A stretch of DNA of 64,000 bases from the NCBI GenBank assembly GCA_964637115.1, contig CAZWVL010000004.1, positions 9,879-73,878 on the forward strand. The letters run 5' to 3'. Source of the stretch: an uncultured Methanosarcinales archaeon (GTDB lineage Archaea; Nanobdellota; Nanobdellia; Woesearchaeales; ARS49). The notes below the pieces were generated by a model. It was not told the origin of the DNA. It did not search any database and was given only the letters and a program-made list of their open reading frames with translations. Positions 1 to 64,000 of this stretch are shown here, piece after piece (within the stretch, counting starts at the first letter, position 1; each line of letters starts with the position of its first letter). Made by a program: the position numbers and the translations under genes.

Positions 1-362
1 CTTGTTTGAGCAGTTTCTTCTGTTTTTCTTGAAGTTCTCTTATTCGTGCACCGGCTTGTTGATAATGCATTTCATATATGCGCTTATAAAACACTTCCAC
101 GCGCGGGTCACCAACGTTTGGCCCGGAAAATGTCTTCGTTTTATATTCGCTTACTCCAAGTTCAACCCGAAAACAAAAAGCAGAAATGCAAAAAATAGGA
201 TCGCAATCACCAAGTCTGGAATCTTTGCTTACCTGAACAGATATGTCTTGATAGGTACCGGTATAAGTAAACTCATTGTTAAAACAATTGTGCCCGTACC
301 TCCATTCTTTCACTTTCTTCCCAAGCTTCAGAAGCTCGTCCAAGGAGAGTTCGTCGGTCATT
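1..362 (-). CDS. MTD-leader family protein, copy C (N-terminal part only; gene runs off the window edge)
   Basis: The reverse complement of 300..362 encodes MTDELSLDELLKLGKKVKEW... in frame. It shares a ~60-nt near-identical 5' segment with the genes at 358..798 and 795..1445. It overlaps the start of the upstream gene by a few nt. Confidence 0.5.
300..362 (-). repeat. conserved ~60-nt 5' cassette of the MTD-leader family (copy C)
   Basis: It matches 737..798 and 1383..1445 at over 90% nucleotide identity while the downstream bodies are unrelated. Confidence 0.6.
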
Positions 363-798
363 TCAGCATTCTCTTGACATACCTAAGTAATTCCTGAGGG
401 CCTTTTTTGAGTAATTTATTTTGCTCTTTGTCAATTTCTCTTTGTTTCATTTCAAATTGTTTGCAATACGCTGTCTCCACACTTTCATAAAATAGATAAA
501 CCTTTTCATCACCTTTGAATTTTTTAGGTACAGCGTGCCGATAACGCTTGCTCTCACCTAATTTGACATGACGACAAGAAGCAGAAATACGGTATACTGT
601 TGTACCCAAGGCACATCCATGAAATGCAGTAATGATTATGCCATTGTATAATCCGGAATATTTAGTATAATTTAAACCCGGATCATCTAAATCGGACAGT
701 TTACCTAAAGATGCATCAACTACATCTGAATTTCTGCTCCATTCTTTCACTTTCTTCCCAAGCTTCAGAAGTTCGTCCAAGGAGAGTTGATCGGTCAT
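358..798 (-). CDS. MTD-leader family protein, copy A (146 aa), function unknown
   Basis: ORF with the N-terminus MTDQLSLDELLKLGKKVKEW, which is conserved at nucleotide level with its neighbours. The C-terminal body is unrelated to the paralogs. It is operon-packed, with 4-nt overlaps. Confidence 0.55.
   Translation of the reverse strand: MTDQLSLDELLKLGKKVKEWSRNSDVVDASLGKLSDLDDPGLNYTKYSGLYNGIIITAFHGCALGTTVYRISASCRHVKLGESKRYRHAVPKKFKGDEKVYLFYESVETAYCKQFEMKQREIDKEQNKLLKKGPQELLRYVKRMLK
737..798 (-). repeat. conserved ~60-nt 5' cassette of the MTD-leader family (copy A)
   Basis: ccattctttcactttcttcccaagcttcagaagttcgtccaaggagagttgatcggtcat. Confidence 0.6.
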
Positions 799-1445
799 TG
801 TGCCAATTCTCTCACCATTTTTAGAGTTGCTCTTCTGTGTTCTTCTGTTTTCTGTATTAGCTTTTCGTTTTCCTTTTTTACAAAATCATAGAATTTTTCT
901 ACTGCACCATTATTGCATCTATGGCCGACAATAGTGACTGTGTCAATTTCAGTCCTAACACTATAATAATCATCTCGATATCCGATTTTAAAGGCAACTC
1001 CTTGCAGAGCTCCCATGAAAATGCCAGTATATTCTCTGTCAGCTCCACGCTTCCATGATTCATACCATTTATCGCATTTTTTTCCAAGATTGATGATGTT
1101 ATCAACACTTGTTTTTGCATCAATTTTGAGAATTTCCCACGCACGTCCGCGTGCTACCATTTCGTGTTTTATTTTTACAGAATGAAAGAAGGCTTCAATT
1201 TCAGTATTGCTCTTGTTTTCTTCATAGGTATCGCGTTCATACTTTCCTAGCTCTGTTTTTTCTAATCTTGCCGAAATTTTATAAACGAAGTGTTCCATCC
1301 AATTTGAAGGTGCTAAATCCGTCCTAAAATCTATTCCTTCGTAATTTCCCTCATAACGAAGGCCTTCACGTATGCGGCTTATCTTCCATTCTTTCACTTT
1401 ATTCCCAAGCTTCAGAAGTTCGTCTAAAGAGAGTTGGTCGGTCAT
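795..1445 (-). CDS. MTD-leader family protein, copy B (216 aa), function unknown
   Basis: It has the same 20-aa N-terminal leader followed by a divergent body. Its start overlaps the stop of the upstream SBP gene (ATGA). Confidence 0.55.
   Translation of the reverse strand: MTDQLSLDELLKLGNKVKEWKISRIREGLRYEGNYEGIDFRTDLAPSNWMEHFVYKISARLEKTELGKYERDTYEENKSNTEIEAFFHSVKIKHEMVARGRAWEILKIDAKTSVDNIINLGKKCDKWYESWKRGADREYTGIFMGALQGVAFKIGYRDDYYSVRTEIDTVTIVGHRCNNGAVEKFYDFVKKENEKLIQKTEEHRRATLKMVRELAQ
1383..1445 (-). repeat. conserved ~60-nt 5' cassette of the MTD-leader family (copy B)
   Basis: ccattctttcactttattcccaagcttcagaagttcgtctaaagagagttggtcggtcat. Confidence 0.6.
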
Positions 1446-2512
1446 CTGTACAACTCTTCGAATTTGCCATTCTTAACCTGCTTCATTACTTGTTCTTTCT
1501 GCGTAATTCTGCCATCATTGTCAAACGTGATAATGTTAGAAACGCCAGCATAGTCCTTGATTGAGTGCAAATACTGGGAAATCTCGTCTGGTGTTGTTTT
1601 TCCATCACGCAAAGCCGTAGCAACGAGCATAACTGCGTCATATGCATACGCTGCAGAAGGCGAAGGTGGCAATCCAAACTTCTCAGTGTATTTCTTTGCA
1701 AATTCTATTTCACCGGGTCCTTTCGCAGGATACGGATAAATTGTTCCTTCAATTGATGGATATGCTTGGAGAAGCACCGGATTATCAGTTCCAGAGCTTG
1801 AGTACAACGGAATCTTGAGTCCGAGCTCTTGTGCTTGTTTGCTGAATGCACCTTGGCTTGGATAGAACGCAAAAGGTGCGTACACCGCATTAACATTCAA
1901 TTCTTTAATTTGTGAAATCACTGTCTTGAAGTCAGTTTCATCTGGATTTGTTGGGAATTCCTTGACAATTGTCAGTCCTTTTGCTTCATTGACAAAGTTA
2001 TCACGCATTGACTGCGACCAGTCATTCAGACTGTAAACGATAGCTACTTTCTTTATGCCGTTTTTCTTCATATATTGTATTTCGGGCATCACTTCTGCCC
2101 GCTCCGTGATCCATACGTCAAAGAAATACGGCGATGGTTGTGGAACAACGCCTGCTGATGGTGATATAATCAGGACTTTTTTCTCGTTTGCAATAGGGCT
2201 TGCTACCTGGCCAAACCAGGTTGGTCCAACAACGACTTTAAGATTATCCACTTCAGCAAGTTTGTTGATTGCTGTAGCCGTACCCTTGAAATCAGTTTTA
2301 CTATCCTCAACAATTAACTCAAGAGGCCTTCCATTTATGCCGTTGTGAGCATTAATGTCATCAGCCGCCAGCAGTGCGCCGTTTTTCTCTCCTTCTCCCC
2401 AGAACGAAGCCGGGCCGGTGAGATGGAATACACCGCCTATTTTGACTGTGTCAGGAGTTGTTTGTATGCAGGCTGCGAGCAATAACAAAATGATAACTGC
2501 AATCTTTTTCAT
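1442..2512 (-). CDS. ABC transporter substrate-binding lipoprotein, LivJ/LivK (PBP type I) family
   Basis: N-terminus MKKIAVIILLLLAAC (signal plus lipobox Cys). It has the PBP1 signature GxxxPLTGPxAxxGE...DDINAxGGINGRP...ED. Confidence 0.85.
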   Translation of the reverse strand: MKKIAVIILLLLAACIQTTPDTVKIGGVFHLTGPASFWGEGEKNGALLAADDINAHNGINGRPLELIVEDSKTDFKGTATAINKLAEVDNLKVVVGPTWFGQVASPIANEKKVLIISPSAGVVPQPSPYFFDVWITERAEVMPEIQYMKKNGIKKVAIVYSLNDWSQSMRDNFVNEAKGLTIVKEFPTNPDETDFKTVISQIKELNVNAVYAPFAFYPSQGAFSKQAQELGLKIPLYSSSGTDNPVLLQAYPSIEGTIYPYPAKGPGEIEFAKKYTEKFGLPPSPSAAYAYDAVMLVATALRDGKTTPDEISQYLHSIKDYAGVSNIITFDNDGRITQKEQVMKQVKNGKFEELYR

Positions 2513-3636
2513 TTCTGCACCATCTCAAACTTGCCATCTTGCACAACTTTCAGCTTGAATCCAGTCTGAACATTGCCTTTTTCATCAAAGCTGAAATTTC
2601 CCATGAAGCCATCATAGTTCTTAACGTTGTTTAGCAGCCAATCATGCACTTTTTCGCCATCATTGCCAACTGCACGTATCGCATCAACCAAAATTCTGAC
2701 AGTGTCATATGTTGCTGCTGTGTGGAACGGCACTGCCGGGTCTTTTCCATAGCGTTCTTTGTACTTTGCAAGGAACGCTTTGAATTCAAGTTTGTCAGCG
2801 TCGTAATTTGGATCGTAGAAATACACGCCTTCAAGTGCATCGCCTGCTATTGTTTTTGAATTCTCATTGGCAACAGTCGTGAATGTGGTAAACATAGGCG
2901 TTTTAAAGCTGAGTTCGCGTGATTGTTTGATGAAGTGTGCTCCTGTTGTGCCTAGCTGGCTTAAAATCAGTATTGCATCTGGTTTTTCTCGTTTTACTTT
3001 CAAGAGTGTTGTTCTGAAGTCTTTTGTGTCTGGAATGAATTCTTCATCCAGAACTATTTCTCCGCCTAATTTTTCAAATTCTTTCTTGAAATGGTCGCGT
3101 ATGTCAATTGTGTACTCTCTTTGTTCCGTAATTATGGCTGCTTTGGTAAAATTAAACTTCTCGATAAAGTCACGCGCTGGCTGTATTCCAGCTTGTACAT
3201 CTGCATTTCCTGTTCTGAAGACGTATTCTCCTGCATTGTCAATATTGCTTCCGCCTGTAACGGGTGTGATATACACAACTTTTGCTTCATTGACGTATGG
3301 CGCAGCTGCCATTGTGTCGTCGCTGCACGTGCCGCCAATGATTACTTTGACATCATCTACTTCAACTAATTTCTTGATTGCTGTAAGGCCCTGATTTTGC
3401 CCGCATTTTGCATCTTCAACAACAAATTCAATATTCAAATCAGACGCGAGTTCTTCTGCTGCAAGTTTCGCACTATCCACAATATTCTGTCCAAGAGAAG
3501 CAAAATCTCCTGAAAGAATTGTTGAGATGCCGATTTTCATTAAGGGTTTTTCTACTGGTTTTGTTTCTGTTTGTATTTCTGGTTGTGCACACGCTGCCAA
3601 TAGTAACAGCATAATAATCGCAAATACTATTTTCAT
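2509..3636 (-). CDS. ABC transporter substrate-binding lipoprotein, LivK family (paralog 2)
   Basis: MKIVFAIIMLLLLAAC lipobox; contains KIGISTILSGDFASLG. The likely start is the internal ATG (ATGA overlap with the upstream stop); the tool ORF extends to 3678. Confidence 0.85.
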   Translation of the reverse strand: MKIVFAIIMLLLLAACAQPEIQTETKPVEKPLMKIGISTILSGDFASLGQNIVDSAKLAAEELASDLNIEFVVEDAKCGQNQGLTAIKKLVEVDDVKVIIGGTCSDDTMAAAPYVNEAKVVYITPVTGGSNIDNAGEYVFRTGNADVQAGIQPARDFIEKFNFTKAAIITEQREYTIDIRDHFKKEFEKLGGEIVLDEEFIPDTKDFRTTLLKVKREKPDAILILSQLGTTGAHFIKQSRELSFKTPMFTTFTTVANENSKTIAGDALEGVYFYDPNYDADKLEFKAFLAKYKERYGKDPAVPFHTAATYDTVRILVDAIRAVGNDGEKVHDWLLNNVKNYDGFMGNFSFDEKGNVQTGFKLKVVQDGKFEMVQK

Positions 3637-4046
3637 TTCCGCCCTTCTGCAATTAAGCATTCTTTTACATTCTTGCACAGTTCGTCAAGCTCCTCTTGAT
3701 TTTGCACAGCCATACTGCAAGTGTATGTGACCTTTACACAATCGGGTTCTCGATCTATCCACATTTCTTGAGAACGAGAAGTATTATGTCCTGCTTTTTC
3801 AAGGAAGATACGGCGGTTTCCAATCAGCAGGCATTCGTTAGCAAGTGCTTCTTCAAAATTTCGCTTGTTGATTACTCGATACATTCCGAGCGTTATGGAT
3901 CGGCGCTCGTCAAAATACAATAACTCAACATTATTATATGGTGTTGAAATTACAAAATGTTCATTAAAGTTATTATGGCGCTTTCCAACATTCTCCCACT
4001 TGCCCCAGAATTTTTCCATGCTTTTTTCAAGGTTGATTTCTGTCAT
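3633..4046 (-). CDS. hypothetical cytoplasmic protein (137 aa), paralog of 4043..4417
   Basis: ORF with no TM segment. It shares MTEI- at the N-terminus, a YxNVxEL core and a C-terminal LC+xxK...AE..RK with its neighbour. Confidence 0.45.
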   Translation of the reverse strand: MTEINLEKSMEKFWGKWENVGKRHNNFNEHFVISTPYNNVELLYFDERRSITLGMYRVINKRNFEEALANECLLIGNRRIFLEKAGHNTSRSQEMWIDREPDCVKVTYTCSMAVQNQEELDELCKNVKECLIAEGRK

Positions 4047-4417
4047 TTTCTTTCCTCCGCCATCACTTTTTTGATGTCTCTGCAGAGTTTTGTTAGGTAA
4101 GTTTGAGAAGAAACTTGAATGTGATACACATTCCTTAACCCACTACGATCATTAAATCCCATCGTATATAAGTTTCTGATATCATATCCACGTTTTCTAA
4201 GAACATTAATACGATCCAATTCCTTACCTAAATCATGTTTTTTAAATAGAACTATAACAGATAGTTCTAATTCTCTGACGTTATCATAGTAACAAATAGT
4301 TGTACGGGCGTTTATGTCATATGCACCAGATCCCTGAATATACCCATGGAAATGTTTCCTAAACACGTCCTTTATAGATTCGTCAAAGCTGATTTCTGTC
4401 ATCCCGTTTTTCTCCAC
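4043..4417 (-). CDS. hypothetical cytoplasmic protein (124 aa), paralog of 3633..4046
   Basis: Tandem paralog, 4-nt overlaps, embedded between SBP genes. Confidence 0.45.
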   Translation of the reverse strand: MEKNGMTEISFDESIKDVFRKHFHGYIQGSGAYDINARTTICYYDNVRELELSVIVLFKKHDLGKELDRINVLRKRGYDIRNLYTMGFNDRSGLRNVYHIQVSSQTYLTKLCRDIKKVMAEERK

Positions 4418-5487
4418 ATGCCGTTCTCAAATTTCGTCAACATGATCTCGCGGTCTATAATCTGATCACCATTATAGCTCACCACACCACTTACTCCGTT
4501 CATGGTCAAGTTGCGCATGTTGTTGGCAACACACAGTGTTTCCGTGCACCCTTCGTATGCTTTTGCCATTGTCATTGCGTCATCATACAATACTGCGCTT
4601 CCTCGCAAGAAATAAGCCTGCTTCTTGTCTTCCAGTTTTTTCTTGAACGAAACAAAAATAGGGTCAGTGCTCGCTTCATCAACTGCAATATCCGCGCCCA
4701 GAGCATCTTTCAGCACTTCTGGATAATCACGGCTGTTCTCAGAGCTTCCGCACCCAAAACTCTGGAAAGGTATTAGGATTTGAGCGGTAATTCCAAGCTC
4801 TTTTATCTGCTTATACGCGTTCGGGCAATCAGGTGCATACATTGCCAAGATGATAGCAGTGCTCCCTGAATTTTTTATCTTTGTGAATTGTGTTCTGAAA
4901 TCAATGCTTCCCTGATCGTACATCTCAGCTGCGGCAAGTTCGCCAATCTGCTCAACACCCTGCTTGCACAGCAGCGTAAACTCGGCATTTGTGCCGAACA
5001 GCGCAATTCGCTTGTTCTTAGCTTGCGTATACAATTTCTTGCACGCTTCAAAGCCGTCAAGCTGGTCTTTGAACACATAAGTTTTATTCGCTGAAAACGA
5101 ATTGACAACATTTACATAAATGAACGGCACTTTTGCATCTTCAGCTAATGGCGCTATAATGCCAGTGGGCATAACTGTGATGGTAAAAAGTGCATCGACG
5201 TTATCCACGTTGATTAGCTTCGCAGTCGCCGGTGCTACTTGCTTTTTATCGCTTGCAAAATCCTCATACAGCACTTCAACAGGCTTTCCGTTTATTCCAC
5301 CCGCGGCATTAATGTCTTCCACTGCTAGGTCTATTCCATATTTTGAAAACTCGCCATAAAACGCATTCGAGCCCGTTAATGGCAAAACTGCGCCGAATTT
5401 GTATGGTTTTATTTCAGCTTTTTCTACTTTAGCGCATGCTGATAGGAACAATAATGCTACAATTGTAAAGACCAAGAATTGTTTCAT
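4399..5487 (-). CDS. ABC transporter substrate-binding lipoprotein, LivK family (paralog 3)
   Basis: MKQFLVFTIVALLFLSAC lipobox; GAVLPLTGSNAFYGE; DINAAGGINGKPVEV. Confidence 0.85.
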   Translation of the reverse strand: MKQFLVFTIVALLFLSACAKVEKAEIKPYKFGAVLPLTGSNAFYGEFSKYGIDLAVEDINAAGGINGKPVEVLYEDFASDKKQVAPATAKLINVDNVDALFTITVMPTGIIAPLAEDAKVPFIYVNVVNSFSANKTYVFKDQLDGFEACKKLYTQAKNKRIALFGTNAEFTLLCKQGVEQIGELAAAEMYDQGSIDFRTQFTKIKNSGSTAIILAMYAPDCPNAYKQIKELGITAQILIPFQSFGCGSSENSRDYPEVLKDALGADIAVDEASTDPIFVSFKKKLEDKKQAYFLRGSAVLYDDAMTMAKAYEGCTETLCVANNMRNLTMNGVSGVVSYNGDQIIDREIMLTKFENGMWRKTG

Positions 5488-5489
5488 CT

Positions 5490-6566
5490 TTACTCTCCAG
5501 CAAACAATGTCTTTTTGCCGTTCTCAATCTTGTAAATCGGCACTGGTCTTGATGCGTCTCCGTTCGTATTAAAGTAAGAAGAACCTTGCAGCCATTGTCT
5601 TACTGTTTCAGTATCTGTCGTTCTTGTTTCTCTATAAGCCTGTGCTAACACCTTGACAGCCATATGAGCAGCGTCAGATGAAATGCCTGGCTCCTTGCCG
5701 TACTTTTCTGTGTACTTCTTTACGAATTCTTCATCGTATGGAAGCATGTCTATATAGTATGAAATCGCAAAATCATCTGTAGTAATCGCATTTCTTGTTA
5801 ATGCTTCACCAAAGTTGCCTTCTGCGTTGAGCAATATGGCATCAAACTGTTGCTCTTTCATTTTTTTTACTATGTGTGCGGTGTCAATCGGGCCAACTGC
5901 GAGAAAAACAACGTCTGGCTTGAGTGATTTTGCTTTGGTTACTTGTGTTGCGAAGTCATTGCCGTCAAATGCTGTGCCGACAAAGTCTGCAGTCAATTCT
6001 CCGCCGTTTTCTTTCATTAATCGTTCAAAATTTTCTTTGTATGAATCTGACCAGGACCCAGGGGCTCTGAAAATTACAGCATGCTTAATTTTTTCCTGTT
6101 TAATCACCAGTCTATACGCTCTGACATGATTTGGAACTGGTGGCCAGGTTCTGAATAAATACTGGCTTAAGCGGGAATTGTCTTTTGTATTTCCGGTTGA
6201 CGGGTTTATTAGTATTAATTTGGCAGCGTCAGCAATCGGAGCCATTGGTTCAAGCGAGTAGTCCCACGTACCGCCTATAATCGCGTCAATTTTGTCAATT
6301 TCCATCAGTTTTGTAAGTGCAGTAACCGCTCTTTTTCCGTCCGTGCCGTCGTCTTCGTAAATAACAACAATTTTCTTGCCATTTATGCCTCCTGCAGCAT
6401 TTATTTCTTCTACGGCAAGGTCCATTCCGTTTCTCGAGCTTTCACCATAGAATGCTGCAACGCCTGTTAAGCTCAAAACTGCGCCTATCTTGATTTGTTC
6501 GCTTTGCTGAGGCGTGCAAGCTGCTAAAAGCAGCAAAGCTGCTAAAAGAACAAAAAATCCTTTCAT
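5490..6566 (-). CDS. ABC transporter substrate-binding lipoprotein, LivK family (paralog 4)
   Basis: MKGFFVLLAALLLLAAC lipobox; IGAVLSLTGVAAFYGE; EINAAGGINGKKIVV. Start trimmed to the internal ATG. Confidence 0.85.
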   Translation of the reverse strand: MKGFFVLLAALLLLAACTPQQSEQIKIGAVLSLTGVAAFYGESSRNGMDLAVEEINAAGGINGKKIVVIYEDDGTDGKRAVTALTKLMEIDKIDAIIGGTWDYSLEPMAPIADAAKLILINPSTGNTKDNSRLSQYLFRTWPPVPNHVRAYRLVIKQEKIKHAVIFRAPGSWSDSYKENFERLMKENGGELTADFVGTAFDGNDFATQVTKAKSLKPDVVFLAVGPIDTAHIVKKMKEQQFDAILLNAEGNFGEALTRNAITTDDFAISYYIDMLPYDEEFVKKYTEKYGKEPGISSDAAHMAVKVLAQAYRETRTTDTETVRQWLQGSSYFNTNGDASRPVPIYKIENGKKTLFAGE

Positions 6567-6567
6567 T

Positions 6568-7650
6568 TTAATCTTCCAGCGGAACAAATCCGCCATTCTT
6601 GACCTGCATCAGTATGAGCGGTCTGTCAACATCGCCTTTTGAATCAAAGCTGAACGTTCCGCTGACTCCATTGTAGTTCTGCGTTGCGTACAGCTGTTGT
6701 TTTATGCAGTCGGTATCATCGTTGCATTGCTCAACGATTTTTGATATCAATTTCAACGCATCATACGCATTGGCTACAAACCACGAGAAGTTCGGATCGT
6801 TGTACACGTTTGCATATTTCTGCTTGAATTCTTGTGCTTGCTGCGTGCCGGGATTAAATCCTGACGTGTAGACTATTCCTTCTCCTGCGCCTTGGGCAGC
6901 AGTTAAGAATGCTTTATCCTCCATTGCTGGTGTTGTCAAGAATGGTCCTGTATATCCCATTTCTCGGGCGATTTTCAGGTTAATCCCTATGTCTTTTGCA
7001 AATCCTGACGTATAGATGACTTCAGGTTTGGAATCGATTACTTTGCTAATCTGGGTGCGTGCATCGCCTGAGTCTTTGTCATATAGCTCTTGTGCGACAA
7101 GTGTTCCTCCTAATTCTTGGTAGCGTGTGGCAAATGGATTCGCATAAGCAAGCGGCCCTTCTGCATTTGCATTTAGCATTGCTGCTTTTTTCCAGCCTTT
7201 TGAAATGGCATATTCAGCCATTGTTTTGCCATGGCCAGTCGCTGTTTCACGGTTTCTGAATGTGTAATCGCCTGCATCGGTAATCTTTCCTGTAACTGCA
7301 GTTGAGCTCAAAATTATGACTTTCTTTTGTTCTGCAAGTGGCGCGACTGCAAGAACTGAGCCTGAAAGGACAGGGCCGATGATTATCTTCACTCCGTCAA
7401 CATCAGTGAGCTTGTTGAACGCAGTAACTGCTACTTTTGTGTCGCTCTGCTCATCTTCGAATATAACGTCGACGTTGCTGACTTCTTTGAGCGCGAGATT
7501 GATTCCTTTGGTAATTCCTTCTCCATAATTTCCTTGCGCGCCGGTTAACGTCAAAATAATGCCGACTTTGACTTTTTCTGTTGGTTGTTCAACTTGTACG
7601 CATGCGCCCAAAAGCAACAATGCTAATATGACAAAGATTATTTTTTTCAT
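6568..7650 (-). CDS. ABC transporter substrate-binding lipoprotein, LivK family (paralog 5, most diverged)
   Basis: MKKIIFVILALLLLGAC lipobox; VGIILTLTGAQGNYGE. Confidence 0.8.
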   Translation of the reverse strand: MKKIIFVILALLLLGACVQVEQPTEKVKVGIILTLTGAQGNYGEGITKGINLALKEVSNVDVIFEDEQSDTKVAVTAFNKLTDVDGVKIIIGPVLSGSVLAVAPLAEQKKVIILSSTAVTGKITDAGDYTFRNRETATGHGKTMAEYAISKGWKKAAMLNANAEGPLAYANPFATRYQELGGTLVAQELYDKDSGDARTQISKVIDSKPEVIYTSGFAKDIGINLKIAREMGYTGPFLTTPAMEDKAFLTAAQGAGEGIVYTSGFNPGTQQAQEFKQKYANVYNDPNFSWFVANAYDALKLISKIVEQCNDDTDCIKQQLYATQNYNGVSGTFSFDSKGDVDRPLILMQVKNGGFVPLED

Positions 7651-7651
7651 T

Positions 7652-8770
7652 TTATACCTCCACGTTTACCCATTTACCTTCGTTGTACTGAACAATACGA
7701 ATGGGACGAGTGGCATAATGATTACCGTCGAATGCCACGTGTCCTGCAACACCAGTGTAATCGGTTTCTGCGAGCTTGTCGCGTACGCATTCCTTGGTTA
7801 TTTCAGTGCACTTGCCTGCCGCAATAGAAATCTCGTGCATATTATCATAGGCGACTGCTGCGTCTACAGGACCGACAAGTTTTTTGCCAATGCGTGTTTC
7901 AATTTTCTGCATAAATTCAGCGAGTTTTGGTGTTGGCTGTGCTGGGTTGGCTGCTTGGTCTGCGGCATAAGCGTCTTTGAGAATGCGGTTTTTGTCCAGG
8001 TCCTTGACTGCCATTGGGTTTGCAGATAATGCAGTGCCGATGGGCAGGTATAATTGTGGAACAAAGTCCAGCTCAAGCATTTGTTTGTAAATCATGTTGC
8101 AGTCTGGGGGCCAGCAGACAAGAACAACAGCATCTGGTTGTATGCTCTTGAACTTGGTGACAGAAGTTCGCGCATCAGGGTCATTGCTGAGCTTCATTTC
8201 ATTTGCAACAATAGTACCGCCCTTTGTGACAAATTCTTTTTTGAGTGTTTCAAGACAGTCTGCGCTGAAGTCAGCGTCATTTCCGAGGAAGGCAAGGCGT
8301 TTGTGGCCGTTTTTCAGTGCCGTTTGTCCTAATTGTTTGCATTCATTTGCAGCATCACGCAAATCGCTAAATATCCAGGTGTTCTTTCTCGCATAGGTTG
8401 GGACACCAGTAAACCCGAACAATGGGACTGCATTTTGTTCCGCTACTGCGCTTGCGCCGCCTGTAACAGGCGTTGTTATCGAATAGATAAAGTCGACGCC
8501 ATCCTGCTGTATTAGTTTTGTAGTCGCAGTAGTGCCTTTTGCAGCATTATCTGCATCTTCTAGAATGGTTTGAATCTGCCTGCCGTTGATGCCGCCTGCT
8601 GCATTGATTTCTTCCTTTGCCATTTCAAGGGCTGAAACGACATATTCGCCAATCCAGGCATTTGGCCCGGTCATGGGCGCCACAATGCCGACTTTGTATG
8701 GCTGTGATTCTGTTTGTACGCACGCTGCCAAAAGCAGCAGCGTCAAAATTATCATTATTGTTTGTTTCAT
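7652..8770 (-). CDS. ABC transporter substrate-binding lipoprotein, LivK family (paralog 6)
   Basis: MKQTIMIILTLLLLAAC lipobox; VGIVAPMTGPNAWIGE; EINAAGGINGRQIQ. Confidence 0.85.
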   Translation of the reverse strand: MKQTIMIILTLLLLAACVQTESQPYKVGIVAPMTGPNAWIGEYVVSALEMAKEEINAAGGINGRQIQTILEDADNAAKGTTATTKLIQQDGVDFIYSITTPVTGGASAVAEQNAVPLFGFTGVPTYARKNTWIFSDLRDAANECKQLGQTALKNGHKRLAFLGNDADFSADCLETLKKEFVTKGGTIVANEMKLSNDPDARTSVTKFKSIQPDAVVLVCWPPDCNMIYKQMLELDFVPQLYLPIGTALSANPMAVKDLDKNRILKDAYAADQAANPAQPTPKLAEFMQKIETRIGKKLVGPVDAAVAYDNMHEISIAAGKCTEITKECVRDKLAETDYTGVAGHVAFDGNHYATRPIRIVQYNEGKWVNVEV

Positions 8771-8779
8771 TTTTCCACC

Positions 8780-9820
8780 TCAAAACTCCTTCTTCCACTC
8801 GAGCATGACAGCATGGCTGTCATCCCAGTGATTTGTAATTGGATTTTCGTTCAGATCTGCTTTGTACCAGATACGCAATCCGCTGTTGCCGAGCTCAAAT
8901 CGTAAACCGAGCATTGCACCATTGGTATCAGTTGCAAAGTTTCTTCGATATTCGATGCTCGGCGTAATGTCATTCAAGAATGCAAAGTCACCTATGTTGA
9001 GTGCGCCGCGGATTGATGCTTTTTTATCATGGGTGTAGGTTGCATCAATGCCGTAATCTCCTGTATCTTTGTCTACATAAATTTCGGCGTTGCCGAAGCT
9101 GAATGTTTTGAAGGATAATGGGAATGTTAAATCGCCCAAGACGCTAAGGGTGTTATGGTCCTCGTCATCAACGCCGAACACTTTTGCACGTTGTGCCCAC
9201 TGCTTTGAGCCGAGAGTAATACGGGCTTCTCTGAAATCGTTTTTACCGATTTTAATGTAGCTCCAGAGTGCTGCACCGTCTAATTTCAAGCTGTATGAAG
9301 CGTTTGCTTCCCAGTTGTTTCCGTTGTTAATATGTCCACCGGCGTATACTAAAGAGTCTCCAATTTCTGCTGTTAGCACACCGCTGGAATTGCCTTTGCT
9401 GTCAAATGCTGCTTCTAAGCCGAAATTGTCATCAAGTTTTAATCCGCCGAGCCAGATTACTTTGTGTTCATTGTTTTCTCTGTCTAACACATCAAATTCC
9501 AGTCCTGCAAATCCTTGTTTGGTATTGTATGAGAGGTATGCTTTGCCTTGGTCTAATGTTGCAGTATCGCGCCAGCCGAGATTAAGCCTGAAATTATCAT
9601 AGTAAAGGTCTGCACCTATTGCGGAATTGTCCTTGGAAGTTTCACCCATGACTTTGTTTCCTGCATACGAAACAATAGTCTGAGCTGCTTCATCGTGCCA
9701 TGTTTCTGCGTATACGCGTGTTTCCATTTTGACTGGTTTCACGTCCTGCGCAAACGCTCCAGTATAGAGCGCCAGCGCGGAGAGTGATGTCATCACTGCA
9801 TGTTTGAGTCTCTGTAACAT
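8780..9820 (-). CDS. secreted beta-rich protein with bacterial outer-membrane beta-barrel (porin-like) character
   Basis: Signal peptide MLQRLKHAVMTSLSALALYTGAFA|QD. About 320 aa of alternating-hydrophobic amphipathic strands with G, Y, N and D in the turns. The C-terminus is ...AVMLEWKKEF (terminal aromatic). It is the first gene of the minus-strand SBP operon. The tool ORF uses GTG at 9829. Confidence 0.5.
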   Translation of the reverse strand: MLQRLKHAVMTSLSALALYTGAFAQDVKPVKMETRVYAETWHDEAAQTIVSYAGNKVMGETSKDNSAIGADLYYDNFRLNLGWRDTATLDQGKAYLSYNTKQGFAGLEFDVLDRENNEHKVIWLGGLKLDDNFGLEAAFDSKGNSSGVLTAEIGDSLVYAGGHINNGNNWEANASYSLKLDGAALWSYIKIGKNDFREARITLGSKQWAQRAKVFGVDDEDHNTLSVLGDLTFPLSFKTFSFGNAEIYVDKDTGDYGIDATYTHDKKASIRGALNIGDFAFLNDITPSIEYRRNFATDTNGAMLGLRFELGNSGLRIWYKADLNENPITNHWDDSHAVMLEWKKEF

Positions 9821-9880
9821 TTCCACCACCTATGTTCAGTAGTGACATGAAACTAATTTATACTTTTTTATTAAACTATA

Positions 9881-9892
9881 TATACTAGTATA
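9881..9892. promoter_or_regulatory. 12-bp perfect palindrome TATACTAGTATA upstream of AbrB-PhoU paralog 1 and the porin-like gene
   Basis: AT-rich divergent intergenic region 9821..9948 with AGTATA repeats. Confidence 0.35.
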
Positions 9893-9948
9893 AAGTATAA
9901 GTATTAAAGAAAAGGTTTAAATATAAGCCATTGCATCGACGATGTAAT

Positions 9949-10860
9949 ATGAAAAGAAAAGTTGTCCGGCAGGGCGCGGCGACATTAATGGTCTCCCTGC
10001 CAAGCAAGTGGGCGCATAAAGTGCACCTGAAGAAAGGCGATGAGATTGACATAGAGGAATCCAACGGCAATCTAGTGATTTCCAAGGAAAAAGTTGAGAC
10101 CAAAAAGCAGACCACTATCAACATTTCCAGTTATTCAGAATCTTCTATCCGTGTGGCGCTGTGGAACACGTACCGCGCAGGTTACAGCCGCATTGTTGTT
10201 AATTTTTCTGATGAAAAACAGTACAAAATTGTGAAGGACGTAATTAAAAATTACGTCGTTGGCTTTGATGTTACTAAGAAAGAGAAGAATTCGTGCATTG
10301 TTGAAAATATCACAGAGCCCGCAGAAGAACAATTTGACGTTCTTTTCAGGAAAATCCTGTATAATATCTCTTTGTTAATCAACATTACTGAAGAACGGCT
10401 GAGAAATAAGCAAACGAGCGACAATTATAATGAAATTGTACTGAAAATCCACCAATATGACAACTTTTGTCGTCGGGTGATTGCGAAAAGGAATTTGTCC
10501 GGCAGTGAGGCATATTTGTTATGGTCATTCCTCACGTTGCTAATTCACGGACAGAGAGAACTGTACCATTTAAACAGGTACTTAGATAAGAACAAGGTAA
10601 AATTCACGAATTTTGAATTTTATGGCAAATTGAGAAAAATATTTGATTTATTGAACGAAGGATACGTCAAAAAAGACTTATCAAAATTTGAAAAGATTCA
10701 TGAATTGGAAAAAGATATCCTATATCAGGAATTTTATGGTTTGATTCAGAAAAATCAGAAAGAGAATATAGTGCTTTATCACATTGCTGCTGCAATAAGA
10801 CAGTTTTATTTGTCAGTAAGTCCTTTAGTGGGTCTATTATTGGAATCCAATAAGTCGTAG
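9949..10860 (+). CDS. AbrB/SpoVT-domain plus PhoU-like domain regulator (paralog 1 of 3)
   Basis: N-terminus MKRKVVRQGAATLMVSLPSKWAHKVHLKKGDEIDIEE (AbrB swapped-hairpin pattern) followed by a helical ~250-aa domain. Its 3' end overlaps the convergent kinase gene by 55 nt. The tool start at 9931 is TTG. Confidence 0.6.
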   Translation: MKRKVVRQGAATLMVSLPSKWAHKVHLKKGDEIDIEESNGNLVISKEKVETKKQTTINISSYSESSIRVALWNTYRAGYSRIVVNFSDEKQYKIVKDVIKNYVVGFDVTKKEKNSCIVENITEPAEEQFDVLFRKILYNISLLINITEERLRNKQTSDNYNEIVLKIHQYDNFCRRVIAKRNLSGSEAYLLWSFLTLLIHGQRELYHLNRYLDKNKVKFTNFEFYGKLRKIFDLLNEGYVKKDLSKFEKIHELEKDILYQEFYGLIQKNQKENIVLYHIAAAIRQFYLSVSPLVGLLLESNKS

Positions 10861-12566
10861 TGAATTCTTCCTTCATTGTCAGTTATGTGATACAATGCGA
10901 TTGCCCTGTTAATCAGGTTCCTTTTCGTTCCTGAAAGGAACTCTGAATAGCCTGATATTTCTTGGCCGTTTTTATTTGTTTTAGAATAATTCAGACTGTT
11001 TGCTTTTTTGCGTGCTTCAAATAATTCTTCTTTGTCACAGAAATATTCTGCACTGACATCAGCAAGTGTTTTATTGGTTCCAAGTTGATTTTTTAAATAC
11101 AATATTGCATAGAAACGGTATCTGAATTCATCAGGAGTGGTTTTATCATTAAATTTATTCACAAAATCATTCGGCACTAAAACTGAATTTGTGCGCATTT
11201 CTTTGTACTCATCTTGTTTTAATTTTTCGTCTTCCATGAGAGCGCTGCGCATTATTGAATAACATAAGCGCTTGCTCATTCTCCTCATATCCATTGTATT
11301 GTCAAGTGGGTCTGCAAATATTCCTTTTTTCGCCTCTTTTAACGGATTTTCTTGTTCCTTGATTTGCTTGAAATAGGGAATAAACTGTTCTGCAATGTCA
11401 GAATTTTGTAAAAGATAGTCTAATCCGCTGTCAGGATATATTCCTGTCCTTAAGGTTTCGTGTATTGCAGGTTCTTTGAATCGGTCTGCTTTTTCTTGAA
11501 TCTGCATTAATTTAAGGCCGCCAAAAATACCGGTTATAATACCAGCAATAGTTGTAAAACCTACTGCATATTTCCTGATTTTTTGCCACGGAACAATGCG
11601 CCTGTTGACAGCATCTTCAAAGTCTCCTTCGAAATTAAAATGTGCCATATTATCAATATACTTCGGATGTTGGACACTGAGGCAATTGCGGAGCATTTTT
11701 CTGTATTGTCGTGGAACAAGGGCGAGGCGTTTTTCCAGAGCAGCGTCGTGTTCATCAAGATTGACATTTGCTATTTGCTTGCCATCCTGTTTAAGTGTTG
11801 CTTTGAGTATCTTTCCATCGACGAAAATTGGTGTTCCATCTTCATCAGCTACCAATTCAATTTTAAATAGCGGTTCTCCGGTTAAAGCATAGAACATTGT
11901 TGCACCTAATGCATAAAACTCGCTTTGTATTGTTGCCTTGGCTTCTTTTTTGTCAAGGAGTGCATTGAGTATGTTTGGCGCAGTAAATTGTGTTCCACCT
12001 CTGGTCGGCAGGAATGATTCTGTAATGTCTCCGATTTTACCTGCTGTCTGCAGGTCTGAAAGCTTGGCGCTCTCATCACGTATTCCAATGAGTATATTTG
12101 ATGGCTTGATGTCTCTGTGCAAAAGGCCTTCGCGCCAGTGTAAATGTTTCAAGCCTGCTGCAACTTGAGAGAATATGTATTTGAACTTCTCTGGTTCGTT
12201 TATTTTACCAAATCGAACACGTTGCTCTAACGAAATGGCTTCATAATATTCTTCAACTGTGATTGTCTTGTCGCCCGTCTTGAACGCATCATTAATCTCT
12301 ACAATGTTCGGATGCTTGACTTTGTTCAGTGCTAGGACTTCGCGTTCATCCAGGTCACCTTTTGAGCGGTTAATGGCTGTCGTGATTGAATTCTCATCAA
12401 TGTGCTCTTTGGGAATCTTGACCACACGGACCTTTTCCACGCTGCCGTGCTTGTAAAGTGCTTCGTAAACGTCTCTGGTGTGGCCTTCTCCAAGTTTGCG
12501 AATTATCGTATACCCGTTTTCCTTGAGTAATTGCTCTACTTTAGAGTCGAGTTTAGTTGCTGCCAT
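10806..12566 (-). CDS. Hanks-type Ser/Thr protein kinase, single-pass membrane, with a ~230-aa C-terminal domain beyond the TM
   Basis: GEGHTRDVY...VVK (VAIK-like), catalytic loop HRDIKPSNILI, then one TM segment YAVGFTTIAGIITGIFGGLKL. Confidence 0.85.
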   Translation of the reverse strand: MAATKLDSKVEQLLKENGYTIIRKLGEGHTRDVYEALYKHGSVEKVRVVKIPKEHIDENSITTAINRSKGDLDEREVLALNKVKHPNIVEINDAFKTGDKTITVEEYYEAISLEQRVRFGKINEPEKFKYIFSQVAAGLKHLHWREGLLHRDIKPSNILIGIRDESAKLSDLQTAGKIGDITESFLPTRGGTQFTAPNILNALLDKKEAKATIQSEFYALGATMFYALTGEPLFKIELVADEDGTPIFVDGKILKATLKQDGKQIANVNLDEHDAALEKRLALVPRQYRKMLRNCLSVQHPKYIDNMAHFNFEGDFEDAVNRRIVPWQKIRKYAVGFTTIAGIITGIFGGLKLMQIQEKADRFKEPAIHETLRTGIYPDSGLDYLLQNSDIAEQFIPYFKQIKEQENPLKEAKKGIFADPLDNTMDMRRMSKRLCYSIMRSALMEDEKLKQDEYKEMRTNSVLVPNDFVNKFNDKTTPDEFRYRFYAILYLKNQLGTNKTLADVSAEYFCDKEELFEARKKANSLNYSKTNKNGQEISGYSEFLSGTKRNLINRAIALYHITDNEGRIHYDLLDSNNRPTKGLTDK

Positions 12567-12699
12567 CGTTCTCCTTCAGAAGCTTGTTTACGGCAAATTC
12601 TACAAAATGAGACTTGTTGCGAAAAGCCCCGTTTTGTAGTTTTTCCTCTACCTGCTTGATGGTATTCTCGTCTATGGATATGCTGACTTTGACCTTCAT
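12553..12699 (-). CDS. small ribbon-helix-helix (CopG/Arc-like) DNA-binding protein, 48 aa, overlapping the kinase start
   Basis: Hand-translated: MKVKVSISIDENTIKQVEEKLQNGAFRNKSHFVEFAVNKLLKENDGSN, a strand-helix-helix pattern. Its stop lies 11 nt inside the kinase ORF (ATGGCAGCAACTAA). It is below the 60-aa cutoff of the ORF track. Confidence 0.45.
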   Translation of the reverse strand: MKVKVSISIDENTIKQVEEKLQNGAFRNKSHFVEFAVNKLLKENDGSN

Positions 12700-12795
12700 A
12701 CGGGGTAGTAAGAATTGCCACCTTTATAAACCTTTCTCTTTTTAGCCACTATCAAGTGGTAACATTTATATACAGGTTATACATAACCTATCCAT
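12700..12795. promoter_or_regulatory. divergent promoter/operator region between the RHH-kinase and AbrB-like-kinase operons
   Basis: TATA-like TTTATAAA (~12723) and TTTATATA (~12766). Perfect palindromes CCACT-atca-AGTGG (~12744) and AGGTTAT-ac-ATAACCT (~12774). Confidence 0.45.
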
Positions 12796-12939
12796 ATGAA
12801 ACAGTTCATAATCACCAAGAAGATTGCCAAGCACGGCTCTCAGGCTATTATTGTAGTTCCGAGAGTTCTTGAATCTTATCTAAAGCCAAAGACGTTGGTA
12901 AAATTGACGATTGACGTGTTGGAGGAGCCAGATGAATAA
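12796..12939 (+). CDS. small AbrB/MazE-like protein, 47 aa
   Basis: Hand-translated: MKQFIITKKIAKHGSQAIIVVPRVLESYLKPKTLVKLTIDVLEEPDE. HGSQAIIVVPRVL fits the AbrB/MazE looped-hinge hairpin. Its stop overlaps the ATG of the next ORF (ATGAATAA). Confidence 0.4.
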   Translation: MKQFIITKKIAKHGSQAIIVVPRVLESYLKPKTLVKLTIDVLEEPDE

Positions 12940-13456
12940 TCCTCTAACTATTGACTTCAAACTGCAAAGAGAACATTTTGGTCAACTAATTGATATTGAC
13001 AGAATTGTTTTCCGGCAAGAACCTCATCCTAATCAGGTTGCAATAGCAGAGAGGCGACCTGAATTGTACACGGTTATCAGACGCGGAGACCATGTTGTTG
13101 GCTATGGTTTAGTTTTGCCATTGCGAAAAGCTGCGTTAACGGCTTTGAAAGAAGGAAAAATATGGGAAGATGAACTAAACATCGGCTGTCTAACCGACCG
13201 GTTGCCAGCTGGCTTTTACATTTCTTCAATTGCTGCAATACAAGATGCTTCTGAACGAGAGCGCGCAATGATTGTTGGAAGCACAGTCAGCCCTCCATTC
13301 CGCACACCTTTTGAAACAATTGCAATTCCTATTTCAGAAGCTGGTAACAGAATTTGTAGAAATCTGCTTCGTATGATTCCTGTACGAGCACGCACCGAAG
13401 TGAAAGGAATCGATGGCTATACGCCGACAACATACCAGCGTGGAGGAGCCAAATGA
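12932..13456 (+). CDS. hypothetical protein (174 aa), possibly an acyl-CoA N-acyltransferase-like fold
   Basis: ORF in an operon between the AbrB-like ORF and the APH-like kinase; its stop overlaps the kinase ATG (ATGA). The tool start at 12911 is TTG. The fold call is weak. Confidence 0.4.
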   Translation: MNNPLTIDFKLQREHFGQLIDIDRIVFRQEPHPNQVAIAERRPELYTVIRRGDHVVGYGLVLPLRKAALTALKEGKIWEDELNIGCLTDRLPAGFYISSIAAIQDASERERAMIVGSTVSPPFRTPFETIAIPISEAGNRICRNLLRMIPVRARTEVKGIDGYTPTTYQRGGAK

Positions 13457-15648
13457 AACCGCTTGAACTCCAGCTGAAAGAAATTCTTGGTGTTAAGGAA
13501 TACAACCGTTTTGCAGATACTGTGCTTTTCCCTGCTATCGAGCAGCTTGCTGAGAGCGGAAAGCTGAGCAATTCTGATCTTGCCAAATTGGCTAAATTGA
13601 CAAAGACCTATGGAGCAGGAATTTTTGACGTTGCCGCTTCAGACGTGGGAGAGGCAACCAAGCATAATCTGTCAGACGGCTTCTCAATTATTGCAAAATA
13701 CAAGTTGAATGAGGATTTGGAATTCAATCTGTTCGTGAAGAAATTCAGCGACAAAAAAAGCTTTGACCGGGGTGTTCTCATACAGGAAGAAATTGCGCAG
13801 CATTTGAGAAACACTGATTTGGCAGGCGTCGTTCCAGAACAGCTATATAAAAACCGGGGCAAGCGCATTGTTGTTATGCCGCTGGTCGAGGCAAAATCAC
13901 TCAATGCCGTCTTGCCTGAATCGAAAGACAAGGAAGAATTGCTTAGAAAAACAATAACAGAATATTTGAAAATAACTGATCATATTGGAGCTAAAAAAGT
14001 CTTTGTGCCTCCAAAAAGAAACGCCCTCGGAAAACTCTGGTATGATGATTTCAAACTGCCTTCATTGCAGAATTTCGACAGATTTTTTGCAAAGGGCTTT
14101 GGTGCTGATGAAAAAATTACAGAAAGCTACAAGCAGCACATAGGCAGCCGTTTGAACGGAAATACAGGCGATTTCATCCACGGTGATTTGCACCCAGGCA
14201 ACATTCTGATTAATGACAAGACCCATTTCATAGACTGGGAGCTGGCCGCAAATGGTTTTACTGAATTTGACCTTTACAAATTGTTCACAAAATCCAATGT
14301 GTCTGATGACCTCGAAGACCGTTTGCTTGCATATACTGTTATGACTAAGGAAAAACTGCGTGCAAAGCGCGAAAACAGGCAGCCAGCCAGCGCTGACACG
14401 CACAGATTGCTATTTGAAGCATCTAAGACACGATACAGGTTAAATCAGATTACTCAGGACTTGTTGACTGCTGAACGCTACAACAAGAATGCGCAAAAAG
14501 ATGTAAAACGCCACGACAAACTTGAAAAAATGGCATTAACTGCCTATAATATTGCCCTGCGCCATATAGAAAAAGCTGAAAGTGAGGGAATTCTCAGTGC
14601 TGATTTCAGGCTGACAATTGAAGATTTTGTACAAAAGAACAAGCCATATAACCGTATTAATAATGTTGAATTCGCTCAATTATTGAGCGTATATAATCCT
14701 CACACAACTCTTTCACAGGATAATCTTGTTTCGCACGGCACTGAAATAGGAGCGCCCGTTGACAAAGAATCCAAGCAAAAGAATTTAGAAATTATAAGGA
14801 AGAGTTTGCACAAGAAGGATTGGGGCAAGATTGCAAAACTTGGAATAGCTGCAGCAGTGTTGCTCTGTAGTGCAAGTTATGGTGGACGGAAGTATTTGGA
14901 GAGTGAACTTGCAAGAATAAAACTCGAGGAAAAGGCTAAACAGGAAGACGCCGATAGTTGGTTTAGAAATGATTTCTGCAAAATTTACGAGACGCGTATT
15001 GAGGCTGAGCTGCATGGTGGAAAGATTCGATGGGCTTATACAGAAGCTGACAAGAGACCGTTGGGAAAAGTGCGGTTAATCGAAGATCGTGAGTTGATCA
15101 AAAATACCTGTGACAAGTATAATCTTGACTTACAATTTACCAGGAGAATGTATAAGATAAATGCTGCTTTTGCTAACGTTGAAAATAATAAAATGAGTGA
15201 TAGAGGCATAAATTTCCTTGATCCATATAGATTCGTATATACCAAAGGTTCTGAGGCTGATCATTATGATCCAGTAATCAATCTTGAATTTGGTGCAAAA
15301 AGATTATCGCGATTGTTTGATAAGTATAAAGTGGATAGAAATATGATTAAAAATGGGCATCATGTCAATAATGGCAACGATGCAATAAAGAATAATGATT
15401 CTTCTTTACAACCATTGATTCGGGCATTAAAACAGTTTTATACCTTTCAAAAGAATTATACCGAAGATGAGGAAGATAAAAGATATGAAGAGCAGCTAAG
15501 CGATGATAAAAAATATAATAAAAAGCTTGCACGTGGCGTACGTGAAATCATATACGCCTTGTTGACAAATGGTCCCCAATCTGATTTTAATGGTGATATT
15601 GTATACTTGGAACAATCAGGAATTCCTGACAATTTCATGCGAGAGTAA
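13453..15648 (+). CDS. membrane-anchored APH/choline-kinase-like protein kinase-fold protein (731 aa)
   Basis: Catalytic motif HGDLHPGNILI and IDWE (APH/CAK family), one TM segment (IAKLGIAAAVLLCSASYGG), and a ~250-aa C-terminal domain. Confidence 0.7.
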   Translation: MKPLELQLKEILGVKEYNRFADTVLFPAIEQLAESGKLSNSDLAKLAKLTKTYGAGIFDVAASDVGEATKHNLSDGFSIIAKYKLNEDLEFNLFVKKFSDKKSFDRGVLIQEEIAQHLRNTDLAGVVPEQLYKNRGKRIVVMPLVEAKSLNAVLPESKDKEELLRKTITEYLKITDHIGAKKVFVPPKRNALGKLWYDDFKLPSLQNFDRFFAKGFGADEKITESYKQHIGSRLNGNTGDFIHGDLHPGNILINDKTHFIDWELAANGFTEFDLYKLFTKSNVSDDLEDRLLAYTVMTKEKLRAKRENRQPASADTHRLLFEASKTRYRLNQITQDLLTAERYNKNAQKDVKRHDKLEKMALTAYNIALRHIEKAESEGILSADFRLTIEDFVQKNKPYNRINNVEFAQLLSVYNPHTTLSQDNLVSHGTEIGAPVDKESKQKNLEIIRKSLHKKDWGKIAKLGIAAAVLLCSASYGGRKYLESELARIKLEEKAKQEDADSWFRNDFCKIYETRIEAELHGGKIRWAYTEADKRPLGKVRLIEDRELIKNTCDKYNLDLQFTRRMYKINAAFANVENNKMSDRGINFLDPYRFVYTKGSEADHYDPVINLEFGAKRLSRLFDKYKVDRNMIKNGHHVNNGNDAIKNNDSSLQPLIRALKQFYTFQKNYTEDEEDKRYEEQLSDDKKYNKKLARGVREIIYALLTNGPQSDFNGDIVYLEQSGIPDNFMRE

Positions 15649-16537
15649 GCGTTTGCCCCATCATTCTTACTATTAATTCTGTCATCTCCCGCAAAAAGCG
15701 CAGGACATATGTCTCCTTTGCCGATTTAGTGCTGTTTAGTTTTCTATCGATTTCAAAAGCAATGCTGTCACGCTCTTTTGCGAGTGCAGCTGCTGCTTCA
15801 TACGAGAATTCATAGAATAATCCTTCAAATTTCTTGAAAAGGCGCTGTATTCGGTCATAGAGGGCAATTACCGATGATTCTAATACAACCTTGTTTTTGG
15901 TGATATAGCCGGTCAGCAGCTTGTATTCGTCGCCAAGCTGCTCAAGAAGCATAACAACAGCATACATGACTGGAGTCTTCGAATATTCCGGATACCCATA
16001 TTTGTTTAGAATACGAAAACAATGGTCCGTTACCCTGTTTATGTTGGCTTCCATATCCTCAAGATAGGCGAGGTCTGTTTCTTTTCGTTTTAAGGTTTGA
16101 AGGCTTTCGTCAGCTACGGCGCTTATCATGAAAAATACCCGCCGAAGTATTGGGTCGAATGCGTTTTCAGACACACCCGAAATATCTTTGATGATAAGAT
16201 AATTTTTGCCTTGCTGGATTACTTCCATTCCTATCATTTCCCTGACGCGCTGCTGAATGAGTCTTGCCTTGTTTAACGAGTCAAACTTCACTTCCAGTTC
16301 ATCAACGCCTTCCAAGTATTTTGCAGCAACAATTCTTTTGAGCAAATTGTCAAGCTTGCTTAGATCAATGGTCTCCCGCATATGCTTGGGAACGGTTGGC
16401 GGGGTCATTACAAGCGTCGTATCTTTCTCTTCCAGTTCTATTTCATCACCCGCTTTCAGATTAAGCTTCTTTGTCCACTTGGCAGGCAGTGAAATAGTCA
16501 GTGTTGCCGCTCCCTGCTTGATTATCTTGCGTCGCAT
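15635..16537 (-). CDS. AbrB/SpoVT-domain plus PhoU-like domain regulator (paralog 2 of 3)
   Basis: MRRKIIKQGAATLTISLPAKWTKKLNLKAGDEIELEE. Its 3' end overlaps the convergent APH-like kinase by 14 nt. The tool start at 16558 is TTG. Confidence 0.6.
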   Translation of the reverse strand: MRRKIIKQGAATLTISLPAKWTKKLNLKAGDEIELEEKDTTLVMTPPTVPKHMRETIDLSKLDNLLKRIVAAKYLEGVDELEVKFDSLNKARLIQQRVREMIGMEVIQQGKNYLIIKDISGVSENAFDPILRRVFFMISAVADESLQTLKRKETDLAYLEDMEANINRVTDHCFRILNKYGYPEYSKTPVMYAVVMLLEQLGDEYKLLTGYITKNKVVLESSVIALYDRIQRLFKKFEGLFYEFSYEAAAALAKERDSIAFEIDRKLNSTKSAKETYVLRFLREMTELIVRMMGQTLTLA

Positions 16538-16594
16538 ATCGTCGATAGTCGCTTTCAAGTATATAAATTTTGCCTTTAGAATATAAGAATATGC

Positions 16595-16608
16595 TAGAAT
16601 ATATTCTA
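16595..16608. promoter_or_regulatory. 14-bp perfect palindrome TAGAATATATTCTA in the divergent promoter region of AbrB-PhoU paralog 2
   Basis: It is flanked by three direct AGAATAT repeats (16577-16602) and lies ~60 nt upstream of the 16675 ORF and ~40 nt upstream of the 16537 ORF. Confidence 0.4.
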
Positions 16609-16674
16609 TATGAAAAAAGAATATATTTCCGATAAGTTGTCACTTGTAGAGTAAGACAAGATTTGGGTGGTAAA

Positions 16675-17094
16675 ATGAACAAAAGAAACGATAACGGTCA
16701 TGTCAAATATTCACCGGATGCTTCATTAGTTAACAAGCTCAAGGTTGGAGATCATTATACTGAGATTTGGCAAGGTTTGCCCGATCACCCATTCGAGCCT
16801 TCTGCAACAACAGGTGGCAAGTCAGGCTTAAAGTATGAAACAAATGATAAATACGTCTGGGTTACGCCAAATACTGCTCGTGCACTGGAACAAAATCCGG
16901 ATGAAATTCTGTATGCCAGTATTAAGAAATCTAAAGACAAAGAGTATTGCGCCAGATGGGTAGAATCCATCAGCGGAACTTCCTTTGGAAATACTCTTGA
17001 AAGTGCTATTTCTCGAGCTCAAGAACTGAATATCGAAGAGTTACATAACAGAATCGAGAAGGATCGAAGAAAGAAATTGGAGGCCAAAAAATGA
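16675..17094 (+). CDS. hypothetical protein (~139 aa) leading the plus-strand SBP operon
   Basis: ORF whose stop overlaps the ATG of the following SBP gene (ATGA). The tool start is TTG at 16663. Confidence 0.4.
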   Translation: MNKRNDNGHVKYSPDASLVNKLKVGDHYTEIWQGLPDHPFEPSATTGGKSGLKYETNDKYVWVTPNTARALEQNPDEILYASIKKSKDKEYCARWVESISGTSFGNTLESAISRAQELNIEELHNRIEKDRRKKLEAKK

Positions 17095-18176
17095 AAACAG
17101 CAATAATTGCAATTCTAGTGCTGTTTCTAGCAGCATGCGTGCAAATAGAAGAAACAAAGCCATTCAAATTAGGTGCACCACTGCCTTTGACTGGCTCAAA
17201 TGCGTTCTATGGCGACTTTACAAAGTATGGTATAGAGCTTGCTGTTGAAGACATTAACAAAGCAGGCGGAATCAATGGTAGAACAGTCCAGGTTATCTAT
17301 GAAGATACTGCTGGAGATAAGACAAAAGCCACAACCGCGGCACAGAAGCTGATTCACATCGATGGTGTGGACGCTCTTATTACCTCCACGACTCCGATGA
17401 GCGGTGCGATTTCTCCGGTTGCTGAAGAGAACCGCATTCCGTTAATTTATGCTTCTGCAACAAATTCATTCACTATAAACAAAACGTATGTTTTCAAAGA
17501 TTATACAGATGCAGCCGGCATCTGTGAGCTTCTGATGAAACAGGTGAAAAAGGATGGGCATGAAAAAGTGGCCGTCTTTGGTACTGATGCTGAATTTACT
17601 CAGCTTTGTAAGAAAGGAGCAGAAAAAGTTGGAAAACTCAACTCATTTGAGGTTTATCCTGGCGGCGAAACTGATTTCAAAACACAGTTTGCCAAGATTA
17701 AGAATGCTGAAAACACTGCTTTGATTCTTTCGGTGTTCGCTGGAGATTGCCCGCATGCGTACAAGCAGATTCGCGAACTTGGGTTGAAGGCAAAATTGTA
17801 CACAGCTTTCCAGAGTTTTGCGTGCGGCAGTGCCGACAACACAAAAGCAAATGCCGACTTGCTTGAGGGCGCATATGGTGCTGATGTTGCTTTAGATGAA
17901 GAAAGCGATGATCCTGATTTTCTCGCTTTTAAGAAGCGCCTTGATGAAAGAGGCTGGACTACGCAAATTCGCGGAAGCGCCATTATGTACGATAGCACAA
18001 TGGAATTCGCAAAAGCCTTCCAGGATTGCCAAGATGCTCTTTGTGTAGCCAATAATCTCAGAGCTCTGCAGATGAATGGAATTTCTGGACACATCAGTTA
18101 TGGTGGAGACCAGATTGTTGAGCGCGAAATAATGTTGGTGAAATACGAAAACGGCAAATGGAGGAAAGTACAATGA
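17091..18176 (+). CDS. ABC transporter substrate-binding lipoprotein, LivK family (paralog 7)
   Basis: MKTAIIAILVLFLAAC lipobox; LGAPLPLTGSNAFYGD; DINKAGGINGRTVQV. It is the closest paralog to 4399..5487. Confidence 0.85.
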   Translation: MKTAIIAILVLFLAACVQIEETKPFKLGAPLPLTGSNAFYGDFTKYGIELAVEDINKAGGINGRTVQVIYEDTAGDKTKATTAAQKLIHIDGVDALITSTTPMSGAISPVAEENRIPLIYASATNSFTINKTYVFKDYTDAAGICELLMKQVKKDGHEKVAVFGTDAEFTQLCKKGAEKVGKLNSFEVYPGGETDFKTQFAKIKNAENTALILSVFAGDCPHAYKQIRELGLKAKLYTAFQSFACGSADNTKANADLLEGAYGADVALDEESDDPDFLAFKKRLDERGWTTQIRGSAIMYDSTMEFAKAFQDCQDALCVANNLRALQMNGISGHISYGGDQIVEREIMLVKYENGKWRKVQ

Positions 18177-19267
18177 AAACGGCAATATTCACAATAATTG
18201 CATTGCTGCTTTTGGCAGCGTGCGCAACGCAAGAATCAGTACAAACAACGCCTATTGCAAAAGAACCGGCAGTTGTCAAGATTGGGGTAACAGTGCCATT
18301 GACTGGTGATGTTGCATTCTTAGGAGAAGCAACGCGAAATTCCCTCGAATTGGCATTAAAAGAAGTGCAGGGAACAAAATACAAGTACGAGCTTGTGTTT
18401 GAAGATGACAAGCTTGATGCAAAACTGGCTTCCACAACTGCAACTAAATTGATTCAAGTTGACAATGTTGATGCAATCATCAGTTTGAGCTCTGGCACGG
18501 GGAATGTAGTTACCCCTCTTGCCGAGCAGAATAAGGTAATTCACTTTGGCATTGCTTCTGATGCAAATGTTGCAAAAGGAATGTTCAATTTCATCCATTG
18601 GACGCCGCCTGATGAGGAAGCTCGTTTATGGGTGCAAAAAGCACAGGAACATGGCTATAATCGCGTCGCAATTATTGTATTGCAGCATCCAGGTGCAATA
18701 GCAGTGGTTGATGCTGCAAAGAAACACGCAAAAGGTACCGACATCGAACTACATGAGGAGTTCTTTAATCCGGGCGAGAAGGATTTCAGAACAGTTCTGG
18801 TCAGGTCCAAGCAATTTAATCCTGATGCTTATATGCTCATGGCGTTCTCTCCTGAACTTGACATATTGCACAAGCAGTTGAAGGAATTAGGCATTAAGGC
18901 ACCTTTGACATCCATCGAGGCATTCGAACTTAGCAATGACCCTTCTCAGTTTGAAGGTCACTGGTATGTCAACGCTGCAGACCCGACAGGCGCATTTGCT
19001 GACAAGTATAAGGCTGCGTACAACAAAGAGCCGGTATTTGGCGGACCAAATGCATACGACATCTTCAAGATGATCGTGAAAGGCTTTGAGGATTCAGGCA
19101 AAGATGCATCTGTAAAACCTTCACCTGAAGAAGTTGCTGCTGCACTTATGCAGATAAAGGACTTCGATGGTGCACTGGGCAAATTGACTGTCGGCGAAGA
19201 TGGTATTGTCTGGAGCCCGGCAGTTGTCAGAACGATTCTGAACGGCAAGCCGGTGACTATCAAATAG
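18173..19267 (+). CDS. ABC transporter substrate-binding lipoprotein, LivK family (paralog 8)
   Basis: MKTAIFTIIALLLLAAC lipobox; IGVTVPLTGDVAFLGE. ATGA overlap with the preceding SBP gene. Confidence 0.85.
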   Translation: MKTAIFTIIALLLLAACATQESVQTTPIAKEPAVVKIGVTVPLTGDVAFLGEATRNSLELALKEVQGTKYKYELVFEDDKLDAKLASTTATKLIQVDNVDAIISLSSGTGNVVTPLAEQNKVIHFGIASDANVAKGMFNFIHWTPPDEEARLWVQKAQEHGYNRVAIIVLQHPGAIAVVDAAKKHAKGTDIELHEEFFNPGEKDFRTVLVRSKQFNPDAYMLMAFSPELDILHKQLKELGIKAPLTSIEAFELSNDPSQFEGHWYVNAADPTGAFADKYKAAYNKEPVFGGPNAYDIFKMIVKGFEDSGKDASVKPSPEEVAAALMQIKDFDGALGKLTVGEDGIVWSPAVVRTILNGKPVTIK

Positions 19268-19292
19268 TTTTTTCTTTTTATGAGGAAGCAAA

Positions 19293-19679
19293 ATGACTGA
19301 CGAACTTTCTTTGGAAGAAGTAATTGCTTTGGGATGTAAAGTAAGACCATGGAGCAAGAACAAAGACGAAGAAGATGAAGATGGCTATGTCGGTTGTTAC
19401 AAAGGAGTTCATATAAGCGTTTCCCGTCATCGATTGTTTATTGGAGAAGACTCTTTTGTATCATACAATCTGAAGATTGAATATAAAGGCACAACAATAG
19501 GAGAATTTTTTTATCAGGCGTTTGACCATTCATCTGCAAGAAATAGAGATGATGTTATGAAGTTCTATAAATTTGCCAAGTCACAAAATGAACAAGAATA
19601 TATCGCAAGGGTATGTGATCGTAACAGAGAAAAGCGATTTGAAGGAACCGTGAACTATGTGCGTGGTTTGTTAAAATAA
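19293..19679 (+). CDS. MTD-leader family protein, copy D (128 aa)
   Basis: MTDELSLEEVIALGCKVRPW. The same N-terminal leader family as 358..1445, with a diverged nucleotide sequence. It lies between the last SBP gene and livH. Confidence 0.5.
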   Translation: MTDELSLEEVIALGCKVRPWSKNKDEEDEDGYVGCYKGVHISVSRHRLFIGEDSFVSYNLKIEYKGTTIGEFFYQAFDHSSARNRDDVMKFYKFAKSQNEQEYIARVCDRNREKRFEGTVNYVRGLLK

Positions 19680-19725
19680 ATAGTTTATAGCAACCTTTAA
19701 AAGTAAAAAAGATGAGTAACTCACC

Positions 19726-20598
19726 ATGGGCATCGCAACGCAGTTAATATTGAACGGTATCATTGCGGGCGCCATATACGCGTTGGTTGCGTCTGGGTTC
19801 TCATTAATCTACTCTGTTACCAAATTTATGCATTTGGCGCACGGTGGAGTGTTGGCGTTAGGCGCCTATCTTATGTACACTTTCGCTGTTGCAAGTGGAT
19901 TGAACTTCTGGTTTGCCATTCTGCTGACATTAATCTGCAGCAGCGTTGCAGGAGAATTGATGAATTGGTTGGTCTACAAGCCTTTGAGAAAACGTAAGGC
20001 TTCTGGTGCAGTATTATTAATAGCAAGCATTGCTGTATTAATATTCGTTAACTCGTTGATTCTCGCCGTCTGGGGTGCTGATGTGAAGACCATTCACACC
20101 AGAAACCCTGTTTTTGACTTTATTGGTGCCAGAATCACTTTTATTCAAGTCACAATCATTATTGTCTCTGTAATTCTTCTTTTATGCTTGTGGTATTTGA
20201 TGAAAAAAACAAAATTGGGCAAGGCAATGCGTGCTGTTGCTGACAACAAGGATGTTGCGCAGACTGTTGGCATTAATCCAGAGAGAATTTACACATATAC
20301 TTTCCTTATTGGCAGTTTTTTGGCTGGTGTTGCCGGAATTCTTATTGGAATCGAACAGAATTTGTTTCCAACAATGGGCCTTTCATTAGTTATTAAGGGA
20401 TTTACTGGTGCAGTTATTGGCTCTTTGGCATCTGTTCCTGGCGCAGTATTGGGCTCATTCATTCTTGGTCTGGTGGAAAACATCGGCATCTGGTGGCTTC
20501 CGTCTGGTTACAAGGATGCAATTGCCTTCGTATTATTGTTCATTTTCCTCTTATTCAGGCCTTCCGGCCTATTGGGCGTTAAAGTGAGGGAGGCTTAA
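19726..20598 (+). CDS. livH: branched-chain amino acid ABC transporter permease (LivH-like)
   Basis: Polytopic membrane protein with LivH/BPD-transport-2 topology. It sits in the operon order permease, permease, ATPase, ATPase. Confidence 0.85.
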   Translation: MGIATQLILNGIIAGAIYALVASGFSLIYSVTKFMHLAHGGVLALGAYLMYTFAVASGLNFWFAILLTLICSSVAGELMNWLVYKPLRKRKASGAVLLIASIAVLIFVNSLILAVWGADVKTIHTRNPVFDFIGARITFIQVTIIIVSVILLLCLWYLMKKTKLGKAMRAVADNKDVAQTVGINPERIYTYTFLIGSFLAGVAGILIGIEQNLFPTMGLSLVIKGFTGAVIGSLASVPGAVLGSFILGLVENIGIWWLPSGYKDAIAFVLLFIFLLFRPSGLLGVKVREA

Positions 20599-21455
20599 TG
20601 GCATTTGTAAATTATCTGATTCATCTTGGAATTTTGGCGGCAATTTATAGTATTCTCACAATTAGTTTGAACTGGGCTGTTGGTTTTACTGGCTTGCTTA
20701 ATCTTGGCCATGTTGGATTTTTTGGTATCGGCGCTTATGTGAGCGCTCTATTAGCTATTAATGGTGTCCCTGTCTGGATTAGTATTATTATTGGCGGTCT
20801 TGCAGGCTTGATTGCTGGTTTCTTGCTTTCCCTGCCTACTTCAAGGTTGAAAGGTGATTATCTTGCTCTGGCAACGCTTGGTTTTTCGTTTATCATGGGA
20901 AGTATTGCAAGAAACTGGACTGATGTTACAAGAGGCGCGTTAGGTATTCCTGGCATTCCTAAGATTGTGAGAGGTAATACAGAGTTTCTCGTCGTTGTTT
21001 TGATTGTTGCAGTTATTACTTATTTCATCTTCTGGAAATTATCGCGTTCAAGATTTGGAAAGACGTGTGAAGCAGTTAGAGATGACGAATTGGCTGCAAG
21101 AATGCTTGGAAAAAATACTTTTATGACGAAAATTATGGCTTTGGGCATTAGTGCGTTTTTTGCCGGCATTGCTGGAGGTTTATTTGCGCATTACATTACT
21201 TTTATCGACCCGTCTATTTTCGGTATTGATGACTTGATTTTACTTTTCAGCATGTTGATTGTGGGCGGTCTTGCCAGTGTGAAAGGCGCTGCTTTCGGCA
21301 CGATTATTATTTTCTTGATTCCTGAGCCTTTGCGCTTTATCGGCTTCCCCAGTTCTGTGCTTGGTCCAATGCGTGCAATTATCTACGCGTTAATCTTGTT
21401 ATTAATCCTTATCTATAAGCCAAGAGGCTTATTTGGGAAGGTGGATTTGGCATGA
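20598..21455 (+). CDS. livM: branched-chain amino acid ABC transporter permease (LivM-like)
   Basis: Second polytopic permease; ATGA-style overlap with the previous gene. Confidence 0.85.
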   Translation: MAFVNYLIHLGILAAIYSILTISLNWAVGFTGLLNLGHVGFFGIGAYVSALLAINGVPVWISIIIGGLAGLIAGFLLSLPTSRLKGDYLALATLGFSFIMGSIARNWTDVTRGALGIPGIPKIVRGNTEFLVVVLIVAVITYFIFWKLSRSRFGKTCEAVRDDELAARMLGKNTFMTKIMALGISAFFAGIAGGLFAHYITFIDPSIFGIDDLILLFSMLIVGGLASVKGAAFGTIIIFLIPEPLRFIGFPSSVLGPMRAIIYALILLLILIYKPRGLFGKVDLA

Positions 21456-22135
21456 TTAGCGTGCAAAAATTGGACAAACATTTTGGTGGAGTTTATGCAG
21501 TTCATAATTGCAGCTTCACAGTTAAAGACAATACAATCACGAGTATTATCGGCCCGAACGGCGCCGGTAAAACAACGTTGTTCAATCTTATCTGTGGCAT
21601 TATCAAGCCGGATGCTGGCAGCATTTTCTTGAAGGGCCAGGAGATTACTGACCTTCCAACATACCGCATTGCTCGTTCTGGTATTAGCAGAACGTTCCAA
21701 CAGGCAAGATTGTTCAAAAATATGTCAGTAAAGGACAATTTGTTGTTAGCAAAGCAGACAACCGATGCAGAATTAAAGGAAATACTAAAAAAAGTGCGTT
21801 TTCCTCTTGATATAAACACAAAAGCAAGCGAACTGAGCTACGGCCAAACGAGATTAGTGGAAATTGCTAGAGCATTACTTAAACCTCACAAATTATTAAT
21901 GCTTGACGAGCCTACTGCTGGCGTGAATCCAAAAGTCCGCCAGGAATTGAAAGAAATTCTTCTAAATCTCAAAAAGGAAGGCAATACTATTGTGCTGATC
22001 GAGCACGATATGGAATTCGTGATGAGTATTAGTGATGATGTTATTGTGATGACAGAAGGTACTGTGTTGACAAGAGGAACGCCTAAACAAGTTCAATCTG
22101 ACAAGCGTGTTTTGGAGGCATATCTAGGCAAATGA
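21452..22135 (+). CDS. livG: ABC transporter ATP-binding protein (LivG-like)
   Basis: Walker A GPNGAGKTT, signature LSYGQTRLVEIARAL, Walker B LLMLDEP. Confidence 0.85.
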   Translation: MISVQKLDKHFGGVYAVHNCSFTVKDNTITSIIGPNGAGKTTLFNLICGIIKPDAGSIFLKGQEITDLPTYRIARSGISRTFQQARLFKNMSVKDNLLLAKQTTDAELKEILKKVRFPLDINTKASELSYGQTRLVEIARALLKPHKLLMLDEPTAGVNPKVRQELKEILLNLKKEGNTIVLIEHDMEFVMSISDDVIVMTEGTVLTRGTPKQVQSDKRVLEAYLGK

Positions 22136-22851
22136 GCTTCCTTACTGTGAAGAATTTGGAATCCGGATATGGAAAATTGCAGATTTTGTTTGGCGTAAAT
22201 ATGGACATTAAGCCGGACGAGATTACGGTCATTATTGGCCCTAATGGTGCAGGTAAGAGCACTGTGCTGAAGAGTATTTTCAAGTTGAATGACATTTACA
22301 GCGGCCAAATAATCTACAAGGGCAAGGATATTACTAACTTGCCAACTTACGAGCGTATTCAGATGGGCATTTCTATTGTGCCACAGGGCAGGCAAGTGTT
22401 TTCAGGTCTTACAATCAAAGAAAATTTGGAAATGGGCGCTTTTATGACAAAAGATAAAGACTTGATTCAGAAGCGCATGGATGAAGTTCTGTCTCATTTC
22501 CCTGCTCTTAAAGAAAAACTGCATCAAAATGCTTATAGTTTGTCCGGCGGCCAGCAACAGATGCTCGCTATTGCAAGAGGATTGATGCAAGACCCTCAAG
22601 TTCTTCTGCTAGACGAACCTTCTTTAGGTCTGGCACCTAAGACTATGAAGGAAATATTCGAAAAAATCCAGGAAATCAACAAAGAAGGCACTGCCATCAT
22701 CATGGTCGAGCAGAATGCCAAGGCAGCGTGTGAGATTGCCGACCATATTTACGTTCTAGAAGAAGGCAGAGTTGCCTTGCACGGTGACAAGAAAATAATG
22801 AAATCAGAAAAAATCAAGCATATTTATCTTGGCGGGCACGGGCATAAATAA
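22132..22851 (+). CDS. livF: ABC transporter ATP-binding protein (LivF-like)
   Basis: Walker A GPNGAGKST, signature LSGGQQQMLAIARGL, Walker B LLLDEPS. Confidence 0.85.
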   Translation: MSFLTVKNLESGYGKLQILFGVNMDIKPDEITVIIGPNGAGKSTVLKSIFKLNDIYSGQIIYKGKDITNLPTYERIQMGISIVPQGRQVFSGLTIKENLEMGAFMTKDKDLIQKRMDEVLSHFPALKEKLHQNAYSLSGGQQQMLAIARGLMQDPQVLLLDEPSLGLAPKTMKEIFEKIQEINKEGTAIIMVEQNAKAACEIADHIYVLEEGRVALHGDKKIMKSEKIKHIYLGGHGHK

Positions 22852-23013
22852 TTACTTTTTCTGGAATGCATTAACTATTATGCCGATTGCCACTACGATT
22901 AGTATCAATGGTATCCACGGAACCTTTACTATAACTACACCAAGCTCGTTCAGCAGCCATACAACGCCAATAACGAGCAATATCACTCCAAATGTTGGAA
23001 ACTTCTTTGCCAT
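22852..23013 (-). CDS. small two-TM membrane protein (53 aa), unannotated
   Basis: Hand-translated from the minus strand: MAKKFPTFGVILLVIGVVWLLNELGVVIVKVPWIPLILIVVAIGIIVNAFQKK. GAGGTGA lies 5 nt upstream of the ATG. It is below the 60-aa track cutoff. The + ORF 22829..23029 is its opposite-strand shadow. Confidence 0.3.
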   Translation of the reverse strand: MAKKFPTFGVILLVIGVVWLLNELGVVIVKVPWIPLILIVVAIGIIVNAFQKK

Positions 23014-23055
23014 ATGTTCACCTCTATGAATAAGAATGTAAAGAGTGTTTAAAAA

Positions 23056-24246
23056 TTATTTGTTCAGCCACTCCAATTCTTCTTCATCCAGCTTTAGTTC
23101 TTCTGTTATCATTTCCGCGCTTGGATGTTTCAATTGGTAGAGTCTGTGTACGTATGGCAGTGTGTCTTGTAATGCTTTTTTCTTTGAACAATGAGTGGCC
23201 GCAGCCAGTTTCTCAGCTACCCTTTTTCGTCGTGCATATTTTTGGTTTGCCATCCAGTGTTTAAGCAATCGTGTCGTTCTTTGGTAAGAGACAAATGCTG
23301 TTGATTTTTTGTCTTTTGCTACTGCAACACCTGCTGTTATGAGAACATCAACGTATGCCAAATATCTCCAGTATTGCCATCTTCGAATTCTGCCTCGGTA
23401 AACATCTGCTTTTGACAATGCTTCATATGCGCGTGCCAAATCTTGTGGATTCTTATATTCTCTTGGCATGTTTTCGTCTATCCATAGGAAACATTCGTCG
23501 ATATCTTCGTCAACCAAATCTAAAGCGCTTACTGCCACTGCAGGGTCTGTTGATTTCAGTATCTTGACTAGTGCTTGCATTATGCTTTCTGAATGCTCGC
23601 GATCGTGCAAAGTTTCAAGTCCATTGACCGTTAGTGCACCCGCTTGTGCGAGCATTTGCATGTCTGTTATTGCTCCTCTTAAGTCTCCGCCGCTTCTGCG
23701 CGCGAGTGTTTTCAAGATTACATCTTCTGAAATTATTTTTTCATTGTCTAGAATTCTCTTGAGTGCCGGCACCATTGCAGTCATCGTAACTGCCGGAAAT
23801 TCTATCATGATGCTTTTCGTGCGTAATGTGTTGAATTTGCTGTCCCAGGGGTCGTTTGCTGTTAAAAATATGGGAAATTTTGATTCTGATATCAATTCTG
23901 CTAGTGCTGAAACTCCTCCTCTGTCTTCGTTGCCTGCAATGCCGTCAATTTCATCTACCAAAACTATTTTTCCTTGCGAAAACAAGCTTTGTTGTTTCAA
24001 AGCATTGCCGATTTTAGAGTTTATCTCGTCAGCATTGCGGTGATCTGATGCATTGACTTCTACTAATTCAAACCCCAGTCGTTTGGCAAGTGCGTGTACT
24101 ACCGTTGTTTTGCCCGTTCCAGTTGGCCCATACAGCATCATTGCTCTTTTCTTTTGTTTAGAGTAATTTGTGGCAAAGTCGTACAACGGCTTAGTATCAT
24201 GCGGTATGTGCTCTAGCTCTGGTTTGTACTTTTGAACCCACAACAT
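23056..24246 (-). CDS. rfcL: replication factor C large subunit
   Basis: MLWVQKYKPE start typical of archaeal RFC. Walker A GPTGTGKTT, the NASDHR motif and a SRC-like box. The tool ORF extends to 24438, probably through a non-ATG start. Confidence 0.8.
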   Translation of the reverse strand: MLWVQKYKPELEHIPHDTKPLYDFATNYSKQKKRAMMLYGPTGTGKTTVVHALAKRLGFELVEVNASDHRNADEINSKIGNALKQQSLFSQGKIVLVDEIDGIAGNEDRGGVSALAELISESKFPIFLTANDPWDSKFNTLRTKSIMIEFPAVTMTAMVPALKRILDNEKIISEDVILKTLARRSGGDLRGAITDMQMLAQAGALTVNGLETLHDREHSESIMQALVKILKSTDPAVAVSALDLVDEDIDECFLWIDENMPREYKNPQDLARAYEALSKADVYRGRIRRWQYWRYLAYVDVLITAGVAVAKDKKSTAFVSYQRTTRLLKHWMANQKYARRKRVAEKLAAATHCSKKKALQDTLPYVHRLYQLKHPSAEMITEELKLDEEELEWLNK

Positions 24247-24324
24247 GGCATTAAATGATTCAAAATCGTATATAATCTTTTGTGTGGCATAATATTTATA
24301 TAGAGATTTGTGTGAAAAACAGGT

Positions 24325-24765
24325 ATGAAAGCTGTTGACGTTGATTTCAAGAAGATTGACATCGTTGACTATTATTCTCAGTTGGACCAGGTGAAGGTCC
24401 GCGTTTTGTTCAGTGATGCTTGCGTTGACGATAGTCAAGGCAAGCTCAGCAACAAAGTTGCCGTTGGCAGGGAGAAGGCATTAATCCGCCAGTTTTCCAT
24501 CACTGACCCTGGAACGCAGGCTTTGGAGATGATTTCTGAAATTAGAACTAAATTGAAAGAGCAGCACAAAGAGCATACACTTGACGATCATCCGTTGGCA
24601 GGCGCATTGATATTGAGGTTCAAGCAGGAAGATGGCTTGGTTCACGAGAGGATGGCAAAGTTTTTGGCACAGACCAGAGAGCGTATTCGTTCTGGCAAAA
24701 TGGCAAAGTTGAGTTATTTGGATTTGGAAAAGAAGGTTGTTGGCTTTAGTTCTTCGTTTAATTAG
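24325..24765 (+). CDS. hypothetical protein (146 aa)
   Basis: ORF convergent with valS (4-nt overlap at the 3' ends). No recognisable motif. Confidence 0.35.
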   Translation: MKAVDVDFKKIDIVDYYSQLDQVKVRVLFSDACVDDSQGKLSNKVAVGREKALIRQFSITDPGTQALEMISEIRTKLKEQHKEHTLDDHPLAGALILRFKQEDGLVHERMAKFLAQTRERIRSGKMAKLSYLDLEKKVVGFSSSFN

Positions 24766-27149
24766 AATTCCACAGTTATCTTGATATCCGGTGTTACTTC
24801 TTCTGTTCCTTTGCCCATTTCTATTTTTTCTGAAGCTGTTGTTGCTCTCAAATCGTCAAATACTCCTATTAGTGGAACTTTCGTGTCTATTATCAGTCGT
24901 TTGACTGGAGATTTCATTGACACCTTCATTTCTGATTTCTTTTTGCGCACTGCTGCAAGTATTGCAACTGCGGCATTGCCTTCCTGTTCGGCTTTTTCAT
25001 TGACAGCAGGGGCTTTTGGCCATTCTGCAAGATGTATGCTTTTGTGCCCTTCGTGTGTCAGGTATAAATTATAGACTTCCTCTGTGATGAATGGCGTGAA
25101 TGGCGACATTAATCTGACGATGGCAGACAAACATATTGAAAGTGCGTATTGCGCGCTTTTCTTTTGTTCCGGGCTTTTCGGCTCATACATTCTGGTCTTT
25201 ATCAGCTCAAGATAATTGTCGCAGTAGTCTTTCCAGAAGAATGATTCAATTGCTGTTTTTGCGCGGAAATATTCGTAAGAGTCAAATGCTATTGTTGCTT
25301 CTTGTATCGTTTTTGCCAGTCGTGTTAATATCCAGACGTCCAGGACTTCTGTTGCATTGCCTTTGTAATCATAGCCTTCAAGGTGCATATTGACGAATTT
25401 GGCGGCATTCCATAATTTAGTAACGAATTTATCGCCAGCAACTAATTCTTTTTCTTGATATACAAGGTCTTCTCCTAATTTGCTTCCGCCTGCCCAGTAT
25501 CTAAGAGCATCTGCGCTGTATTTTGCGAGAATCGCTTGTGGTTCTAAGGCATTTCCTTTGCTTTTGCTCATTTTCACGCCAAGTGGGTCTGTAACATAAC
25601 CTGATAGTGCAACGTCTTTCCACGGGTTTTTGCCATAATGTAGCTGACTTTTAACAAGTGTGTTGAACAGCCAGAAGCTGATTATCTCGTGCGCTTGTGG
25701 TCTTAGACTCATCGGGTATAATTTGGCACGATGTTTTTCCGGCACTAACTGTATTGCCAGTTGTGGTGTCATGCTGCTTGTTGCCCATGTGTCTAAAACA
25801 TCTTTTTCTGGCACAAATTCATCAGATTTGCATTTCAAGCAGGCTTTTGCTGATGGCGGGTCTTTTAATGGGTCTATTGGCAGTTTTTTCTCGTCCGCAA
25901 AGATTGGCTCGTCGCATTTTCTACAGTACCATACTGGGAATGGTACTCCAAAGAATCTTTGTCTAGATATTAACCAGTCCCATTGCAATCCTTTGACCCA
26001 GTTGTTGTATCGGTGCTTCATGAAGTCTGGATGCCAGTTTAACTCAGCACCCCATTCGAGAAGTTTATCTTTTAAGTCAAGATACTTGATGAACCATTGT
26101 TTGCTTTGGATTATTTCTATTTCTGTTGCGCATCTTTCGTGAACCTTAACTGCATGTTTTATTGGTTTTTGCGCGCGTAATAGGCCTTCTATTTTCAAAT
26201 CTGCAATGATTGCCTTGCGTGCTTCGTGTATTTTAAGTCCGTGATACTTGCCTGCCGCATCTGTCATCGTGCCGTTTTTGTTGATTGCTTCTTTCAAAGG
26301 CAGGTTATATGCAAGATACCATGCTATGTCTGTTTGGTCTCCAAAGGTGCAGCACATCACTATTCCCGTTCCTTTTGTCGGATCTGCTCTTTCGTCGGGC
26401 ATTATTGGTACTTCAGAATTAAATAATGGAGTTGTTGCTTTTTTGCCGAACAGTTTTTTGTATCTGTCATCATTTGGGTGTGCAAATACTGCAACACAGG
26501 CAGGAATTAGTTCTGGTCGTGTTGTCGCAATAAGCAACTCTTTGCCGTCTACTTTGAATACGATATCATTGAAAGTGCTGTCTTTTTCTGCGTCTTGGCA
26601 TTCTACTTGTGAAATTGCTGTTTCACACAATGGGCACCAGAGTGCTGGCGCGTTTTTCCTGTAAACTCTGCCTTTTTTCTGTAAGTCTAAGAAGCTCCAT
26701 TGCGAGATTTTTCTGCTATGGGCGTTTATTGTGCTGTATGCTAGCTTGAAGTCGCAGCTCATTCCTATTCTTTTCCAGTCGTGGATAAAGGCAGGCATTA
26801 TTTCTGCCACTGTTTGTTCGCAGAGTTTGATGAAGGCTTGCCTGTCCATCTTGCTGCCCTTAACTCCTTTTAATTTCTCAACTAATCGCTCTGTTGGCAG
26901 GCCATTGTCATCTGTTCCCCATGGATAGAATACGTTAAATCCTCTTAGCCTTTTGTAGCGTGCAACAATATCTTGTTGCGTATAGGAAAAGGCATGGCCG
27001 ATGTGCATTTTGCCAGAAACTGTTGGCGGCGGAGTATCTATGCTATAGACATCTCCTTTCTGTTCAGGATTGAAAGTAAAGATGCCTTCTTTTTCCCAGA
27101 ACTGCATCCACTTATCTTCTTCGATTTTGGAGTCATATCTGTCAGCCAT
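24762..27149 (-). CDS. valS: valyl-tRNA synthetase
   Basis: Class I aaRS. IDTPPPTVSGKMHIGHAFSYTQQDIVARYKRLRGFNVFYPWGTDDNGLPTE matches the archaeal ValRS N-terminal block. Also DWLISRQR and KMSKSKGN. Likely start MADRYDSK; the tool ORF extends to 27251. Confidence 0.85.
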   Translation of the reverse strand: MADRYDSKIEEDKWMQFWEKEGIFTFNPEQKGDVYSIDTPPPTVSGKMHIGHAFSYTQQDIVARYKRLRGFNVFYPWGTDDNGLPTERLVEKLKGVKGSKMDRQAFIKLCEQTVAEIMPAFIHDWKRIGMSCDFKLAYSTINAHSRKISQWSFLDLQKKGRVYRKNAPALWCPLCETAISQVECQDAEKDSTFNDIVFKVDGKELLIATTRPELIPACVAVFAHPNDDRYKKLFGKKATTPLFNSEVPIMPDERADPTKGTGIVMCCTFGDQTDIAWYLAYNLPLKEAINKNGTMTDAAGKYHGLKIHEARKAIIADLKIEGLLRAQKPIKHAVKVHERCATEIEIIQSKQWFIKYLDLKDKLLEWGAELNWHPDFMKHRYNNWVKGLQWDWLISRQRFFGVPFPVWYCRKCDEPIFADEKKLPIDPLKDPPSAKACLKCKSDEFVPEKDVLDTWATSSMTPQLAIQLVPEKHRAKLYPMSLRPQAHEIISFWLFNTLVKSQLHYGKNPWKDVALSGYVTDPLGVKMSKSKGNALEPQAILAKYSADALRYWAGGSKLGEDLVYQEKELVAGDKFVTKLWNAAKFVNMHLEGYDYKGNATEVLDVWILTRLAKTIQEATIAFDSYEYFRAKTAIESFFWKDYCDNYLELIKTRMYEPKSPEQKKSAQYALSICLSAIVRLMSPFTPFITEEVYNLYLTHEGHKSIHLAEWPKAPAVNEKAEQEGNAAVAILAAVRKKKSEMKVSMKSPVKRLIIDTKVPLIGVFDDLRATTASEKIEMGKGTEEVTPDIKITVEF

Positions 27150-27296
27150 ACTTTGTCGTCTTGGGAGTGCATTTAAAAACGTTTCGAGAAGCCGCGCTTC
27201 TAGAAAACCAGCCGAATAATCGGGATTCGGCTTGGTTTCGAGAACAATCAAAACCTTTTTATATCTCTTAACTTAGCTTCGAACTGGGGGAGTGTT

Positions 27297-27632
27297 ATGA
27301 CAAAAACAGCAACAATAAACGGAAAACTGGGCGATGTAAATGACGTTCGCTACACGCTTAACAGCGATATCACCGTGACATTCGATATTGATGACGGCGG
27401 ATATTCTAAAGTGCATTGCGCAGATTTGGGCATCGTAGGTGTTGATACAACTGACGCCAAAGCGCTCGACGAATTTAAAAGGAACTTAATCGCATCTTAC
27501 GAAACACTGCGCTTGCGCAGTCAGTCCAAACAATTGAATGCAGGCGAAATTATAAAGTTTGAGGACCTTTCAAAGCTTGTTGACAGAAAAGCGTACGATC
27601 CGCACAGCGGGCTTGAATTGTCCGTTAGATAA
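27297..27632 (+). CDS. hypothetical protein (111 aa)
   Basis: ORF divergent from valS. No motif recognised. Confidence 0.35.
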   Translation: MTKTATINGKLGDVNDVRYTLNSDITVTFDIDDGGYSKVHCADLGIVGVDTTDAKALDEFKRNLIASYETLRLRSQSKQLNAGEIIKFEDLSKLVDRKAYDPHSGLELSVR

Positions 27633-28098
27633 ATTTTACTTTTTTGCTTTTTCGTTCTCTTCTAAGCAGGTCGCCTATGTCAAACAGTCTTTTTATTACT
27701 ACTCTTTTGCCGTCTAAAGGCGCTATAACATTGCCATAGCCGAGGCATTCTTTGTGCTGGTTGAGTATGACTACCCTGTCATTCATTGCGGGATTGTTGT
27801 GTGATGCAATGCCTTTTGCGAATATGTCTCTGCCGCAGATAAAGAGCCATTCTGCTTTCTCGTTCACAATTATATGCTTGCGTGCTTCTTTTGCTATCTG
27901 TTGTAAGAAGTCAATTGATGGAATTAATACTGGACCTCTGATGTGCGCTATGCATTCGCCTGAATAAATCGGGTTCTTGCCTAGAAAATTCCTGTCCTTG
28001 ACAATAAAGTATGATCTGCTGACTATTTGTGCGTCTATTGTTCTTTTGATGCCGAATGGCTTGAGAAATTCTTCAATATTCATTGTTTTATTATTCAT
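27625..28098 (-). CDS. PUA-domain protein (NIP7-like), partner of the NOL1/NOP2 methyltransferase
   Basis: 157 aa with a C-terminal PUA-like segment (VVILNQHKECLGYGNVIAPLDGKRVVIK). 4-nt overlap with the upstream Nop2/Sun gene, which is the typical archaeal pairing. Confidence 0.55.
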   Translation of the reverse strand: MNNKTMNIEEFLKPFGIKRTIDAQIVSRSYFIVKDRNFLGKNPIYSGECIAHIRGPVLIPSIDFLQQIAKEARKHIIVNEKAEWLFICGRDIFAKGIASHNNPAMNDRVVILNQHKECLGYGNVIAPLDGKRVVIKRLFDIGDLLRRERKSKKVKFI

Positions 28099-28988
28099 AT
28101 TCTCACCAGTTTTGCGATGAAGAATCCTTCTGTTCCTGTTTTGTGCGGCCAGAAACGTTTACAGAGTGAAATATCTGGGTGAAGTTTCTTGCCAAACACA
28201 TTTGTTAGTCCAGGTTCACCGATTGATATGTTGACTTTCTCTAGTCTTACTGGCAGATTTTGCAGCGCCCAGTCAATATTCATCTCGTTTTCTTCAGGTT
28301 CAAGTGAGCAGGTGCTGTAAACTAGCTGGCCTCCGGACTTTAACATATTTACGCAATCGTGCAGTAATCTTCTTTGTATGTTGCTGCTTGTTTGTATTCC
28401 TTCCATTGTTCTTTTCTCAAACCATCCTGCTTCTGTCATGTAGTTTCCTGCACAGGGTACGTCGAGGAGTATTTTGTCAAATTGTATGCCTAGTCTGCTT
28501 GCAAGGACTGCATTTCCTTCAAAGACTGTCGTGTTTGTAATGCCGCATCGTTCTAAGTTCATCAATAAGCTTGGTATTCTGTGCGGCTTAAGCTCATAAG
28601 CTACGATTGTTCCTTGATTTTTCATTTGTGCTGCTAATTGTGTTGTTTTGCCGCCTGGCGCCGCGCAGGCATCTAATATTATGTCTGTTGGCTTGGGGTC
28701 TAGTATTTCTACTGGCAGTTGTGCTGCTGCTTCTTGCAAATAATAGTAACCAAGCAGACATTCTGTTATTGCTCCGAGTGAGAATTTTGACTGCACTATA
28801 GAATAACCGTTTTTGGTGAATGGAATTCTTTCCAGTTTTACGCCTAATTTCTCAAGTCGTGCAATTAGTTCTTTGGCTGTTATCTTTAAAGTATTTACGC
28901 GCAGTGTTGGAAGAATCTTTACGTCTGCTATTTCCCCGCCGATCTGCTCGTATCGCTTACGAAAGAATTCTTTTCCAGCGCTGTCCAT
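28095..28988 (-). CDS. NOL1/NOP2/Sun family RNA (cytosine-C5) methyltransferase
   Basis: SAM-binding motif ILDACAAPGGKT, the PC dyad DVPCAG and the catalytic TCS motif (LVYSTCSL). Confidence 0.8.
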   Translation of the reverse strand: MDSAGKEFFRKRYEQIGGEIADVKILPTLRVNTLKITAKELIARLEKLGVKLERIPFTKNGYSIVQSKFSLGAITECLLGYYYLQEAAAQLPVEILDPKPTDIILDACAAPGGKTTQLAAQMKNQGTIVAYELKPHRIPSLLMNLERCGITNTTVFEGNAVLASRLGIQFDKILLDVPCAGNYMTEAGWFEKRTMEGIQTSSNIQRRLLHDCVNMLKSGGQLVYSTCSLEPEENEMNIDWALQNLPVRLEKVNISIGEPGLTNVFGKKLHPDISLCKRFWPHKTGTEGFFIAKLVRI

Positions 28989-30393
28989 GTGGTGTGTCCT
29001 CTACTGCTATTCCTTTGTTTTTAAGTTCGTCTCGTAATTCGTCAGCGCGTGCAAAATTCTTTATTTGGCGTGCTTTTTCGCGTTCGTCTACTAATTTCTG
29101 AAGTTCTGATGTTAATTTTTCTTCTTTTACCAGTACGCCAAGCACTGTGTTGACATCTTCCATGAATTTAGCAACGGCTTCCGCGTCTTGTTTACTGAGC
29201 TCGTGCGAATCAAGATGCCTATTTATGATATTCATCAATTCAAAAATAGCGGCGAGTGCTGGACTCATCTCCAAATCATCGTCAAGTGACTGCTCGAATT
29301 GTAATCGTGCTTTTTGTATGGCATCGTGCACTTCTGCGTTGTTCTTGCTGCCGTGCGCTTCTCTGAGGCGCAGCATGAAGTCATTTAGTCTTTGGATTGC
29401 AACAGTTGCTGCGTCTAGTGCTTCAAGTGTGAAATTCATCTTTTGCCTGTAGTGGGTTGACAATAGCAAATATCGAACAGCTATTGGGTTGTATCCTTTT
29501 GCAATCAAGTCGCGCAAGGTATAGAAATTTCCAAGCGATTTTGACATTTTCTTGCCGTCTACTAGCAAAAATTCGGAATGTAACCAGTAATTTGCGAATT
29601 TCTTGCCAACACATCCTTCTGTCTGTGCTATTTCATCCTGATGGTGTGGGAAAATATTGTCAACGCCGCCGGTATGAATGTCTATAGTAACAAATTTTTC
29701 TGGATGGAACGCACTATTTGAAAACGCATCAGTAAGGTTTTTTGCACTCATGGCTGAACATTCGATATGCCATCCTGGTCTGCCTTTGCCTATTTCTGTT
29801 TCCCAGAAGACATCGCCATCTTTTTCGTCCCAGAATTTCCATAAAGCAAAGTCTGCGACGTTTTCTTTTTCATATTCATCTGCTTTGACTCTGCCTGACG
29901 CGCCTGCTTCAAGCTTGGCAACATCAATATTTGCCAATTGCCCGTAGTTTTTGAATTTTGCAATGGAGAAATATATGCCGTCGTCTGTTTTGTACGCTAA
30001 TCCTTTTTCAAGAAGGCATTGTATCATTGCGACCATTTCAGGAATGTAATCAGTTGCCTTTGGATATGCCTCTGCTGGTTCAATATTGAGTGCTTTAATG
30101 TCTTCAAAGAATGCCTTTGCATACATTTCTGCGAATTCTTTGAGAGACATGTTATTCTTCTGGCTGTCGCGGATAGTTTTGTCATCAACATCAGTAAGAT
30201 TCATGACTTGCTTGACTTGATAGCCTCGATATTTTATCCAGCGTCTAAGCAAATCTTCAAACAGGAACGTTCTAAAGTTGCCTATCTGTGCAAAATTGTA
30301 CACAGTCGGCCCACACGTATACATTCTGACGAGTTTTTTGTCTACCGGCTTGAATTCTTCCTTTGTTCTAGTGAGCGTATTGTAAAATTTCAT
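28957..30393 (-). CDS. cysS: cysteinyl-tRNA synthetase
   Basis: MKFYNTLTRTKEEFKP...MYTCGPTVYNFAQIGNFR (HIGH region variant), KMSKSLGN, the anticodon-binding domain and a C-terminal DALR-like segment. Confidence 0.9.
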   Translation of the reverse strand: MKFYNTLTRTKEEFKPVDKKLVRMYTCGPTVYNFAQIGNFRTFLFEDLLRRWIKYRGYQVKQVMNLTDVDDKTIRDSQKNNMSLKEFAEMYAKAFFEDIKALNIEPAEAYPKATDYIPEMVAMIQCLLEKGLAYKTDDGIYFSIAKFKNYGQLANIDVAKLEAGASGRVKADEYEKENVADFALWKFWDEKDGDVFWETEIGKGRPGWHIECSAMSAKNLTDAFSNSAFHPEKFVTIDIHTGGVDNIFPHHQDEIAQTEGCVGKKFANYWLHSEFLLVDGKKMSKSLGNFYTLRDLIAKGYNPIAVRYLLLSTHYRQKMNFTLEALDAATVAIQRLNDFMLRLREAHGSKNNAEVHDAIQKARLQFEQSLDDDLEMSPALAAIFELMNIINRHLDSHELSKQDAEAVAKFMEDVNTVLGVLVKEEKLTSELQKLVDEREKARQIKNFARADELRDELKNKGIAVEDTPHGQRWKRILS

Positions 30394-30486
30394 GATTTGT
30401 CGTGCATTATGATGCTTTAAATACCTTTCGAGAATAATGAGGACCGCCCTGCCCAGTTTCCCGAGCGGGCGGCCTCTGGACGACAG

Positions 30487-32274
30487 TTATTTCTTTTTGA
30501 ATTTCGCAAACACTGGCGCTAAATCCTTTCCTAACTGTTGCATTGAATATCTGCGTGTTGCCATGTATATGCCATATGCGAGCAGTGCTGCCGCAACAAT
30601 GTAGCCGAGCATTATTGTGATGTCTCCCATTAAGTCTATAATGGATGAATCAAACAATAATGCTCTTCTTAATAGCGAACTGGCTAAAACGTATGGATTG
30701 AAGCGTGCGATGTACGCAAATGCTTCCGGCATGCTTTCTATTGGGATTATGACGTCGCTTATGAAGAGGAATATTGCTCCTACGCTGACTGCTGTTAGGG
30801 TTGCTGTTTCTTCGTTGTTGAAGAAGTATCCAATCATCATTCCGATGAGTATGAAGAGCGAATTAACTATTAACAAAAGCAAAAACGCTTCTGGCACGTT
30901 TGTTATTATCTGGCTTGAGAAGAACACGCTTGCGATTGCAAGTATGATGATTGTTTGGAAAAACAGCAGTATGAATGCTGTGATGAAGTTTGAAATGACG
31001 TAACTTGAATCTCTGACTGGGGTCATGTATGTTCTGAAGCTTGCCGGAGAATGTTTGTCAAGCAATATGAGTGTAGGAGTTATGAGCAGTGACGTGAACA
31101 TGATGACAAGTACAATCAACACTGGGAAGAGATAGTTCAAATACGTTTTTTGTTGTACAAGTGGTTTGATTGACGTAACTATCGGCTGTGAAACTGCGCT
31201 TGGGTCTTTTATCTCTATTGCGCTGATTCTGTTATCGATGTCGTTCATGGCTTGTTGGATTTCTAGAATGTTCAGCAAACTCTTGTCAAGGAGGGTATTA
31301 ACTGCGTCTAATACGCGCAAACTTAGCTGTCTGCTCGTGTCTGCTTCTTGCAAACGCGATTTGGTATTGGAGATTTGTCCGGCAAGTGCGTCAAGGTCTT
31401 TTGAGAAATCAGCAAATGATTGCATGGTGAGATTTTTTGTTTCAGCCATTTCTGCCTTAATTTTTTTGATCTCATCTACGCTTTTTTGGAAGCTCGCAAG
31501 AAGATTGTCTTTGGTTTGTCCGCTGGCGCCCGATGTTTTGACAAGTGCGTCTGCAGCGTCGATGAATGATGTGGCCTTGCTGAGTCCTTTATCGCCAAGT
31601 GCTAGTGCACTATCCACCCATTGTTTGACTTGTGTCTTGGCTTTTGTAAGGTTTTCAAGAGGAAACGCACTTTCGTCAAAGGTTAAATCAACGTCGCTTA
31701 ATTCTGCCATTAACTGTTGTGTGTTCTTTGAAAGTAAATCGTTTTGTGTTGTGAGCTTGATAACTACTTGTCTTTGGTCTCCTATGCGCTGGTGCGCGTA
31801 TTCGAGCGTGTCAAGCAGCACTTTCGTGAAGTTTCTGCTTGCTTGGAGTGTTTTTTCGCCTACTTTTTCAGTCATTACTTGTAAAACTGTCCAGACGAGA
31901 TTTATTCTGGAGTAATCAACGTGGAATGTGATTTCGTTCATGGGCGGCTTGCCGACTGTGAAATTTGAAGAGAATACCATGCAAGTGTTGATGTCTGTTT
32001 TTCTTATGGCGTCAACGCATTCATCTTCAGTTATGTATTCTATTACTTTGAATTGTTCTCTTAATTGGTCTAGGAATGCTGTTGTGACTTCATTTGCATC
32101 AGGTCTGTAGCTGCCTATCTTGACTGCATATACGTTGCTGTTGTCAAACGCTAATCCTGCCAGAAAAACGACAAGAAGAGGTCCAAGAATTACTACTAGT
32201 GAGCTTGCTTTTGCCCTGACTAGGTTTTTGAGATTTTTCTTTACAAGTTCTAAAACTTCCTGGGCAATGTTCAT
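30487..32274 (-). CDS. ABC-2 family exporter permease with a large coiled-coil extracytoplasmic domain (YhgE/Pip-like architecture)
   Basis: One N-terminal TM segment, a ~330-aa helical extracytoplasmic region, then 5 C-terminal TM segments. Its 4-nt overlap with the downstream ATPase gene suggests translational coupling. Confidence 0.65.
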   Translation of the reverse strand: MNIAQEVLELVKKNLKNLVRAKASSLVVILGPLLVVFLAGLAFDNSNVYAVKIGSYRPDANEVTTAFLDQLREQFKVIEYITEDECVDAIRKTDINTCMVFSSNFTVGKPPMNEITFHVDYSRINLVWTVLQVMTEKVGEKTLQASRNFTKVLLDTLEYAHQRIGDQRQVVIKLTTQNDLLSKNTQQLMAELSDVDLTFDESAFPLENLTKAKTQVKQWVDSALALGDKGLSKATSFIDAADALVKTSGASGQTKDNLLASFQKSVDEIKKIKAEMAETKNLTMQSFADFSKDLDALAGQISNTKSRLQEADTSRQLSLRVLDAVNTLLDKSLLNILEIQQAMNDIDNRISAIEIKDPSAVSQPIVTSIKPLVQQKTYLNYLFPVLIVLVIMFTSLLITPTLILLDKHSPASFRTYMTPVRDSSYVISNFITAFILLFFQTIIILAIASVFFSSQIITNVPEAFLLLLIVNSLFILIGMMIGYFFNNEETATLTAVSVGAIFLFISDVIIPIESMPEAFAYIARFNPYVLASSLLRRALLFDSSIIDLMGDITIMLGYIVAAALLAYGIYMATRRYSMQQLGKDLAPVFAKFKKK

Positions 32275-33359
32275 CTTCGCACCACAGATTCGAATACTTT
32301 GCCTAGGCTTGGTCTTGCTACGTGCAGACTTTGGACGTCTTTTTTGCGTTCGAGATATTCGGAAATGACTGGCAGTATTTTTTCAGGCATTGGTGTTTGT
32401 ATTACGAGTTCGCCTGATTCTTGTGTTACTTTGCTCAGGTATCGTTTGCGCTTGCTGAGTTCTTTTAGAATATTGCTATAGTCTTTTGATGCTGTCTGGA
32501 AGTAAATTTCATAGTTGCGTGAGTAAATGTTCCTTAATTCTTCTGCCGTGCCGAGTTCTGCTATTTTCTTGTTTTGCAGTATGCCTATTCTGTCGCAAAG
32601 GAGTTCTATTTCTGCAAGGAAGTGTGATGCCAGGATTATTGTGGTGCCTTTTTCGTTTATCTGCTTGATTAACTCCCAGAATTGTTTTCTTAATATCGGG
32701 TCTAGGTCTGCTGTTGGTTCGTCAAGCACAAGGATGCTTGGGTCGTGCAGCAATGCGCAGGCTATGTCAAGTCTTTTTTGCATTCCTCCTGACAAATGTG
32801 ATGAAGTGGCATCTCTTGCATCTTTTAATCCAACTAGTTCGATGAGCGCATTTGCTCTTCTTATCAAATCTGTCTCTTCCATGCCGTATAATCTGCCGAA
32901 GTGTTCAAGGTTTTCCCGCACTGTGAGCTTGCCGTAAAAGCTTGGTGTTTGTGTTGAGAATCCTACGTATTTTTTGATGAGTTCTGGATGCTTGAACACG
33001 CTTTGTATGCTGCCGTCTGGCAGTGCAAGCAATACATCTCCCTGGTCGGGTTTGAAAAAGCCGACAAGCAGATTGAGAAGGGTTGTCTTGCCTGCTCCGC
33101 TTATGCCTATTAGGCCGAAAATTTCTCCTGCTTGGACGTCAAAGTCGACATTTTCGAGAATTGTGTTCTGGCCGAATTTTTTGGCAATGCCTTGCACCCT
33201 TATGATTACGCCTTTTTCGAGTTTTTTGAATGCCTTGTCGATGTAGTTCGTAACTTGTGATTCAGGCCATCCTGCTTTGAGAAGGAGTGCTCTGATTTCT
33301 TGCCTGGACAATCCTTGTTGTGCTGTCAGCTGTATGTGCTCTGCCAGTGTGTCGTCCAT
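32271..33359 (-). CDS. ABC transporter ATP-binding protein with N- and C-terminal extensions
   Basis: Walker A GISGAGKTT, signature LSGGMQKRLDIACAL, Walker B LVLDEPT. It carries a ~45-aa N-terminal helical extension and a ~100-aa C-terminal domain. Confidence 0.8.
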   Translation of the reverse strand: MDDTLAEHIQLTAQQGLSRQEIRALLLKAGWPESQVTNYIDKAFKKLEKGVIIRVQGIAKKFGQNTILENVDFDVQAGEIFGLIGISGAGKTTLLNLLVGFFKPDQGDVLLALPDGSIQSVFKHPELIKKYVGFSTQTPSFYGKLTVRENLEHFGRLYGMEETDLIRRANALIELVGLKDARDATSSHLSGGMQKRLDIACALLHDPSILVLDEPTADLDPILRKQFWELIKQINEKGTTIILASHFLAEIELLCDRIGILQNKKIAELGTAEELRNIYSRNYEIYFQTASKDYSNILKELSKRKRYLSKVTQESGELVIQTPMPEKILPVISEYLERKKDVQSLHVARPSLGKVFESVVRR

Positions 33360-33492
33360 AGGGCGTTAGTACGCCAGTTTGTTTAAAAATAAAAGCAACT
33401 ATTCGATAGTGGGAACTTCGGGGTTCGAGGGGACCGGGAATTAAGGCCTCTTCGTTATGATTGCGTAGCCTATATTGCAATAATCTTTTTAT

Positions 33493-33957
33493 ATGATTGC
33501 CAACAATGTTTCTGTTATGGGACGCTGTGAGTTGTGTGGCAAAGAGACGCCGTTGATTACAGCTATTGTTGAAGGCACGCAGATGTCTGTTTGCCAGGAT
33601 TGTGGTAAGTTCGGAAAGGTCATTCAGAGGCCTGTTGCACGTTTTGCCAAGCAGTCAATTGCAAAAGAGACTGAACCTGCCGAAGTTGTTGTTTCTGATT
33701 ATGCACAGCGCATCCGTCAGGCAAGAGAGAAATCTGGCATGACGCAGAAGGAGTTTGCAATGATGCTCAATGAGAAGGAGAGCATTATTCATAAGATTGA
33801 GAACAGTCAATTCGTCCCTCCCATCAGCATGGCGAGGAAATTGGAGAAATTGTTGAAGATAACTCTGATTGAGATTGAGGAAGAGGAAAAGACAGAGGCT
33901 GCGACTAAGAGCTCTGGTCCTTTGACGATTGGAGATATTATTAACCTGAAGAAATAG
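33493..33957 (+). CDS. mbf1: archaeal multiprotein bridging factor 1 (Zn-ribbon plus HTH-XRE)
   Basis: N-terminal CxxC...CxxC (CELCGKE...CQDCGK) followed by the HTH_XRE block IRQAREKSGMTQKEFAMMLNEKESIIHKIENSQ. Confidence 0.75.
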   Translation: MIANNVSVMGRCELCGKETPLITAIVEGTQMSVCQDCGKFGKVIQRPVARFAKQSIAKETEPAEVVVSDYAQRIRQAREKSGMTQKEFAMMLNEKESIIHKIENSQFVPPISMARKLEKLLKITLIEIEEEEKTEAATKSSGPLTIGDIINLKK

Positions 33958-35035
33958 CTGCATACTTTTCAATTATTTTGTTTTGCATTCCCGTATTTAG
34001 TGCAATTAAGCCATTTTCGCAAGATTGCAATGCCTGATTGATCCCAATAAGAAGAAGTGAGCGAGTTAGCTGAATTTTTTCTGGGGGAACATTGTCTTTG
34101 TTTCCATCAAAATTGATTGGAAAGCCGCTATTGAGAAGGTTTATTTCGTTTATTGAGATTGTTTTATGGCAGACGGTATAGCGTGGAAGCTGTTTTCTCA
34201 AGAAAATTGCAGGAAATTCTATGTCAGAAGATGAGGCGCTTGCTAATACAACGCCTTTTTTGCATTCTTCCAGCTGTTTAGGCTGTAAAATTGTATTTCC
34301 TGTGCATCCAACAATAAGATCATAGGCATCAAGTTTTAGTCTTGATTCTGAGAATAATGCTTGCTTATTTCTTGATATGTCATAGCTTGTAACAGAATAA
34401 TGCCTGCCAAGCAATTCGTAGACACAATTTCCAATGGCGCCATTTCCCACAACAAGTACATTTGAATTCTCCCGCAAATATGGCTGAATTTTTTCTGCCA
34501 CGACTCCGGCAATCATAGGAGATTCTAATCTCAATTTGGCTTCGCATCGTGCCACGTTCACAACAGGATACTTCAAAGAAGCTTCATTCAGCTTTCTATA
34601 CCCTGAAGATGTTTGTTCAACACCAAACGTGTTCTTGAAAGCTCCATTTGCCGCGAGGAGCAGATCTCCCCCATCATCTATTACAAGTACTCGTTCAAGA
34701 TTTGACAATGATGAATGAGAGAATGCAAGCAGTTCTTCTATGGCTTGTTGAGTCTGTTCATCAAACGTTCTATAACTGTCGAAGGTGTCGGAATGGGGAC
34801 TGACATAAGCGCCGCTATTTATGAAGCGGTTAAGTACATCTTTATTTGTTGAATAGCATTTTCCTAGAAGGAAGACATGCTTTGGATTGAGATTCTTCTT
34901 GAAGAGTTTTTCAAATAAATCGTAAGTTGTTGAGAGCAGATGCTGCCTTGCAAGAACTCCCGTGTGCTGCATATCAAATCCGCACAATTCTGCTGCGTAG
35001 TCCAAAACCGGCAATGTGTACTGATTCGCCACCAT
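33941..35035 (-). CDS. S-adenosylhomocysteine-hydrolase-like NAD-binding fold protein (divergent, short)
   Basis: VLVIDDGGDLLLAANG resembles the SAHH DDGGD motif. Rossmann block VLVVGNGAIGNCVYELL...YDISRNK and ...IVGCTGNTIL mirror the SAHH cofactor domain. At 364 aa it is shorter than canonical SAHH, and the catalytic residues were not verified. Confidence 0.4.
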   Translation of the reverse strand: MVANQYTLPVLDYAAELCGFDMQHTGVLARQHLLSTTYDLFEKLFKKNLNPKHVFLLGKCYSTNKDVLNRFINSGAYVSPHSDTFDSYRTFDEQTQQAIEELLAFSHSSLSNLERVLVIDDGGDLLLAANGAFKNTFGVEQTSSGYRKLNEASLKYPVVNVARCEAKLRLESPMIAGVVAEKIQPYLRENSNVLVVGNGAIGNCVYELLGRHYSVTSYDISRNKQALFSESRLKLDAYDLIVGCTGNTILQPKQLEECKKGVVLASASSSDIEFPAIFLRKQLPRYTVCHKTISINEINLLNSGFPINFDGNKDNVPPEKIQLTRSLLLIGINQALQSCENGLIALNTGMQNKIIEKYAAISSG

Positions 35036-35129
35036 AGAGTGGTGGTATTATTCGGAATTTAAAGATTATTCTACCAGATTTTACGTAGAAAACGCATAAT
35101 TTAAATAGAAAACCAGATAAATAGGTAAA

Positions 35130-36113
35130 ATGCTGGATAAAGTTGACAAAAAGCTCCTACACCGTCTGCACGTTAATGCGAGATCTCCAGTCAGCCAAAT
35201 AGCAAAAAGCACAGGTTTGACACGCGAGGTCGTATCGTATAGAATGAAACGTCTTGAAGAAGAGGGAGTAATCAAGTCGTACATAACAAGAATTAATCAA
35301 TCATTCTTTTGTGAAGGCATTGGAACAATAGCATTCAAGTTGACTAAGTTCGACGAAAAAAGATTTAATGAAATACTTGATTTCCTGAAGAAGCACAGGG
35401 CTGTTAACTGGGTGGCGGAACTTTCAGGAACCACAGACATTGTTGTCACCTTGCTGTACAAGAATTCTCAAGATCTTGCAAATACAATATCTGAAATAAC
35501 CATTTTCATGGGAAACAATCTCAAGGAGCACCATCTGTCCTTATACATTACTGAATATAAGTTTGAAAGGCAGGGCATCATTTATGGAAAGCAGTCCGAG
35601 CATCCGCTTGAACGGGTTGTTTCTTTTGGGGAACAGAAAGCAAAAGTAAAGATTGACGAAAATGACATGATTATTCTAAGGGAACTTGCCAAGAACTGTA
35701 GAATTAAAAATATCGAATTGGCCAAGGAGACTGGACTGAGCGAGGATATGGTGCGCTTAAGGATAAAAAAACTTGAAAAGCAGAAAATAATTCTCGGCCA
35801 TACTATTGCCTTAGATATCAACAAATTCGGTCTCGAGGCTTATTATATGGCGTTTCAGATTGAAAAAATGACAAGGGAAACAATTGCGAAACTTTCATAC
35901 TATGCGCATATGAATCCTTATATTGGCTATTGTGCGAGAGCTGCTGGAAAATATAATGTTATTCTTGCGCTTTACGCATTTGATAGAAAACACTTTAATG
36001 ATCTTTTGCACGATATAAGGAAGCATTTCGGGGATAAGCTTGCTGATTATGAGTTCCAATTGAATCTTCAGGAACATAAGGAAGTTTTTGTTCCTGAAAA
36101 TTTTATTTCTTAG
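35130..36113 (+). CDS. Lrp/AsnC-family transcriptional regulator, tandem-duplicated (two HTH plus RAM-like modules)
   Basis: KKLLHRLHVNARSPVSQIAKSTGLTREVVSYRMKRLEEEGVI, and a second copy MIILRELAKNCRIKNIELAKETGLSEDMVRLRIKKLEKQKII. Confidence 0.65.
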   Translation: MLDKVDKKLLHRLHVNARSPVSQIAKSTGLTREVVSYRMKRLEEEGVIKSYITRINQSFFCEGIGTIAFKLTKFDEKRFNEILDFLKKHRAVNWVAELSGTTDIVVTLLYKNSQDLANTISEITIFMGNNLKEHHLSLYITEYKFERQGIIYGKQSEHPLERVVSFGEQKAKVKIDENDMIILRELAKNCRIKNIELAKETGLSEDMVRLRIKKLEKQKIILGHTIALDINKFGLEAYYMAFQIEKMTRETIAKLSYYAHMNPYIGYCARAAGKYNVILALYAFDRKHFNDLLHDIRKHFGDKLADYEFQLNLQEHKEVFVPENFIS

Positions 36114-37500
36114 CCCAAATTCTATACCAGCACTTTCCAGACTGTTCATCAAATACTCTCATAAATTTCTCGTCGACTTGTGCGAGCATTTGTTCTGTTT
36201 TTGCTGGACATTCTGCATCATCAGGCGGGCAGATTATTCCTCCGCCGCAGTTATCAATAAGTATTGCGCCGATTTTGTCTGAATGTTTTTTGACATATTC
36301 AAAAAAGTCTCTTGAGACGTTTGTTCCATAAACTGGATAGTATATTTTTTCTAATTTAGTATCAATATATGTTGCAATGATGGGATTCGCCGTCCAAATT
36401 TCTCCAGATATTTGTTTGTCTTGAACATAACCGAAGTATCGTTCTGCAACTTCATCTGGTTGTTGCAGTTCATTTTCATAATAGTATCTAATGCTTGTAT
36501 TTAGCATCCAGAGACCGAGAATAATTGCAATAATTGCAAACACCCATTTATTTTTTGTTTTTAATAAATCATATATCCAAACGATGCCAAGTGCAGTTAG
36601 CATTGCAGCAAATGGCAGTATTAATGTCAAGTAGCGGTAATCATGGCAGTGAATCTGTATCAGGTAAGCTGCAGGCAGCACTAAACTGAGCGCATAGAGT
36701 ATGTGTTGCTTTCTCCATCTTTTGTAGAGGGCATATAGTCCTGGAACTGCCATGAAGTGGAGTACGGTCTCGCTGAAAACAAGCCACCATCCGTAGTACC
36801 ACCACGGCCGGTATCGTAAAACATTGCAGCCAAGTACTTTTGAGATTGCGTCTTGTGCCGCTGCTGTTGTGGCAAGTGGACTGCCGTATGCAATCCAGCT
36901 GTACAAAATATATGGGATGATAATGGTTGCAAATCCTGCAAGTGCAGGCATTATCTTTTTCTTTTTGGAAAATACAAGTGCCGCAATTATGACTATGATG
37001 AAAATTCCTGCTGTGAATTTTGAGATGTATGCTAGGCCGACAGCCAGTCCAGACCAATAATATTTTTCTTTGGTGAACAACCACAAGGCTAGCAATGCAA
37101 AGAACACGTGTGGAATTTCTGTGTATTGATGAAAGCTTAGATAATAGAATATTGGGCTTACTGCGATAATTAGAGAAGCCAGTATTGCAACCTTTTCATC
37201 CCACCAATATCGTGCGAGCTGATACGTTAGCCAAACTATGCCGAGCATCAGCAGAATTTCAAATAGTCTGCCGAAAAGTGCAGGGTCAAGGCCAATCTTC
37301 CAGAATAATCCTAGAATTATTGGTACAAATGGCGGCCTGATGTGCTCCCAGAGACCGTTTTCTCCTCCGGAGAACAAATATTTTCCCATGCCGACGTATA
37401 CTCCTGCATCCCACCAGATTTCGTGCCAGCCAAAGGCAAACATGAGGCGAATAATTAGAGCAACCGCGAGAATTATAATTAATGGATAGTTCCTTCTCAT
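36103..37500 (-). CDS. GT-C fold membrane glycosyltransferase (PMT_2/ArnT-like)
   Basis: About 11 TM helices with the first-loop acidic motif EIWWDAGVY. Its 4-nt overlap with the upstream gene puts it last in a 5-gene operon. Confidence 0.6.
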   Translation of the reverse strand: MRRNYPLIIILAVALIIRLMFAFGWHEIWWDAGVYVGMGKYLFSGGENGLWEHIRPPFVPIILGLFWKIGLDPALFGRLFEILLMLGIVWLTYQLARYWWDEKVAILASLIIAVSPIFYYLSFHQYTEIPHVFFALLALWLFTKEKYYWSGLAVGLAYISKFTAGIFIIVIIAALVFSKKKKIMPALAGFATIIIPYILYSWIAYGSPLATTAAAQDAISKVLGCNVLRYRPWWYYGWWLVFSETVLHFMAVPGLYALYKRWRKQHILYALSLVLPAAYLIQIHCHDYRYLTLILPFAAMLTALGIVWIYDLLKTKNKWVFAIIAIILGLWMLNTSIRYYYENELQQPDEVAERYFGYVQDKQISGEIWTANPIIATYIDTKLEKIYYPVYGTNVSRDFFEYVKKHSDKIGAILIDNCGGGIICPPDDAECPAKTEQMLAQVDEKFMRVFDEQSGKCWYRIWAKK

Positions 37501-39656
37501 ATAAATACCGGATTTGGATCGTCGAATGATGCTCTGTTCGCATATTCTCTGAATATTTTTTGTCCGTATGGATAACTGGCGCTGTGGAAAAGTATTACTT
37601 TTCGTAATTCGTCTTCATCCATCCATTTCTTGATTGTTTCATAGTCGTGTTTGTTGAATACCCGTGTTGCAATAATGCTGGAATTGATTTCTCGTGCTTT
37701 GCCTGTTACTAAATCCATCTGTCCAAAGTCGTCCATGCTTACATACGTTACATCAAGTGGAATTGCTTTTGTTAACGCATCAAAATATGATGCTGGTGTT
37801 TGGTAATACCATAGTGCATAGGCTGCATCTGTTGCGTTTGCAATTACGATTTTGTCATTTAGCGTTATTTTTATTGGCCTATTTCCTATGACTGCTTTGT
37901 CAGCATAGAAAGTTGTTGGAGCGCTGCCTGTAAGCGATAAATTATGCCCCAGTGCAAGATAGGCGTATTTGTCTGGGAAACACGCGACTGATATGTTGTG
38001 TTCGCTTAAGTATTTGGCGGCGTAAACTTTTCCCGGGTGATCGCAGTCGCTGATTACTGCCGAGGCGTTGTAGCGTATTGCCTGCTCTACCAGCATGTTT
38101 ACTCCGTGTGTGTCAATGATGACTGCTAAATCTCTTCTCAAAAAGCGAGTGGTTGGATAACTTAGCTTGTCTAGTGGCACTTCAAATCTGAAAGTGTTAT
38201 TATTATCTATTGCAAACCAGCGATCGCCTTTTCGTGCTACTAGTGTGCCGACGGCAGGAATGTGGGTTATGTTGAGATATTTCAAGTCTTTGACGCGTGC
38301 TCCTTCGTGCCAGCCGATTTCGGGCAGCAGTTCAGATGCATTCCAGCTTAGTCGTTCTGAGAATGTGACAAGAATTTTTGGCCCGTATGGATTTGCGAGT
38401 TGTCCGCTTAGCCAGTCTCTGTATACCCTGTCTTCTTGTGAAATAACTGTGCTGTTTCTGTTGATTGTGATGCTTGTTCTGCCGATAATGGCTGTTTCTG
38501 CGTTGGTTTTGTTTAGTGCAGGAATTATTGGTGTTTGATATCCGCTTATAACTGTTTCATTTGCTGTTATTGCGTGTTTGTCAAAATCGAGTCGGGGCCT
38601 GACTCCGCGCGAGAGTCTTTCCATTAAGTCTGCGCGGTATGTATTGCCCACAGATTTCCATTCTTTTGCTGCCGCTCTTAGAAATGCCGCTCTATTTCTG
38701 CCGCAGCCGATTGAAGCGCTTGTTTCGTAAATTAACGCCATTTCTTCGCGGTTTGTGCTTTTTATCTGGTCGTAATATTGCAGGCTCTGGCAGATGATGG
38801 TATCATTGTGTGTAAGCCTGCCGATGATCATCAGTGCATCTCCGCGCACCCATTTGTCTGCACTGTCATTTGCTGCAATTGCCTCAAGTTGTTTTATGAA
38901 TCTTGTAACGTTGATGCCTGCCGCTTCTGGAGTGATGAGGAAATTGATGTCTTGTGCGTATGGGTCTGCTTTTCTGAGGAACTTCTGGACGCTCGCGTTT
39001 AACATGCCAGTATATACAAGTCCTGTGTATGGTGTTCCGTCAACAATTATTGTTGGTGCGGATGTAACATTGTAGTTTTCTGCCAGTAATTTGACAAGAG
39101 GCTCGTCTTTGTAGTCTTTGTCAAGAGTTAGGATGATTAATTGTTGTTCGTAGTCTTTGCTCAGGTCTTGCAGAATGAAGCCCTGTCTTTCGCTTTCATC
39201 TTGGTCTATTTCGTAGAAGAAGATTATTGGCAGGTATGGCTTGTCGCATTCCTTGTTCAGTCTTTCAATTAGGGCCAGGAATCTGAGTTCAAGCAGGAAG
39301 TATTTTCTTTTCAGGTAGTCATAGTCTTTTCGCCTGAAAAAACTGAAGCGCGAATAGCTTCCCAAATCCTCTCCTACTTTTCTGATTTCATTTTTCAGGT
39401 CTGAAATTCTTGACACCATTGCCTCGCATTGTTCGCCTCCAAAGGTTTCTGTGAAGAACTTTTCCACTCTGTATGCTTCGCTGTCTATTTCGTGTGCAAT
39501 CATCACATCCTCAATGATTGAAATTCTAAAAGCGTCAAATACGTGGTTAATCAGTATGCCGGCTGCAAATATGAGGATTGTAAGCAGCAGGCTTCTTAGG
39601 AGAATTGTTTTGCGTTCATCCATGGAGAAGTGGCAGTAATTGTTCTTTGGAAACAA
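37497..39656 (-). CDS. N-terminally anchored extracytoplasmic protein (719 aa), rich in N-glycosylation sequons
   Basis: Single N-terminal TM segment, then a large domain with many N-x-S/T sites (NAS, NIT, NNT, NIS, NLS, NAT, NSS). Its N-terminal ~200 aa are paralogous to 39616..40254. Confidence 0.5.
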   Translation of the reverse strand: MFPKNNYCHFSMDERKTILLRSLLLTILIFAAGILINHVFDAFRISIIEDVMIAHEIDSEAYRVEKFFTETFGGEQCEAMVSRISDLKNEIRKVGEDLGSYSRFSFFRRKDYDYLKRKYFLLELRFLALIERLNKECDKPYLPIIFFYEIDQDESERQGFILQDLSKDYEQQLIILTLDKDYKDEPLVKLLAENYNVTSAPTIIVDGTPYTGLVYTGMLNASVQKFLRKADPYAQDINFLITPEAAGINVTRFIKQLEAIAANDSADKWVRGDALMIIGRLTHNDTIICQSLQYYDQIKSTNREEMALIYETSASIGCGRNRAAFLRAAAKEWKSVGNTYRADLMERLSRGVRPRLDFDKHAITANETVISGYQTPIIPALNKTNAETAIIGRTSITINRNSTVISQEDRVYRDWLSGQLANPYGPKILVTFSERLSWNASELLPEIGWHEGARVKDLKYLNITHIPAVGTLVARKGDRWFAIDNNNTFRFEVPLDKLSYPTTRFLRRDLAVIIDTHGVNMLVEQAIRYNASAVISDCDHPGKVYAAKYLSEHNISVACFPDKYAYLALGHNLSLTGSAPTTFYADKAVIGNRPIKITLNDKIVIANATDAAYALWYYQTPASYFDALTKAIPLDVTYVSMDDFGQMDLVTGKAREINSSIIATRVFNKHDYETIKKWMDEDELRKVILFHSASYPYGQKIFREYANRASFDDPNPVFI

Positions 39657-40254
39657 GGCCTGGCAGCGTGTTTTCGTAATTTACAACAAGTGTGGGCGTC
39701 TGGTGAATGTCATAATAATCTTCCAGAAACTCAAGTTCTTTGGAATATTTGTATTCGATGGCGAATACGTGTAAATTGTGCTTCTCCACAAGTTCATCAA
39801 GTATTTTTCCTTGTTGTTCGCTAGCCGGGTCTTGCTGTCTGAAGTAGTAGAGGATGACATTTATTGTGCTGCCGCAGTCTTGCTGGAGTTTTTTGTCAAG
39901 AATGTATGTTCTTATTTGCATTAAATGGTATTTTCTTTTTAAGAAAGCGTAATTTTCTTCTCCGAGTTTTTGTTTTGCATCGCCTGCTCCGAGGACTTTG
40001 CCTAATTGCCAGAGTTCATCGCCCAGGCTGCCAAGTCTTTTTGCTGCAAGCGGGCAGTTTGTTTCAAAGCTTTCGAACAATTCCTGCTCGACGAGGAAGC
40101 TTTCTGCATCTAGTTCTGATTGTCTGAGAACTTTTGAGGCTTCTGCTGAGCTTGAGCTTTTCCATTGGTTGCCCAACAAAACTCCGATTGAGAAAACAAC
40201 TGCCAGCAGTAAAATCGTTATGACCAAGACTTGTTTTTTCATTTGACTTCCCAC
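39616..40254 (-). CDS. N-terminally anchored protein (212 aa), paralog of the N-terminal domain of 37497..39656
   Basis: Shared pattern FLKRKY..L....I......C......I.FY...D..SE.QG.IL..L...PT.VV...GLV. One TM segment. Confidence 0.5.
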   Translation of the reverse strand: MGSQMKKQVLVITILLLAVVFSIGVLLGNQWKSSSSAEASKVLRQSELDAESFLVEQELFESFETNCPLAAKRLGSLGDELWQLGKVLGAGDAKQKLGEENYAFLKRKYHLMQIRTYILDKKLQQDCGSTINVILYYFRQQDPASEQQGKILDELVEKHNLHVFAIEYKYSKELEFLEDYYDIHQTPTLVVNYENTLPGLVSKEQLLPLLHG

Positions 40255-41615
40255 ACGCCTATGTTCGAGCCGGTATTCAGTTTTTTAAACGTTTCGCTGT
40301 TTTTGACGAGGAAGTCAAGGCCTTGTTCTTCTCTTTCCCAGAGCAGCCCGTGCTCCATTTCAGATGTGATCAAGATATGGGTAATATTGTATTTGTTGAA
40401 CAGTTTTTCTGCTTGCGCGAGGTCTGTTGTCTTGAATAATGCTGCTGCATCCCATGTTTGTTCACCTGGCTCTGCGAGTTCGCGCCAGAGCGGGTCAAGA
40501 ATCGCTGTATGCCCTGCCGATTCTACCCAGAAGCCGTAATTTTCATGGGTTAGCACTATTCCTGGCTGGAATTCTAGTGCTTTGAAAAAGGCTGGTGTTG
40601 GTGGAGTGTCTGCAGTGCTGACTGCGTGCGAAATACTGCTGAACAATAATCCGCAGAATAGTACTAGTAATGCTGCTTGTCTGAGGAAAGTTAGTTCCCA
40701 TTTTCTCTGTGAAAGTTTTGCAAGTGCAGCTCCTGCAAGAGCAGAAACAACTACATTGGCGAATACCAAAAGGTGAGGGAAAAAGAAACTTGCTATCAAG
40801 AATGCTGTGAAGATTGAGTATGCTGCATAGATTTTTTTCTTGTGTTTCCATACGAGTACTGCTCCTACTATTGCCAGTAATAATGCAAATATGCTGAATC
40901 CGTACACGCCGCCTAAGTCGCTGATGTATTGTGGTAAGCCTTGCTGAAGTCCTACAAGCGGAGGATTGTGCCCAAGTACGAGCGCGCCAATGCTTAGGAA
41001 TGCGGTGATTACGAATCGGTTAGTGTCTTTTTGGGCTGTGAGAAGCAACACTATGAGGAATCCTAGCGCGGTGATGTTGTAGATGAATCCTGAAAGGCAT
41101 GCGATGACGTAGAATATGCTGCCAATTAGCCATGCTCTGCCCAGTAAAAGCCACGTGCCTGCCATGAGCAGGAAGAGTATGAAGGCGTGTGGCGTTCCTA
41201 TGGTGCCGACTGCGATTAGTGGTGGTGAGAGTGCGTAAGCTAAAAGCATCCAGGGCTGTGTGTTTTTTGAAATGTTGAGTTTTCTGAGTAAAAGCCAGAA
41301 GAAGACAAAGCTGAGTATTGCAAAAATGCCTGGCAGCAGATTGAATGCTAATGGTCCAATAATTGCATAAGCTCCTGCTAATGCAATATGGTATGGGTGC
41401 AGGATGTATGGTCTGCCATTTGCAATGGCAGTGTCCATTTTTGGTATGCCGTCGAGCAATTGCATGGCCATTCTGCTGTGGTAATATGGCTCTGTTCCCG
41501 CGAGTGTTTGATTGTGGTGTGCAAAACGCAAATGGAGCGGCAGTGCTATCATAAAGACTGCCAAAATGAATATGGCAAATAGATGTCTATTCATGCTACC
41601 ACCTTGACTTTGCAC
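40239..41615 (-). CDS. polytopic membrane protein, GT-C-like glycosyltransferase candidate
   Basis: About 12 TM helices with a first-loop acidic/aromatic motif (GTEPYYHSRMA) and a ~110-aa C-terminal soluble domain. Confidence 0.45.
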   Translation of the reverse strand: MQSQGGSMNRHLFAIFILAVFMIALPLHLRFAHHNQTLAGTEPYYHSRMAMQLLDGIPKMDTAIANGRPYILHPYHIALAGAYAIIGPLAFNLLPGIFAILSFVFFWLLLRKLNISKNTQPWMLLAYALSPPLIAVGTIGTPHAFILFLLMAGTWLLLGRAWLIGSIFYVIACLSGFIYNITALGFLIVLLLTAQKDTNRFVITAFLSIGALVLGHNPPLVGLQQGLPQYISDLGGVYGFSIFALLLAIVGAVLVWKHKKKIYAAYSIFTAFLIASFFFPHLLVFANVVVSALAGAALAKLSQRKWELTFLRQAALLVLFCGLLFSSISHAVSTADTPPTPAFFKALEFQPGIVLTHENYGFWVESAGHTAILDPLWRELAEPGEQTWDAAALFKTTDLAQAEKLFNKYNITHILITSEMEHGLLWEREEQGLDFLVKNSETFKKLNTGSNIGVWEVK

Positions 41616-43069
41616 TTGCGGTCTTTTTCATATATTTTTATGCTGTTTGAATGGATTTTTTTGAAGCATTCGCCATCCGCATATGGCAGATCTTTAAAGC
41701 CCGGCGGAACGATGATGTAATCCGCTGAGTACTTGTCGACCAGTTGTACTGCCTCTGTTTCAAAGGTTGTTTTGTAGACGCGCAGGACGTCTTGATATCG
41801 TTCATTTGTACGGGGCTGTAGGAAGAAGTAATCGTCTATGATGTTTTTTCTCTTTGCAAGCGCAGTGATGTAGTTTCCGTACGAAACTGGCGCCATGATC
41901 GAGGCATCTGCAGATGTTTTTTTGCTGAGCATTTCGAGTGCATTAACTTCCTCCTGCGTTATTGTGTGTCCAAGTTGTGCAGTTACTTCAGTGTATGTTG
42001 GATAGGCAGTGGTGTAAATGGCCAGAATTATGGCTACTGCAGTGAAAATCCATGTTGCTTTCGCGATTTTTGTTTCTTTGAGCCAGCTTGAGAAATATAA
42101 TAGCCATTTGGCAAACAGGAATGCCAGGGAAATTCCCAAAAGCATCAAGCCTGTGTAGATGTTTATGAGTCTGAACCAGAGCATTATCTTGGCGACCAGC
42201 GTGATTGAAAGCAGGATGAGTGTTTCGCGCTGTGGTTCGATGAATGATGCTTTGTACAATGCATACGTTCCTCCAATAAGTGGGAAAACGCCAATTTGCC
42301 AGAGCGCGCCTAGGATTGTGATGTTGGAGAAATATTGTGACAGGAGTTCTTTTGGAACGTTCTGCCAGATGACTGCCGGTCCGTGGAATAAGATTAATTT
42401 TTTGTAGATTAGGAATTGGGCCCATAGCGCGAAAAATATTGCAAATAATCCTAGTTCGTATTCCGCAATTCTCGGCTTGAGTTTTTCCAGCTGTAAAAGA
42501 ATTATGTATACTCCAATGCTGAGGACAAATACGATTGACAACGGGTGCATGAACACAAACAACAAAAGGGCTGACAGGAAAATCATAATCCATTTGCGTT
42601 CTGGGCATTTCAGCCATGCGTAAGTTAGAAAGAAGAACAGCGGAACGGCCAGTGTCAATTGTGAAACTTGGTTGAACGTATGTGCAAAATATGCAGGCAC
42701 AAGTGAAGTTATTAACGCTGTGAATTCTGAAAAGAGCTTGTGTTTCGTTAACAAGAATGATATGAGGTATGCTGGGATGACTAACAGGCTTGCAAAGACG
42801 TTTGGGATGATTTTGTACACTAATGGCAAGGGCATAAACCATCCGAAGAAGGCTAATATTGCGTCAAATATTGGGCTTCTGATTAACGTTCTTCCTCCGT
42901 AACCAAGCGGGTCGTGCCAGAGCAGTTTTCCGTTGTACAGGCTGTCTGTGGCACGTACTTCCAGATAGGCGCTGTCTGAGCTGAAATAAGGTGTTTGGAA
43001 TGCGAAATATAGTCGAATAGCTAATACGAATAGAAATACGACTGTTAGCCCCACCCACGGTTTACTCAT
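41591..43069 (-). CDS. polytopic membrane protein, GT-C-like (PMT_2-type) glycosyltransferase candidate
   Basis: About 13 TM helices with the first-loop motif FSSDSAYLEVRATDSLY and a ~130-aa C-terminal soluble domain. Likely start MSKPWVGL; the tool ORF extends to 43135. Confidence 0.5.
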   Translation of the reverse strand: MSKPWVGLTVVFLFVLAIRLYFAFQTPYFSSDSAYLEVRATDSLYNGKLLWHDPLGYGGRTLIRSPIFDAILAFFGWFMPLPLVYKIIPNVFASLLVIPAYLISFLLTKHKLFSEFTALITSLVPAYFAHTFNQVSQLTLAVPLFFFLTYAWLKCPERKWIMIFLSALLLFVFMHPLSIVFVLSIGVYIILLQLEKLKPRIAEYELGLFAIFFALWAQFLIYKKLILFHGPAVIWQNVPKELLSQYFSNITILGALWQIGVFPLIGGTYALYKASFIEPQRETLILLSITLVAKIMLWFRLINIYTGLMLLGISLAFLFAKWLLYFSSWLKETKIAKATWIFTAVAIILAIYTTAYPTYTEVTAQLGHTITQEEVNALEMLSKKTSADASIMAPVSYGNYITALAKRKNIIDDYFFLQPRTNERYQDVLRVYKTTFETEAVQLVDKYSADYIIVPPGFKDLPYADGECFKKIHSNSIKIYEKDRKCKVKVVA

Positions 43070-43125
43070 ACTATAGTAGCAAAGGAGAGGGTTTATAAAG
43101 GTTATTGGCATTGGTATAGACGGGT

Positions 43126-43806
43126 ATGAACACAAAAAGAGTGCCTACGGGGGCTGATTTTTTGGATGATTTCTTGGAAGGTGGATTTGAGACAGATGCC
43201 ATTACGACTATTTATGGCCCTGCTGGCGCTGGAAAAACTAATCTTGCCTTGCTGGCAGCTGTCGAGGTTGCCAAACAGGGTAAAAAAGTTATTTATATTG
43301 ATACTGAGGGTGGTTTTTCTGTTGCTCGTTTGAAGCAGATCTTGCCCGATTACAAGAAATTGCTTGACAAGTTTGTGTTTCTAAGGCCCACTACTTTCGA
43401 AGAACAGAAAAAAGCTATTGAGATGTTGAAACAGCTCGTTAATCAGCGCATTGGCTTGATTGTTGTTGACACGATTACAATGCTTTACCGCTTGCAGAGG
43501 AGTTTCAAGGAAGATGATAATTTCAATCGTGATTTGAGCTTGCAGATGCTTGCTTTGAACGAGATTGCCCGAAAGCACAATATTCCTGTTCTTTTGACAT
43601 CGCAGGTTTACGCGTCTTTTGAAAACAGCAAGGTTAAGATTGTTGGCGGGGATATTTTGTTGTACACGAGCAAGTGTTTGCTTGAGCTTGAGCCGTTGCA
43701 CTCTGGAAGAAGAAAGATTGTTCTTAAAAAGCACAGGAGTATTGCCGGCGAGAAGGAAGCTTTGTTTGAAATTGTAGAAAAGGGCGTGAAAGAAGTCAAA
43801 ATCTAG
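43126..43806 (+). CDS. radB: DNA repair and recombination protein RadB
   Basis: Short RecA-superfamily protein: GGFETDAITTIYGPAGAGKTNLAL, Walker B VVDTIT. 226 aa with no N-terminal HhH domain, which distinguishes RadB from RadA. Confidence 0.8.
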   Translation: MNTKRVPTGADFLDDFLEGGFETDAITTIYGPAGAGKTNLALLAAVEVAKQGKKVIYIDTEGGFSVARLKQILPDYKKLLDKFVFLRPTTFEEQKKAIEMLKQLVNQRIGLIVVDTITMLYRLQRSFKEDDNFNRDLSLQMLALNEIARKHNIPVLLTSQVYASFENSKVKIVGGDILLYTSKCLLELEPLHSGRRKIVLKKHRSIAGEKEALFEIVEKGVKEVKI

Positions 43807-43841
43807 AAAAATTTATTTACTCTGAACCTTAATTTACAATT

Positions 43842-44654
43842 ATGGGCCTGCTCAACCGATTGTTTGGTGGAAAGAAAAATCTTGCTAAGGAGATTTCTTT
43901 AGACGAAGAAAAGATCCAACAGGTTTGGGCTGATTATCTTGCAACGTATGAAACAAAGGCAAACCTGGCCAAAAATAAATTAAACGTAGAAGAAATGACT
44001 CCTGAAGTCATGCAGGCACTTCAGCAGATAGAAAGCCTTATCGCGAAAGAGCTTGTCTATATTGAAGATGAACAGAAGGCTGAAAAAGAGGTTTTAAGGG
44101 ATTTGGACAGCCTTACTGAGGGTGAGTCCGCTGATAAAATTGAAGATTTAACAAACGACGTCACCATGTCAAATCGACTTAGTGAATACAAAGTGCAGGC
44201 CTTGCTTGAACAGCTGTTCTCGGTTCTCCAGACTGAATTGCAAATAATTCAGCTTATTAAGAGGGATCCGTCGCACGCCAAAGATACGGCCATAAAGTTG
44301 CGTGACCTCATCAAGTATACCGAGAACGTGATTCAGGACGGACTCAATTCTTCATATACCAATGAAAAAAGACAAAAACAAATATTGGATGCAGTGCATA
44401 AAGTCCTTGCAGGAAATCTAACTAACCCGCCGAAAGCATCATCAAAAGTCCCCGCAATTAAAAGTGTGGTGAAACAATTCGCAGAGGATTTATTAGAAAC
44501 GAACTTCGCAGGCCAAGGGTCTCTGGAAAAAGTCGTTGAAAATGAGGCGCTGCTCACCAAACTGATTGCGGAGTATCATCCAAAGTTCTCTCCAGCGCAA
44601 ATCAAGACAGTCATTAAGGCCTTCCGCGAGGCGTATTACAACGCAGAGTTTTAA
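43842..44654 (+). CDS. hypothetical helical/coiled-coil protein (270 aa)
   Basis: ORF with no recognisable motif. Confidence 0.35.
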   Translation: MGLLNRLFGGKKNLAKEISLDEEKIQQVWADYLATYETKANLAKNKLNVEEMTPEVMQALQQIESLIAKELVYIEDEQKAEKEVLRDLDSLTEGESADKIEDLTNDVTMSNRLSEYKVQALLEQLFSVLQTELQIIQLIKRDPSHAKDTAIKLRDLIKYTENVIQDGLNSSYTNEKRQKQILDAVHKVLAGNLTNPPKASSKVPAIKSVVKQFAEDLLETNFAGQGSLEKVVENEALLTKLIAEYHPKFSPAQIKTVIKAFREAYYNAEF

Positions 44655-44670
44655 AATTAAAAAAATAAGT

Positions 44671-45273
44671 TTACTCTTCCGTGAATTCGTCCAGAGTAAA
44701 TGGTGGTTCTTGGTCCGCACTAAGAACGCCTCTTATTTTCAAATACTCGCGTGCGAGGATGTAGAACAATAGGCCGAGTGATTTCTTGCCTTTGTTGTTG
44801 CACGGCACAACCAGGTCTATTTCGTTGCTCTGGTTGTTTGTATCGCACAATGCAATGACTGGCAGACCGATTTGAATTGCGTCTTTGATGGCGTTTCTGT
44901 CCGGCCAGCTGTCTGTTGCAAGGATTGCTTTTACTTCGATGAACGTATCCAGTTTTGGATTTGTCAAAATTCCTGGTGGATATCTGCCTGCAAATACTCT
45001 GATGCCTGTGTGTTTGCCGAATGCTTTGACTGCTTTCCAGCCGTTTTCTCGTCTGCTGCAGATTAGAATTTCTTCTGGTGAGTATTGTGATAGCAAATTT
45101 GCAGCCATTCTGATGCGCTCATCAATTTTTTGCAGGTTGAGAACGCTTAAACCGTCTGGTCTTGTTTTGTAGATAAACGAGTCCATGTACTTTGTTCTGA
45201 ACTTTGTTCCTATGTGTATACCTGACTTCAGATATACGTCTTGTGGTACTAAAAATGTTCCTTCGGTTGACAT
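44671..45273 (-). CDS. rps2: 30S ribosomal protein uS2 (archaeal type)
   Basis: LVPQDVYLKSGIHIGTKFRTKYMDSFIYKTRPDGLSVLNLQKIDERIRMAANLL matches the archaeal S2 block. Also IALCDTNN. Confidence 0.85.
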   Translation of the reverse strand: MSTEGTFLVPQDVYLKSGIHIGTKFRTKYMDSFIYKTRPDGLSVLNLQKIDERIRMAANLLSQYSPEEILICSRRENGWKAVKAFGKHTGIRVFAGRYPPGILTNPKLDTFIEVKAILATDSWPDRNAIKDAIQIGLPVIALCDTNNQSNEIDLVVPCNNKGKKSLGLLFYILAREYLKIRGVLSADQEPPFTLDEFTEE

Positions 45274-45380
45274 ATTTCTTTCTCCCGGTGTTTTTTATTG
45301 CCTCACACCGTGTTTGTTCGTGCCAAGCTGGCATAAACTGTTGGCAATACATTGTCGTCGAGAAGGGTTGTTTATAAAGC

Positions 45381-46442
45381 TTATGGTCCATAGCCGAAAC
45401 GCCGTCTGAGATTAGTAAGGCGTTTTATTAGCTCGGGATCCATTGTTCTTTTTTTTGCTTTTTCCAAACCTGCTAGAAGGGGCAAAAAGAGATCTAGTCT
45501 GGTCTTATTGATGACTTCTTGCGCTTCGCCGGACAGTTCTATTTTGTTGAAAATGAATTGCAATGGGAAAACGCTATAGCCTGGCGGCAGCGTTATTACT
45601 TGTTGTTGTTCTGGATGTTCTTTTGCAAAGACGTAGTCAAGGGTTATAGCATCATGTTCTTTTTGTTCATATGGTGCGCTGAGGAAGCTTGCATGTCTTT
45701 CTATTTCCCCTGGCCAGAATATCATTCCTGTCAGAGTGTCGATTGAAAATACGCGATGCGATTGCAACATGCCTGGAACATCGTAATACCTGCCAAGAGT
45801 CATTCCTGTGCCGATATTTTCGCCTGGCAATTCTTCGAATTTTCCTTTGAGGAATTCAACATTTTTTTGAACGCGATGTTCTACGGACAAATCATAACCC
45901 CGCAGACTGCGTTCTTCAGGATTCATGGGTTTTTCAATTCTTTGCAGTGCTACTTGTGATGCAGTTATTGCATCACCTATTTCTTGTATTTTGCTGTAAA
46001 GTACGACTATATCGTTCATAAGTCCGCTGTAATGAGATTTTGATTCGACTATTGTTGCTTCACCCGCTTTTTTTCGGTATAGTGCTTCCAGTTCGCTGCG
46101 TGATAGCATGAAATCTTGTGCTAATGCTTCTTTTCCGCCTACGAGAAAATATAGGTCGAATTGCCCCTTGTAGTTTTTGATTGCTTCTTTTATTATGTTC
46201 ATTTCACTTTGTGAAATGGCCACTTCCTGCATTCTGGCTATATCTGTGAGTGCATGCACCAGGCGCACGATTGATGAAAGAAGTTTTGTTAATTCATTCG
46301 CGCGTGTTTCTCGTGCTAATCCTTGAACTGTTTTGAGAAATCCTGATAGACTGGCGTACTTGCCGTCAATACTTACAACAACATTTTGGTTTCCGCACGG
46401 CCCAATGCATCGTTGTGATACCTCTTTAAGCGATATCGCCAT
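45381..46442 (-). CDS. hypothetical protein (353 aa)
   Basis: ORF upstream of rps2 on the same strand. No motif recognised. Confidence 0.4.
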   Translation of the reverse strand: MAISLKEVSQRCIGPCGNQNVVVSIDGKYASLSGFLKTVQGLARETRANELTKLLSSIVRLVHALTDIARMQEVAISQSEMNIIKEAIKNYKGQFDLYFLVGGKEALAQDFMLSRSELEALYRKKAGEATIVESKSHYSGLMNDIVVLYSKIQEIGDAITASQVALQRIEKPMNPEERSLRGYDLSVEHRVQKNVEFLKGKFEELPGENIGTGMTLGRYYDVPGMLQSHRVFSIDTLTGMIFWPGEIERHASFLSAPYEQKEHDAITLDYVFAKEHPEQQQVITLPPGYSVFPLQFIFNKIELSGEAQEVINKTRLDLFLPLLAGLEKAKKRTMDPELIKRLTNLRRRFGYGP

Positions 46443-46474
46443 CGTATCTGAAATAGAAAGTTTGCTTTTAAATG

Positions 46475-46987
46475 TTACTTGTAGGCCGCAACATCCTTGT
46501 AAATCGGCCCTTCAGAAGTGAGCTGGCTTTCTATTAACTTAAATTCTTTTATGTCAAAAGTAAGTTGTTCAACTTTCAGATTTTTGACATTTTCTGCAAA
46601 TTTTTTGTCTTGAACTTCTTTGACACGGGCAAGAGTTATGTGTGCTTTGAAATCTTTTTCTTTTGGAAAATTTAGCGCTTCATCAATATTTTTCTGAAGT
46701 TCGCAAATGATGTCTCTTGGTTCTATGCCTATCCATACAACTCGCGGCGTGCCGTTTTCTGGAAATACTCCTATACCGTCTAATTTTGCAGTAAATGACT
46801 TGAATGATATTTTCGTAAGTCGTTTTTTTACCTCATCTGCCTGAACGGGCGTGATTTCGCCCAGGAACTTGAGTGTCAAATGAAAACTTTTGGTGAATGT
46901 TAGTTTGGCGCCGATTAATTTTTTCTGTAGAGTGAGAAAATAGTCGTGTACTGCCTGCGATACATCAAACGCGATAAATAATCTCAT
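46475..46987 (-). CDS. thpR: RNA 2',3'-cyclic phosphodiesterase (2H phosphoesterase, ThpR/LigT)
   Basis: Two H-x-T-x motifs: FHLTLKFLG and AHITLARV. Start MRLFIAFD. The 84-aa Q/K-rich N-terminal extension in the tool ORF is a frame artefact over the TRAM-tail repeats. Confidence 0.7.
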   Translation of the reverse strand: MRLFIAFDVSQAVHDYFLTLQKKLIGAKLTFTKSFHLTLKFLGEITPVQADEVKKRLTKISFKSFTAKLDGIGVFPENGTPRVVWIGIEPRDIICELQKNIDEALNFPKEKDFKAHITLARVKEVQDKKFAENVKNLKVEQLTFDIKEFKLIESQLTSEGPIYKDVAAYK

Positions 46988-47018
46988 TGTAAAGAAAAAA
47001 GATAATAAAAATAAAAAC
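46988..47018 (-). terminator. oligo-T tract after the TRAM gene (archaeal-style terminator) doubling as an AT-rich promoter for thpR
   Basis: Minus strand reads GTTTTTATTTTTATTATCTTTTTTCTTT immediately after the TRAM stop. thpR's ATG follows ~30 nt later, which suggests a leaderless transcript. Confidence 0.35.
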
Positions 47019-47465
47019 TTATTGTTCGTCAGATGGTTCTTCAGCTGGTTCCTCGGCTGGTGCTTCCTCTGCAGGAGCTTCTTCGCCAAAGCTTTCAGAG
47101 TCCTCTGAAGATTCTGCAGGTGCTTCTTCTGCTGGAGCTTCTGCAGGCGCTTCTGCTGGTGCTTCTTCGCCAAAGCTTTCAGATTCTCCTGCTGGAGCTT
47201 CTGCTGCTGGTGCCGTGCCTTGTCCGACGACTTCTGCAAAACCGACTTTGCGCAACACTTTTGTTACGCGAATTTTGATTTGCTGTCCTTCTTTGACGCC
47301 CGGAACGAACAACACGAAGCCATTTTTCTTGGCTATGCCGTCGCCTTTTTCGCCAACTGCTTCTATGGTGACGTCTAATTCGTCACCAACTTTGACTGGT
47401 GGGGTTTGCATCCCCATGCCTCCGCCTTGTGGTCGGAAGCCTCCTGATCTTCTATCTCCGTACAT
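47019..47465 (-). CDS. TRAM-domain protein with an unusual acidic (APAEE)n C-terminal tail
   Basis: VKVGDELDVTIEAVGEKGDGIAKKNGFVLFVPGVKEGQQIKIRVTKVLRKVGFAEVV is the stand-alone archaeal TRAM fold. It has a Gly/Arg-rich N-terminus and a ~55-aa tail of EAPAE repeats. Confidence 0.7.
   Translation of the reverse strand: MYGDRRSGGFRPQGGGMGMQTPPVKVGDELDVTIEAVGEKGDGIAKKNGFVLFVPGVKEGQQIKIRVTKVLRKVGFAEVVGQGTAPAAEAPAGESESFGEEAPAEAPAEAPAEEAPAESSEDSESFGEEAPAEEAPAEEPAEEPSDEQ
47040..47220 (-). repeat. approximately 87-nt tandem duplication inside the TRAM tail coding region
   Basis: ...gcttcttcgccaaagctttcaga... occurs twice (near 47074 and 47161), flanked by gctggagcttctgc repeats. It encodes SESFGEEAPAE(E)APAE twice. 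Confidence 0.6.
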
Positions 47466-47547
47466 ATTTTATTTCACCTACCTGTATATTGTATGCCCCG
47501 CATACAAAGTGTTTTGCTCGAGGAAAGTATTTAAATGTTGTGCATGA

Positions 47548-48015
47548 TTGCTCGTGAATATGTTGGTTCCGATTACTGAACGACGAAGGCAGATTCAAGA
47601 CCTGTACGATAATAAAGCATGGGATGACTTGAGCAAATTAGGCATTATGATGAAGGAAGGGCCAAGCTCGATTGATTGTGGTGGGTATGTTCTAAAACAA
47701 TTGGGATATACGTCTTCGCGGGAAACGCTTTCTATTTTATGGTCAGAGCCGCGTTCACCGGCGCCGTTAAGGACTAAGTGCATCATTGTATACCGCTTTG
47801 AAAGCAAGCCTGTAATCCAGCAGCACGGCATTTATCAGTCCGACGGCAAAGTACTTTCAAAGTGGGGCCAAAACGAGCCCGTTTTCCTGCATGAAATTCA
47901 GGACGTGCCAACTAAGTATGGCGACCTTGCTGAGTTTATTGAAATTTCTGAAGGACTTCTTTTAAAACTGCACCATTCAATTCAGGAGCACAGGATGGGC
48001 CCTGAAGATTATTAA
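47548..48015 (+). CDS. hypothetical protein (155 aa)
   Basis: ORF only. Confidence 0.3.
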   Translation: MLVNMLVPITERRRQIQDLYDNKAWDDLSKLGIMMKEGPSSIDCGGYVLKQLGYTSSRETLSILWSEPRSPAPLRTKCIIVYRFESKPVIQQHGIYQSDGKVLSKWGQNEPVFLHEIQDVPTKYGDLAEFIEISEGLLLKLHHSIQEHRMGPEDY

Positions 48016-48143
48016 AAATTCAGCTGCAGAGCTGAGCGTGCATGAATGAGATGCATTCTTTGCAGAGCGCTTCTGCTTGCACGAGTTGTGCCAGTCTGCC
48101 GCTGGGTGTTTCTCCACCTCTGTGGCCGCATATCACACAGGGC

Positions 48144-49202
48144 TTATGCATCCTTGACTCCTGCTTCCGTAACTTGGAATATTGCTTCGCCTTCTGGCAT
48201 GCATGGTGAGTCGACCATCTTGGCAACTCTAGTACCTTTCTTGCCTCTGCGCAAGTACAATCTGTACGTGCTGTTGTGCGCTACAATATGGCCGCCGATT
48301 GCTTCTGTTGGGTCGCCAAAGAACTGGTCTGGCTTTGCCATTACTTGGTTCGTGACGTAGACCGCAATGTTGTGTTTGTCTGCAACCTTCATCAGCACGT
48401 GCATGTGTTTGTTGATTCTTTGCTGTCTGTCTGCGAGTGTTCCTCTGCCGATGAATTCTGCTCTGAAGTGTGCTGTCAAGCTGTCAACAACAAGGAGCTT
48501 GACATTCACGCCTTGTTTAATTAGGTCGTCAATTTTTTCTGCTAAAAGCATCTGATGGTCTGAGTTGAATGCTCGTGCTACTTTTACGCCTTTGAGCGCT
48601 TCCTGTGGGTCAAGGCCGCAGTCTTCTGCTATGCTTTTGATGCGTTCTGGTCTGAACGTGCCTTCAGTGTCTATGTAAACGCAAACTCCGCTTGCTCCTC
48701 CTTTTTCTGGTGGTAATTGTACTCTGACAGCTAATGTGTGTGCAATTTGTGATTTTCCAGAGCCGTATTGACCGTATGCTTCTGTTATTGCTCCTGTTTC
48801 AAATCCGCCGCCCATTAGTTTGTCTAGTTCAGCGCTTCCTGTCTTTATTTTCACCATTTTCTCGCGTTTTTTCATTATTTCTTCGCCGGATGTGAATTCC
48901 ATTTCGAGGTTTGCGCGTGCTATTGCAATGATTTTCTTGGCTGTTGCTTCTGACATTTCTGTTGCGCCGACTATTTCTCCTGGTGTTGCTACAGCAATGC
49001 TCATCAAGTCGTGGAATCCTGCTGCTGCCAGTTTTTCAATTGATGCCGGCCCTACGCCTGGCAGGTCTTCAACGCTTGCTATTTTCTTTTTTGGTATTTC
49101 TTCCATTTTTTTCGCTACCTCGAAAACTCCTTCTGATGTTTCGACGCGTGCAATTGTTTCTTCATCATAATCTATTGTTCTTTTGTTTGCCATGTTTATC
49201 AC
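48144..49202 (-). CDS. radA: DNA repair and recombination protein RadA
   Basis: N-terminal HhH domain ([17 protein letters not shown]), Walker [10 protein letters not shown], Walker B LLVVDSLT; 352 aa. Confidence 0.9.
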
Positions 49203-49254
49203 CTTTTTAGTTTTATTGATTGATTTGTTGGAAATTTTACGGAGCTTAATAAAT

Positions 49255-49300
49255 AAAATAAAAAATTACCCGCAGCAGGGTTGCTGCTGGGGCGGGGTAG
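49255..49300 (-). terminator. hairpin plus T-rich tract downstream of the PC4-like gene
   Basis: Minus strand: CAGCAGCAACCCTGCTG, then GGGTAATTTTTTATTTTATTTATT. Confidence 0.35.
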
Positions 49301-49321
49301 TTGTGGCTTCTTTCTTTTTCT

Positions 49322-49597
49322 TCAAATGGTCACCTCTGTTTTTGGTTGTTCATCTGCATGGCCGTTAAGCACTAGATATCTGAATGCTTCTTCTATTACA
49401 AGTGCTACTTTCGGCAGGTCATTTACTCGTAACGAGTCTGTGCTTTTCCATTCGCCTGTCTTGTCTTTGTACCTTCTTTGCAGGCTTACCGAGTGGCTCT
49501 CGAATGTTTTGCCATCCTTGCCTACTCCGGTGTTTTTCCATATTGTTGCACTGATTGCTCCAGTGCTGAACTTTTTTTCTGGTTTATTTCCTTCCAT
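49322..49597 (-). CDS. PC4/Sub1-like ssDNA-binding protein (transcriptional coactivator p15 fold) candidate
   Basis: 91 aa. FSTGAISATIWKNTGVGKDGKTFESHSVSLQRRYKDKTGEWKSTDSLRVNDLPKVALVIEEAF resembles the PC4 C-terminal domain pattern (KRYVSV..FKGK.YVDIREY...G...PGKKGISL). Confidence 0.4.
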   Translation of the reverse strand: MEGNKPEKKFSTGAISATIWKNTGVGKDGKTFESHSVSLQRRYKDKTGEWKSTDSLRVNDLPKVALVIEEAFRYLVLNGHADEQPKTEVTI

Positions 49598-49709
49598 TTT
49601 TTTACCTCTTGCTATTCGCGTTTTGTTTCAGCCCACGACTTTGCCGTGAGTGAGGTGCTCGCATGTTTACTCTTAGAACAGGCAGGGTTTAAATAGCTCA
49701 GGAAGGTGG

Positions 49710-50066
49710 TTGTCCAGTGTCCAGTGGGGGTTTATCGACGATAATAATATAAAGCCGGAATTATTCCGACATTGTATGCCTTGGTATGAAGCTGTTTACC
49801 GTGTATCAGAAAGTAGTTTTGGTGGCGTTAGATATGATCATTGGACTGGGCGGCTTAAATTTGAAGCACGAAATCATGATCATGCAACTCTGCTTGCCAG
49901 AGAAGACAGAGAACGTATGTGCGATATGTTCACGCGTTATTCTTTGATTGATGTAATCGAAAGCAAACCGCCCAAGCCAGTAAAGTTGAAAATTGTTAAA
50001 GTTGATGGTGGCAAGCTTTATTTTAATAAGGATACAAAGGAGTTGGTTGGTGCGGCCTTTCGCTAA
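49710..50066 (+). CDS. hypothetical protein (TTG start in the tool ORF)
   Basis: ORF only. The first in-frame ATG is at about 49776. Confidence 0.25.
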   Translation: MSSVQWGFIDDNNIKPELFRHCMPWYEAVYRVSESSFGGVRYDHWTGRLKFEARNHDHATLLAREDRERMCDMFTRYSLIDVIESKPPKPVKLKIVKVDGGKLYFNKDTKELVGAAFR

Positions 50067-50389
50067 TATCTGAATGTCAGCTGACCCGTATAACCGTTTC
50101 TTCCGCTGCTGTCTTTCATGACTACAGGTATTGCATATTCCGAACCGATCATTTTGAGAAACTCAGTCGCCATACAACCATTAAACATACTTGGCATTTC
50201 AAATTCTTCGCCTGCTTGGGCGATAACTTCAAGTGATGATGGTGGAAGACCTGCAAAGTTGCGTGCTCTGCAGTTTTCAAGCAGCCGCACTCTAAGTGTG
50301 CCGTTGTTTTCTGAAACAACTTCTACTGGAACGCTAATTCCAAGCACGCTCTGTGGTTTCGCTACACTAAGATATAACCTCTTTTCCAT
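50063..50389 (-). CDS. hypothetical protein (108 aa)
   Basis: ORF only. Confidence 0.3.
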   Translation of the reverse strand: MEKRLYLSVAKPQSVLGISVPVEVVSENNGTLRVRLLENCRARNFAGLPPSSLEVIAQAGEEFEMPSMFNGCMATEFLKMIGSEYAIPVVMKDSSGRNGYTGQLTFRY

Positions 50390-50428
50390 CGTTTGTACAA
50401 AACTAAATTCCTAGCTTATTAAATTTTA

Positions 50429-50890
50429 TTAAAAAATATGCCTCACGAAGATAAGCACGTCCAACACAAGCACCCCTCCAAGCGTCAGCAGTTCCATTAA
50501 CCCATCTGTCATTATCGGCCCTTGTATTCTGAAAGTGCTGACTGGGTGCAATAAATTGCAGCCGAGTCTTGTGAAGCAATCAGATGCAAGATGTGATGTA
50601 TATCCAATTGCCAGTGGAATGCCAATAATATCTAATTTTGCAAAGTGGAATCCAAAATATATGATGACTGCCGGAAATATGCTGTGGAAGAATCCTCTGT
50701 GTTCAAAGACTGCTGGAATCCAGCGTGTTATTGGCAGCATTCTGTTAATTTTGCTGTTCTTATGATCAACATCCGGCAGCAATGCTCCCAAGATGACAAG
50801 TGGGATGAAAATATACCATGATTGATGCAATAATGGAAAGAGTATGAGTCCCGCAAGCAGTCCTATTGCCATGTGCGTTCTGCCCATCAT
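50429..50890 (-). CDS. membrane-bound metal-dependent hydrolase (YdjM/DUF457-like)
   Basis: 4 TM helices. Conserved LPDVDH and GHR..FHS-like motifs are seen as ALLPDVDHKNS and HRGFFHS. Confidence 0.5.
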   Translation of the reverse strand: MMGRTHMAIGLLAGLILFPLLHQSWYIFIPLVILGALLPDVDHKNSKINRMLPITRWIPAVFEHRGFFHSIFPAVIIYFGFHFAKLDIIGIPLAIGYTSHLASDCFTRLGCNLLHPVSTFRIQGPIMTDGLMELLTLGGVLVLDVLIFVRHIF

Positions 50891-50932
50891 CTTCAGTCAC
50901 CTTTTACAGCAAGAGAAATAGCGTACTATAAA

Positions 50933-51910
50933 TTACTGCTGGCTTACTCTTGCCAGTTCTTCTTCTGGGTTTGCTTTGTAGACTTGGTTTACGATGAATT
51001 CTATTCTGTCAAAGAACGTGTTTTTCTTCGCACGGCCGATAAATCTGAATTGTTCTCCCAATAATTCTGTTTTAAGAGGTTCAAATGTTTCTGGATTGAC
51101 TCTGTAAGCTACCATTTGCTCTTTGTTTTTGCTGAGTAATCTTTCTGCTTGGTTTCTGAACAATACTATTCTCATATTCTCCGTGCCATCATCTAGAAAC
51201 ACATTAACTAAGTAACTATAGTCAGGCATTAATGCCGAGTGTTCTTCACACACCCATTGTCCTTCTACTTCTTTCAGTCTTGATGAACATTGTGGGCAGA
51301 CTTCGAAGAACTTAGGATCAAATACTTGTACGATTGTGCCTACAACTTCTACTTGTTCGTCGCTTTCTGTTAGTTCTTTCAGGGTTTTGCGTGTTGCTTT
51401 GTTTGGCTTTACTTCTGGCACGGTTTCTTTTGGATTTAAGTTTACTCTGCTTCCTTCATTGAGATGTACTTCTTTGTAGCCTCTTTGATTCTCGCGTACC
51501 ATTCCTCCTGATACTTTGACTGGCGCGCCTGTGCTTATCTGAGCAAGTAAATCTGCTTGATTTCCCCAACAGACTATTCGCACAACGCCTGTATCGTCTC
51601 CCACTAAGAAGCTGCCAACTTTTCCTGCGCTGCCGTCTGCGCGTTTGAATTCTTTGACTTCGTAAATTTGTGTTACTCTGCCAAGGATTTCTGCATTTCT
51701 CATGCCTGGCAGTAAATCTTTTATTTTGCCGCCGCCTTCAAAGAGCTTTACTCCTAATTCATTTGCAATTATGTGTGCCGCGCCTTCTTTAGAAATGAGT
51801 CCTGCAAGTGCTACGCATTTGGCGTCTATTCTTGTCATCAAATCTGCTTCTGCAAGACCTGTTTTTTCTTTTATGCGCGCCAATATGTCTGGCAATGGCA
51901 TTCTAATCAT
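50933..51910 (-). CDS. rpa: replication protein A (ssDNA-binding, OB folds plus zinc ribbon)
   Basis: The N-terminal wH/OB region, the central OB (VGSFLVGDDTGVVRIVCW) and the C4 zinc motif CPQCSSRL...C.EH are typical of archaeal RPA. Confidence 0.8.
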   Translation of the reverse strand: MIRMPLPDILARIKEKTGLAEADLMTRIDAKCVALAGLISKEGAAHIIANELGVKLFEGGGKIKDLLPGMRNAEILGRVTQIYEVKEFKRADGSAGKVGSFLVGDDTGVVRIVCWGNQADLLAQISTGAPVKVSGGMVRENQRGYKEVHLNEGSRVNLNPKETVPEVKPNKATRKTLKELTESDEQVEVVGTIVQVFDPKFFEVCPQCSSRLKEVEGQWVCEEHSALMPDYSYLVNVFLDDGTENMRIVLFRNQAERLLSKNKEQMVAYRVNPETFEPLKTELLGEQFRFIGRAKKNTFFDRIEFIVNQVYKANPEEELARVSQQ

Positions 51911-51985
51911 GTTTTACCCCATTGTTGGCAGAAATTGGTGTTTTATAAATATTTGTGTGGTGCGGTGTAAGTCAAATTAGTATAT

Positions 51986-52081
51986 CTAAGCCGCCGCGCC
52001 TCAATTACACTGAGGTGAATTTTTTTCTCCCCTTGCAAATGCAGGGGAGAAAAAATTCAGTCAAAAACCGCGGCGGCTTAG
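51986..52081. other. 96-nt structured element bounded by perfect 13-bp terminal inverted repeats (candidate ncRNA or MITE-like element)
   Basis: CTAAGCCGCCGCG at 51986 and CGCGGCGGCTTAG at 52069 are exact reverse complements. Between them lie hairpin CCTCA-attacac-TGAGG, a T7 run, hairpin TCTCCCCT-tgcaaatgc-AGGGGAGA and an A6 run. The element is GC-rich in an AT-rich intergenic region between rpa and the pilin cluster. Confidence 0.5.
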
Positions 52082-52118
52082 TAAAGCAGAACCAGCGCGT
52101 CGCTGTTCAGAAAGACAG

Positions 52119-52658
52119 TTACGGCTTGCACGCGCTTAGGTCTGTTTTTGTGTCTATAGTAAAGCTCGGGGCAAACCATATGTGTCCGATATTTTCAAGA
52201 ACTAATCCTTTTAGTGTCAGGTCTTGTTTGACGGGCAGGATTGCAATTGCGTGGATGTTCTTGCCCTCCAAATAGAGTTCATAATTGTTTTTTGGGATTT
52301 TTGTGACGGGCGATTGTGCATTGTAAGCATCTATGTATTTGTCGAGTTCTTGGTTGAATCTTGGTGTTAGGCCTGTTGTGCACGCAGTAAGTACGTCAGG
52401 CATAGAAAGTTCTGCTGATTTTTCAAGATATGTTATGATGTTTTCTTTTACATATGGCGCTTTTAACAGCGCCATTTCAGTATCTCCCAGCGTTGTCTTG
52501 TTTTCCGCAACTTTTGTGGTGAGCTGCAAGAACAGGAACGAAAGTGCCATAACTACCACAACTATCATGCTGAGTGCATAATCTAGTCCGCGCTTCGAAA
52601 AACGAAGTTTTTTGAAGCTAGAAAATGCCGTGCATTTTCTTTGTTTGTTCATCCCCAT
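52119..52658 (-). CDS. class III signal peptide (archaeal type IV pilin-like) protein
   Basis: N-terminus ...KLRFSKRG|LDYALSMIVVVVMALSFLF (basic, then Gly, then a hydrophobic helix). Its 5' coding region carries the conserved palindromic motif. Confidence 0.55.
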   Translation of the reverse strand: MGMNKQRKCTAFSSFKKLRFSKRGLDYALSMIVVVVMALSFLFLQLTTKVAENKTTLGDTEMALLKAPYVKENIITYLEKSAELSMPDVLTACTTGLTPRFNQELDKYIDAYNAQSPVTKIPKNNYELYLEGKNIHAIAILPVKQDLTLKGLVLENIGHIWFAPSFTIDTKTDLSACKP

Positions 52659-52660
52659 TT
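52592..52660 (-). promoter_or_regulatory. conserved palindrome-rich 5' coding motif, copy 1 (pilin gene 52119..52658)
   Basis: It encodes CTAFSSFKKLRFSKRG. The DNA contains hairpin CTTCG-aaaaa-CGAAG plus a further inverted repeat. Confidence 0.4.
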
Positions 52661-53164
52661 CACCTTCATGGTCAGCTTGAATTTTATTGCCTTGCCTGGT
52701 TTTACCGGCAGGTATGCTTCTTGGCTTGTGTCTTGAAGAACGTTAAGTCCAATTGCTTTTATGAGCCGCCAGACAGGATCGACAGCTATTGCAAGACTCC
52801 AACTGGCAATTACGTGCAGTGGTTCATTGCTTGTAACTGAGAGCGTGCAGTCTTTTGTCGAAGTGCAGCTGGCACTGTAGCTTCCTTTTGGCAGCGCAAT
52901 ATAATTTTTTGCATAGTTTTCAATTATTGTTGCGGCAGTGCTTGCATCTTTGTCGGCTATTTCTATGCCGTGTTTATCGATGAGCTCAGCAAAGAAGTTT
53001 TGTAGTTCTACATTTGCTGCTATGCTTTCTGCCTGATTTTTCTCTGCTGCCGTAATATTGTTTCCAACCCAGATGTAGAAAATGATGATTAAGATTGCTA
53101 TGATGAATATTGAAAGTATTAGTTTTGCCCCTTCCAATGCTCCGCGTTTATTTTTTGAGTTCAT
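52649..53164 (-). CDS. class III signal peptide pilin-like protein
   Basis: MNSKNKRG|ALEGAKLILSIFIIAILIIIF. Confidence 0.6.
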   Translation of the reverse strand: MNSKNKRGALEGAKLILSIFIIAILIIIFYIWVGNNITAAEKNQAESIAANVELQNFFAELIDKHGIEIADKDASTAATIIENYAKNYIALPKGSYSASCTSTKDCTLSVTSNEPLHVIASWSLAIAVDPVWRLIKAIGLNVLQDTSQEAYLPVKPGKAIKFKLTMKVKWG

Positions 53165-53657
53165 ATTTTCTTGGATAATATTCTTCTATGGTTAAATTCT
53201 GGATTGTGCCTTCTGCCATTACTTTGCGTTGTTCTATGTAAGTTTCATACTTGAATTTGGCAAGGGGTTTTGCGCGTTTGTAGAATAGTTCATCGTAAAC
53301 CGCACTTTTTCCGTCGAGTGAAACATTGTAAGTGAGAAGTTTTGTCGTGTAGAGCTTATCCAACCCAGCCAAGTTTGCAGTATAAAGGAATGGGCTTGTT
53401 TGCCCCGTGTATTCACTTGTAATCCAAAGTCTGCTTTTTATCTGTTGTGCTAGGACTGCTTGGTCTATTGATATCGGTTGCACACTGGATTCAACAAGGT
53501 TTTTTGGAATTATGACCATTGATAACGCTACACACGCAGTGAGGAATGCGTACCACGCTGCAAAAAGGAGAAGATTTCTGGGTCCATTCGCTCTCCTTGA
53601 AAAGCGTAGCTTTTCGAGGCTCGAAAATGCCGTGCATCGTTGCTTATACCACGCCAT
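53148..53657 (-). CDS. class III signal peptide pilin-like protein
   Basis: ...EKLRFSRRANGPRNLLLFAAWYAFLTACVALSMVII. Carries the conserved 5' motif. Confidence 0.5.
   Translation of the reverse strand: MAWYKQRCTAFSSLEKLRFSRRANGPRNLLLFAAWYAFLTACVALSMVIIPKNLVESSVQPISIDQAVLAQQIKSRLWITSEYTGQTSPFLYTANLAGLDKLYTTKLLTYNVSLDGKSAVYDELFYKRAKPLAKFKYETYIEQRKVMAEGTIQNLTIEEYYPRKYELKK
53590..53650 (-). promoter_or_regulatory. conserved palindrome-rich 5' coding motif, copy 2 (pilin gene 53148..53657)
   Basis: It encodes CTAFSSLEKLRFSRRA. There are two overlapping, mutually exclusive hairpins: GAAAAGC-gta-GCTTTTC and TTTTCGA-ggc-TCGAAAA. Confidence 0.4.
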
Positions 53658-54699
53658 ATTTTTTCACCCCTTCAAATATCGCGTTTGCTAGGTTGCCCGT
53701 GCTGCCCAGTATGCTTGTTTTTTTCTGCGCATTGCCTATTTCAAGTATTACTGCCGGCCTTTTTCCTTTGAGCACTTGTTTTGCATCATCTGCTGCTAAT
53801 CTGCTGACATCTATTGGTATTGGTCTTACCGGCAGGTTGAATTCTGTTGTTATTGTGTTAAGTATTTCGCACGCTAATCTTTTGCTGTTTTTGTTTTCTG
53901 GATTATAGTATGCTTTGACAACCTCTAAATCGTCTGCTCTGCTTCCTACGTGCAGTGAAAGTAAAGCATCTCCTGCCTTGTTTTGTCTTACGTCAATTGA
54001 TGCAACACTGTCCGCATCTAATGCGCGTGTTGGATTTACAATCACTCCTCCTGCTGCTATTGTGAATGATTTTGCAAGCCGCATTGTGTATTTGCTTTCT
54101 TTCAAACCCACACTGTCAATTGTTGTTCCTTCGTCTCCTGTTGTGCCGTCATATCCTTTGCCGGGGTCTATTGCAATGCTTTTGAGCGGTATTCCTGCCA
54201 GTGTATCGCATTCAAGCAGGTATGGGCTTGCCAGGTTTGCTGGTTGTACTGCTCCAAATGTGTTTCCGCGTTTGAAGAGGGTTAGTGGCCCAATTGTTTT
54301 TTTGCCGGTTTCTGGCGTAAATTCTTTTCCTTTGAGAATGTATCCAGGCACTTGTGTGAAAAGGAAAGTGCTTGTTGGCACGCCGCGTTCTCGCGTGTAT
54401 ACTTTGCTGCCTTCAAAGACTAGAACATAAGGTCCTGCATCTGTGATTGTTCTGTCTGCATTAATGTCTTTTCCGAATGACTGTAATGCTTGCAAATCCA
54501 TACTGATTAGGTTTACCGCATTTTGCCGGTCGTATGCTTCATTGTTTCCTATGGAAAGCGCAGCATAAAGTACTGTAAGCAGAACAATGCCCAACCCTAT
54601 CGCTACAAGAAATGCTGGTGGCAAGACTAATTCTTCACTAGCTCTTTTTTGTTTGAATAATTTCATGCAATTATGAACTGGCTGCCTTCGGTTGTGCAT
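53644..54699 (-). CDS. large pilin-like / minor pilin protein (351 aa)
   Basis: KQKRASEELVLPPAFLVAIGLGIVLLTVLYAALSIG at the N-terminus, followed by a large beta-rich domain. Confidence 0.55.
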   Translation of the reverse strand: MHNRRQPVHNCMKLFKQKRASEELVLPPAFLVAIGLGIVLLTVLYAALSIGNNEAYDRQNAVNLISMDLQALQSFGKDINADRTITDAGPYVLVFEGSKVYTRERGVPTSTFLFTQVPGYILKGKEFTPETGKKTIGPLTLFKRGNTFGAVQPANLASPYLLECDTLAGIPLKSIAIDPGKGYDGTTGDEGTTIDSVGLKESKYTMRLAKSFTIAAGGVIVNPTRALDADSVASIDVRQNKAGDALLSLHVGSRADDLEVVKAYYNPENKNSKRLACEILNTITTEFNLPVRPIPIDVSRLAADDAKQVLKGKRPAVILEIGNAQKKTSILGSTGNLANAIFEGVKKYGVV

Positions 54700-55169
54700 T
54701 CAACTTTGACCGTGACTATTCCGCCTTTGCTTTCAGGTGAAGGAGGATAAAGTGCTCCTGCACATAATTCTCCGCCGCATTGTGCAGTGGTGCATTTTTG
54801 TTTGATATCAATTGTTTTGCAGGTTGTTTTTGGCCCGCCAGAAGTTAGATGATACATGCACATGCATGCTCTGCCTCTGCATTTTGCTTCTCCTCCGCCA
54901 TCTGGGTAGAATGCTATATCCATTGCTTCTTCTGAACTTATGGGCACGTTGATTTCTTGTTTGCCGTAGATTTTTCCTTCATCATAGTCGTTGAGCAATT
55001 TTGCGCTTGCTTTTAAGACTCGTGCGAAGTCCATTTCTTGCGGGTCTTTTGTCCCCTGCGTAAAAACGTATATTATGCCTACAAATATCAGCGCCACTGA
55101 ACCTATTTCCAAAACGGCCAGGATAATATTGACAAGCCATGCCGGCATCAAGTCGGACCCTTTTTTCAT
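54663..55169 (-). CDS. Cys-rich class III signal peptide pilin-like protein
   Basis: MKKG|SDLMPAWLVNIILAVLEIGSVALIFVGIIYV. The C-terminal domain has at least 7 Cys (CRGRACMCMYH...CKTID...CTTAQCGGELCAG). The tool ORF extends to 55259. Confidence 0.55.
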   Translation of the reverse strand: MKKGSDLMPAWLVNIILAVLEIGSVALIFVGIIYVFTQGTKDPQEMDFARVLKASAKLLNDYDEGKIYGKQEINVPISSEEAMDIAFYPDGGGEAKCRGRACMCMYHLTSGGPKTTCKTIDIKQKCTTAQCGGELCAGALYPPSPESKGGIVTVKVECTTEGSQFIIA

Positions 55170-55207
55170 AAACATAATTTGAGAAAGTGTGTATTTAAAG
55201 GTTCTGC

Positions 55208-55513
55208 CTACTTTGGCACGCAGCAAGTGGAGAATTTTTTCTGCACGCAATCTCCCCACGGTTTTCCAGTAGGCGAATTTGTAACTGGGTCGTATTTTGC
55301 AGCATCACACGTATTCGAGCAGAACCTGCCCATAACCAGAGATTGGCACTTGTCTGCCGATATGTTTGCTTCTTCTCCAAATTGCCCGTATCCCTTCTCT
55401 GATTTCTTTACCTGTTGCTGTACAAATATTATCAGGATGACGAGAATAACCAATCCAAGCACTATTGTTACAATCGTGCCGGTTGCCATTTCTAACGCTT
55501 TTTTGTCTTTCAC
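55208..55513 (-). CDS. small Cys-rich pilin-like protein (101 aa)
   Basis: MKDKKALEMATGTIVTIVLGLVILVILIIFV, with 8 Cys in the last 50 aa including a CC pair. Confidence 0.55.
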   Translation of the reverse strand: MKDKKALEMATGTIVTIVLGLVILVILIIFVQQQVKKSEKGYGQFGEEANISADKCQSLVMGRFCSNTCDAAKYDPVTNSPTGKPWGDCVQKKFSTCCVPK

Positions 55514-55546
55514 GTGTGTAGTCCTGTCTTGTTGATATTTAAAGTT

Positions 55547-56029
55547 TTAGCTGCAGTCAGATGCAGGTGTTCTGGTTAGGAATACTTCTCCTCCCCATCC
55601 TGCATCATAGCATACTGTAAACATTGATGCTGTTTTATCAATATTTGATTCTATGTTCCATTCGATTGAAACTCCCGTACCTAACAATTTCGTGGAGAGC
55701 TCACTTTCGCTTATTGTTGTTGTTAATGTTGACGTGTCTATTTTATAGCAGCAGGGATTGTTTGTTCCTGCTGTTGCTTTTTTCCAGCAATCGTGTACTG
55801 CTGCTGCCAGGATGCCTGCATCCACTATCTTGCGTGTGCCGCATCCTGCTCCTACAGTTGTTCCCGGTATTATGATGCCTTCTGTCTTGCTTGGAAAGGC
55901 CATGTCCCAAATTGAACCTAAAAATGTTTTTTCTGTTTTTTGTTTTTGTTGATAAATAAATGCTGCTGCTGCTCCGAGAATGATGAGCGCAAGAATTGCT
56001 GTTACCAAAAATGACATTCCTCTTTTCAT
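55547..56029 (-). CDS. class III signal peptide pilin-like protein
   Basis: MKRG|MSFLVTAILALIILGAAAAFIY. The tool ORF extends to 56137. Confidence 0.55.
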   Translation of the reverse strand: MKRGMSFLVTAILALIILGAAAAFIYQQKQKTEKTFLGSIWDMAFPSKTEGIIIPGTTVGAGCGTRKIVDAGILAAAVHDCWKKATAGTNNPCCYKIDTSTLTTTISESELSTKLLGTGVSIEWNIESNIDKTASMFTVCYDAGWGGEVFLTRTPASDCS

Positions 56030-56159
56030 GGTAATTGTGCTATGACATCTGCTCCTTTTTGTCCCGATTTGATGCTGAGCCAGATTAAGAAGATTAGTAT
56101 CAATAATCCTAGTATCATTCCTATTATTACAAACCATCCTGGGAATTCTTGTGCTCGCT

Positions 56160-57254
56160 TCATGCTACTATGTCTGTGCATCCTAAACCGCCATCTTTCA
56201 TATCTTTTGTAATTAATTCATAGGGATGGATGACCACAACTTTAAGAGTATCGGATTTTTCTATTGCTTCATCGGTGATTGCAGTTGCGATCGCCCCAGC
56301 TTCTACAGCGCCTACTCCAGTGGTAACACCTTTCTCTGCAGCGGTAACAACTTTCGTCGCTTTTTCTGCAGTGGTAGCAAGTTTACCTGCCTTAATAGCA
56401 AGGCTAGCTGCACGTGTAGTGAGACCGGCAGTGGAAAGACGTGCGAGTACACGAAGCCCTGCTCCAGCAACTTTTCCAACTCCAGGAAGCGCCACCGTCA
56501 GTGCTATGTCAGCAGTCCAAAGGGAAAGCTCCACCCAGTTTTTTGAAAGCCAGCCTTCTTTCTCTTCAATAAAAACAACGGAGATGGGAATTTTGGTGGT
56601 GAAAAACAGCGATGACTGATCAGGCATTATGCTTTGTCCTTGCATGTAGTCGTAATAAGTGGTTTTGTAATATGGTTCTGCCTTCATCCACGCGTAGAGT
56701 GAATTGACGCTCACCTGATCGTTTATGTTTATAGGCAGATCGTCAGAAAAGGTGACCACGCTGCACACCACGCAAAATACGTGTTTGCCGGAGAAGAATC
56801 CTTTAATTCCTCCTGGACCGAAAACATCAAGCTTTCCGTGCCAGACTTTGTTCCAACAGCCGACCATTTCTTTCCCCAGGATTGAGTCAAGAGCCCATTC
56901 ATTCATTGCCGTGTCAGTAACTCCTTGTGCGACACCAAAAACGTTGCGCGCGTCTGAATAATACCCAGTATTGTCCTGATAATATTTATCTAAGCGTTTT
57001 TTTGCGATGTTTTTACGTACTCCGATATCATCTTTTGATATTGTCAAGTATTCTGCTTCGCATCCTGGAGGCACTTCCGCAAAACCAAGCGAGCCTGCCT
57101 TGACCGCTGCTGAAATGAATAAGTTGAGGTTGCACGTTGTTTGTCCTCCCGCAAATTTGAGAAGCGGAATAATTGAGTTTTTAAAAAAAAGGAGGAGAAT
57201 TATGGCTGCGATGGCGATCGCAATTAAAGTTACAAACTGTGCCCGCTTGTTCAT
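56160..57254 (-). CDS. large pilin-like protein (364 aa) with an Ala/Thr/Gly-rich C-terminal region
   Basis: MNKRA|QFVTLIAIAIAAIILLLFF. The C-terminus has low-complexity GVGKVAGAGLRVLARLSTAGLTTRAASLAIKAGKLATTAEKATKVVTAAEKGVTTGVGAVEAGAIATAI. Confidence 0.55.
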   Translation of the reverse strand: MNKRAQFVTLIAIAIAAIILLLFFKNSIIPLLKFAGGQTTCNLNLFISAAVKAGSLGFAEVPPGCEAEYLTISKDDIGVRKNIAKKRLDKYYQDNTGYYSDARNVFGVAQGVTDTAMNEWALDSILGKEMVGCWNKVWHGKLDVFGPGGIKGFFSGKHVFCVVCSVVTFSDDLPININDQVSVNSLYAWMKAEPYYKTTYYDYMQGQSIMPDQSSLFFTTKIPISVVFIEEKEGWLSKNWVELSLWTADIALTVALPGVGKVAGAGLRVLARLSTAGLTTRAASLAIKAGKLATTAEKATKVVTAAEKGVTTGVGAVEAGAIATAITDEAIEKSDTLKVVVIHPYELITKDMKDGGLGCTDIVA

Positions 57255-57408
57255 GTTGTCAGCTTCTCCAGTATTGGTTTGATGACAAACATAATTATTA
57301 ACAGAAATCCGAGAACGATGAGCAGTATTTTGAGCCAGGTTTCCCAGTTAATATCAAATTGACCTCTTTTCGACATACTTATTTCCTTAGAAACAGCATA
57401 TTAAATAC

Positions 57409-57684
57409 TTACTGTTTTTTTCTACAGCAGATTTCTCCTGGTCTCAGGTCTTTGAATGAAGCGTAGATAACGTCGCAATCCGTGCCTACTGGTTTTCGCT
57501 CATTATCTGGCTCGCAAGTGTTTTCCGTTACGTTTGCTATGCCTCTGCTGCTTTTTGTTATTTGTTGTTGTACTACGAAGATAATTATTACAAGAACTAT
57601 GAGCCCAAGGGCTGCTATTATTATGGTGTTTAATGGCAGTCCTTGTCCTAGCCTGTTAGAATGCAGCATTCGTCGCATCTCCAT
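57409..57684 (-). CDS. small Cys-rich class III signal peptide pilin-like protein (91 aa)
   Basis: ...NRLGQG|LPLNTIIIAALGLIVLVIIIFVV, with 5 Cys in the C-terminal half. Confidence 0.55.
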   Translation of the reverse strand: MEMRRMLHSNRLGQGLPLNTIIIAALGLIVLVIIIFVVQQQITKSSRGIANVTENTCEPDNERKPVGTDCDVIYASFKDLRPGEICCRKKQ

Positions 57685-58004
57685 GGACTTGGGTTGTTTG
57701 TTTTTGGCATGTTTCTCGGGATGCTTGCTCCGCTCAGTCTTGTTTCAAATTCTGCATCGCATGCTTGGTCTGAATAAATGCCTGCTGGCGCGCCTGATGG
57801 CGGGTTTAATTTGTAGCATCTGCCTGCGCATTCGTTTGCTGCTTGTCCGACCTTTCTCATTTGTCCGCCGAATATGGCACCAATGACTACGAGAACTAAT
57901 ATGCCTAGTGCTGCAATGATGATTGTGCTTATTGGTAAGCCTTGTGCTCTCCTTGAAAAGCGAAGCTTTTCATGGCTCGAAAACGTGAGTTTTCGTTGTT
58001 TCAT
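57648..58004 (-). CDS. small Cys-rich class III signal peptide pilin-like protein (118 aa)
   Basis: ...KLRFSRRAQG|LPISTIIIAALGILVLVVIGAIFGG, with 6 Cys (CAGRCY...ACDAEF...WRCDECC). Carries the conserved 5' motif. Confidence 0.55.
   Translation of the reverse strand: MKQRKLTFSSHEKLRFSRRAQGLPISTIIIAALGILVLVVIGAIFGGQMRKVGQAANECAGRCYKLNPPSGAPAGIYSDQACDAEFETRLSGASIPRNMPKTNNPSPWRCDECCILTG
57945..58004 (-). promoter_or_regulatory. conserved palindrome-rich 5' coding motif, copy 3 (pilin gene 57648..58004)
   Basis: It encodes LTFSSHEKLRFSRRAQG. Hairpins GAAAAGC-gaa-GCTTTTC and CGAAAAC-gtga-GTTTTCG. Confidence 0.4.
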
Positions 58005-58072
58005 AGGAATACACCTCTCTTACAGAAACTTCCAGACTATGCCGATATTTAAATGTTGCTCTATGTTAAGGT

Positions 58073-58858
58073 CTACTTGCCAAAGCTTGCAAGCTCTTTT
58101 TTGACATCTTCTAAACGATTCATCAGACTTTCAATGACACGATCAATTTGCTTGAGTGCGGTCTTGACATCTTCGGTACCGCCCATAACTATTGCTTTCT
58201 GCAATTTTTCACGCAATAAAACAGTCAAAGAAAGGTATTCTTCAGTCATTTGAAGATGCGCAGTAAGTATGGCTTTTGCCATTAGCGGATCGTTTATGAC
58301 ATTCGGTTGTGTATGGATGGAGTAAAGTGCGTCGATTGTTTGTGGATGAGCTGTCCATTGAAAAATGCCGACAAGGTCTATTCGTGTTGGAGGAATCTCT
58401 ATTTTCTCAACAAAAACTTTATTTTTGATTAAACTGTCCTGCGCCCGTTGTGTTGCAGTGACAATATCCTGATACCTGTATAATTTATCTTCTACAGATA
58501 TGAACTGTTCATTGTGTTTAACCAGTAGCATGACAACGCTGATTGCCTCTCGCAGTTTCTTCTGACATGAAGACAAATCGCCAGACTTGTAATCTTCCAC
58601 TGCAGCGTGCAACGTCGATTCAAGTAAGTTTTCTTGTTTGTCTACAGATTGCCTGACGGCTGGCGGCAGTTCTTGATATGATGTTTTTCGTACAATCCCT
58701 TGATAATATGCAGCAGAAAGAGCAATGACACCTGCAACGCCGCCAGCGAACCACTTGGCGGCTTTCTTGAAATCAACCATAAAGTTACTAAGTGCGACTC
58801 GTTTTAAAATATTTCTATGGTTAGGGCGTGTCAAATAGCGCTTCTGCTTGATTTGCAT
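58073..58858 (-). CDS. N-terminally anchored hypothetical protein (261 aa)
   Basis: One TM segment (WFAGGVAGVIALSAAYY), then a helical domain. Confidence 0.4.
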   Translation of the reverse strand: MQIKQKRYLTRPNHRNILKRVALSNFMVDFKKAAKWFAGGVAGVIALSAAYYQGIVRKTSYQELPPAVRQSVDKQENLLESTLHAAVEDYKSGDLSSCQKKLREAISVVMLLVKHNEQFISVEDKLYRYQDIVTATQRAQDSLIKNKVFVEKIEIPPTRIDLVGIFQWTAHPQTIDALYSIHTQPNVINDPLMAKAILTAHLQMTEEYLSLTVLLREKLQKAIVMGGTEDVKTALKQIDRVIESLMNRLEDVKKELASFGK

Positions 58859-59291
58859 CAGAAAGGAAGCGTTCTCTTTTGAGTTCGTCTATTACATAGT
58901 GTATTTGCTTCTTTTTTATGTGAAACGTGCTTTCCAGGTGTTCTACGAAGTCTTCCATTGTTGGCATGTCTTTGAAGACGCATTCCATAACGACATTCCA
59001 GCCGTTGTTTATTCTGAAAAGTGAATTGACGTTTGGATGGTTCTTCAGCTGTTGGAAGAACTTGTCTTTTTCTGTTGATTCAACGCTTAGTAGCAGATAT
59101 GCTCTTGTTGAAAAGCCGATTTTTTCATAATTTATGAGCACTGTTGGCTTTAGCCATTGTTTTCGTTTGTATTGTTTTAGTCTGTCGTGAATTGTGCTCA
59201 CTGGCAGTTTTAGCTTGCGTGACAGTGCTGTCAGCGGTATTCTGCCATTGTTGCGTAATTGGGTTATGATGTTGATGTCGGTTTTTTTCAT
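58821..59291 (-). CDS. Lrp/AsnC-family transcriptional regulator
   Basis: HTH ITQLRNNGRIPLTALSRKLKLPVSTIHDRLKQ plus a C-terminal RAM-like domain. Confidence 0.7.
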   Translation of the reverse strand: MKKTDINIITQLRNNGRIPLTALSRKLKLPVSTIHDRLKQYKRKQWLKPTVLINYEKIGFSTRAYLLLSVESTEKDKFFQQLKNHPNVNSLFRINNGWNVVMECVFKDMPTMEDFVEHLESTFHIKKKQIHYVIDELKRERFLSDANQAEALFDTP

Positions 59292-59300
59292 GGTGAACTC

Positions 59301-59337
59301 CGAGGGGTTCGAAAAGGGGGCGTCGGTTGAGCCCCCT
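59301..59337 (-). terminator. GC hairpin plus T-run; candidate terminator for 59418..61190
   Basis: On the minus strand, GGGGGCUCAACCGACGCCCCC (6-bp GC stem) is followed by CUUUUCG. It lies ~80 nt downstream of the stop. Confidence 0.4.
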
Positions 59338-59417
59338 TTGATATGGCTGCGTAGCCTCTATGCCCGCTCAGATAAATACAAAATCAAGACTCAGCATATT
59401 CTTTGTTCTTAAGATTC

Positions 59418-61190
59418 TTAAGATGGTATAAGTTTATGTATCTCTTGTAGTGCTTTGTGAATGTGGAGATACTCATCTTTGAAACGGTCGTAGTATTCTT
59501 TGTCTTGTTCTTTTATCGCGTCTATAGCGTACATGGCTTTTCTTATCATTTGTTTTCTGTATACTTTCATTCTGGGTCTTTCTGGCGAACTCCACGCGCT
59601 TGACAACGCTATCATTCGATGTATGATTGCGTTGTTGTATGCCCGTTCAATTGTTGAGAAGTTGGCGTTTTTATCGTGCTTGTGCGTTTCAACAATATAG
59701 CGTACCGTGTACGCTTTTTTTTCAACGTCGTCAAAGAAATCTCCGTACTCTAACAGGTTGACAAGGTCAAATACGACAGGAACGAGATGTTCTCCCTCAT
59801 TATCAATTACTCCGATTTTCTTTCCTATGATCCAGTTTTCTGGGTGTGCATCTTTGTTCCACGCCCACGGAATGTTGTTTAATGCTTCAACAACTGGCGT
59901 GTAATTTTGCACAATCTTTTGAGAAAGTTCTTCAGGAATGTTAAATTCTTCTGCTTTGAGTTTTTCTTCCAGGTTTTTCTTGACGTCGAGTTTTTCCAGG
60001 CCTTCTTTAGGATAATACGCATGTATTTTGGCCAGTGCAGAAATGACTTGGGGCATCGCGTTTTTGCCATCTTTTTTGTCATCCTTTTTGAGCTTTTCAT
60101 ACAGTGTTTCTCCTTCTATATGGCGCATTATGTGTACGTATCTTCTTTCGTGAGGCTCTCTTGTAATGTAGAGCGGCTGTGGAACTTCAATATCTTCAAT
60201 AATTGCTGCGAGTTTTGCGCTTCTCTCTGCTTCTGATACGAGCTCTTCTCGGGATTCGCGTTCTTTGAATACAAGTGTGTTTGAAAAGAATTTGTTGTTT
60301 GTCAGCTTGCGGACAATCGAGCGTGATTCTCCCAATCTCTCCCACATTGGTTGCTCGCAGAGCACATTATGAGCTTCTTTCCACGCTTGTTCTGTATCAT
60401 CGCGTTTTTGTGCTGTTGCGAGTAGTGCGTGAAAGACGTACATTTCTGCGCGCTCTGGAAGCTTGAATTCATCTGCAGCGAGTCTTCCAAGTGCGCTCCA
60501 GTACCATGAATGTTCTGGCTTGAGTATGCTTTCGTGTGCTGATGCAAGGATGTATTCGTATGAACTTCGTGGCATGAGCCATCGTGCCAGTCCAAATATC
60601 AGGTCTCGGTAGGCGTATGCTATTCTGCCGCTAAGGGAGAGTTTTGGTTTTTTGTTGTTTAACCAGTCAAATGCGTCTTTTAGCAGCAGGTAACCGACAT
60701 CAATCTTTCTTTCGATGCTATAATTGAGCATTGCATCGATGGCCAATGCGACATTTTGTTTTTCTCTGGCTTTCTTTTCGAGGTCTGCTCCTTTTTTGCG
60801 CATCAAAAATATCGTGTCAGTTATTCCGTAATCGAGTTGTTTTTCTCCTGTTAGGAAAATTGATGGTGGTGTTTGTTCTTGGAGGCGTGCTTCAAGGTTT
60901 TTTATTATTTTTCTGTCGCCTGGCCGCGTTCGCTCGCAAGTATCTTTTTCTTTTGTGTACGCATGCAGTACAGCCGTAAAAAGATATGCTACGATGCCAA
61001 CGCCAACTGTAGGAATAACTGCTTTCGCAAAATCAGAAAATGGGTTGTCCTTGCCGTCCGTTAGTAATTGATGGCATTTGTAGGTAAGTGCTCCAGCTGC
61101 TGCAATTCTGGCATTCCATAGAGGGCTTTTTGTGAGCAGCTTCAAAACAAGTTTTCCCAATCCCATATCACTGCCCAGTAGCGATAACAT
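59418..61190 (-). CDS. membrane-anchored protein with a C-terminal APH-like kinase-fold domain (590 aa)
   Basis: TM segment AVIPTVGVGIVAYLFTAVLHAY. C-terminal catalytic-loop-like NKDAHPENWII and VIDNEGE (HxDxxxxN / IDxE of the APH/CAK fold). Confidence 0.5.
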   Translation of the reverse strand: MLSLLGSDMGLGKLVLKLLTKSPLWNARIAAAGALTYKCHQLLTDGKDNPFSDFAKAVIPTVGVGIVAYLFTAVLHAYTKEKDTCERTRPGDRKIIKNLEARLQEQTPPSIFLTGEKQLDYGITDTIFLMRKKGADLEKKAREKQNVALAIDAMLNYSIERKIDVGYLLLKDAFDWLNNKKPKLSLSGRIAYAYRDLIFGLARWLMPRSSYEYILASAHESILKPEHSWYWSALGRLAADEFKLPERAEMYVFHALLATAQKRDDTEQAWKEAHNVLCEQPMWERLGESRSIVRKLTNNKFFSNTLVFKERESREELVSEAERSAKLAAIIEDIEVPQPLYITREPHERRYVHIMRHIEGETLYEKLKKDDKKDGKNAMPQVISALAKIHAYYPKEGLEKLDVKKNLEEKLKAEEFNIPEELSQKIVQNYTPVVEALNNIPWAWNKDAHPENWIIGKKIGVIDNEGEHLVPVVFDLVNLLEYGDFFDDVEKKAYTVRYIVETHKHDKNANFSTIERAYNNAIIHRMIALSSAWSSPERPRMKVYRKQMIRKAMYAIDAIKEQDKEYYDRFKDEYLHIHKALQEIHKLIPS

Positions 61191-61270
61191 TTATATATTA
61201 ACTTATCGTCGATGTAATTGTCAAGAACAACCAAGATATGATTATGAATGTGGTGGTTCTTGAGCATGCT

Positions 61271-61312
61271 CGGAAACTACGCCTAAAAGGATGTTTCCGC
61301 GCGGAGTTTCCG
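61271..61312. promoter_or_regulatory. inverted repeat CGGAAACT-N26-AGTTTCCG ending 5 nt before the ATG of 61317
   Basis: Perfect 8-bp arms, with an extra GTTTCC inside the spacer. Confidence 0.35.
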
Positions 61313-61316
61313 ACAT

Positions 61317-62219
61317 ATGAAGCGCAAGGTCATTCAGATTGCCGACAAAACCTTTGTTATCAGCCTGCCGACTGACTGGGTGAAGCAGTGGAGCATAAAG
61401 AAGGGCGAGGAAGTTGATGTTATAGAAAAGGGTCCGCGCTTGATTGTCAGCACAGCTGAACCGAGGCAATTAAGGAAAAAGGGTATTGATGTCTCTAATG
61501 CAAGTGAAAGAACTTTGCGCTGGCTTCTTTCATCTTTGCACAAGAAAGGCTATGATGAAATTGAAATTCATACTGAAAATCCTGAGCACGCCATCATTAT
61601 TGATCAGCTGCTGAAAGATTTGTTTTTGGGTTTTGCTGTTGTTCATTGTTCTGGTAGTCAGTGTGTTGTGCGTTCGCTATCTAAAGAGCTGGATGACCAG
61701 CTTGACGTTATTGTAAGGCGCGCTTTTCTTGTAACGCTTGCTTTGGCAGAGCAAAGTTTGCAGATGGCCAAGAGCAGGAAGTTTGAGGAACTTCATCATA
61801 TTCTTGATTTGGAAAAAACCAATAATCAGTTGACAAACTTTTGTGAACGAATTTTAAACAAGAGAGGGCTTGACGAACCTGTCAAGACCAGCTTTTTGTA
61901 CGTTATTATGTGGAATTTGGAAAAGATTGCTGACGAATACAAGTATATCTGCGAGCAATTGGCAAAGAAGAAGAAAGTTAGCGTTGAAACAGCAGTTTTA
62001 TTCGAGAAAGTGAATGGTTTGCTGAGAAAGTATTACGAATTGTTTTACAGTTTCAACATTGAGAGGCTTAGCGCGCTGTCTGATGAGTACAAAATAATTA
62101 AAGAACAGGTTGAAAAGGCGATGATAAAGAATGAAGATGCCGTGATTCTATCACATTTGCATCACATCACGCTGAAAACTGCTGATTTTAGTGCATCAAC
62201 GTTTGCGCTTTATGACTAA
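61317..62219 (+). CDS. AbrB/SpoVT-domain plus PhoU-like domain regulator (paralog 3 of 3)
   Basis: MKRKVIQIADKTFVISLPTDWVKQWSIKKGEEVDVIE followed by a helical domain. It is divergent from the kinase-like gene. Confidence 0.6.
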   Translation: MKRKVIQIADKTFVISLPTDWVKQWSIKKGEEVDVIEKGPRLIVSTAEPRQLRKKGIDVSNASERTLRWLLSSLHKKGYDEIEIHTENPEHAIIIDQLLKDLFLGFAVVHCSGSQCVVRSLSKELDDQLDVIVRRAFLVTLALAEQSLQMAKSRKFEELHHILDLEKTNNQLTNFCERILNKRGLDEPVKTSFLYVIMWNLEKIADEYKYICEQLAKKKKVSVETAVLFEKVNGLLRKYYELFYSFNIERLSALSDEYKIIKEQVEKAMIKNEDAVILSHLHHITLKTADFSASTFALYD

Positions 62220-62321
62220 AAGCATTTGAACAAGCATTCATAAGATCGTCTGAGAAGATGATATTTCTAAGGGAAGTTTTTTAATATCGCATCATTGTCT
62301 GTTTCTCAAGGTGGTTAAAAA

Positions 62322-62675
62322 ATGGCTAAACTCGGCATTATTTCACGTCAAAACCTCTATGAACTGACACTAAGAGGACAAGGACCTACTCAAGGAGAGC
62401 GATGTTGTGAAATTGGAAAAACGCCAGTTGCGACTATAAACGACTTGGAATTAATCGCGAGTTTTGCAGGCTCTTACGATAAATGGAAATGTTTCTACGA
62501 TAATCGAAATCACGTATCCTGTCCTGTTATATTCGGGCACCAACAACTATTCGATCTCGCAGACGCGGTCGGTGGGGAATATGTCTGTTTCATTAATTCA
62601 AATCGTTCAGGAAAATTAGAAGATGCTCAGCTCGGATACGATGTTCAGGTCTATCGTAGCAAGAAAGCCCAATAA
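62322..62675 (+). CDS. hypothetical protein (117 aa)
   Basis: ORF only. Confidence 0.3.
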   Translation: MAKLGIISRQNLYELTLRGQGPTQGERCCEIGKTPVATINDLELIASFAGSYDKWKCFYDNRNHVSCPVIFGHQQLFDLADAVGGEYVCFINSNRSGKLEDAQLGYDVQVYRSKKAQ

Positions 62676-62737
62676 CATCAGCTCTGCCTTCTTGACCAAG
62701 AAAGGGTAATGCATCAACACAGCTCTTATCGGTATGG

Positions 62738-62785
62738 GCTTTCTTTTCTCTTTACTACTTAAAAGAGACAAAAAACGAAAGCTTT
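62738..62785 (+). terminator. nested hairpin followed by a short T-run downstream of 62322..62675
   Basis: GCTTTC...TCTCTTT-actactt-AAAGAGA...GAAAGC followed by TTTAAAA. Confidence 0.3.
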
Positions 62786-62811
62786 AAAAGGATTGAATTG
62801 TACTTTCGTTT

Positions 62812-63873
62812 GTGGACAAAAGGAAATCAGAATCCAAAGGAAGCACTAGAAGAGTGGTAATTTTTGGCTTAGCAGGTTTGCTTGCCTCATATGGTCTTTA
62901 CCGCTTCTTCGGAAATAAAGAATTGGATTTATCTTTTTTGGAAGCAAAAGCTCAGACCTTCCCTGCATTCAAGCTAAATGATCCAAAAGCGCTTTCAGAT
63001 TTGCCAGAAAAAGTTAAAGAAGAGTTTGTGCGTTTTACCCAGTCCGACCCGACTATCAAACAAAAATGGTACGCCCGTGGTGGAACTTCAGATATTTCTT
63101 TGCACGTAGTTAATGCAACTAAGCAAGAGATGGTTGTTCCAGAGCAGAATCTCCGATATGCTGAAGCTTACAAAGAGTTTTGTACTCTCGCATCAGACTT
63201 TGCCATGAAGCGCTGTGGGTATGATCCTAATGACAGACTCCCGATTACAATTCTTCGTGATAAGAGTCCGTCTGCTGAATGTATAAGCATAGTTAATAGT
63301 GTTATTGAAAAGTACGATATTAAATTCAATATTTCTCAAAAAGGTGTTGAACCGCTGCAACACGATGTGGCTTTGTCTCATTTTAGTTATCAACGTGGAG
63401 GATTCCAGATTAGCTTAACTCTTGATAAAAATACAAACGCGTGCATTCTAACACGCGGCCCAATGACATTTACTACAACAGGCGAAACGTATGAAGTTCT
63501 TGAAACGCCGTTTGCAGAAACATTGCATTTGATAACTTCCCCCACAACCATAACACATATCACCCAAGTTTTGCGTGAACTGAAGAAGGAGGAACGCAAT
63601 GAAAGATTTATGCTGGACATAATAGGACATGAAATGAAAGTTGAAGAGGCAATTGTCCATGCTGTTGGTCACAAGATGCTTGAAGAATTCGCAAGCAAGT
63701 ATCGTCTTCCCATAACCGAATCTCAACGTAAGGAAAGAATTGAATTCCAAAAGAATTATCCAGACTACCAGTTGATTGGCAAGGCTCTTGATCTTATCAA
63801 AACGCACGGTACAGATTTAATATCGTTGTATGTTAAAAATCCTGAACCTATAAGATCTGCTCTGAAAAACTAA
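62812..63873 (+). CDS. N-terminally anchored hypothetical protein (353 aa)
   Basis: TM segment RRVVIFGLAGLLASYGLYRFF, then a soluble domain. Confidence 0.4.
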   Translation: MDKRKSESKGSTRRVVIFGLAGLLASYGLYRFFGNKELDLSFLEAKAQTFPAFKLNDPKALSDLPEKVKEEFVRFTQSDPTIKQKWYARGGTSDISLHVVNATKQEMVVPEQNLRYAEAYKEFCTLASDFAMKRCGYDPNDRLPITILRDKSPSAECISIVNSVIEKYDIKFNISQKGVEPLQHDVALSHFSYQRGGFQISLTLDKNTNACILTRGPMTFTTTGETYEVLETPFAETLHLITSPTTITHITQVLRELKKEERNERFMLDIIGHEMKVEEAIVHAVGHKMLEEFASKYRLPITESQRKERIEFQKNYPDYQLIGKALDLIKTHGTDLISLYVKNPEPIRSALKN

Positions 63874-64000
63874 GACTTACAGATATATAACGTTAATCTG
63901 ATATCCATTCCTGCTCTGATTTTTTCTGGCCGCGTGCTTCCTTCTCTTTCTCCTTCGCAGGGTCCATTCTCAATCTGAATTTGCTCGACTGCTTCAGTTC

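Follow-up and report, generated by a model that had tools for sequence, protein, structure and literature searches.

Near-Identical Leaders in a Tandem Archaeal Gene Array: Diverged Paralogs of a Predicted Small-Protein Family

Introduction

At the left end of the 64,000-nucleotide stretch of DNA analyzed here (the window), which comes from an uncultured archaeon, three consecutive genes start with almost the same 60 nucleotides and continue with sequences that look unrelated. The original prediction likened this arrangement to a polymorphic or cassette-switching family, in which a constant N-terminal targeting or docking helix is attached to unrelated bodies. The locus therefore raises the question of whether the leader is a portable cassette or belongs to a single protein family, and of why its DNA, and not only the encoded peptide, is so similar in the three genes.

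Results

Gene Arrangement and the Repeated Leader

The three genes are located on the minus strand. Gene A (<1-361) is truncated at the left edge of the window, where the open reading frame map includes its first 120 codons. The complete open reading frame is found at positions 4107-4517 of L001, an independent JGI contig that is 99.96% identical, and encodes a 136-amino acid protein (P0004). In that contig, A is followed immediately by a convergent gene for a substrate-binding protein (SBP). Gene B (358-798, minus strand) encodes 146 amino acids and has a 14-amino acid insertion in the variable loop right behind the leader. Gene C (795-1445, minus strand) encodes 216 amino acids and includes the family domain twice in tandem, an N-domain at 1122-1445 and a C-domain at 798-1121, both on the minus strand (profile i-E values of 1.5e-25 and 3.8e-19, respectively). 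Upstream of C lies the gene for a lipoprotein SBP (1442-2512, minus strand; Peripla_BP_6, Pfam E 1.8e-57), which is the last member of a six-SBP operon reaching to about position 9829. Every start codon of A, B, and C overlaps the preceding stop codon as ATGA, and in the case of C the overlapped stop codon is that of the SBP gene at 1442-2512. A more distant gene, D (19293-19679, plus strand), encodes 128 amino acids with a leader of a different nucleotide version (type II). It is located between two SBP genes and livH/M/G/F, behind its own 25-nt spacer. The window also encodes RadA.

The leader comprises the first 20 codons of A, B, and C, which are arranged as direct repeats in the same register. 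The leader of A (301-361, minus strand; MTDELSLDELLKLGKKVKEW) represents the nucleotide version that we call type I, that of B (738-798, minus strand) has a 35-nt identical run in common with it, and that of C (1385-1445, minus strand) is MTDQLSLDELLKLGNKVKEW. Defined as repeat copies, they occupy positions 300-362, 737-799, and 1384-1446, with lengths of 61-63 nt and identities to the reference copy of 95% and 89%. The claim of three consecutive minus-strand genes with the same leader was thus confirmed, and the spacings, given originally as about 440 and 650 nt, measure 437 and 647 nt. A degenerate 61-mer matched these three sites alone, with 0 matches expected from 100 shuffles. The similarity ends abruptly: nucleotide identity among A, B, and C is 92-95% over nucleotides 1-60 and 25-30% over nucleotides 61-120. 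A fourth copy had been placed at position 19293, the start of D. This assignment did not hold, since the leader of D shares 13 of 20 residues with those of A, B, and C but only 63% of the nucleotides. Gene D is best regarded as a family member and not as a copy of the DNA repeat. The leader DNA and peptide patterns were not found in the GTDB species representatives, the JGI metagenome contigs, IMG/VR, or the GenBank phages.

Relatedness of the Protein Bodies

With the leaders removed, A and B still share 30% identity over 92 amino acids (43 bits, blastp), and the links to C and D are weaker. The full-length alignment of A-D includes the motifs Y.G.Y.GI.V, Y.ISA...V.LG, V..FY, and a C-terminal LL..VR.L.K. 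In the same alignment, C consists of two tandem copies of the domain, the second of which is opened again by the helix motif. To avoid circularity, a leaderless profile was built from 50 distant family members only, after deleting all columns through the conserved Trp. This profile matched the leaderless bodies of D, B, and A with 56, 46, and 41 bits, and the N-terminal and C-terminal halves of C with 41 and 30 bits, respectively. Two neighboring small open reading frames located between SBP genes, E and F, served as controls and reached at most 3 bits. They were also considered as remote members of the family and rejected (hhalign probability 0.2). When the full family profile was applied to the 64-kb window, it identified exactly four genes (five domains), with scores of 93.7 bits for A, 96 bits for B, and 103 bits for D.

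The description of the bodies as unrelated was therefore contradicted, as they match an independent leaderless profile with 30-56 bits. These sequence comparisons show that the bodies of A, B, C, and D are homologous, as in diverged paralogs of one family, and that C is an internal domain duplication. Because the bodies are homologous, the leader does not behave as a constant cassette placed on unrelated modules.

The Protein Family and Its Predicted Fold

The leader encodes the family signature LSL[DE]E.L.L[GA].KV..W. A word-indexed search of 5.8 billion proteins returned only seven clusters, and a HMMER search over 1.84 billion representatives found 61 at E ≤ 1e-3, including 12 that also passed E ≤ 1e-10. 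The members are about 70-220 amino acids long, mostly 110-150, with the exception of one repetitive 634-amino acid protein. All 61 representatives open with the N-terminal motif L-S-L-[DE]-E-[MLI]-L-x-L-[AG]-x-K-V-x-x-W. In a 59-sequence alignment, residues 5-20 have a mean information content of 2.76 bits per column, compared to 0.8-1.8 elsewhere, and the Trp that ends the first β-strand of the leader is invariant. Comparison of A-D with Pfam, NCBIfam, PADLOC, and PHROGs produced noise only, with no meaningful E-values. A scan of all 59 members gave five different single-member matches, the best being DUF7061 at 1e-4, and the profile search of PDB sequences returned nothing below E 0.06. No signal peptide, membrane segment, or hydrophobic signal was found in the family sequences, and their isoelectric points are mixed (median pI 8.6). 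The family is uncharacterized, unannotated, and rare, and belongs to Woesearchaeota-like DPANN archaea.

An AF2 model was produced for B, the one member modeled, with a pLDDT of 89.5 and a pTM of 0.80; a smaller alignment led to the same topology. The N-terminus consists of a helix (residues 7-15) and a strand (20-23), followed by a poorly modeled variable loop (24-42), a five-strand meander (43-95), a long helix (98-131), and another helix (134-145). Overall, the predicted fold is an N-terminal helix, a six-strand meander, and two C-terminal helices. The leader region was modeled with a pLDDT of 89-98, reaching 98 at residues 11-20, and the position of S6-x-x-E9 fits what we take to be a helix capping box (S-x-x-E). 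A fold search with the model found no significant match among solved or viral structures. The p32/MAM33 fold, which also has an N-terminal helix, an antiparallel β-sheet, and C-terminal helices, scored far below significance. It differs in that the family model has six strands as opposed to seven, there is no sequence similarity, and the family proteins are not acidic.

The helix is confidently predicted to belong to the fold, and C has it a second time internally. The leader is therefore the signature structural element of the family, predicted to be an integral helix plus first strand, instead of a portable cassette. The proposal of a constant N-terminal targeting or docking helix can accordingly be kept in part: a constant N-terminus does precede fast-diverging bodies, but a detachable targeting peptide does not agree with an element that is integral to the AF2 fold and is found again within C.

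Origin of the Nucleotide Similarity

A conserved structural element would account for similar peptides, and the comparison of codons addresses the DNA. Considering the codon usage of 23 window genes, leaders with identical residues are expected to share about 6 codons. The type I (A/B/C-type) leaders of the window and of two related loci, L002 and L003, share 12-15 of 15-17 codons (P of 1e-3 to 1e-5). By these values, the nucleotide identity is not explained by selection on the peptide alone. Codon sharing with type I leaders is at chance for D, L2_115, L2_120, and two genes of another locus, L004, and the tandem pair of L004 also shares codons with each other at chance. Among these family genes, L2_115 and L2_120, as well as L4_116, are coupled through ATGA and their motif codons are at chance level. 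As other family genes are at chance, a general nucleotide requirement for the leader does not seem to exist, even in ATGA-coupled genes. The six type I leaders, which are present in three genomes only, have 13 variable sites distributed as 4, 1, and 8 over the first, second, and third codon positions. This third-position drift is the pattern expected if the sequence was recently shared and is under selection at the protein level, and it does not resemble that of a constrained RNA or DNA element. Leader RNA folds were no more stable than shuffles (z of +0.1 to +1.4), no attC-like hairpin was found on either DNA strand at any of the three junctions (z against shuffles of +0.2 to +2.0), and there were zero matches at the Rfam gathering threshold over the window.

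The bodies of the paralogs A, B, and C present a different picture. Their dS is 1.3 or saturated, and they share 22/33 (A-B), 11/23 (A-C), and 11/30 (B-C) codons, where chance is roughly 40%. The excess of shared leader codons, together with these body dS values, leads us to infer a much more recent coalescence for the type I leader DNA than for the bodies, brought about by partial gene conversion or by homologous recombination limited to the first ~60 nt of the genes. Mean differences per 60 nt of leader amount to 5.0 within genomes, 5.25 between orthologs, and 5.6 between paralogs of different genomes. In these small numbers, the within-genome pairs are not clearly more alike than orthologs and give no direct signature of ongoing conversion, and neither do the two tandem genes of L004. 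Moreover, D and L2_120 have 10 of 11 leader codons in common while their bodies are only 17% identical, which indicates that leader types do not track the bodies.

Related Loci in Other Genomes

The locus of GCA_964497645.1 (L021) links those of the window and L002. One flank carries the kinase, AbrB/PhoU, and 353-aa genes found in the window, and the opposite flank carries the GlyRS, OB-fold, and T2SSE genes found in L002. Between anchors, the window carries six SBP genes, F, E, and then C-B-A, while L021 has four SBP genes (one of them convergent) and one 100-aa family member. The content of L002 is a 115-aa gene, A′, C′, a 120-aa gene, SBP genes, and PIN/RHH, and that of L003 is SBP-A′. The expectation that copy number and order vary was borne out by these arrangements (SBP-C-B-A in the window, 115-A′-C′-120-SBP in L002, SBP-A in L003, and a single 100-aa member in L021), and the locus appears to be a variable island of SBP and small genes between conserved anchors.

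The homology blocks between genomes follow the open reading frames. The C block shared by the window and L002 (91% identity over 708 nt) begins at the ATG of C, and the A block shared by L003 and L001 starts 2 nt ahead of the ATG and ends with the stop codon, with unrelated flanks. For C, the window-L002 comparison gave a dN of 0.055 and a dS of 0.091. For A, the values were 0.31 and 0.46 between the window and L002 and 0.17 and 0.32 between the window and L003, respectively. The dS of the anchor genes is 0.5-1.2 between the window and L021 and 1.0-1.8 between L002 and L021. The nearest relatives of the L002 GlyRS are proteins named Candidatus Woesearchaeota, with a dS of 1.4-1.5 and none in the database more than 84% identical. 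This affiliation and the RadA gene of the window mark the lineage as Woesearchaeota-like. Because C (dS of 0.09), and probably also A, is far less diverged than the anchor genes, it can be inferred that cassette C, and probably A too, was exchanged laterally between lineages, although the baseline for the window-L002 comparison is indirect, via L021, the two stretches having no housekeeping gene in common.

The family bodies change fast, with a dN/dS of 0.55-0.68 between orthologs, compared to about 0.08 for GlyRS. The change is greatest right behind the leader. Nucleotide identity over codons 21-30 is 42-46% between orthologs that are otherwise 80-93% identical, and the eight codons directly after the leader form a hypervariable tract, orthologs included.

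Population Data and Integrity of the Assembly

The contigs of the window organism are 99.9-100% identical in every sample, that is, clonal, and no rearrangement was observed among them. Five short-read contigs end in the leader of B, at window position 742 or 737 (57-62 nt in). Because A and B share the 35-nt identical run, such ends are expected from breaks in the de Bruijn graph and do not constitute evidence of rearrangement. They are also the one observation that would suit an assembly artifact, either a collapsed repeat or a chimeric metagenome join. This explanation is extremely improbable, as the independent JGI assembly spans C-B-A at the 99.96% identity mentioned above and the related array in L002 spans several leaders.

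Genomic Neighborhood and Possible Function

Genes of the close subgroup of the family, those of the window, L002, L003, L004, and L021, are found together with SBP or permease genes. The distant members L005 and L023 have no SBP neighbors and adjoin translation-factor or NOG1 genes. The family had been described as consistently attached to the 3′ end of SBP operons. This is the case for C-B-A, which follows the last SBP gene, but D lies between SBP genes and livH, the L002 array is upstream of its SBP gene, and L005 and L023 lack SBP genes altogether. When compared to Liv/HAAT ABC importer operons (Peripla_BP_6 SBP, LivH/M, LivG/F), gene D of the window is embedded in an operon of this type, and C-B-A is translationally coupled to the final SBP gene of a multi-SBP operon. 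However, the canonical system does not include a small cytoplasmic accessory protein, and distant family members are not beside transporter genes.

The data are best explained by small, cytoplasmic proteins. We suggest with low confidence that they are made together with the SBPs by translational coupling, a suggestion based on a gene neighborhood that distant members do not have. Equally tentative is the guess that the conserved N- and C-terminal helices provide a constant scaffold or interaction face and that the sheet and the loop are the variable part.

Discussion

The explanation that we favor, with a probability of about 60%, is that the genes are diverged paralogs of one family whose leader encodes its signature helix, and that the leader DNA has been kept alike by recombination, with lateral exchange between lineages. 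Within a variable island of Liv-type SBP genes, tandem duplication would have enlarged the family in this lineage. The type I leaders would then have been homogenized by partial gene conversion, or by homologous recombination that did not extend beyond the first ~60 nt. A crossover from one leader to another could delete, duplicate, or swap whole intact open reading frames; they would remain whole because every direct repeat has the same register relative to its ATG and neighboring genes adjoin at ATGA overlaps. This crossover model fits the differing gene orders and the homology blocks that coincide exactly with open reading frames between genomes. Finally, cassette C, and probably A, may have passed laterally between lineages. 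A bolder version, which we consider unlikely, is that DPANN archaea have a cassette system that needs no integrase and uses the type I leader as its recombination handle. Whole small open reading frames would be swapped, lost, duplicated, and passed laterally among Woesearchaeota lineages through homologous recombination at the leader, providing a variable repertoire of fast-evolving binders expressed with nutrient-binding lipoproteins. The ORF-exact homology blocks, the low dS of C, and the leader types that do not track bodies are points in favor of this version.

Other explanations of the conserved leader have to be weighed against recombination among paralogs. The leader nucleotides could be functional by themselves, through regulatory RNA or protein binding or through re-initiation at the ATGA overlaps. 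Codon sharing far above expectation, the translational coupling of A, B, and C, and a region less structured than shuffles (z up to +2.0), as would fit an open initiation region, are all compatible with this idea. It is nonetheless improbable: drift affects the synonymous sites, with eight of the 13 variable sites at the third codon position; L2_115, L2_120, and L4_116 are ATGA-coupled and yet have motif codons at chance; and neither a conserved structure nor an Rfam family was found. Somewhat less probable still is that A, B, and C are recent duplicates whose bodies diversified quickly, by diversifying selection or local hypermutation, while purifying selection preserved the leader without recombination. 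The dN/dS of 0.55-0.68 between orthologs, the 42-46% identity of codons 21-30 even between orthologs, and the A-B body codon sharing (22/33, above other pairs) would all agree with rapid change. Selection at the protein level, however, cannot raise synonymous divergence to the dS of 1.3 or saturation measured in the bodies, the codon sharing of A-C and B-C is near chance, and no reverse transcriptase or other mutator was seen among the annotated open reading frames.

Comparable doubt applies to a detachable targeting or docking helix carried by unrelated effector bodies in a polymorphic cassette-switching system. Conservation within the family peaks at the N-terminal motif, which may represent an interaction surface, the number and order of copies change from genome to genome, and the D/L2_120 pair combines 10 of 11 shared leader codons with bodies 17% identical. 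These observations are outweighed by the homology of the bodies, which already refutes one of the premises, by a helix confidently modeled within the fold and repeated inside C, and by the lack of a signal peptide and of any match to toxin, immunity, defense, or phage families. The notion of a polymorphic or cassette-switching family thus gives way to that of diverged paralogs, and the cassette idea survives only in the weaker form described above. Polymorphic toxin/immunity loci are characterized by a constant N-terminal trafficking region, variable C-terminal modules, and orphan cassettes located downstream. Here, too, a constant N-terminus precedes a rapidly diverging remainder, the cassettes are arranged in tandem on the same strand, and strains differ from one another. 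The array is distinct in that the bodies of A-D are mutually homologous, each unit is a complete small open reading frame with one fold, and A-D have no secretion signal and no toxin or immunity domain according to Pfam, NCBIfam, PADLOC, and PHROG.

The array can also be compared to integron gene-cassette arrays, which have been reported in archaeal metagenome-assembled genomes as well. Both consist of small, promoterless open reading frames on the same strand, their content varies among relatives, and the homology blocks end at the ends of open reading frames. In contrast, C-B-A has no intergenic attC, since the genes overlap at ATGA, and the repeat, which does not fold into a hairpin, is part of the coding sequence. 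The Pfam scan of 27 window open reading frames revealed no integrase. An integron or phage origin of the array was rejected, given that no hairpin and, among the scanned open reading frames, no integrase were seen and the leader had no match in IMG/VR or the GenBank phages.

The closest parallel to paralogs with a recombined leader is partial gene conversion in tandem multigene families, where concerted evolution is limited to one gene segment. As in those families, direct repeats lie in register at the same end of the paralogs, the identity has a sharp boundary, synonymous sites are homogenized while the rest is anciently diverged, and copy number and order vary among relatives. The array differs in that leader copies from one genome show no measurable excess of similarity over copies from other genomes, that the tract coincides exactly with a conserved structural motif, and that an unannotated family in a DPANN host is concerned. 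The array is a gene family showing a phenomenon of a known kind, as opposed to a novel type of system.

Above all, the analysis corrects the initial impression: the supposed constant cassette attached to unrelated genes is a family of diverged paralogs with a signature N-terminal helix. The analysis also defines an unannotated family of small proteins, found only in DPANN-like archaea, whose confidently predicted structure has no counterpart among solved or viral folds. The locus further offers, for an uncultured archaeon, a clear case of a 60-nt tract whose ancestry appears to be much more recent than that of the genes in which it lies. In addition, it exposes a hypervariable island, made up of SBP and small genes and flanked by conserved anchors, where one or more cassettes seem to have been transferred from lineage to lineage. 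If the lateral exchange is true, it would bear on how genome-reduced symbiotic archaea diversify proteins that are co-expressed with nutrient uptake.

SBP Genes and the Variable Island

Eight paralogous genes for substrate-binding proteins (SBPs) of the Peripla_BP_6 type, all with lipobox-like LLLAAC signals, are found in a 20-kb part of the window (1442-8770 and 17091-19267). For the island that extends from the Ser/Thr kinase and AbrB/PhoU genes to the GlyRS gene, SBP content differs strongly among three related genomes. The SBP gene adjacent to the array of small genes with near-identical leaders is inverted in the window with respect to its orientation in the related locus L002.

The six-SBP operon opens with a gene (8780-9829, minus strand) that has a homologue in GCA_964497645.1 (locus L021, 3730-4791). 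The two products share 61% identity with a dS of 2.2, far above the values of the other anchor genes, and searches of Pfam and NCBIfam with the window protein returned no match. The N-terminus of this protein resembles a signal peptide, and its last residues, ...EWKKEF, recall those of outer-membrane beta-barrels, proteins that would be unexpected in a DPANN archaeon.

Small Open Reading Frames

Two minus-strand ORFs, E (3633-4046, 137 amino acids) and F (4043-4417, about 119-124 amino acids), are flanked by SBP genes. With 27% identity and MTEI... and ...AE[GE]RK in both, the two are paralogous. Family searches with E and F found no match, and they are unrelated to the LSLDE family, the small-protein family of the array. 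Family searches were also without a match for a plus-strand ORF of 143 amino acids (16663-17094), the 3′-end of which overlaps the start of the SBP gene at 17091-18176.

On the plus strand, a long open frame at 2-397 lies opposite gene A of the array in antisense orientation and spans the leader of that gene too. The frame is uninterrupted in three genomes, with counterparts on the minus strand at 918-1256 in L002 and 610-897 in L003, another related locus; codon bias probably accounts for it.

A 12-nt periodic repeat (47013-47168) within a LigT-like 2′-5′ RNA ligase ORF (46475-47239) encodes an acidic Glu/Ala/Pro-rich stretch at its N-terminus.

A Second Shared 5′ Leader

Another 5′ leader is common to three minus-strand genes, with copies at 52588-52625 (gene 52119-52658), 53590-53627 (gene 53148-53657) and 57946-57983 (gene 57648-58004) that share 71-92% DNA identity. 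The encoded N-termini read M..KQRK.T.FSS.EKLRFS[KR]R..G and continue into a hydrophobic stretch. By its sequence this leader resembles a class III signal peptide of the archaeal pilin type in which the pre-sequence is long and conserved.

Follow-up and report, generated by a model that had tools for sequence, protein, structure and literature searches.

In E. coli the binding proteins LivJ and LivK both use the LivHMGF translocator, and ABC importers with multiple receptors also include the Cbc choline/betaine/carnitine system, with its orphan binding proteins, and the Borrelia system with OppA1-5; a review by Thomas from 2010, 'Homes for the orphans', reportedly treats such multi-receptor cases. 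In Rhizobium leguminosarum, experiments demonstrated that the orphan protein BraC3 uses BraDEFG alongside BraC and differs from it in specificity (PMC2978685). Rhodopseudomonas palustris encodes many COG0683 LivK-like paralogues whose ligands include aromatic acids, fatty acids and dicarboxylates, and annotation as a 'branched-chain amino acid' binder is unreliable for LivK-family proteins (PMC3223731). Multi-copy livK arrays and the Liv systems of DPANN archaea receive passing mentions only in the literature found.

We describe here a locus of an uncultured archaeon, most probably from a small-genome DPANN lineage (Woesearchaeota/Nanoarchaeia-like), in which ten genes for substrate-binding proteins (SBPs) accompany a single set of Liv permease and ATPase genes. 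We consider the best explanation, at a probability of roughly two in three, to be that these are differentiated receptors feeding one HAAT (Liv/Bra/Urt-like) importer. The window (the whole 64-kb stretch of DNA that was analysed) contains eight Peripla_BP_6 genes identified with Pfam (E 1.4e-35 to 2e-58), each product having a signal peptide and lipobox, and exactly one set of LivH, LivM, LivG and LivF:

1442..2512, minus strand: SBP1, 356 aa, lipobox LLAAC, Pfam E 1.8e-57
2509..3636, minus strand: SBP2 (clade G2), 375 aa from an internal ATG, Pfam E 3.6e-55
4399..5487, minus strand: SBP3 (clade G3/7), 362 aa, lipobox FLSAC, Pfam E 1.4e-35
5490..6566, minus strand: SBP4, 358 aa from an internal ATG, Pfam E 9.3e-56
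6568..7650, minus strand: SBP5 (clade G5), 360 aa, lipobox LLGAC, Pfam E 1.3e-51
7652..8770, minus strand: SBP6 (clade G6/9), 372 aa, Pfam E 1.4e-48
17091..18176, plus strand: SBP7 (clade G3/7), 361 aa, lipobox FLAAC, Pfam E 2.6e-51
18158..19267, plus strand: SBP8 (clade G8), 369 aa, or 364 aa from ATG 18173, Pfam E 8e-41
19726..20598, plus strand: LivH permease, Pfam BPD_transp_2 (PF02653) E 7e-47, eight hydrophobic segments
20598..21455, plus strand: LivM permease, Pfam BPD_transp_2 (PF02653) E 2e-45
21452..22135, plus strand: LivG ATPase, Pfam ABC_tran E 3.5e-36 and BCA_ABC_TP_C E 1.4e-7
22132..22851, plus strand: LivF ATPase, Pfam ABC_tran E 1e-34

The initial annotation had counted eight SBPs for one LivHMGF set, six on the minus arm and two on the plus arm, and Pfam confirms this division and its coordinates; a search of the 64 kb by tblastn and with an HMM of the SBP family revealed no extra SBP or Liv permease. 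The count of eight holds for the window although not for the locus, because the array crosses the window's left edge. Contig L012 matches window positions 1-329 at 100% identity and extends the locus leftward, where SBP9 and SBP10 (each with a lipobox and of the Peripla_BP_6 family) are followed by a class II aminoacyl-tRNA synthetase (aaRS) gene; SBP9 is independently present on contig L005. With the 3.9 kb to the left of the window thus included, there are ten SBP genes between the aaRS and RFC genes, all intact, and the ratio of SBP genes to translocator sets rises from 8:1 in the window to 10:1. The genes are tightly packed in three units, comprising a 12-gene unit on the minus strand that has no permease, an 8-gene unit on the plus strand that terminates in livHMGF, and a 2-gene unit left of the window. 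The sole other ABC system in the window is an ABC-2 exporter (30487-33359), and no Rfam families or tRNAs were found there. The maximal ORFs of SBP2 and SBP4 reach 3678 and 6596 respectively, and the 375-aa and 358-aa forms are called as genes on other contigs; the internal ATGs at 3636, 6566 and 18173, matching gene calls on other contigs, are probably where translation of SBP2, SBP4 and SBP8 really begins.

The importer has the composition of the HAAT family (TC 3.A.1.4), with two BPD_transp_2 permeases, two ATPases of which one carries BCA_ABC_TP_C, and Peripla_BP_6 binding proteins, and the Walker A, signature and Walker B motifs are present in the ATPase translations. LivM is short, without the long extension that E. 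coli LivM has at its N-terminus, and the NCBIfam LivM model aligns to it from about position 112 onward with a score under the curated cut-off; no solved structure related to LivM or the Liv permease was found. All eight SBPs of the window have a lipobox after a hydrophobic signal peptide, as had been proposed, but the exact LLAAC form is found in five, the others being FLSAC, LLGAC and FLAAC. Among the 257 six-frame ORFs of the window, one other ORF has a lipobox-type motif. The strict archaeal lipobox, [L/V/I][A/S/T/V/I][G/A/S]C (PMC12462473), is present in nine of the ten SBPs, the exception being SBP5 with a G at position -2. DPANN are reported to have archaeal lipobox proteins as well as lipidation enzymes of the AliA family (PMC12462473), and we predict that the SBPs are lipidated.

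A phylogeny of the SBPs, which the initial annotation had suggested as a check, divides the ten proteins into about eight old clades, six of which (G2, G5, G6/9, G3/7, G8 and G10a, the SBP10 clade) have bootstrap values of 96-100. The closest pair is SBP6 and SBP9, which are about 70% identical (71% by BLASTP over 353 aa, and 69.7% in a full alignment). SBP3 and SBP7, described initially as very similar and perhaps recently duplicated, share 55% identity with saturated dS and are exclusive sisters in 2 of 100 bootstraps, and the idea of a recent duplication is rejected; all other pairs within the window are 26-35% identical. In L004 the SBP2 orthologue shares about 85% identity (84.7% in a full alignment) with a dN/dS of 0.11 and a clade bootstrap of 100, and the SBP5 orthologues in L004, L018 and L020 are 66-84% identical with a dN/dS of 0.09. 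These values of 0.09-0.11 compare with 0.06-0.12 for LivH and LivM, and the SBP orthologues are under purifying selection as the permease genes are (dN/dS about 0.1). SBP1 and SBP4 lack supported orthologues in the tree; no clear orthologue of SBP1 was seen in the sampled relatives, its clade with candidate relatives being weak (bootstrap 13/100), and there is none of SBP4 among them.

The pocket residues also separate the clades. When the sequences are aligned with LivJ, to which they are 25-35% identical and whose sequence was checked against 1Z15, the columns equivalent to LivJ ligand contacts are conserved among the orthologues of a clade in different genomes but vary from clade to clade. 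The LivJ signature (C78-S79, S/A100-A101-T/S102, D121 and E/D226) is retained in this alignment only in the SBP10 clade, and most of the LivJ residues that hold the amino-acid backbone (Ser79, Ala100-Thr102, Tyr202 and Glu226) are absent from the aligned SBP1-9. As far as the sequences go, a resemblance to classical amino-acid binders of the Leu/Ile/Val type is confined to the SBP10 clade. None of the SBPs reaches the NCBIfam equivalogs for LivJ/K (NF011933) or UrtA (TIGR03407, TIGR03669), their scores of 25-113 bits falling far short of the required 477-495, and they therefore carry no substrate assignment. PDB sequence searches with SBP2, SBP4, SBP5 and SBP6 return generic HAAT binding proteins with mixed ligands, including R. 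palustris binding proteins among the relatives of SBP2, SBP5 and SBP6, and an Anabaena HAAT amino-acid binder (4nqr, E 1.7e-24) as the top match for SBP4; substrate assignment by either route was dropped. Conserved clade-specific pocket columns together with purifying selection agree with the earlier suggestion of differentiated paralogs, and the SBPs probably bind distinct ligands.

Related loci connect the array to the importer. We surveyed 22 related loci on DPANN contigs, which have 0-6 SBPs each, so that ten is the highest number and the earlier view of this as a large receptor repertoire for one importer is borne out. Wherever livH was detected in a related locus of 9 kb or more, it is present in exactly one copy. 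Orthologues of SBP5, SBP6/9, SBP2, SBP10, SBP7 and SBP8 lie upstream of livHMGF on the same strand in relatives, several within 4-55 nt of livH; livH starts 34 nt after the SBP5 orthologue in L020 and 19 nt after the SBP6 orthologue in L018, SBP7 orthologues (54-60% identical) are part of the arrays that precede livH in L018 and L029, and the L029 array contains an SBP8 orthologue that is 82% identical. The presence of orthologues of the minus-arm proteins SBP5, SBP6/9 and SBP2 in livHMGF operons links the apparently orphan arm to the importer; for SBP1 and SBP4 no orthologue was found in a livHMGF operon of the sampled relatives. The genomic slot gains and loses SBP genes within this DPANN lineage.

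Taken together, the clades, pockets, selection and synteny of relatives make differentiated receptors for one importer the best reading. We envisage that the SBPs are exported and probably held on the outer face of the cytoplasmic membrane by their lipobox cysteine, in the manner described for archaeal lipoproteins, where each would capture its own class of small solute. All would then share docking on LivHM and deliver to this common channel, with ATP hydrolysis by LivG and LivF powering uptake. Since the old clades, about eight in number, differ in their pocket residues, one translocator would import a wider range of compounds.

The arms also contain, or are flanked by, the following genes:

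<=1-361, minus strand: smallA0, runs past the window edge; tail of the minus-arm operon
358-798, minus strand: smallA1, tail of the minus-arm operon
795-1445, minus strand: smallA2, two-domain; tail of the minus-arm operon
3633-4046, minus strand: smallB1, orphan ORF between SBP3 and SBP2
4043-4417, minus strand: smallB2, orphan ORF between SBP3 and SBP2
8780..9829, minus strand: secreted orphan, first gene of the minus-arm operon; AFA/QD-type signal peptide (AFA|QD), C-terminal ...EWKKEF
9931..10860, plus strand: AbrB/SpoVT-domain protein, about 300 aa, Pfam MazE_antitoxin/AbrB E 6e-7
10806..12566, minus strand: Ser/Thr protein kinase, 586 aa, Pfam Pkinase E 3e-32
13453..15648, plus strand: APH-family kinase-like protein, 731 aa, Pfam APH E 7.6e-11
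15635..16558, minus strand: second AbrB/SpoVT-domain protein, Pfam E 6e-9, divergent from the plus SBP-LivHMGF arm
16663..17094, plus strand: smallC, orphan ORF heading the plus-arm operon, with a 4-nt overlap with the SBP7 start
19293..19679, plus strand: smallA3, between SBP8 and livH

Seven genes of unknown function were counted in the minus arm. The protein encoded at 8780-9829 has no match in Pfam (even at E <= 5), NCBIfam or PHROGs, a set of 5.8 billion proteins yielded only 5 homologues of it, and its position is also occupied in L004. An AF2 model contains about 20 beta strands and suggests an all-beta product, although at a pLDDT of 43 the model is too poor for a fold search; an outer-membrane porin was considered and not adopted. 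The smallA family consists of tiny, lineage-restricted cytoplasmic proteins of about 120 aa, and 1.84 billion proteins searched with a profile yielded only 23 representatives, none of them annotated. Each minus-arm smallA gene overlaps the preceding gene by 4 nt, and the first 63 nt of smallA0, smallA1 and smallA2 are 89-95% identical; an AF2 model (pLDDT 72, one of five models) gave no Foldseek match in the PDB with E below 0.4. SmallB1 and smallB2 appear among the gene calls of independent contigs and have no Pfam or PHROGs match, the single NCBIfam match of smallB2 being far below cutoff, and smallC matches no family but has a BLASTP match at the equivalent position in L020 and L021.

The two AbrB-type genes are putative regulators, one divergent from each of the minus and plus units. 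That at 9931-10860 is 90% identical in L004, where it has the same divergent position, and is a candidate regulator specific to the minus arm; the position of the other is conserved in relatives, and a module of APH-like kinase and AbrB-type genes is found upstream of the SBP arrays in L018, L020, L025 and L035. A PhoU-like label for the AbrB-type proteins was dropped, as Pfam finds the AbrB/SpoVT domain only.

Several other explanations for the array are worth considering. If further Liv-type permease and ATPase sets elsewhere in the genome served some of the SBPs, the 10:1 ratio would be an artefact of viewing one locus, and we note that the DNA examined is the 64 kb plus 3.9 kb to its left, and that orphan binding proteins with distant permease genes are common (PMC3223731). 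We regard this as rather unlikely, given that related contigs of 875, 784, 251, 167, 156 and 110 kb have a single LivH-like match each (in a scan with six peptide patterns that finds mainly close relatives), that the surveyed loci pair several SBPs with one LivHMGF, and that minus-arm orthologues reside inside the livHMGF operon of relatives; moreover, related contigs of near-genome size are below 0.9 Mb, which would leave little room for many additional ABC systems. Alternatively, the array could provide redundancy, dosage or surface variation, as host-contact lipoproteins or drifting copies, and not different ligands. Copy number does vary from 0 to 10 among close relatives, some of which have split or frameshifted copies (e.g. 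L035:5661-6726), but all ten genes here are intact, and the paralogues, which outside two pairs share no more than 26-35% identity, are not dosage copies; with pocket residues conserved by clade across genomes and a dN/dS of about 0.1, we find this explanation highly improbable.

A different role would be sensing, with some SBPs reporting extracellular solutes to the adjacent Ser/Thr and APH-like kinases and AbrB-type regulators. Binding-protein-dependent sensor kinases and the PBP1/ANF-receptor fold of signalling proteins are precedents, all eight window SBPs also match the ANF_receptor model, the pair of APH-like kinase and AbrB-type genes is conserved directly upstream of several relatives' arrays, and each kinase has one moderately hydrophobic segment (residues 333-351 in the Ser/Thr kinase, by hydropathy) that could span the membrane. 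These segments are weak, however, with hydropathies of 1.5-1.6, no such interaction is known for these kinase families, and the SBPs are stand-alone lipoproteins in operons with livHMGF or orthologous to genes that are, such that a sensory role appears improbable. A broader proposal treats the entire aaRS-to-RFC interval as an integrated, fast-evolving DPANN island for nutrient scavenging and sensing, in which a ten-receptor 'antenna' serves one importer and some receptors double as sensors, the lineage-restricted secreted beta-rich protein heads the orphan arm, small cytoplasmic proteins that are likewise lineage-restricted are translationally coupled to receptors, two membrane-associated kinases and arm-specific AbrB-type regulators participate, and the proteins of unknown function are new uptake accessories; as a combined picture this is speculative and we think it improbable that all of it applies. 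We favor differentiated receptors sharing one importer.

DPANN archaea have very small genomes, lack many biosynthetic pathways and are generally portrayed as having few recognisable transporters. With regard to their supply of building blocks, ten differentiated receptors on one importer would point to broad uptake of free solutes by scavenging as one route, and the receptors take about 11 kb, roughly 1% of a genome below 1 Mb (a size judged from related contigs). The array is reshuffled between close relatives, and the locus offers a compact protein set for ligand screening. The annotation 'branched-chain amino acid transporter' should not be read literally here.

One close counterpart is LIV-I/LS of E. 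coli, which like this locus has two BPD_transp_2 permeases, two ATPases (LivG with BCA_ABC_TP_C), Peripla_BP_6 binding proteins, and more than one binding protein on one translocator. The differences are in number, with ten SBPs against two; in divergence, LivJ and LivK matching each other with E about 1e-183 whereas the SBPs of the locus are 26-35% identical among themselves; in location, the archaeal SBPs being predicted to be lipid-anchored and LivJ and LivK free in the periplasm; and in the pocket residues of LivJ, which at the locus only SBP10, with its clade, retains. The Cbc and Borrelia OppA1-5 systems belong to other ABC families and hosts, and for a single locus ten is at the upper end. 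Bra is, like this system, a HAAT importer accepting an extra SBP encoded apart from the permease genes (PMC2978685), but it has two SBPs, is bacterial and has its extra genes scattered, whereas here the ten genes form a cluster around the permease operon; R. palustris is free-living and has many permease sets in a large genome, against one set at this locus of a small-genome archaeon. Because the principle of many receptors for one importer is established, the term 'unusual' used in the initial annotation fits the number and the host lineage only, and what is new is not the transport principle but a large example of it in DPANN.

The locus is best read as a HAAT importer of a small-genome archaeon with ten receptors and one translocator, and the slot holding the receptors as a site where such genes come and go. 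An ORF listing and Pfam scan of the window gave eight matches (E 1e-36 to 2e-58) to Peripla_BP_6, the type I binding fold of LivK type; six are on the minus strand and two on the plus strand, in agreement with the initial annotation. The sensible starts of SBP2, SBP4 and SBP8, whose maximal ORFs are listed, are internal ATGs at 3636, 6566 and 18173, and these are the starts picked by gene callers on independent contigs. No ninth binding protein was found within the 64 kb by tblastn with all eight proteins, and the family HMM gave the same count.

Binding-protein genes of the locus (all of the Peripla_BP_6 family)
1442-2512, minus: SBP1
2509-3678 (maximal ORF), minus: SBP2
4399-5487, minus: SBP3
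5490-6596 (maximal ORF), minus: SBP4
6568-7650, minus: SBP5
7652-8770, minus: SBP6
17091-18176, plus: SBP7
18158-19267 (maximal ORF), plus: SBP8
left of the window (L012), plus: SBP9, 371 aa, lipobox FLVAC
left of the window (L012), plus: SBP10, 383 aa, lipobox FLVAC

Pfam identifies two BPD_transp_2 permeases downstream of the SBP7/SBP8 pair, one of LivH type and one of LivM type, and after them two ATPases, first one of LivG type, which has a branched-chain-type C-terminal motif, and then one of LivF type. When the LivH and LivM of the window served as BLASTP queries, no second permease pair came up in the 64 kb, and the only other ABC system there is an ABC-2 exporter pair (30487-33359), such that the earlier description of one permease pair and one ATPase pair is borne out.

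The minus arm is cut by the window's left boundary. L005, a JGI contig of 5.2 kb with 99.96% identity to window positions 1-4467, extends into a convergent Peripla_BP_6 gene (L005:4519-5229), of which it covers the C-terminal 236 residues. L012, a contig of 4.2 kb that comes from a public run and is 100% identical to positions 1-329, carries two complete binding-protein genes, SBP10 and SBP9 (L012:1529-3840); they directly adjoin the window on its left and are convergent with the minus arm. The locus total is thus ten, and the count of eight in the initial annotation holds for the window but not for the locus. A class II aminoacyl-tRNA synthetase gene adjoins the pair on L012 and is also the locus boundary in relatives, with 86% identity in the nearest genome record (L004); between it and the RFC large-subunit gene (23056-24438) lie the ten binding-protein genes and the single LivHMGF set.

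The N-termini of all eight window proteins have a short charged stretch, a hydrophobic stretch and then a lipobox, as had been claimed, with the exact LLAAC motif in five and FLSAC, LLGAC and FLAAC in the remaining three. Elsewhere among 257 six-frame ORFs of the window the motif occurs in one further ORF, within a membrane segment. The lipobox fits the consensus applied to archaeal lipoproteins, and both such proteins and AliA, a family of lipidation enzymes, have been reported for DPANN (PMC12462473); we infer that the binding proteins are lipidated.

Pairwise identities among the window proteins are 26-35%, with the exception of SBP3 and SBP7 at 55%, and the closest pair among the ten is SBP6 and SBP9 at about 70% (BLASTP gives 71% across 353 aa, the full alignment 69.7%). 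Synonymous sites are saturated in both pairs. The phylogeny proposed in the initial annotation was built for all ten, as a neighbour-joining tree with 33 sequences from relatives, LivJ as outgroup and 100 bootstraps. SBP3 pairs exclusively with SBP7 in 2 of 100 bootstraps, SBP6 with SBP9 in 17 of 100, and clades uniting each of these four with orthologues from other genomes have support of 96-100. The suggestion that SBP3 and SBP7 may be a recent duplication is not sustained by their identity, their saturated synonymous sites or the tree. The ten genes fall into some eight old lineages: G2 (SBP2), G3/7 (SBP3 and SBP7), G5 (SBP5), G6/9 (SBP6 and SBP9), G8 (SBP8), G10 (SBP10), and SBP1 and SBP4, each without a clear orthologue among the sequences from sampled relatives.

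All binding-protein sequences were aligned with E. coli LivJ (identical in sequence to PDB 1Z15) and read at columns 18, 77-79, 100-102, 121, 150, 202, 226 and 276, the positions of the ligand-contacting residues of LivJ known from the LivJ and LivK structures. These columns are near-invariant across genomes inside each clade, and most positions differ between clades, reading Y-V-L-S-T-A-V-A-G-F-P-A-F in G5 and I-T-T-P-T-A/G-V-A/I-F-W-I/V-G-D in G6/9. The signature that holds the amino acid (C78-S79, S/A-A-T/S at 100-102, D121 and D/E226) is retained only by SBP10, the most LivJ-like of the ten at 32% identity, and its relatives. Comparison with L004 orthologues gave dN/dS values of 0.11 for SBP2, 0.09 for SBP5, 0.06 for LivH and 0.12 for LivM. 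The genes therefore appear to be maintained with clade-specific pockets, in line with the differentiated ligand specificity suggested earlier. The proteins widely miss the NCBIfam equivalog cut-offs, so no substrate can be named, and the nearest solved structures are a mixture of amino-acid and aromatic-acid binders.

The minus arm contains no permease, and its 12 genes either abut or share 4 nt with a neighbour, as expected of a single operon. A LivH scan of JGI metagenomes, which recovers mainly close relatives, gave 30 related loci and one LivH match on each large related contig, a slight hint that the genome may have no further Liv permease operon. The survey then covered 22 loci with a length of 9 kb or more, taken from these 30 and from further contigs, the window itself excluded: livH never occurs more than once per locus, livM is present wherever the contig reaches far enough, and 0-6 binding-protein genes lie within 10 kb. 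In relatives, orthologues of minus-arm proteins occur within the livHMGF operon, and the neighbours of livH vary: an SBP6/9-type gene lies 19 nt upstream in L018, an SBP5-type gene 34 nt upstream in L020, and an SBP2-type gene 2 kb upstream on the same strand in L035, and an SBP10-type gene overlaps the livH start in L026. This shuffling of gene order argues better than anything else at hand that the clades would all be LivHMGF clients, apart from SBP1 and SBP4, for which no orthologue was sampled. No solved LivM relative was found as a template for docking.

Seven genes co-operonic with the binding proteins have no known function by family searches and structure models, and kinases and AbrB-type genes lie between the arms.

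Orphan, kinase and AbrB-type genes
<=1-361, 358-798 and 795-1445, minus; 19293-19679, plus; L004:16019-16321: smallA family, proteins of ~120 aa
3633-4046, minus: smallB1, orphan ORF inside the operon
4043-4417, minus: smallB2, orphan ORF inside the operon
8780-9829, minus: secreted orphan protein
16663-17094, plus: smallC, orphan ORF inside the operon
9931-10860, plus; 15635-16558, minus; 61317-62219, plus: three AbrB/SpoVT-domain paralogues of ~300 aa
10806-12566, minus: Ser/Thr kinase
13453-15648, plus: APH-like kinase

The product of the first minus-arm gene (8780-9829) has a signal peptide and ends in EWKKEF, and about 20 beta strands are predicted for it, features that recall the outer-membrane barrels of bacteria; its AF2 model (pLDDT 43) is too poor to classify, and only 5 homologues occur among 5.8 billion proteins. 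L004 likewise has a gene at this place in front of the binding-protein genes. The smallA proteins, which begin MTDxLSLDELLKLGKKVxxW, are tiny, lineage-restricted and embedded in binding-protein operons, with only 23 representatives among 1.84 billion proteins and no fold match found. The minus-arm copies overlap by 4 nt, and the 795-1445 product has two domain copies. The first 63 nt of the tandem genes (300-362, 737-799 and 1384-1446) are 89-95% identical as DNA, the remaining protein only 35-40%, which suggests gene conversion or a constraint on the nucleotide sequence where the starts are coupled. Family searches gave no significant assignment for smallB1, smallB2 or smallC; smallC has a BLASTP match at the corresponding array-head position in L020 and L021.

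Two of the three AbrB-type genes (9931-10860 and 15635-16558) lie between the arms, each divergent from one arm and with both kinases between them, and in L018, L020, L025 and L035, too, an APH-like kinase gene and an AbrB-type gene lie as a pair upstream of the binding-protein arrays. A regulatory or sensing link to the arms is plausible. Farther along, seven small to mid-sized minus-strand genes (52119-57254) encode products in which a hydrophobic segment follows a short charged stretch at the N-terminus and which, as far as sequence indicates, resemble archaeal pilin-like or surface proteins.

One binding-protein gene lies in two overlapping frames at L035:5661-6726, an APH-like gene is split into 480 and 250 aa at L001:2856-5051, and short binding-protein fragments occur at L036:9350-9994. 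We regard such split and truncated copies in relatives as signs of ongoing decay and turnover in the slot.

Archaeal proteins for replication and recombination are encoded in the window, as are aminoacyl-tRNA synthetases (RFC called by Pfam, RadA and ValRS by reading of translations), and the named homologues of SBP9 are labelled Candidatus Nanoarchaeia, Woesearchaeota and Nanoarchaeota. Over the locus, identity to the nearest species-representative genome is ~80-87%. We consider a DPANN (Woesearchaeota-like) origin most likely, and the sizes of two related contigs, 875 kb and 784 kb, point to small genomes. The L004 record (CAZCCU010000001.1) bears the label 'uncultured Methanosarcinales archaeon', which may be wrong given the labels of the binding-protein homologues.

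The observation of many receptors at one importer is thus real and somewhat larger than described, with ten at the locus and not eight. The principle is already known, and what is new is how many receptors there are, which lineage hosts them and how variable the array is. LivJ and LivK are the textbook case of two binding proteins with one translocator. For BraC and BraC3, use of a single HAAT translocator by a second binding protein has been established experimentally (PMC2978685).

Follow-up and report, generated by a model that had tools for sequence, protein, structure and literature searches.

In textbooks, transmembrane beta-barrels mark the outer membranes of diderm bacteria and of the organelles derived from them, and Omp85 insertases are believed to be required for assembling them; to our knowledge, beta-barrel channels have so far been known only from the outer membranes of bacteria, mitochondria, and plastids. 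OprD/Occ proteins take up amino acids and small solutes upstream of binding-protein-dependent importers, and in diderm bacteria porin genes are co-encoded with binding-protein-dependent ABC importers, as with OprB and the glucose ABC system of Pseudomonas. Within the Archaea, Burghardt et al. reportedly identified Ihomp1 (Imp1227) in 2007 as the pore-forming protein of the outer cellular membrane of Ignicoccus hospitalis. Ihomp1 would be a functional analogue of the barrel described here if these DPANN archaea have an outer layer, but it is a small alpha-helical oligomer, unrelated to that barrel in sequence and fold.

Omp85 and TpsB have been reported as absent from archaea (PMC4104836). The cultured DPANN archaeon ARM-1 shows an S-layer, and two membranes have been reported for ARMAN and SM1 as well as for the lineage of Candidatus Altiarchaeales archaeon WOR_SM1_79 (PMC4243693). 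A putative PopA-like barrel of the latter organism, A7315_03100, is the sole earlier hint we found that a DPANN-affiliated archaeon might encode an OMP-like barrel; it is mentioned in passing and without genomic context (PMC12228718, discussion and Supplementary Table 3). It is 549 amino acids (aa) long and belongs to a family of oligomeric, plug-containing barrels with 16 strands that a fold search had brought to light, and we detected no relation between it and the archaeal barrel family of ~350 aa reported here.

We analyzed a 64-kb stretch of DNA (the window) that encodes an exported porin-like protein at the head of a binding-protein operon. The reading that we favor, with a probability of roughly 0.55, is that this protein is a regulated, lipid-embedded solute channel, namely, a Sec-exported barrel of about 20 strands that functions in an uptake operon under kinase/AbrB control.

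Gene, family, and host of the barrel protein

The barrel gene lies at 8780..9820 on the minus strand and encodes 346 aa from an ATG at 9820, as indicated by the open reading frame (ORF) list, homolog alignment, and AF2 modeling. A longer ORF (8780..9829, minus strand; 349 aa) adds three residues from an in-frame GTG at 9829; the homolog alignment identifies the ATG as the true start, in agreement with the first-pass annotation. The N terminus, MLQRLKHAVMTSLSALALYTGAFA followed by QD, reads as a signal peptide (coding region 9749..9820, minus strand) with a basic n-region, a hydrophobic core, and an AxA site, cleavage being predicted between AFA and QD; in the alignment, this layout is common to nearly all 37 family members. 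At the opposite end, the last strand runs into a beta-signal-like C terminus, HAVMLEWKKEF-COOH (8783..8815, minus strand). Family members end in F (26 of 37), in W (1), or in F with a short GGK(K) or SK tail (4), and the distant members follow a C-terminal pattern G-h-x-h-x-F. The GC content of the gene equals that of its neighbors.

The family is rare, with 36 representatives among 1.84 billion proteins in an exhaustive profile search. That search supplied the distant members; a word-indexed profile search gave only one more protein. The window protein has no match among 24,736 Pfam models (E ≤ 1), the 37 members match no Pfam OMP family (E ≤ 0.1), and the family matches none of 18,950 NCBIfam models (E ≤ 10). 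PDB sequences likewise gave no match, whether queried with the protein alone or with a profile of the family, and literature searches found no description of the family. Peptide patterns from the family recovered no metagenomic relatives, the full 37-sequence alignment being too diverged for patterns, and viral contigs contained neither the control-region motif described below nor the close barrel clade. An ORF at 62812-63873, behind a third AbrB-like gene, was considered as a paralog of the barrel and rejected (hhalign probability, 0.1).

Every family member with a name or an examined context is archaeal (DPANN), and contigs of the barrel loci include archaeal L7Ae, S28e, and L24e. As far as can be seen from the sequences, this is a new family confined to DPANN (Woesearchaeota/Nanoarchaeia) archaea. 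By the first-pass annotation's own standard, close homologs that are widespread archaeal secreted proteins would count against it; the homologs are indeed archaeal, but they are rare and themselves barrels. Between the window and one related locus (L001), identity is 60.5% for the barrel compared with 90% for the adjacent regulator, 86% for the kinase, and 86% for RFC, and this faster divergence of the barrel fits a surface-exposed protein.

RadA of the window is 75 to 88% identical to many Woesearchaeota/Nanoarchaeia RadA proteins, and we therefore regard the host as a DPANN archaeon and the "Methanosarcinales" label of a related metagenome-assembled genome (MAG) as doubtful. A Methanosarcinales origin was rejected: the RadA matches no Methanosarcinales, and the "Methanosarcinales" MAG contig is of the same lineage as the window (RFC, 86%). 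Such labels are fallible, one RadA match being labeled "Binatia bacterium." The archaeal gene surroundings recognized in the first-pass annotation are borne out by RadA/Rad51 with HHH_5, RPA, and an RFC-like AAA+ protein. The window also encodes, in a pilin-like cluster, a membrane-anchored and outward-facing Amidase_3 peptidoglycan hydrolase domain. Its ORFs include no candidate Omp85/BamA-type insertase, and no tRNA or Rfam elements were found in it.

Predicted fold and structural counterparts

AF2, run on the 37-sequence family alignment, modeled the protein with a pLDDT of 91.8 and a pTM of 0.83 (pLDDT of 90 to 92 in all five models); with six close homologs alone, the pLDDT was just 37. 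The model contains 21 DSSP strand segments, which we read as 20 strands (residues 280-282 and 285-297 forming one bulged strand) connected as hairpins, and the signal peptide appears as a detached low-confidence helix. A Foldseek search of the PDB gave 103 matches at E ≤ 1e-3, and among the matches listed, all of the top ones are transmembrane barrels: OccK/OprD, OmpG, VDAC1 (TM, 0.50/0.60), EstA, PapC, and AlgE, with a probability of 1.00. In a viral structure library, the model matched porins and autotransporters.

Amphipathicity is evident in the strands themselves. Both in the window protein and in the family average, 19 of the 20 strands have one hydrophobic and one polar or charged face, with a mean face difference of 2.6 Kyte-Doolittle units. 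Outward-facing positions are hydrophobic throughout, with aromatic residues at the ends, and lumen-facing residues are strongly charged or polar; because the barrel is so wide, the hydrophobic face would not form a core. The first-pass annotation had proposed an OMP-like barrel from a cleavable signal peptide, alternating amphipathic strands, and an aromatic C-terminal residue, with a soluble beta-sandwich or jelly-roll as the alternative. All three features hold up in the family alignment, and structure prediction gave hairpin-connected strands whose top Foldseek matches, among those listed, are transmembrane barrels; on the strength of the model, we predict with high confidence that the protein is an OMP-like, presumably closed beta-barrel and not a beta-sandwich or jelly-roll.

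Loops in the model are 2 to 6 residues long, with the single exception of a 51-residue non-strand insert between strands 14 and 15 by DSSP (residues 208-258 in the 349-aa numbering; 9056..9208, minus strand). This insert is acidic and conserved, lies in a turn on the side of both termini, and contains the most conserved motif of the family, VFGVDDxDxNxLSxxGDxTFP, in which N226 is nearly invariant in two family alignments. It is a candidate plug: probably it reaches into the lumen and either narrows or blocks it.

The most numerous top Foldseek matches were to OprD/Occ proteins of Pseudomonas and Acinetobacter (E, 1e-6 to 1e-4; TM, ~0.4). The modeled archaeal protein resembles them in size (~350 to 400 aa), in its predicted monomeric barrel, and in a candidate inward segment that would narrow the pore. 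It falls outside that family, however, with no match to the PF03573 profile, no sequence similarity, and ~20 strands (20 to 21 in the model) compared with 18. Further, its insert occupies a termini-side turn instead of an external loop, and its host, unlike OprD/Occ bacteria, has no known outer membrane, LPS, or BAM. The highest global TM was to VDAC (0.50 by query, 0.60 by target), which likewise is a pared-down barrel, its loops very short at either face and its wide lumen occluded by a single internal element, a part that the insert would play in the archaeal protein. VDAC has an odd number of strands (19), uses an N-terminal helix as its internal element, lacks a cleavable signal peptide, and is inserted by SAM50 (PMC8292188), whereas the archaeal protein carries a Sec-type signal peptide, ends in Phe, and has an insert within the chain. 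The two share no sequence similarity, and assignment to the eukaryotic porin/VDAC family (PF01459) is contradicted both by the lack of a profile match and by the N-terminal helix of the archaeal model, which is the signal peptide.

Binding-protein operon and regulatory cassette

Consistent with the first-pass annotation, the barrel gene heads a binding-protein operon: it ends 9 nt before the first of six same-strand Peripla_BP_6 genes (7652..8770, minus strand; lipobox LLLAAC; Pfam E, 1.4e-48). The rest of the operon, spanning 1442..7650 on the minus strand, comprises five more Peripla_BP_6 genes identified by Pfam (6568-7650, 5490-6596, 4399-5487, 2509-3678, and 1442-2512) and two small ORFs among them (3633-4417), all tightly spaced or overlapping. 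The six binding proteins match Peripla_BP_6 (PF13458; HAAT, LivJ/LivK type) over their full length with E values from 1e-35 to 1e-57; their NCBIfam Liv/Urt matches fall far below the equivalog cutoffs and assign no substrate. The barrel-then-binding-protein order recurs in five relatives (L001 to L005). A LivH/LivM/LivG/LivF-type ABC importer with two permeases and two ATPases (19726..22851, plus strand; NCBIfam LivHMGF/Urt) is encoded in another operon, at the head of which stands a paralogous kinase/AbrB pair; its NCBIfam matches lie below the equivalog cutoffs. Judging from this layout, the binding proteins at 1442-8770 most likely serve the LivHMGF-type importer. As in the OprB-type systems, an outer channel gene would be co-regulated with binding proteins of the same uptake route; the archaeal operon departs from them in its lipoprotein binding proteins, its six paralogs, the separate operon for permease and ATPase genes, and its control by a Ser/Thr kinase and an AbrB-type regulator.

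The regulator gene (9949..10860, plus strand) encodes ~300 aa with an N-terminal SpoVT/AbrB (MazE-like), swapped-hairpin DNA-binding domain (PF04014; E, 6e-7; 29.8 bits versus a cutoff of 24.7), which is matched in 11 of 11 orthologs and paralogs, and a helical C-terminal domain. For the latter, a PDB profile search gave noise, and PhoU matched in 1 of 11 members (E, 0.044). Orthologs of the regulator adjoin the barrel gene in 9 of the 11 loci examined, are divergently transcribed from it, and are paired with a membrane Ser/Thr protein kinase (in the window, 10806..12566, minus strand; Pkinase, PF00069; E, 3.3e-32). The kinase consists of a cytoplasmic Hanks-type domain (residues 19-298), a hydrophobic segment (~335-356), and a conserved C-terminal domain of ~230 aa that the hydrophobic segment would place outside the cell; the ortholog alignment shows conservation of the catalytic loop HRDIKPSN (HRDxKxxN). 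A small gene from the ORF list (12553..12699, minus strand), which shares 14 nt with the start of the kinase gene, encodes a 48-aa product that, by its sequence pattern, is ribbon-helix-helix-like, and homologous small ORFs precede the kinase in two further loci (L001 and L017). Among PADLOC defense models, the barrel, regulator, and small ORF found no match, and the kinase showed only generic kinase-domain similarity.

Between the barrel and regulator genes lies a divergent control region (9821..9948) with a GGTGG ribosome-binding site before the barrel ATG and two TATA/BRE-like boxes, which by archaeal consensus are the likely promoters. The region is nearly identical in L001 and conserved in four other loci (L010, L012, L013, and L014); some 70 bp of it contain an almost invariant 29-nt core, although identity among the proteins has fallen to about 25 to 45%. 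The corresponding 30-nt motif of the window, TATACTAGTATATATAGTTTAATAAAAAAG (9863..9892, minus strand), is a candidate operator that occurs once in the window and in 0 of 100 shuffles, and within it lies a perfect palindrome, TATACTAGTATA (9881-9892). The motif is kept among loci whose regulators share 29 to 59% identity and whose barrels share 24 to 33%.

Proposed role, alternatives, and motif-linked cargo

For the regulated solute channel that we favor, we envisage the following route. The barrel protein would be Sec exported, processed by signal peptidase, and inserted as a channel with a polar lumen into a lipid layer, be it an outer one belonging to the archaeon or a host-cell membrane. 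Transcription would start from the conserved divergent control region, where the AbrB-type regulator most likely binds the palindrome and controls both its own gene and the barrel operon. The membrane kinase most likely uses its predicted extracellular domain to respond to a signal from outside (a nutrient, the state of the envelope, or contact with a host) and modulates the regulator. Because the barrel would be co-transcribed with six lipid-anchored binding proteins feeding the LivHMGF-type ABC importer, a role in acquisition of solutes, perhaps of the amino-acid or amide type, is suggested.

Several other explanations deserve weighing. The modest TM-scores and the rmsd of ~10 Å in Foldseek, together with the pLDDT of 37 from a shallow alignment, might indicate a prediction artifact, that is, a beta-rich protein that is not a barrel and resembles OMPs through generic beta-meander matching. 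The high scores of all five AF2 models (pLDDT, 90 to 92; pTM, 0.83) and Foldseek matches that were exclusively barrels among those listed (probability, 1.00) make this very improbable, as do three features that do not depend on the predictor: the strict alternation with a period of two residues, the spacing of the hairpins, and the aromatic residue at the C terminus. We give equally little credence to the recent horizontal acquisition and repurposing of a bacterial porin suggested in the first-pass annotation. Its fold class and terminal Phe are typical of bacteria, and bacterial-type genes such as Amidase_3 occur in DPANN genomes, but the family matches no Pfam, NCBIfam, or PDB sequence, solved OMPs included; its 36 relatives are archaeal wherever a name or context is known; its base composition is that of its neighbors; and the gene sits in a promoter/operator cassette of archaeal type that has persisted among deeply diverged loci. 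A transfer long ago, with the sequence since changed past recognition, may have occurred.

Two further readings concern where the barrel resides. It could be a secreted or S-layer-associated protein and not a membrane channel, its hydrophobic belt buried in an oligomer or binding lipids or other hydrophobic ligands, for example as a lipid-scavenging or -trapping device for an organism unable to make its own lipids. Cultured DPANN have S-layers, oligomeric porin-like proteins that trap lipids are known (PopA superfamily, PMC12228718), and the very short loops throughout are unlike those of typical surface-exposed bacterial porins. We nonetheless consider this unlikely: a polar and charged lumen face with a hydrophobic, aromatic-ended exterior is a signature of bilayer embedding, the top fold matches listed are all integral membrane barrels, and the predicted co-transcription with solute-binding proteins suggests small-molecule uptake. 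Alternatively, an episymbiont might export the barrel into the membrane of its host, possibly a Gram-negative outer membrane reached via host BAM, with leaked nutrients caught by the co-expressed binding proteins and the receptor kinase triggering the operon at host contact. This would explain why an organism for which no outer membrane is known encodes a barrel. DPANN are mostly obligate ectosymbionts with reduced genomes (PMC11329633), and the terminal-F pattern matches that recognized by BAM/SAM (PMC8292188); archaea are reported to lack Omp85. The outward-facing Amidase_3 domain hints at bacterial contact, and fast barrel evolution and variable cargo behind a constant cassette would suit host-interaction genes. 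Against this stand the lack of an evident delivery system, the absence of known precedent for assembly of an archaeal protein by bacterial BAM, and the equally good fit of the lipoprotein binding-protein link to a channel in the organism's own envelope; the host-directed pore, a wholly inferential proposal, strikes us as speculative and somewhat doubtful.

The family implies one of three settings, namely, a DPANN lipid outer layer with its own barrel proteome, barrels in host membranes, or some other setting, and each has consequences for the nutrition of these very small, uncultured symbionts and for the evolution of double envelopes and of beta-barrel membrane proteins. The first-pass annotation also suggested a double-membrane archaeon, which these findings neither establish nor contradict. 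The protein is small enough for expression and reconstitution, making the finding directly testable, and the nearly invariant DNA motif offers a way to trace the full regulon through metagenomic data.

A scan with a degenerate form of the motif identified 23 further metagenomic loci, in which the regulator/kinase pair adjoins the motif wherever the flank is available. Near-complete contigs with the module are CAZNJU010000001.1 (760 kb), Ga0315274_10000001 (831 kb), Ga0080064_1000007 (867 kb), and Ga0268280_1000001 (600 kb). The genes at the 23 loci specify either barrels or other beta-rich secreted proteins whose signal peptide resembles that of the barrel; these other proteins have no detectable homology to the barrel beyond that peptide, and a beta-moment statistic sets them apart from controls weakly. 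C-terminal Phe is frequent in these other families. A tentative extension, to which we attach a rather low likelihood, is that Woesearchaeota-type DPANN assemble a repertoire of OMP-like barrels in a lipid outer layer without an Omp85 insertase, the repertoire consisting of the ~20-stranded family plus several further secreted, beta-rich families linked to it by their signal peptide and by the kinase/AbrB promoter cassette. If true, transmembrane beta-barrels and a diderm-like envelope would have arisen in Archaea independently or very long ago. Across the motif loci, the cargo gene varies behind a constant regulatory cassette.

Predicted fold and family of the barrel

AlphaFold2 models of the 346-aa barrel protein had a pLDDT of 37 when built from six sequences and of 91.8 (pTM 0.83; all five models 90 to 92) with the 37-sequence family alignment. 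The latter model runs from the signal-peptide helix through 14 strands (residues 33 to 207) and a 51-residue insert (208 to 258), which includes two short helices, to six or seven further strands ending at residue 348; all other connections, on both faces, are 2 to 6 residues long. We read 20 strands from this model, with residues 280 to 282 and 285 to 297 counted as one bulged strand. Foldseek returned 103 PDB matches at E ≤ 1e-3, and the top matches listed are all integral-membrane beta-barrels (OccK/OprD channels, OmpG, VDAC1, the autotransporters EstA and AaaA, PapC/FimD ushers, AlgE, PgaA, and BamA), in support of the beta-barrel that the first-pass annotation had proposed. VDAC1 has the best TM-scores among the matches listed (0.50/0.60), and values of 0.4 to 0.6, which are typical between barrels differing in strand number, assign the model to no single family. 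Porins and autotransporters were also matched in a library of viral-protein structures. At the fold level, the modeled barrel can be likened to the substrate-specific OprD/Occ channels of bacteria or to a minimal porin of the VDAC type, but it belongs to neither: profile searches for both gave no match, and the strand number and the place of the internal element within the barrel are different.

The barrel sequence has no match in Pfam, NCBIfam, PDB sequences, or PADLOC models. A word-indexed search of 5.8 billion clusters recovered five close homologs (58 to 100% identity), and exhaustive profile comparison against 1.84 billion representatives yielded 36 sequences with E ≤ 1e-3, almost all between 320 and 410 aa long. 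NCBI names are attached to two member clusters, both "Candidatus Nanoarchaeia archaeon," and archaeal markers surround family members at loci L010 (L7Ae, S28e, and L24e), L016 (aRF1, Sec61-beta, and NAC), and L007 (HTH_45 and CARDB). Viral contigs contained neither the close clade nor the conserved intergenic motif. The family is rare and archaeal, and is not recognizable as a bacterial import. We found no literature description of it, nor of any OMP-like barrel in Woesearchaeota, and comparative genomics of ANME explicitly sets archaeal S-layers against the barrel-containing outer membranes of bacteria (PMC9012536). What is new here is a sequence family of known fold class in an unexpected domain of life and an unexpected regulatory setting. 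In one 1369-aa protein (P0037), six separate stretches align with the barrel profile, each time near residues 173 to 241 (strands 12 to 14 plus the conserved insert), which suggests that it carries a repeated version of this segment.

Host lineage and operon

The window is archaeal, as first annotated, judging by its genes for a RadA/Rad51 that carries an HHH_5 domain, for an RPA-like protein, and for an AAA+ protein resembling RFC. The best named relatives of its RadA include many "Candidatus Woesearchaeota archaeon" and "Candidatus Nanoarchaeia archaeon" proteins (75 to 88% identity) and none from Methanosarcinales; one match in the same list, labeled "Binatia bacterium," illustrates how such labels can mislead. 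Contig CAZCCU010000001.1 (99 kb; GCA_964497645.1; related loci L001 and L006), the only related contig from a named genome, bears the title "uncultured Methanosarcinales archaeon"; it shares synteny with the window (identity of 86% for RFC, 86% for the kinase, and 90% for the regulator) and is of the same lineage. Going by submitters' names for the RadA relatives and by context genes, we therefore take the host to be a Woesearchaeota-type DPANN archaeon and the "Methanosarcinales" label of this MAG to be unreliable; either that label or the binning is probably in error, and the contig is possibly that of a symbiont binned together with its host.

The minus-strand ORF at 8780..9829 is confirmed in the window, and alignment with homologs sets its start at the ATG at 9820 (346 aa), in agreement with the earlier coordinates of 8780 to 9820. 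The N-terminus, MLQRLKHAVMTSLSALALYTGAFA followed by QD, is organized like a Sec signal peptide and includes an AxA site for cleavage; the chain terminates in ...LEWKKEF. The locus has a GC content of 0.44, similar to that of the remaining window (about 0.42), and neither tRNA nor Rfam elements were found in the 64 kb. The barrel does lead a binding-protein operon, as first proposed: six Peripla_BP_6 genes follow on the minus strand (7652 to 8770, 6568 to 7650, 5490 to 6596, 4399 to 5487, 2509 to 3678, and 1442 to 2512), the first after a 9-nt gap, and lipoboxes (LLLAAC or LLLGAC) are visible in the first three. Binding-protein genes lie downstream of the barrel in the close clade only (the window and L001 to L005).

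Besides these six lipoprotein paralogs in one operon (1442 to 8770), two more lie at 17091 to 19267, and a single Liv-type permease/ATPase set accompanies all eight binding proteins, which is unusually many for an organism whose genome is reduced. Scattered between the binding-protein genes of both operons are small cytoplasmic proteins starting MTD[QE]LSL[DE]E[LV]..LG.KV..W (358 to 798, 795 to 1445, and 19293 to 19679; possibly 3633 to 4046, 4043 to 4417, and 16663 to 17094), which have no Pfam match.

A kinase/regulator cassette and its control region

The regulator (9949 to 10860, plus strand; ~300 aa) carries an N-terminal SpoVT/AbrB domain and is divergent from the barrel, an association that spans the whole family; its C-terminal ~250 aa match no known domain. 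A gene for a Ser/Thr kinase of 550 to 700 aa (10806 to 12566, minus strand, in the window) runs toward the regulator's 3′ end or overlaps it, and a ~50-aa ORF usually lies ahead of the kinase. This arrangement is present in 9 of 11 distinct loci (the window, L001, L010, L012, L013, L014, L015, L017, and L018); the exceptions are L007 and L016, the latter with a divergent TrmB-type regulator in its place. Because one hydrophobic segment follows the catalytic domain and precedes a ~230-aa domain conserved among orthologs, the kinase resembles, in its predicted topology, a receptor kinase whose sensor is external.

Overlapping the kinase start is an unannotated ribbon-helix-helix-like gene of 48 aa (12553 to 12699, minus strand), which faces an unannotated 47-aa mini-AbrB-like ORF (12796 to 12939, plus strand), the first gene of the APH-like kinase operon. 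In L001, L013, L014, L015, and L017, a homolog of either mini-gene lies upstream of the kinase.

Three pairs of a kinase-like protein and an AbrB regulator (~300 aa), one Hanks-type and two APH-like, lie within the 64-kb window (10806 to 12566/9949 to 10860, 13453 to 15648/15635 to 16558, and 59418 to 61190/61317 to 62219), and the pair looks like a general archaeal signaling pair replacing two-component systems. The second heads an operon with two further binding proteins and LivHMGF-type permeases and ATPases (19726 to 22851). In the spacer between this regulator and its operon, the perfect palindrome TAGAATATATTCTA (16595 to 16608) stands between TATA-like boxes, a layout that mirrors the one next to the barrel but with another operator sequence.

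The barrel-regulator spacer (9821 to 9948) is AT-rich, 128 bp long, and contains the perfect palindrome TATACTAGTATA (9881 to 9892). Read toward the barrel, its predicted elements are a TATA/BRE-like box for the regulator, the palindrome, a second TATA/BRE-like box, and a GGTGG ribosome-binding site. About 70 bp can be aligned across loci whose regulators are 29 to 59% and barrels 24 to 33% identical. The 30-nt core (9863 to 9892) occurs once in the window and in none of 100 shuffles, and a degenerate 29-nt version retrieved 23 metagenomic loci, several on contigs of 0.6 to 0.87 Mb; in every locus with flanking sequence, a regulator ortholog (E 1e-47 to 1e-123) directly adjoins the motif and is followed by a kinase. 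The gene opposite the regulator, its cargo, belongs to the barrel family in five motif loci, is directly a binding protein in one, and encodes a receiver-domain-like protein in two. In most others it encodes a secreted Gly/Ser/Thr/Asn-rich protein of 234 to 404 aa whose signal peptide is similar (MK..I[KR]N...); nonbarrel cargo ORFs, of 234 to 498 aa, lie just downstream of the motif in L022/L025, L026, L027, L031, L032, L033/L035, L036, and L038. They form at least four families without detectable relation to the barrel, the hhalign probability reaching 82% over residues 1 to 30 only, and several end in ...AKVKF, ...LRAKF, ...VKFKVKF, ...YSIGF, or ...SFGGKK. Since the motif keeps its regulator and kinase while the cargo differs between loci, a constant kinase/regulator/promoter cassette drives variable, mostly secreted, beta-rich cargo. 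The other secreted proteins may be barrels of other sizes. The signal peptide, with its long basic n-region (M-K/T-x-x-[IL]-x-[KR]-[IL]-[KR]-[NKQ]...), is conserved among otherwise unrelated cargo families (window 9749 to 9820; L019 to L041), as if promoter, 5′ end, and export signal behaved as one swappable cassette. At L041, the mini-AbrB type of mini-gene itself takes the cargo position.

A putative channel and its membrane

Inferring localization, conductance, regulation, and signaling throughout, we read the barrel as a channel, with a probability somewhat better than even (about 0.55). Sec would export the protein, with cleavage after AFA, and the mature chain would fold into a ~20-stranded barrel with its exterior toward lipid and a charged lumen. 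Strand parity puts the acidic, conserved insert (VFGVDDEDHN...GDLTFP) and the two termini at one side of the modeled barrel, and this insert probably reaches into the lumen to narrow or plug it. The kinase probably passes an outside signal to the regulator, which probably binds the palindrome between both promoters. In the window lineage, the barrel would be coproduced with six lipid-anchored binding proteins serving a Liv-type importer and would, for that reason, form part of a nutrient-acquisition unit.

The fold assignment comes from one predictor and 37 sequences; given the consistency of the five models, we regard an artifactual barrel as highly improbable. The first-pass annotation had also raised a horizontally acquired bacterial porin. 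None of the 37 aligned members matches an OMP family in Pfam, the family profile has no meaningful match in the PDB, and the relatives that are named or context-checked are archaeal, so the gene is not recognizable as an import and a recent bacterial transfer seems very remote.

As to the membrane that would hold the barrel, Omp85 has no known archaeal case (PMC4104836), the outer layer of the cultured DPANN archaeon ARM-1 is an S-layer (PMC11329633), and lipoprotein-type binding proteins are the monoderm solution. Speaking the other way, two membranes have been reported for ARMAN and SM1/Altiarchaeum cells (PMC4243693), and one Altiarchaeales protein is listed as a possible PopA-like barrel (PMC12228718). 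That the protein is not in a membrane at all is improbable beside its structural matches. Direction of the barrel to the host membrane is an attractive alternative for an ectosymbiont, though an unlikely one. The bacterial BAM machinery recognizes a C-terminal signal of the kind seen in the barrel. Dealings with bacteria are hinted at by a protein (53644 to 54699, minus strand, within 52119 to 55259) that is anchored in the membrane and whose Amidase_3 (N-acetylmuramoyl-L-alanine amidase) domain faces outward, a peptidoglycan hydrolase in an archaeon being suggestive of such interaction. The Amidase_3 gene lies among four short ORFs bearing N-terminal hydrophobic, pilin-like segments.
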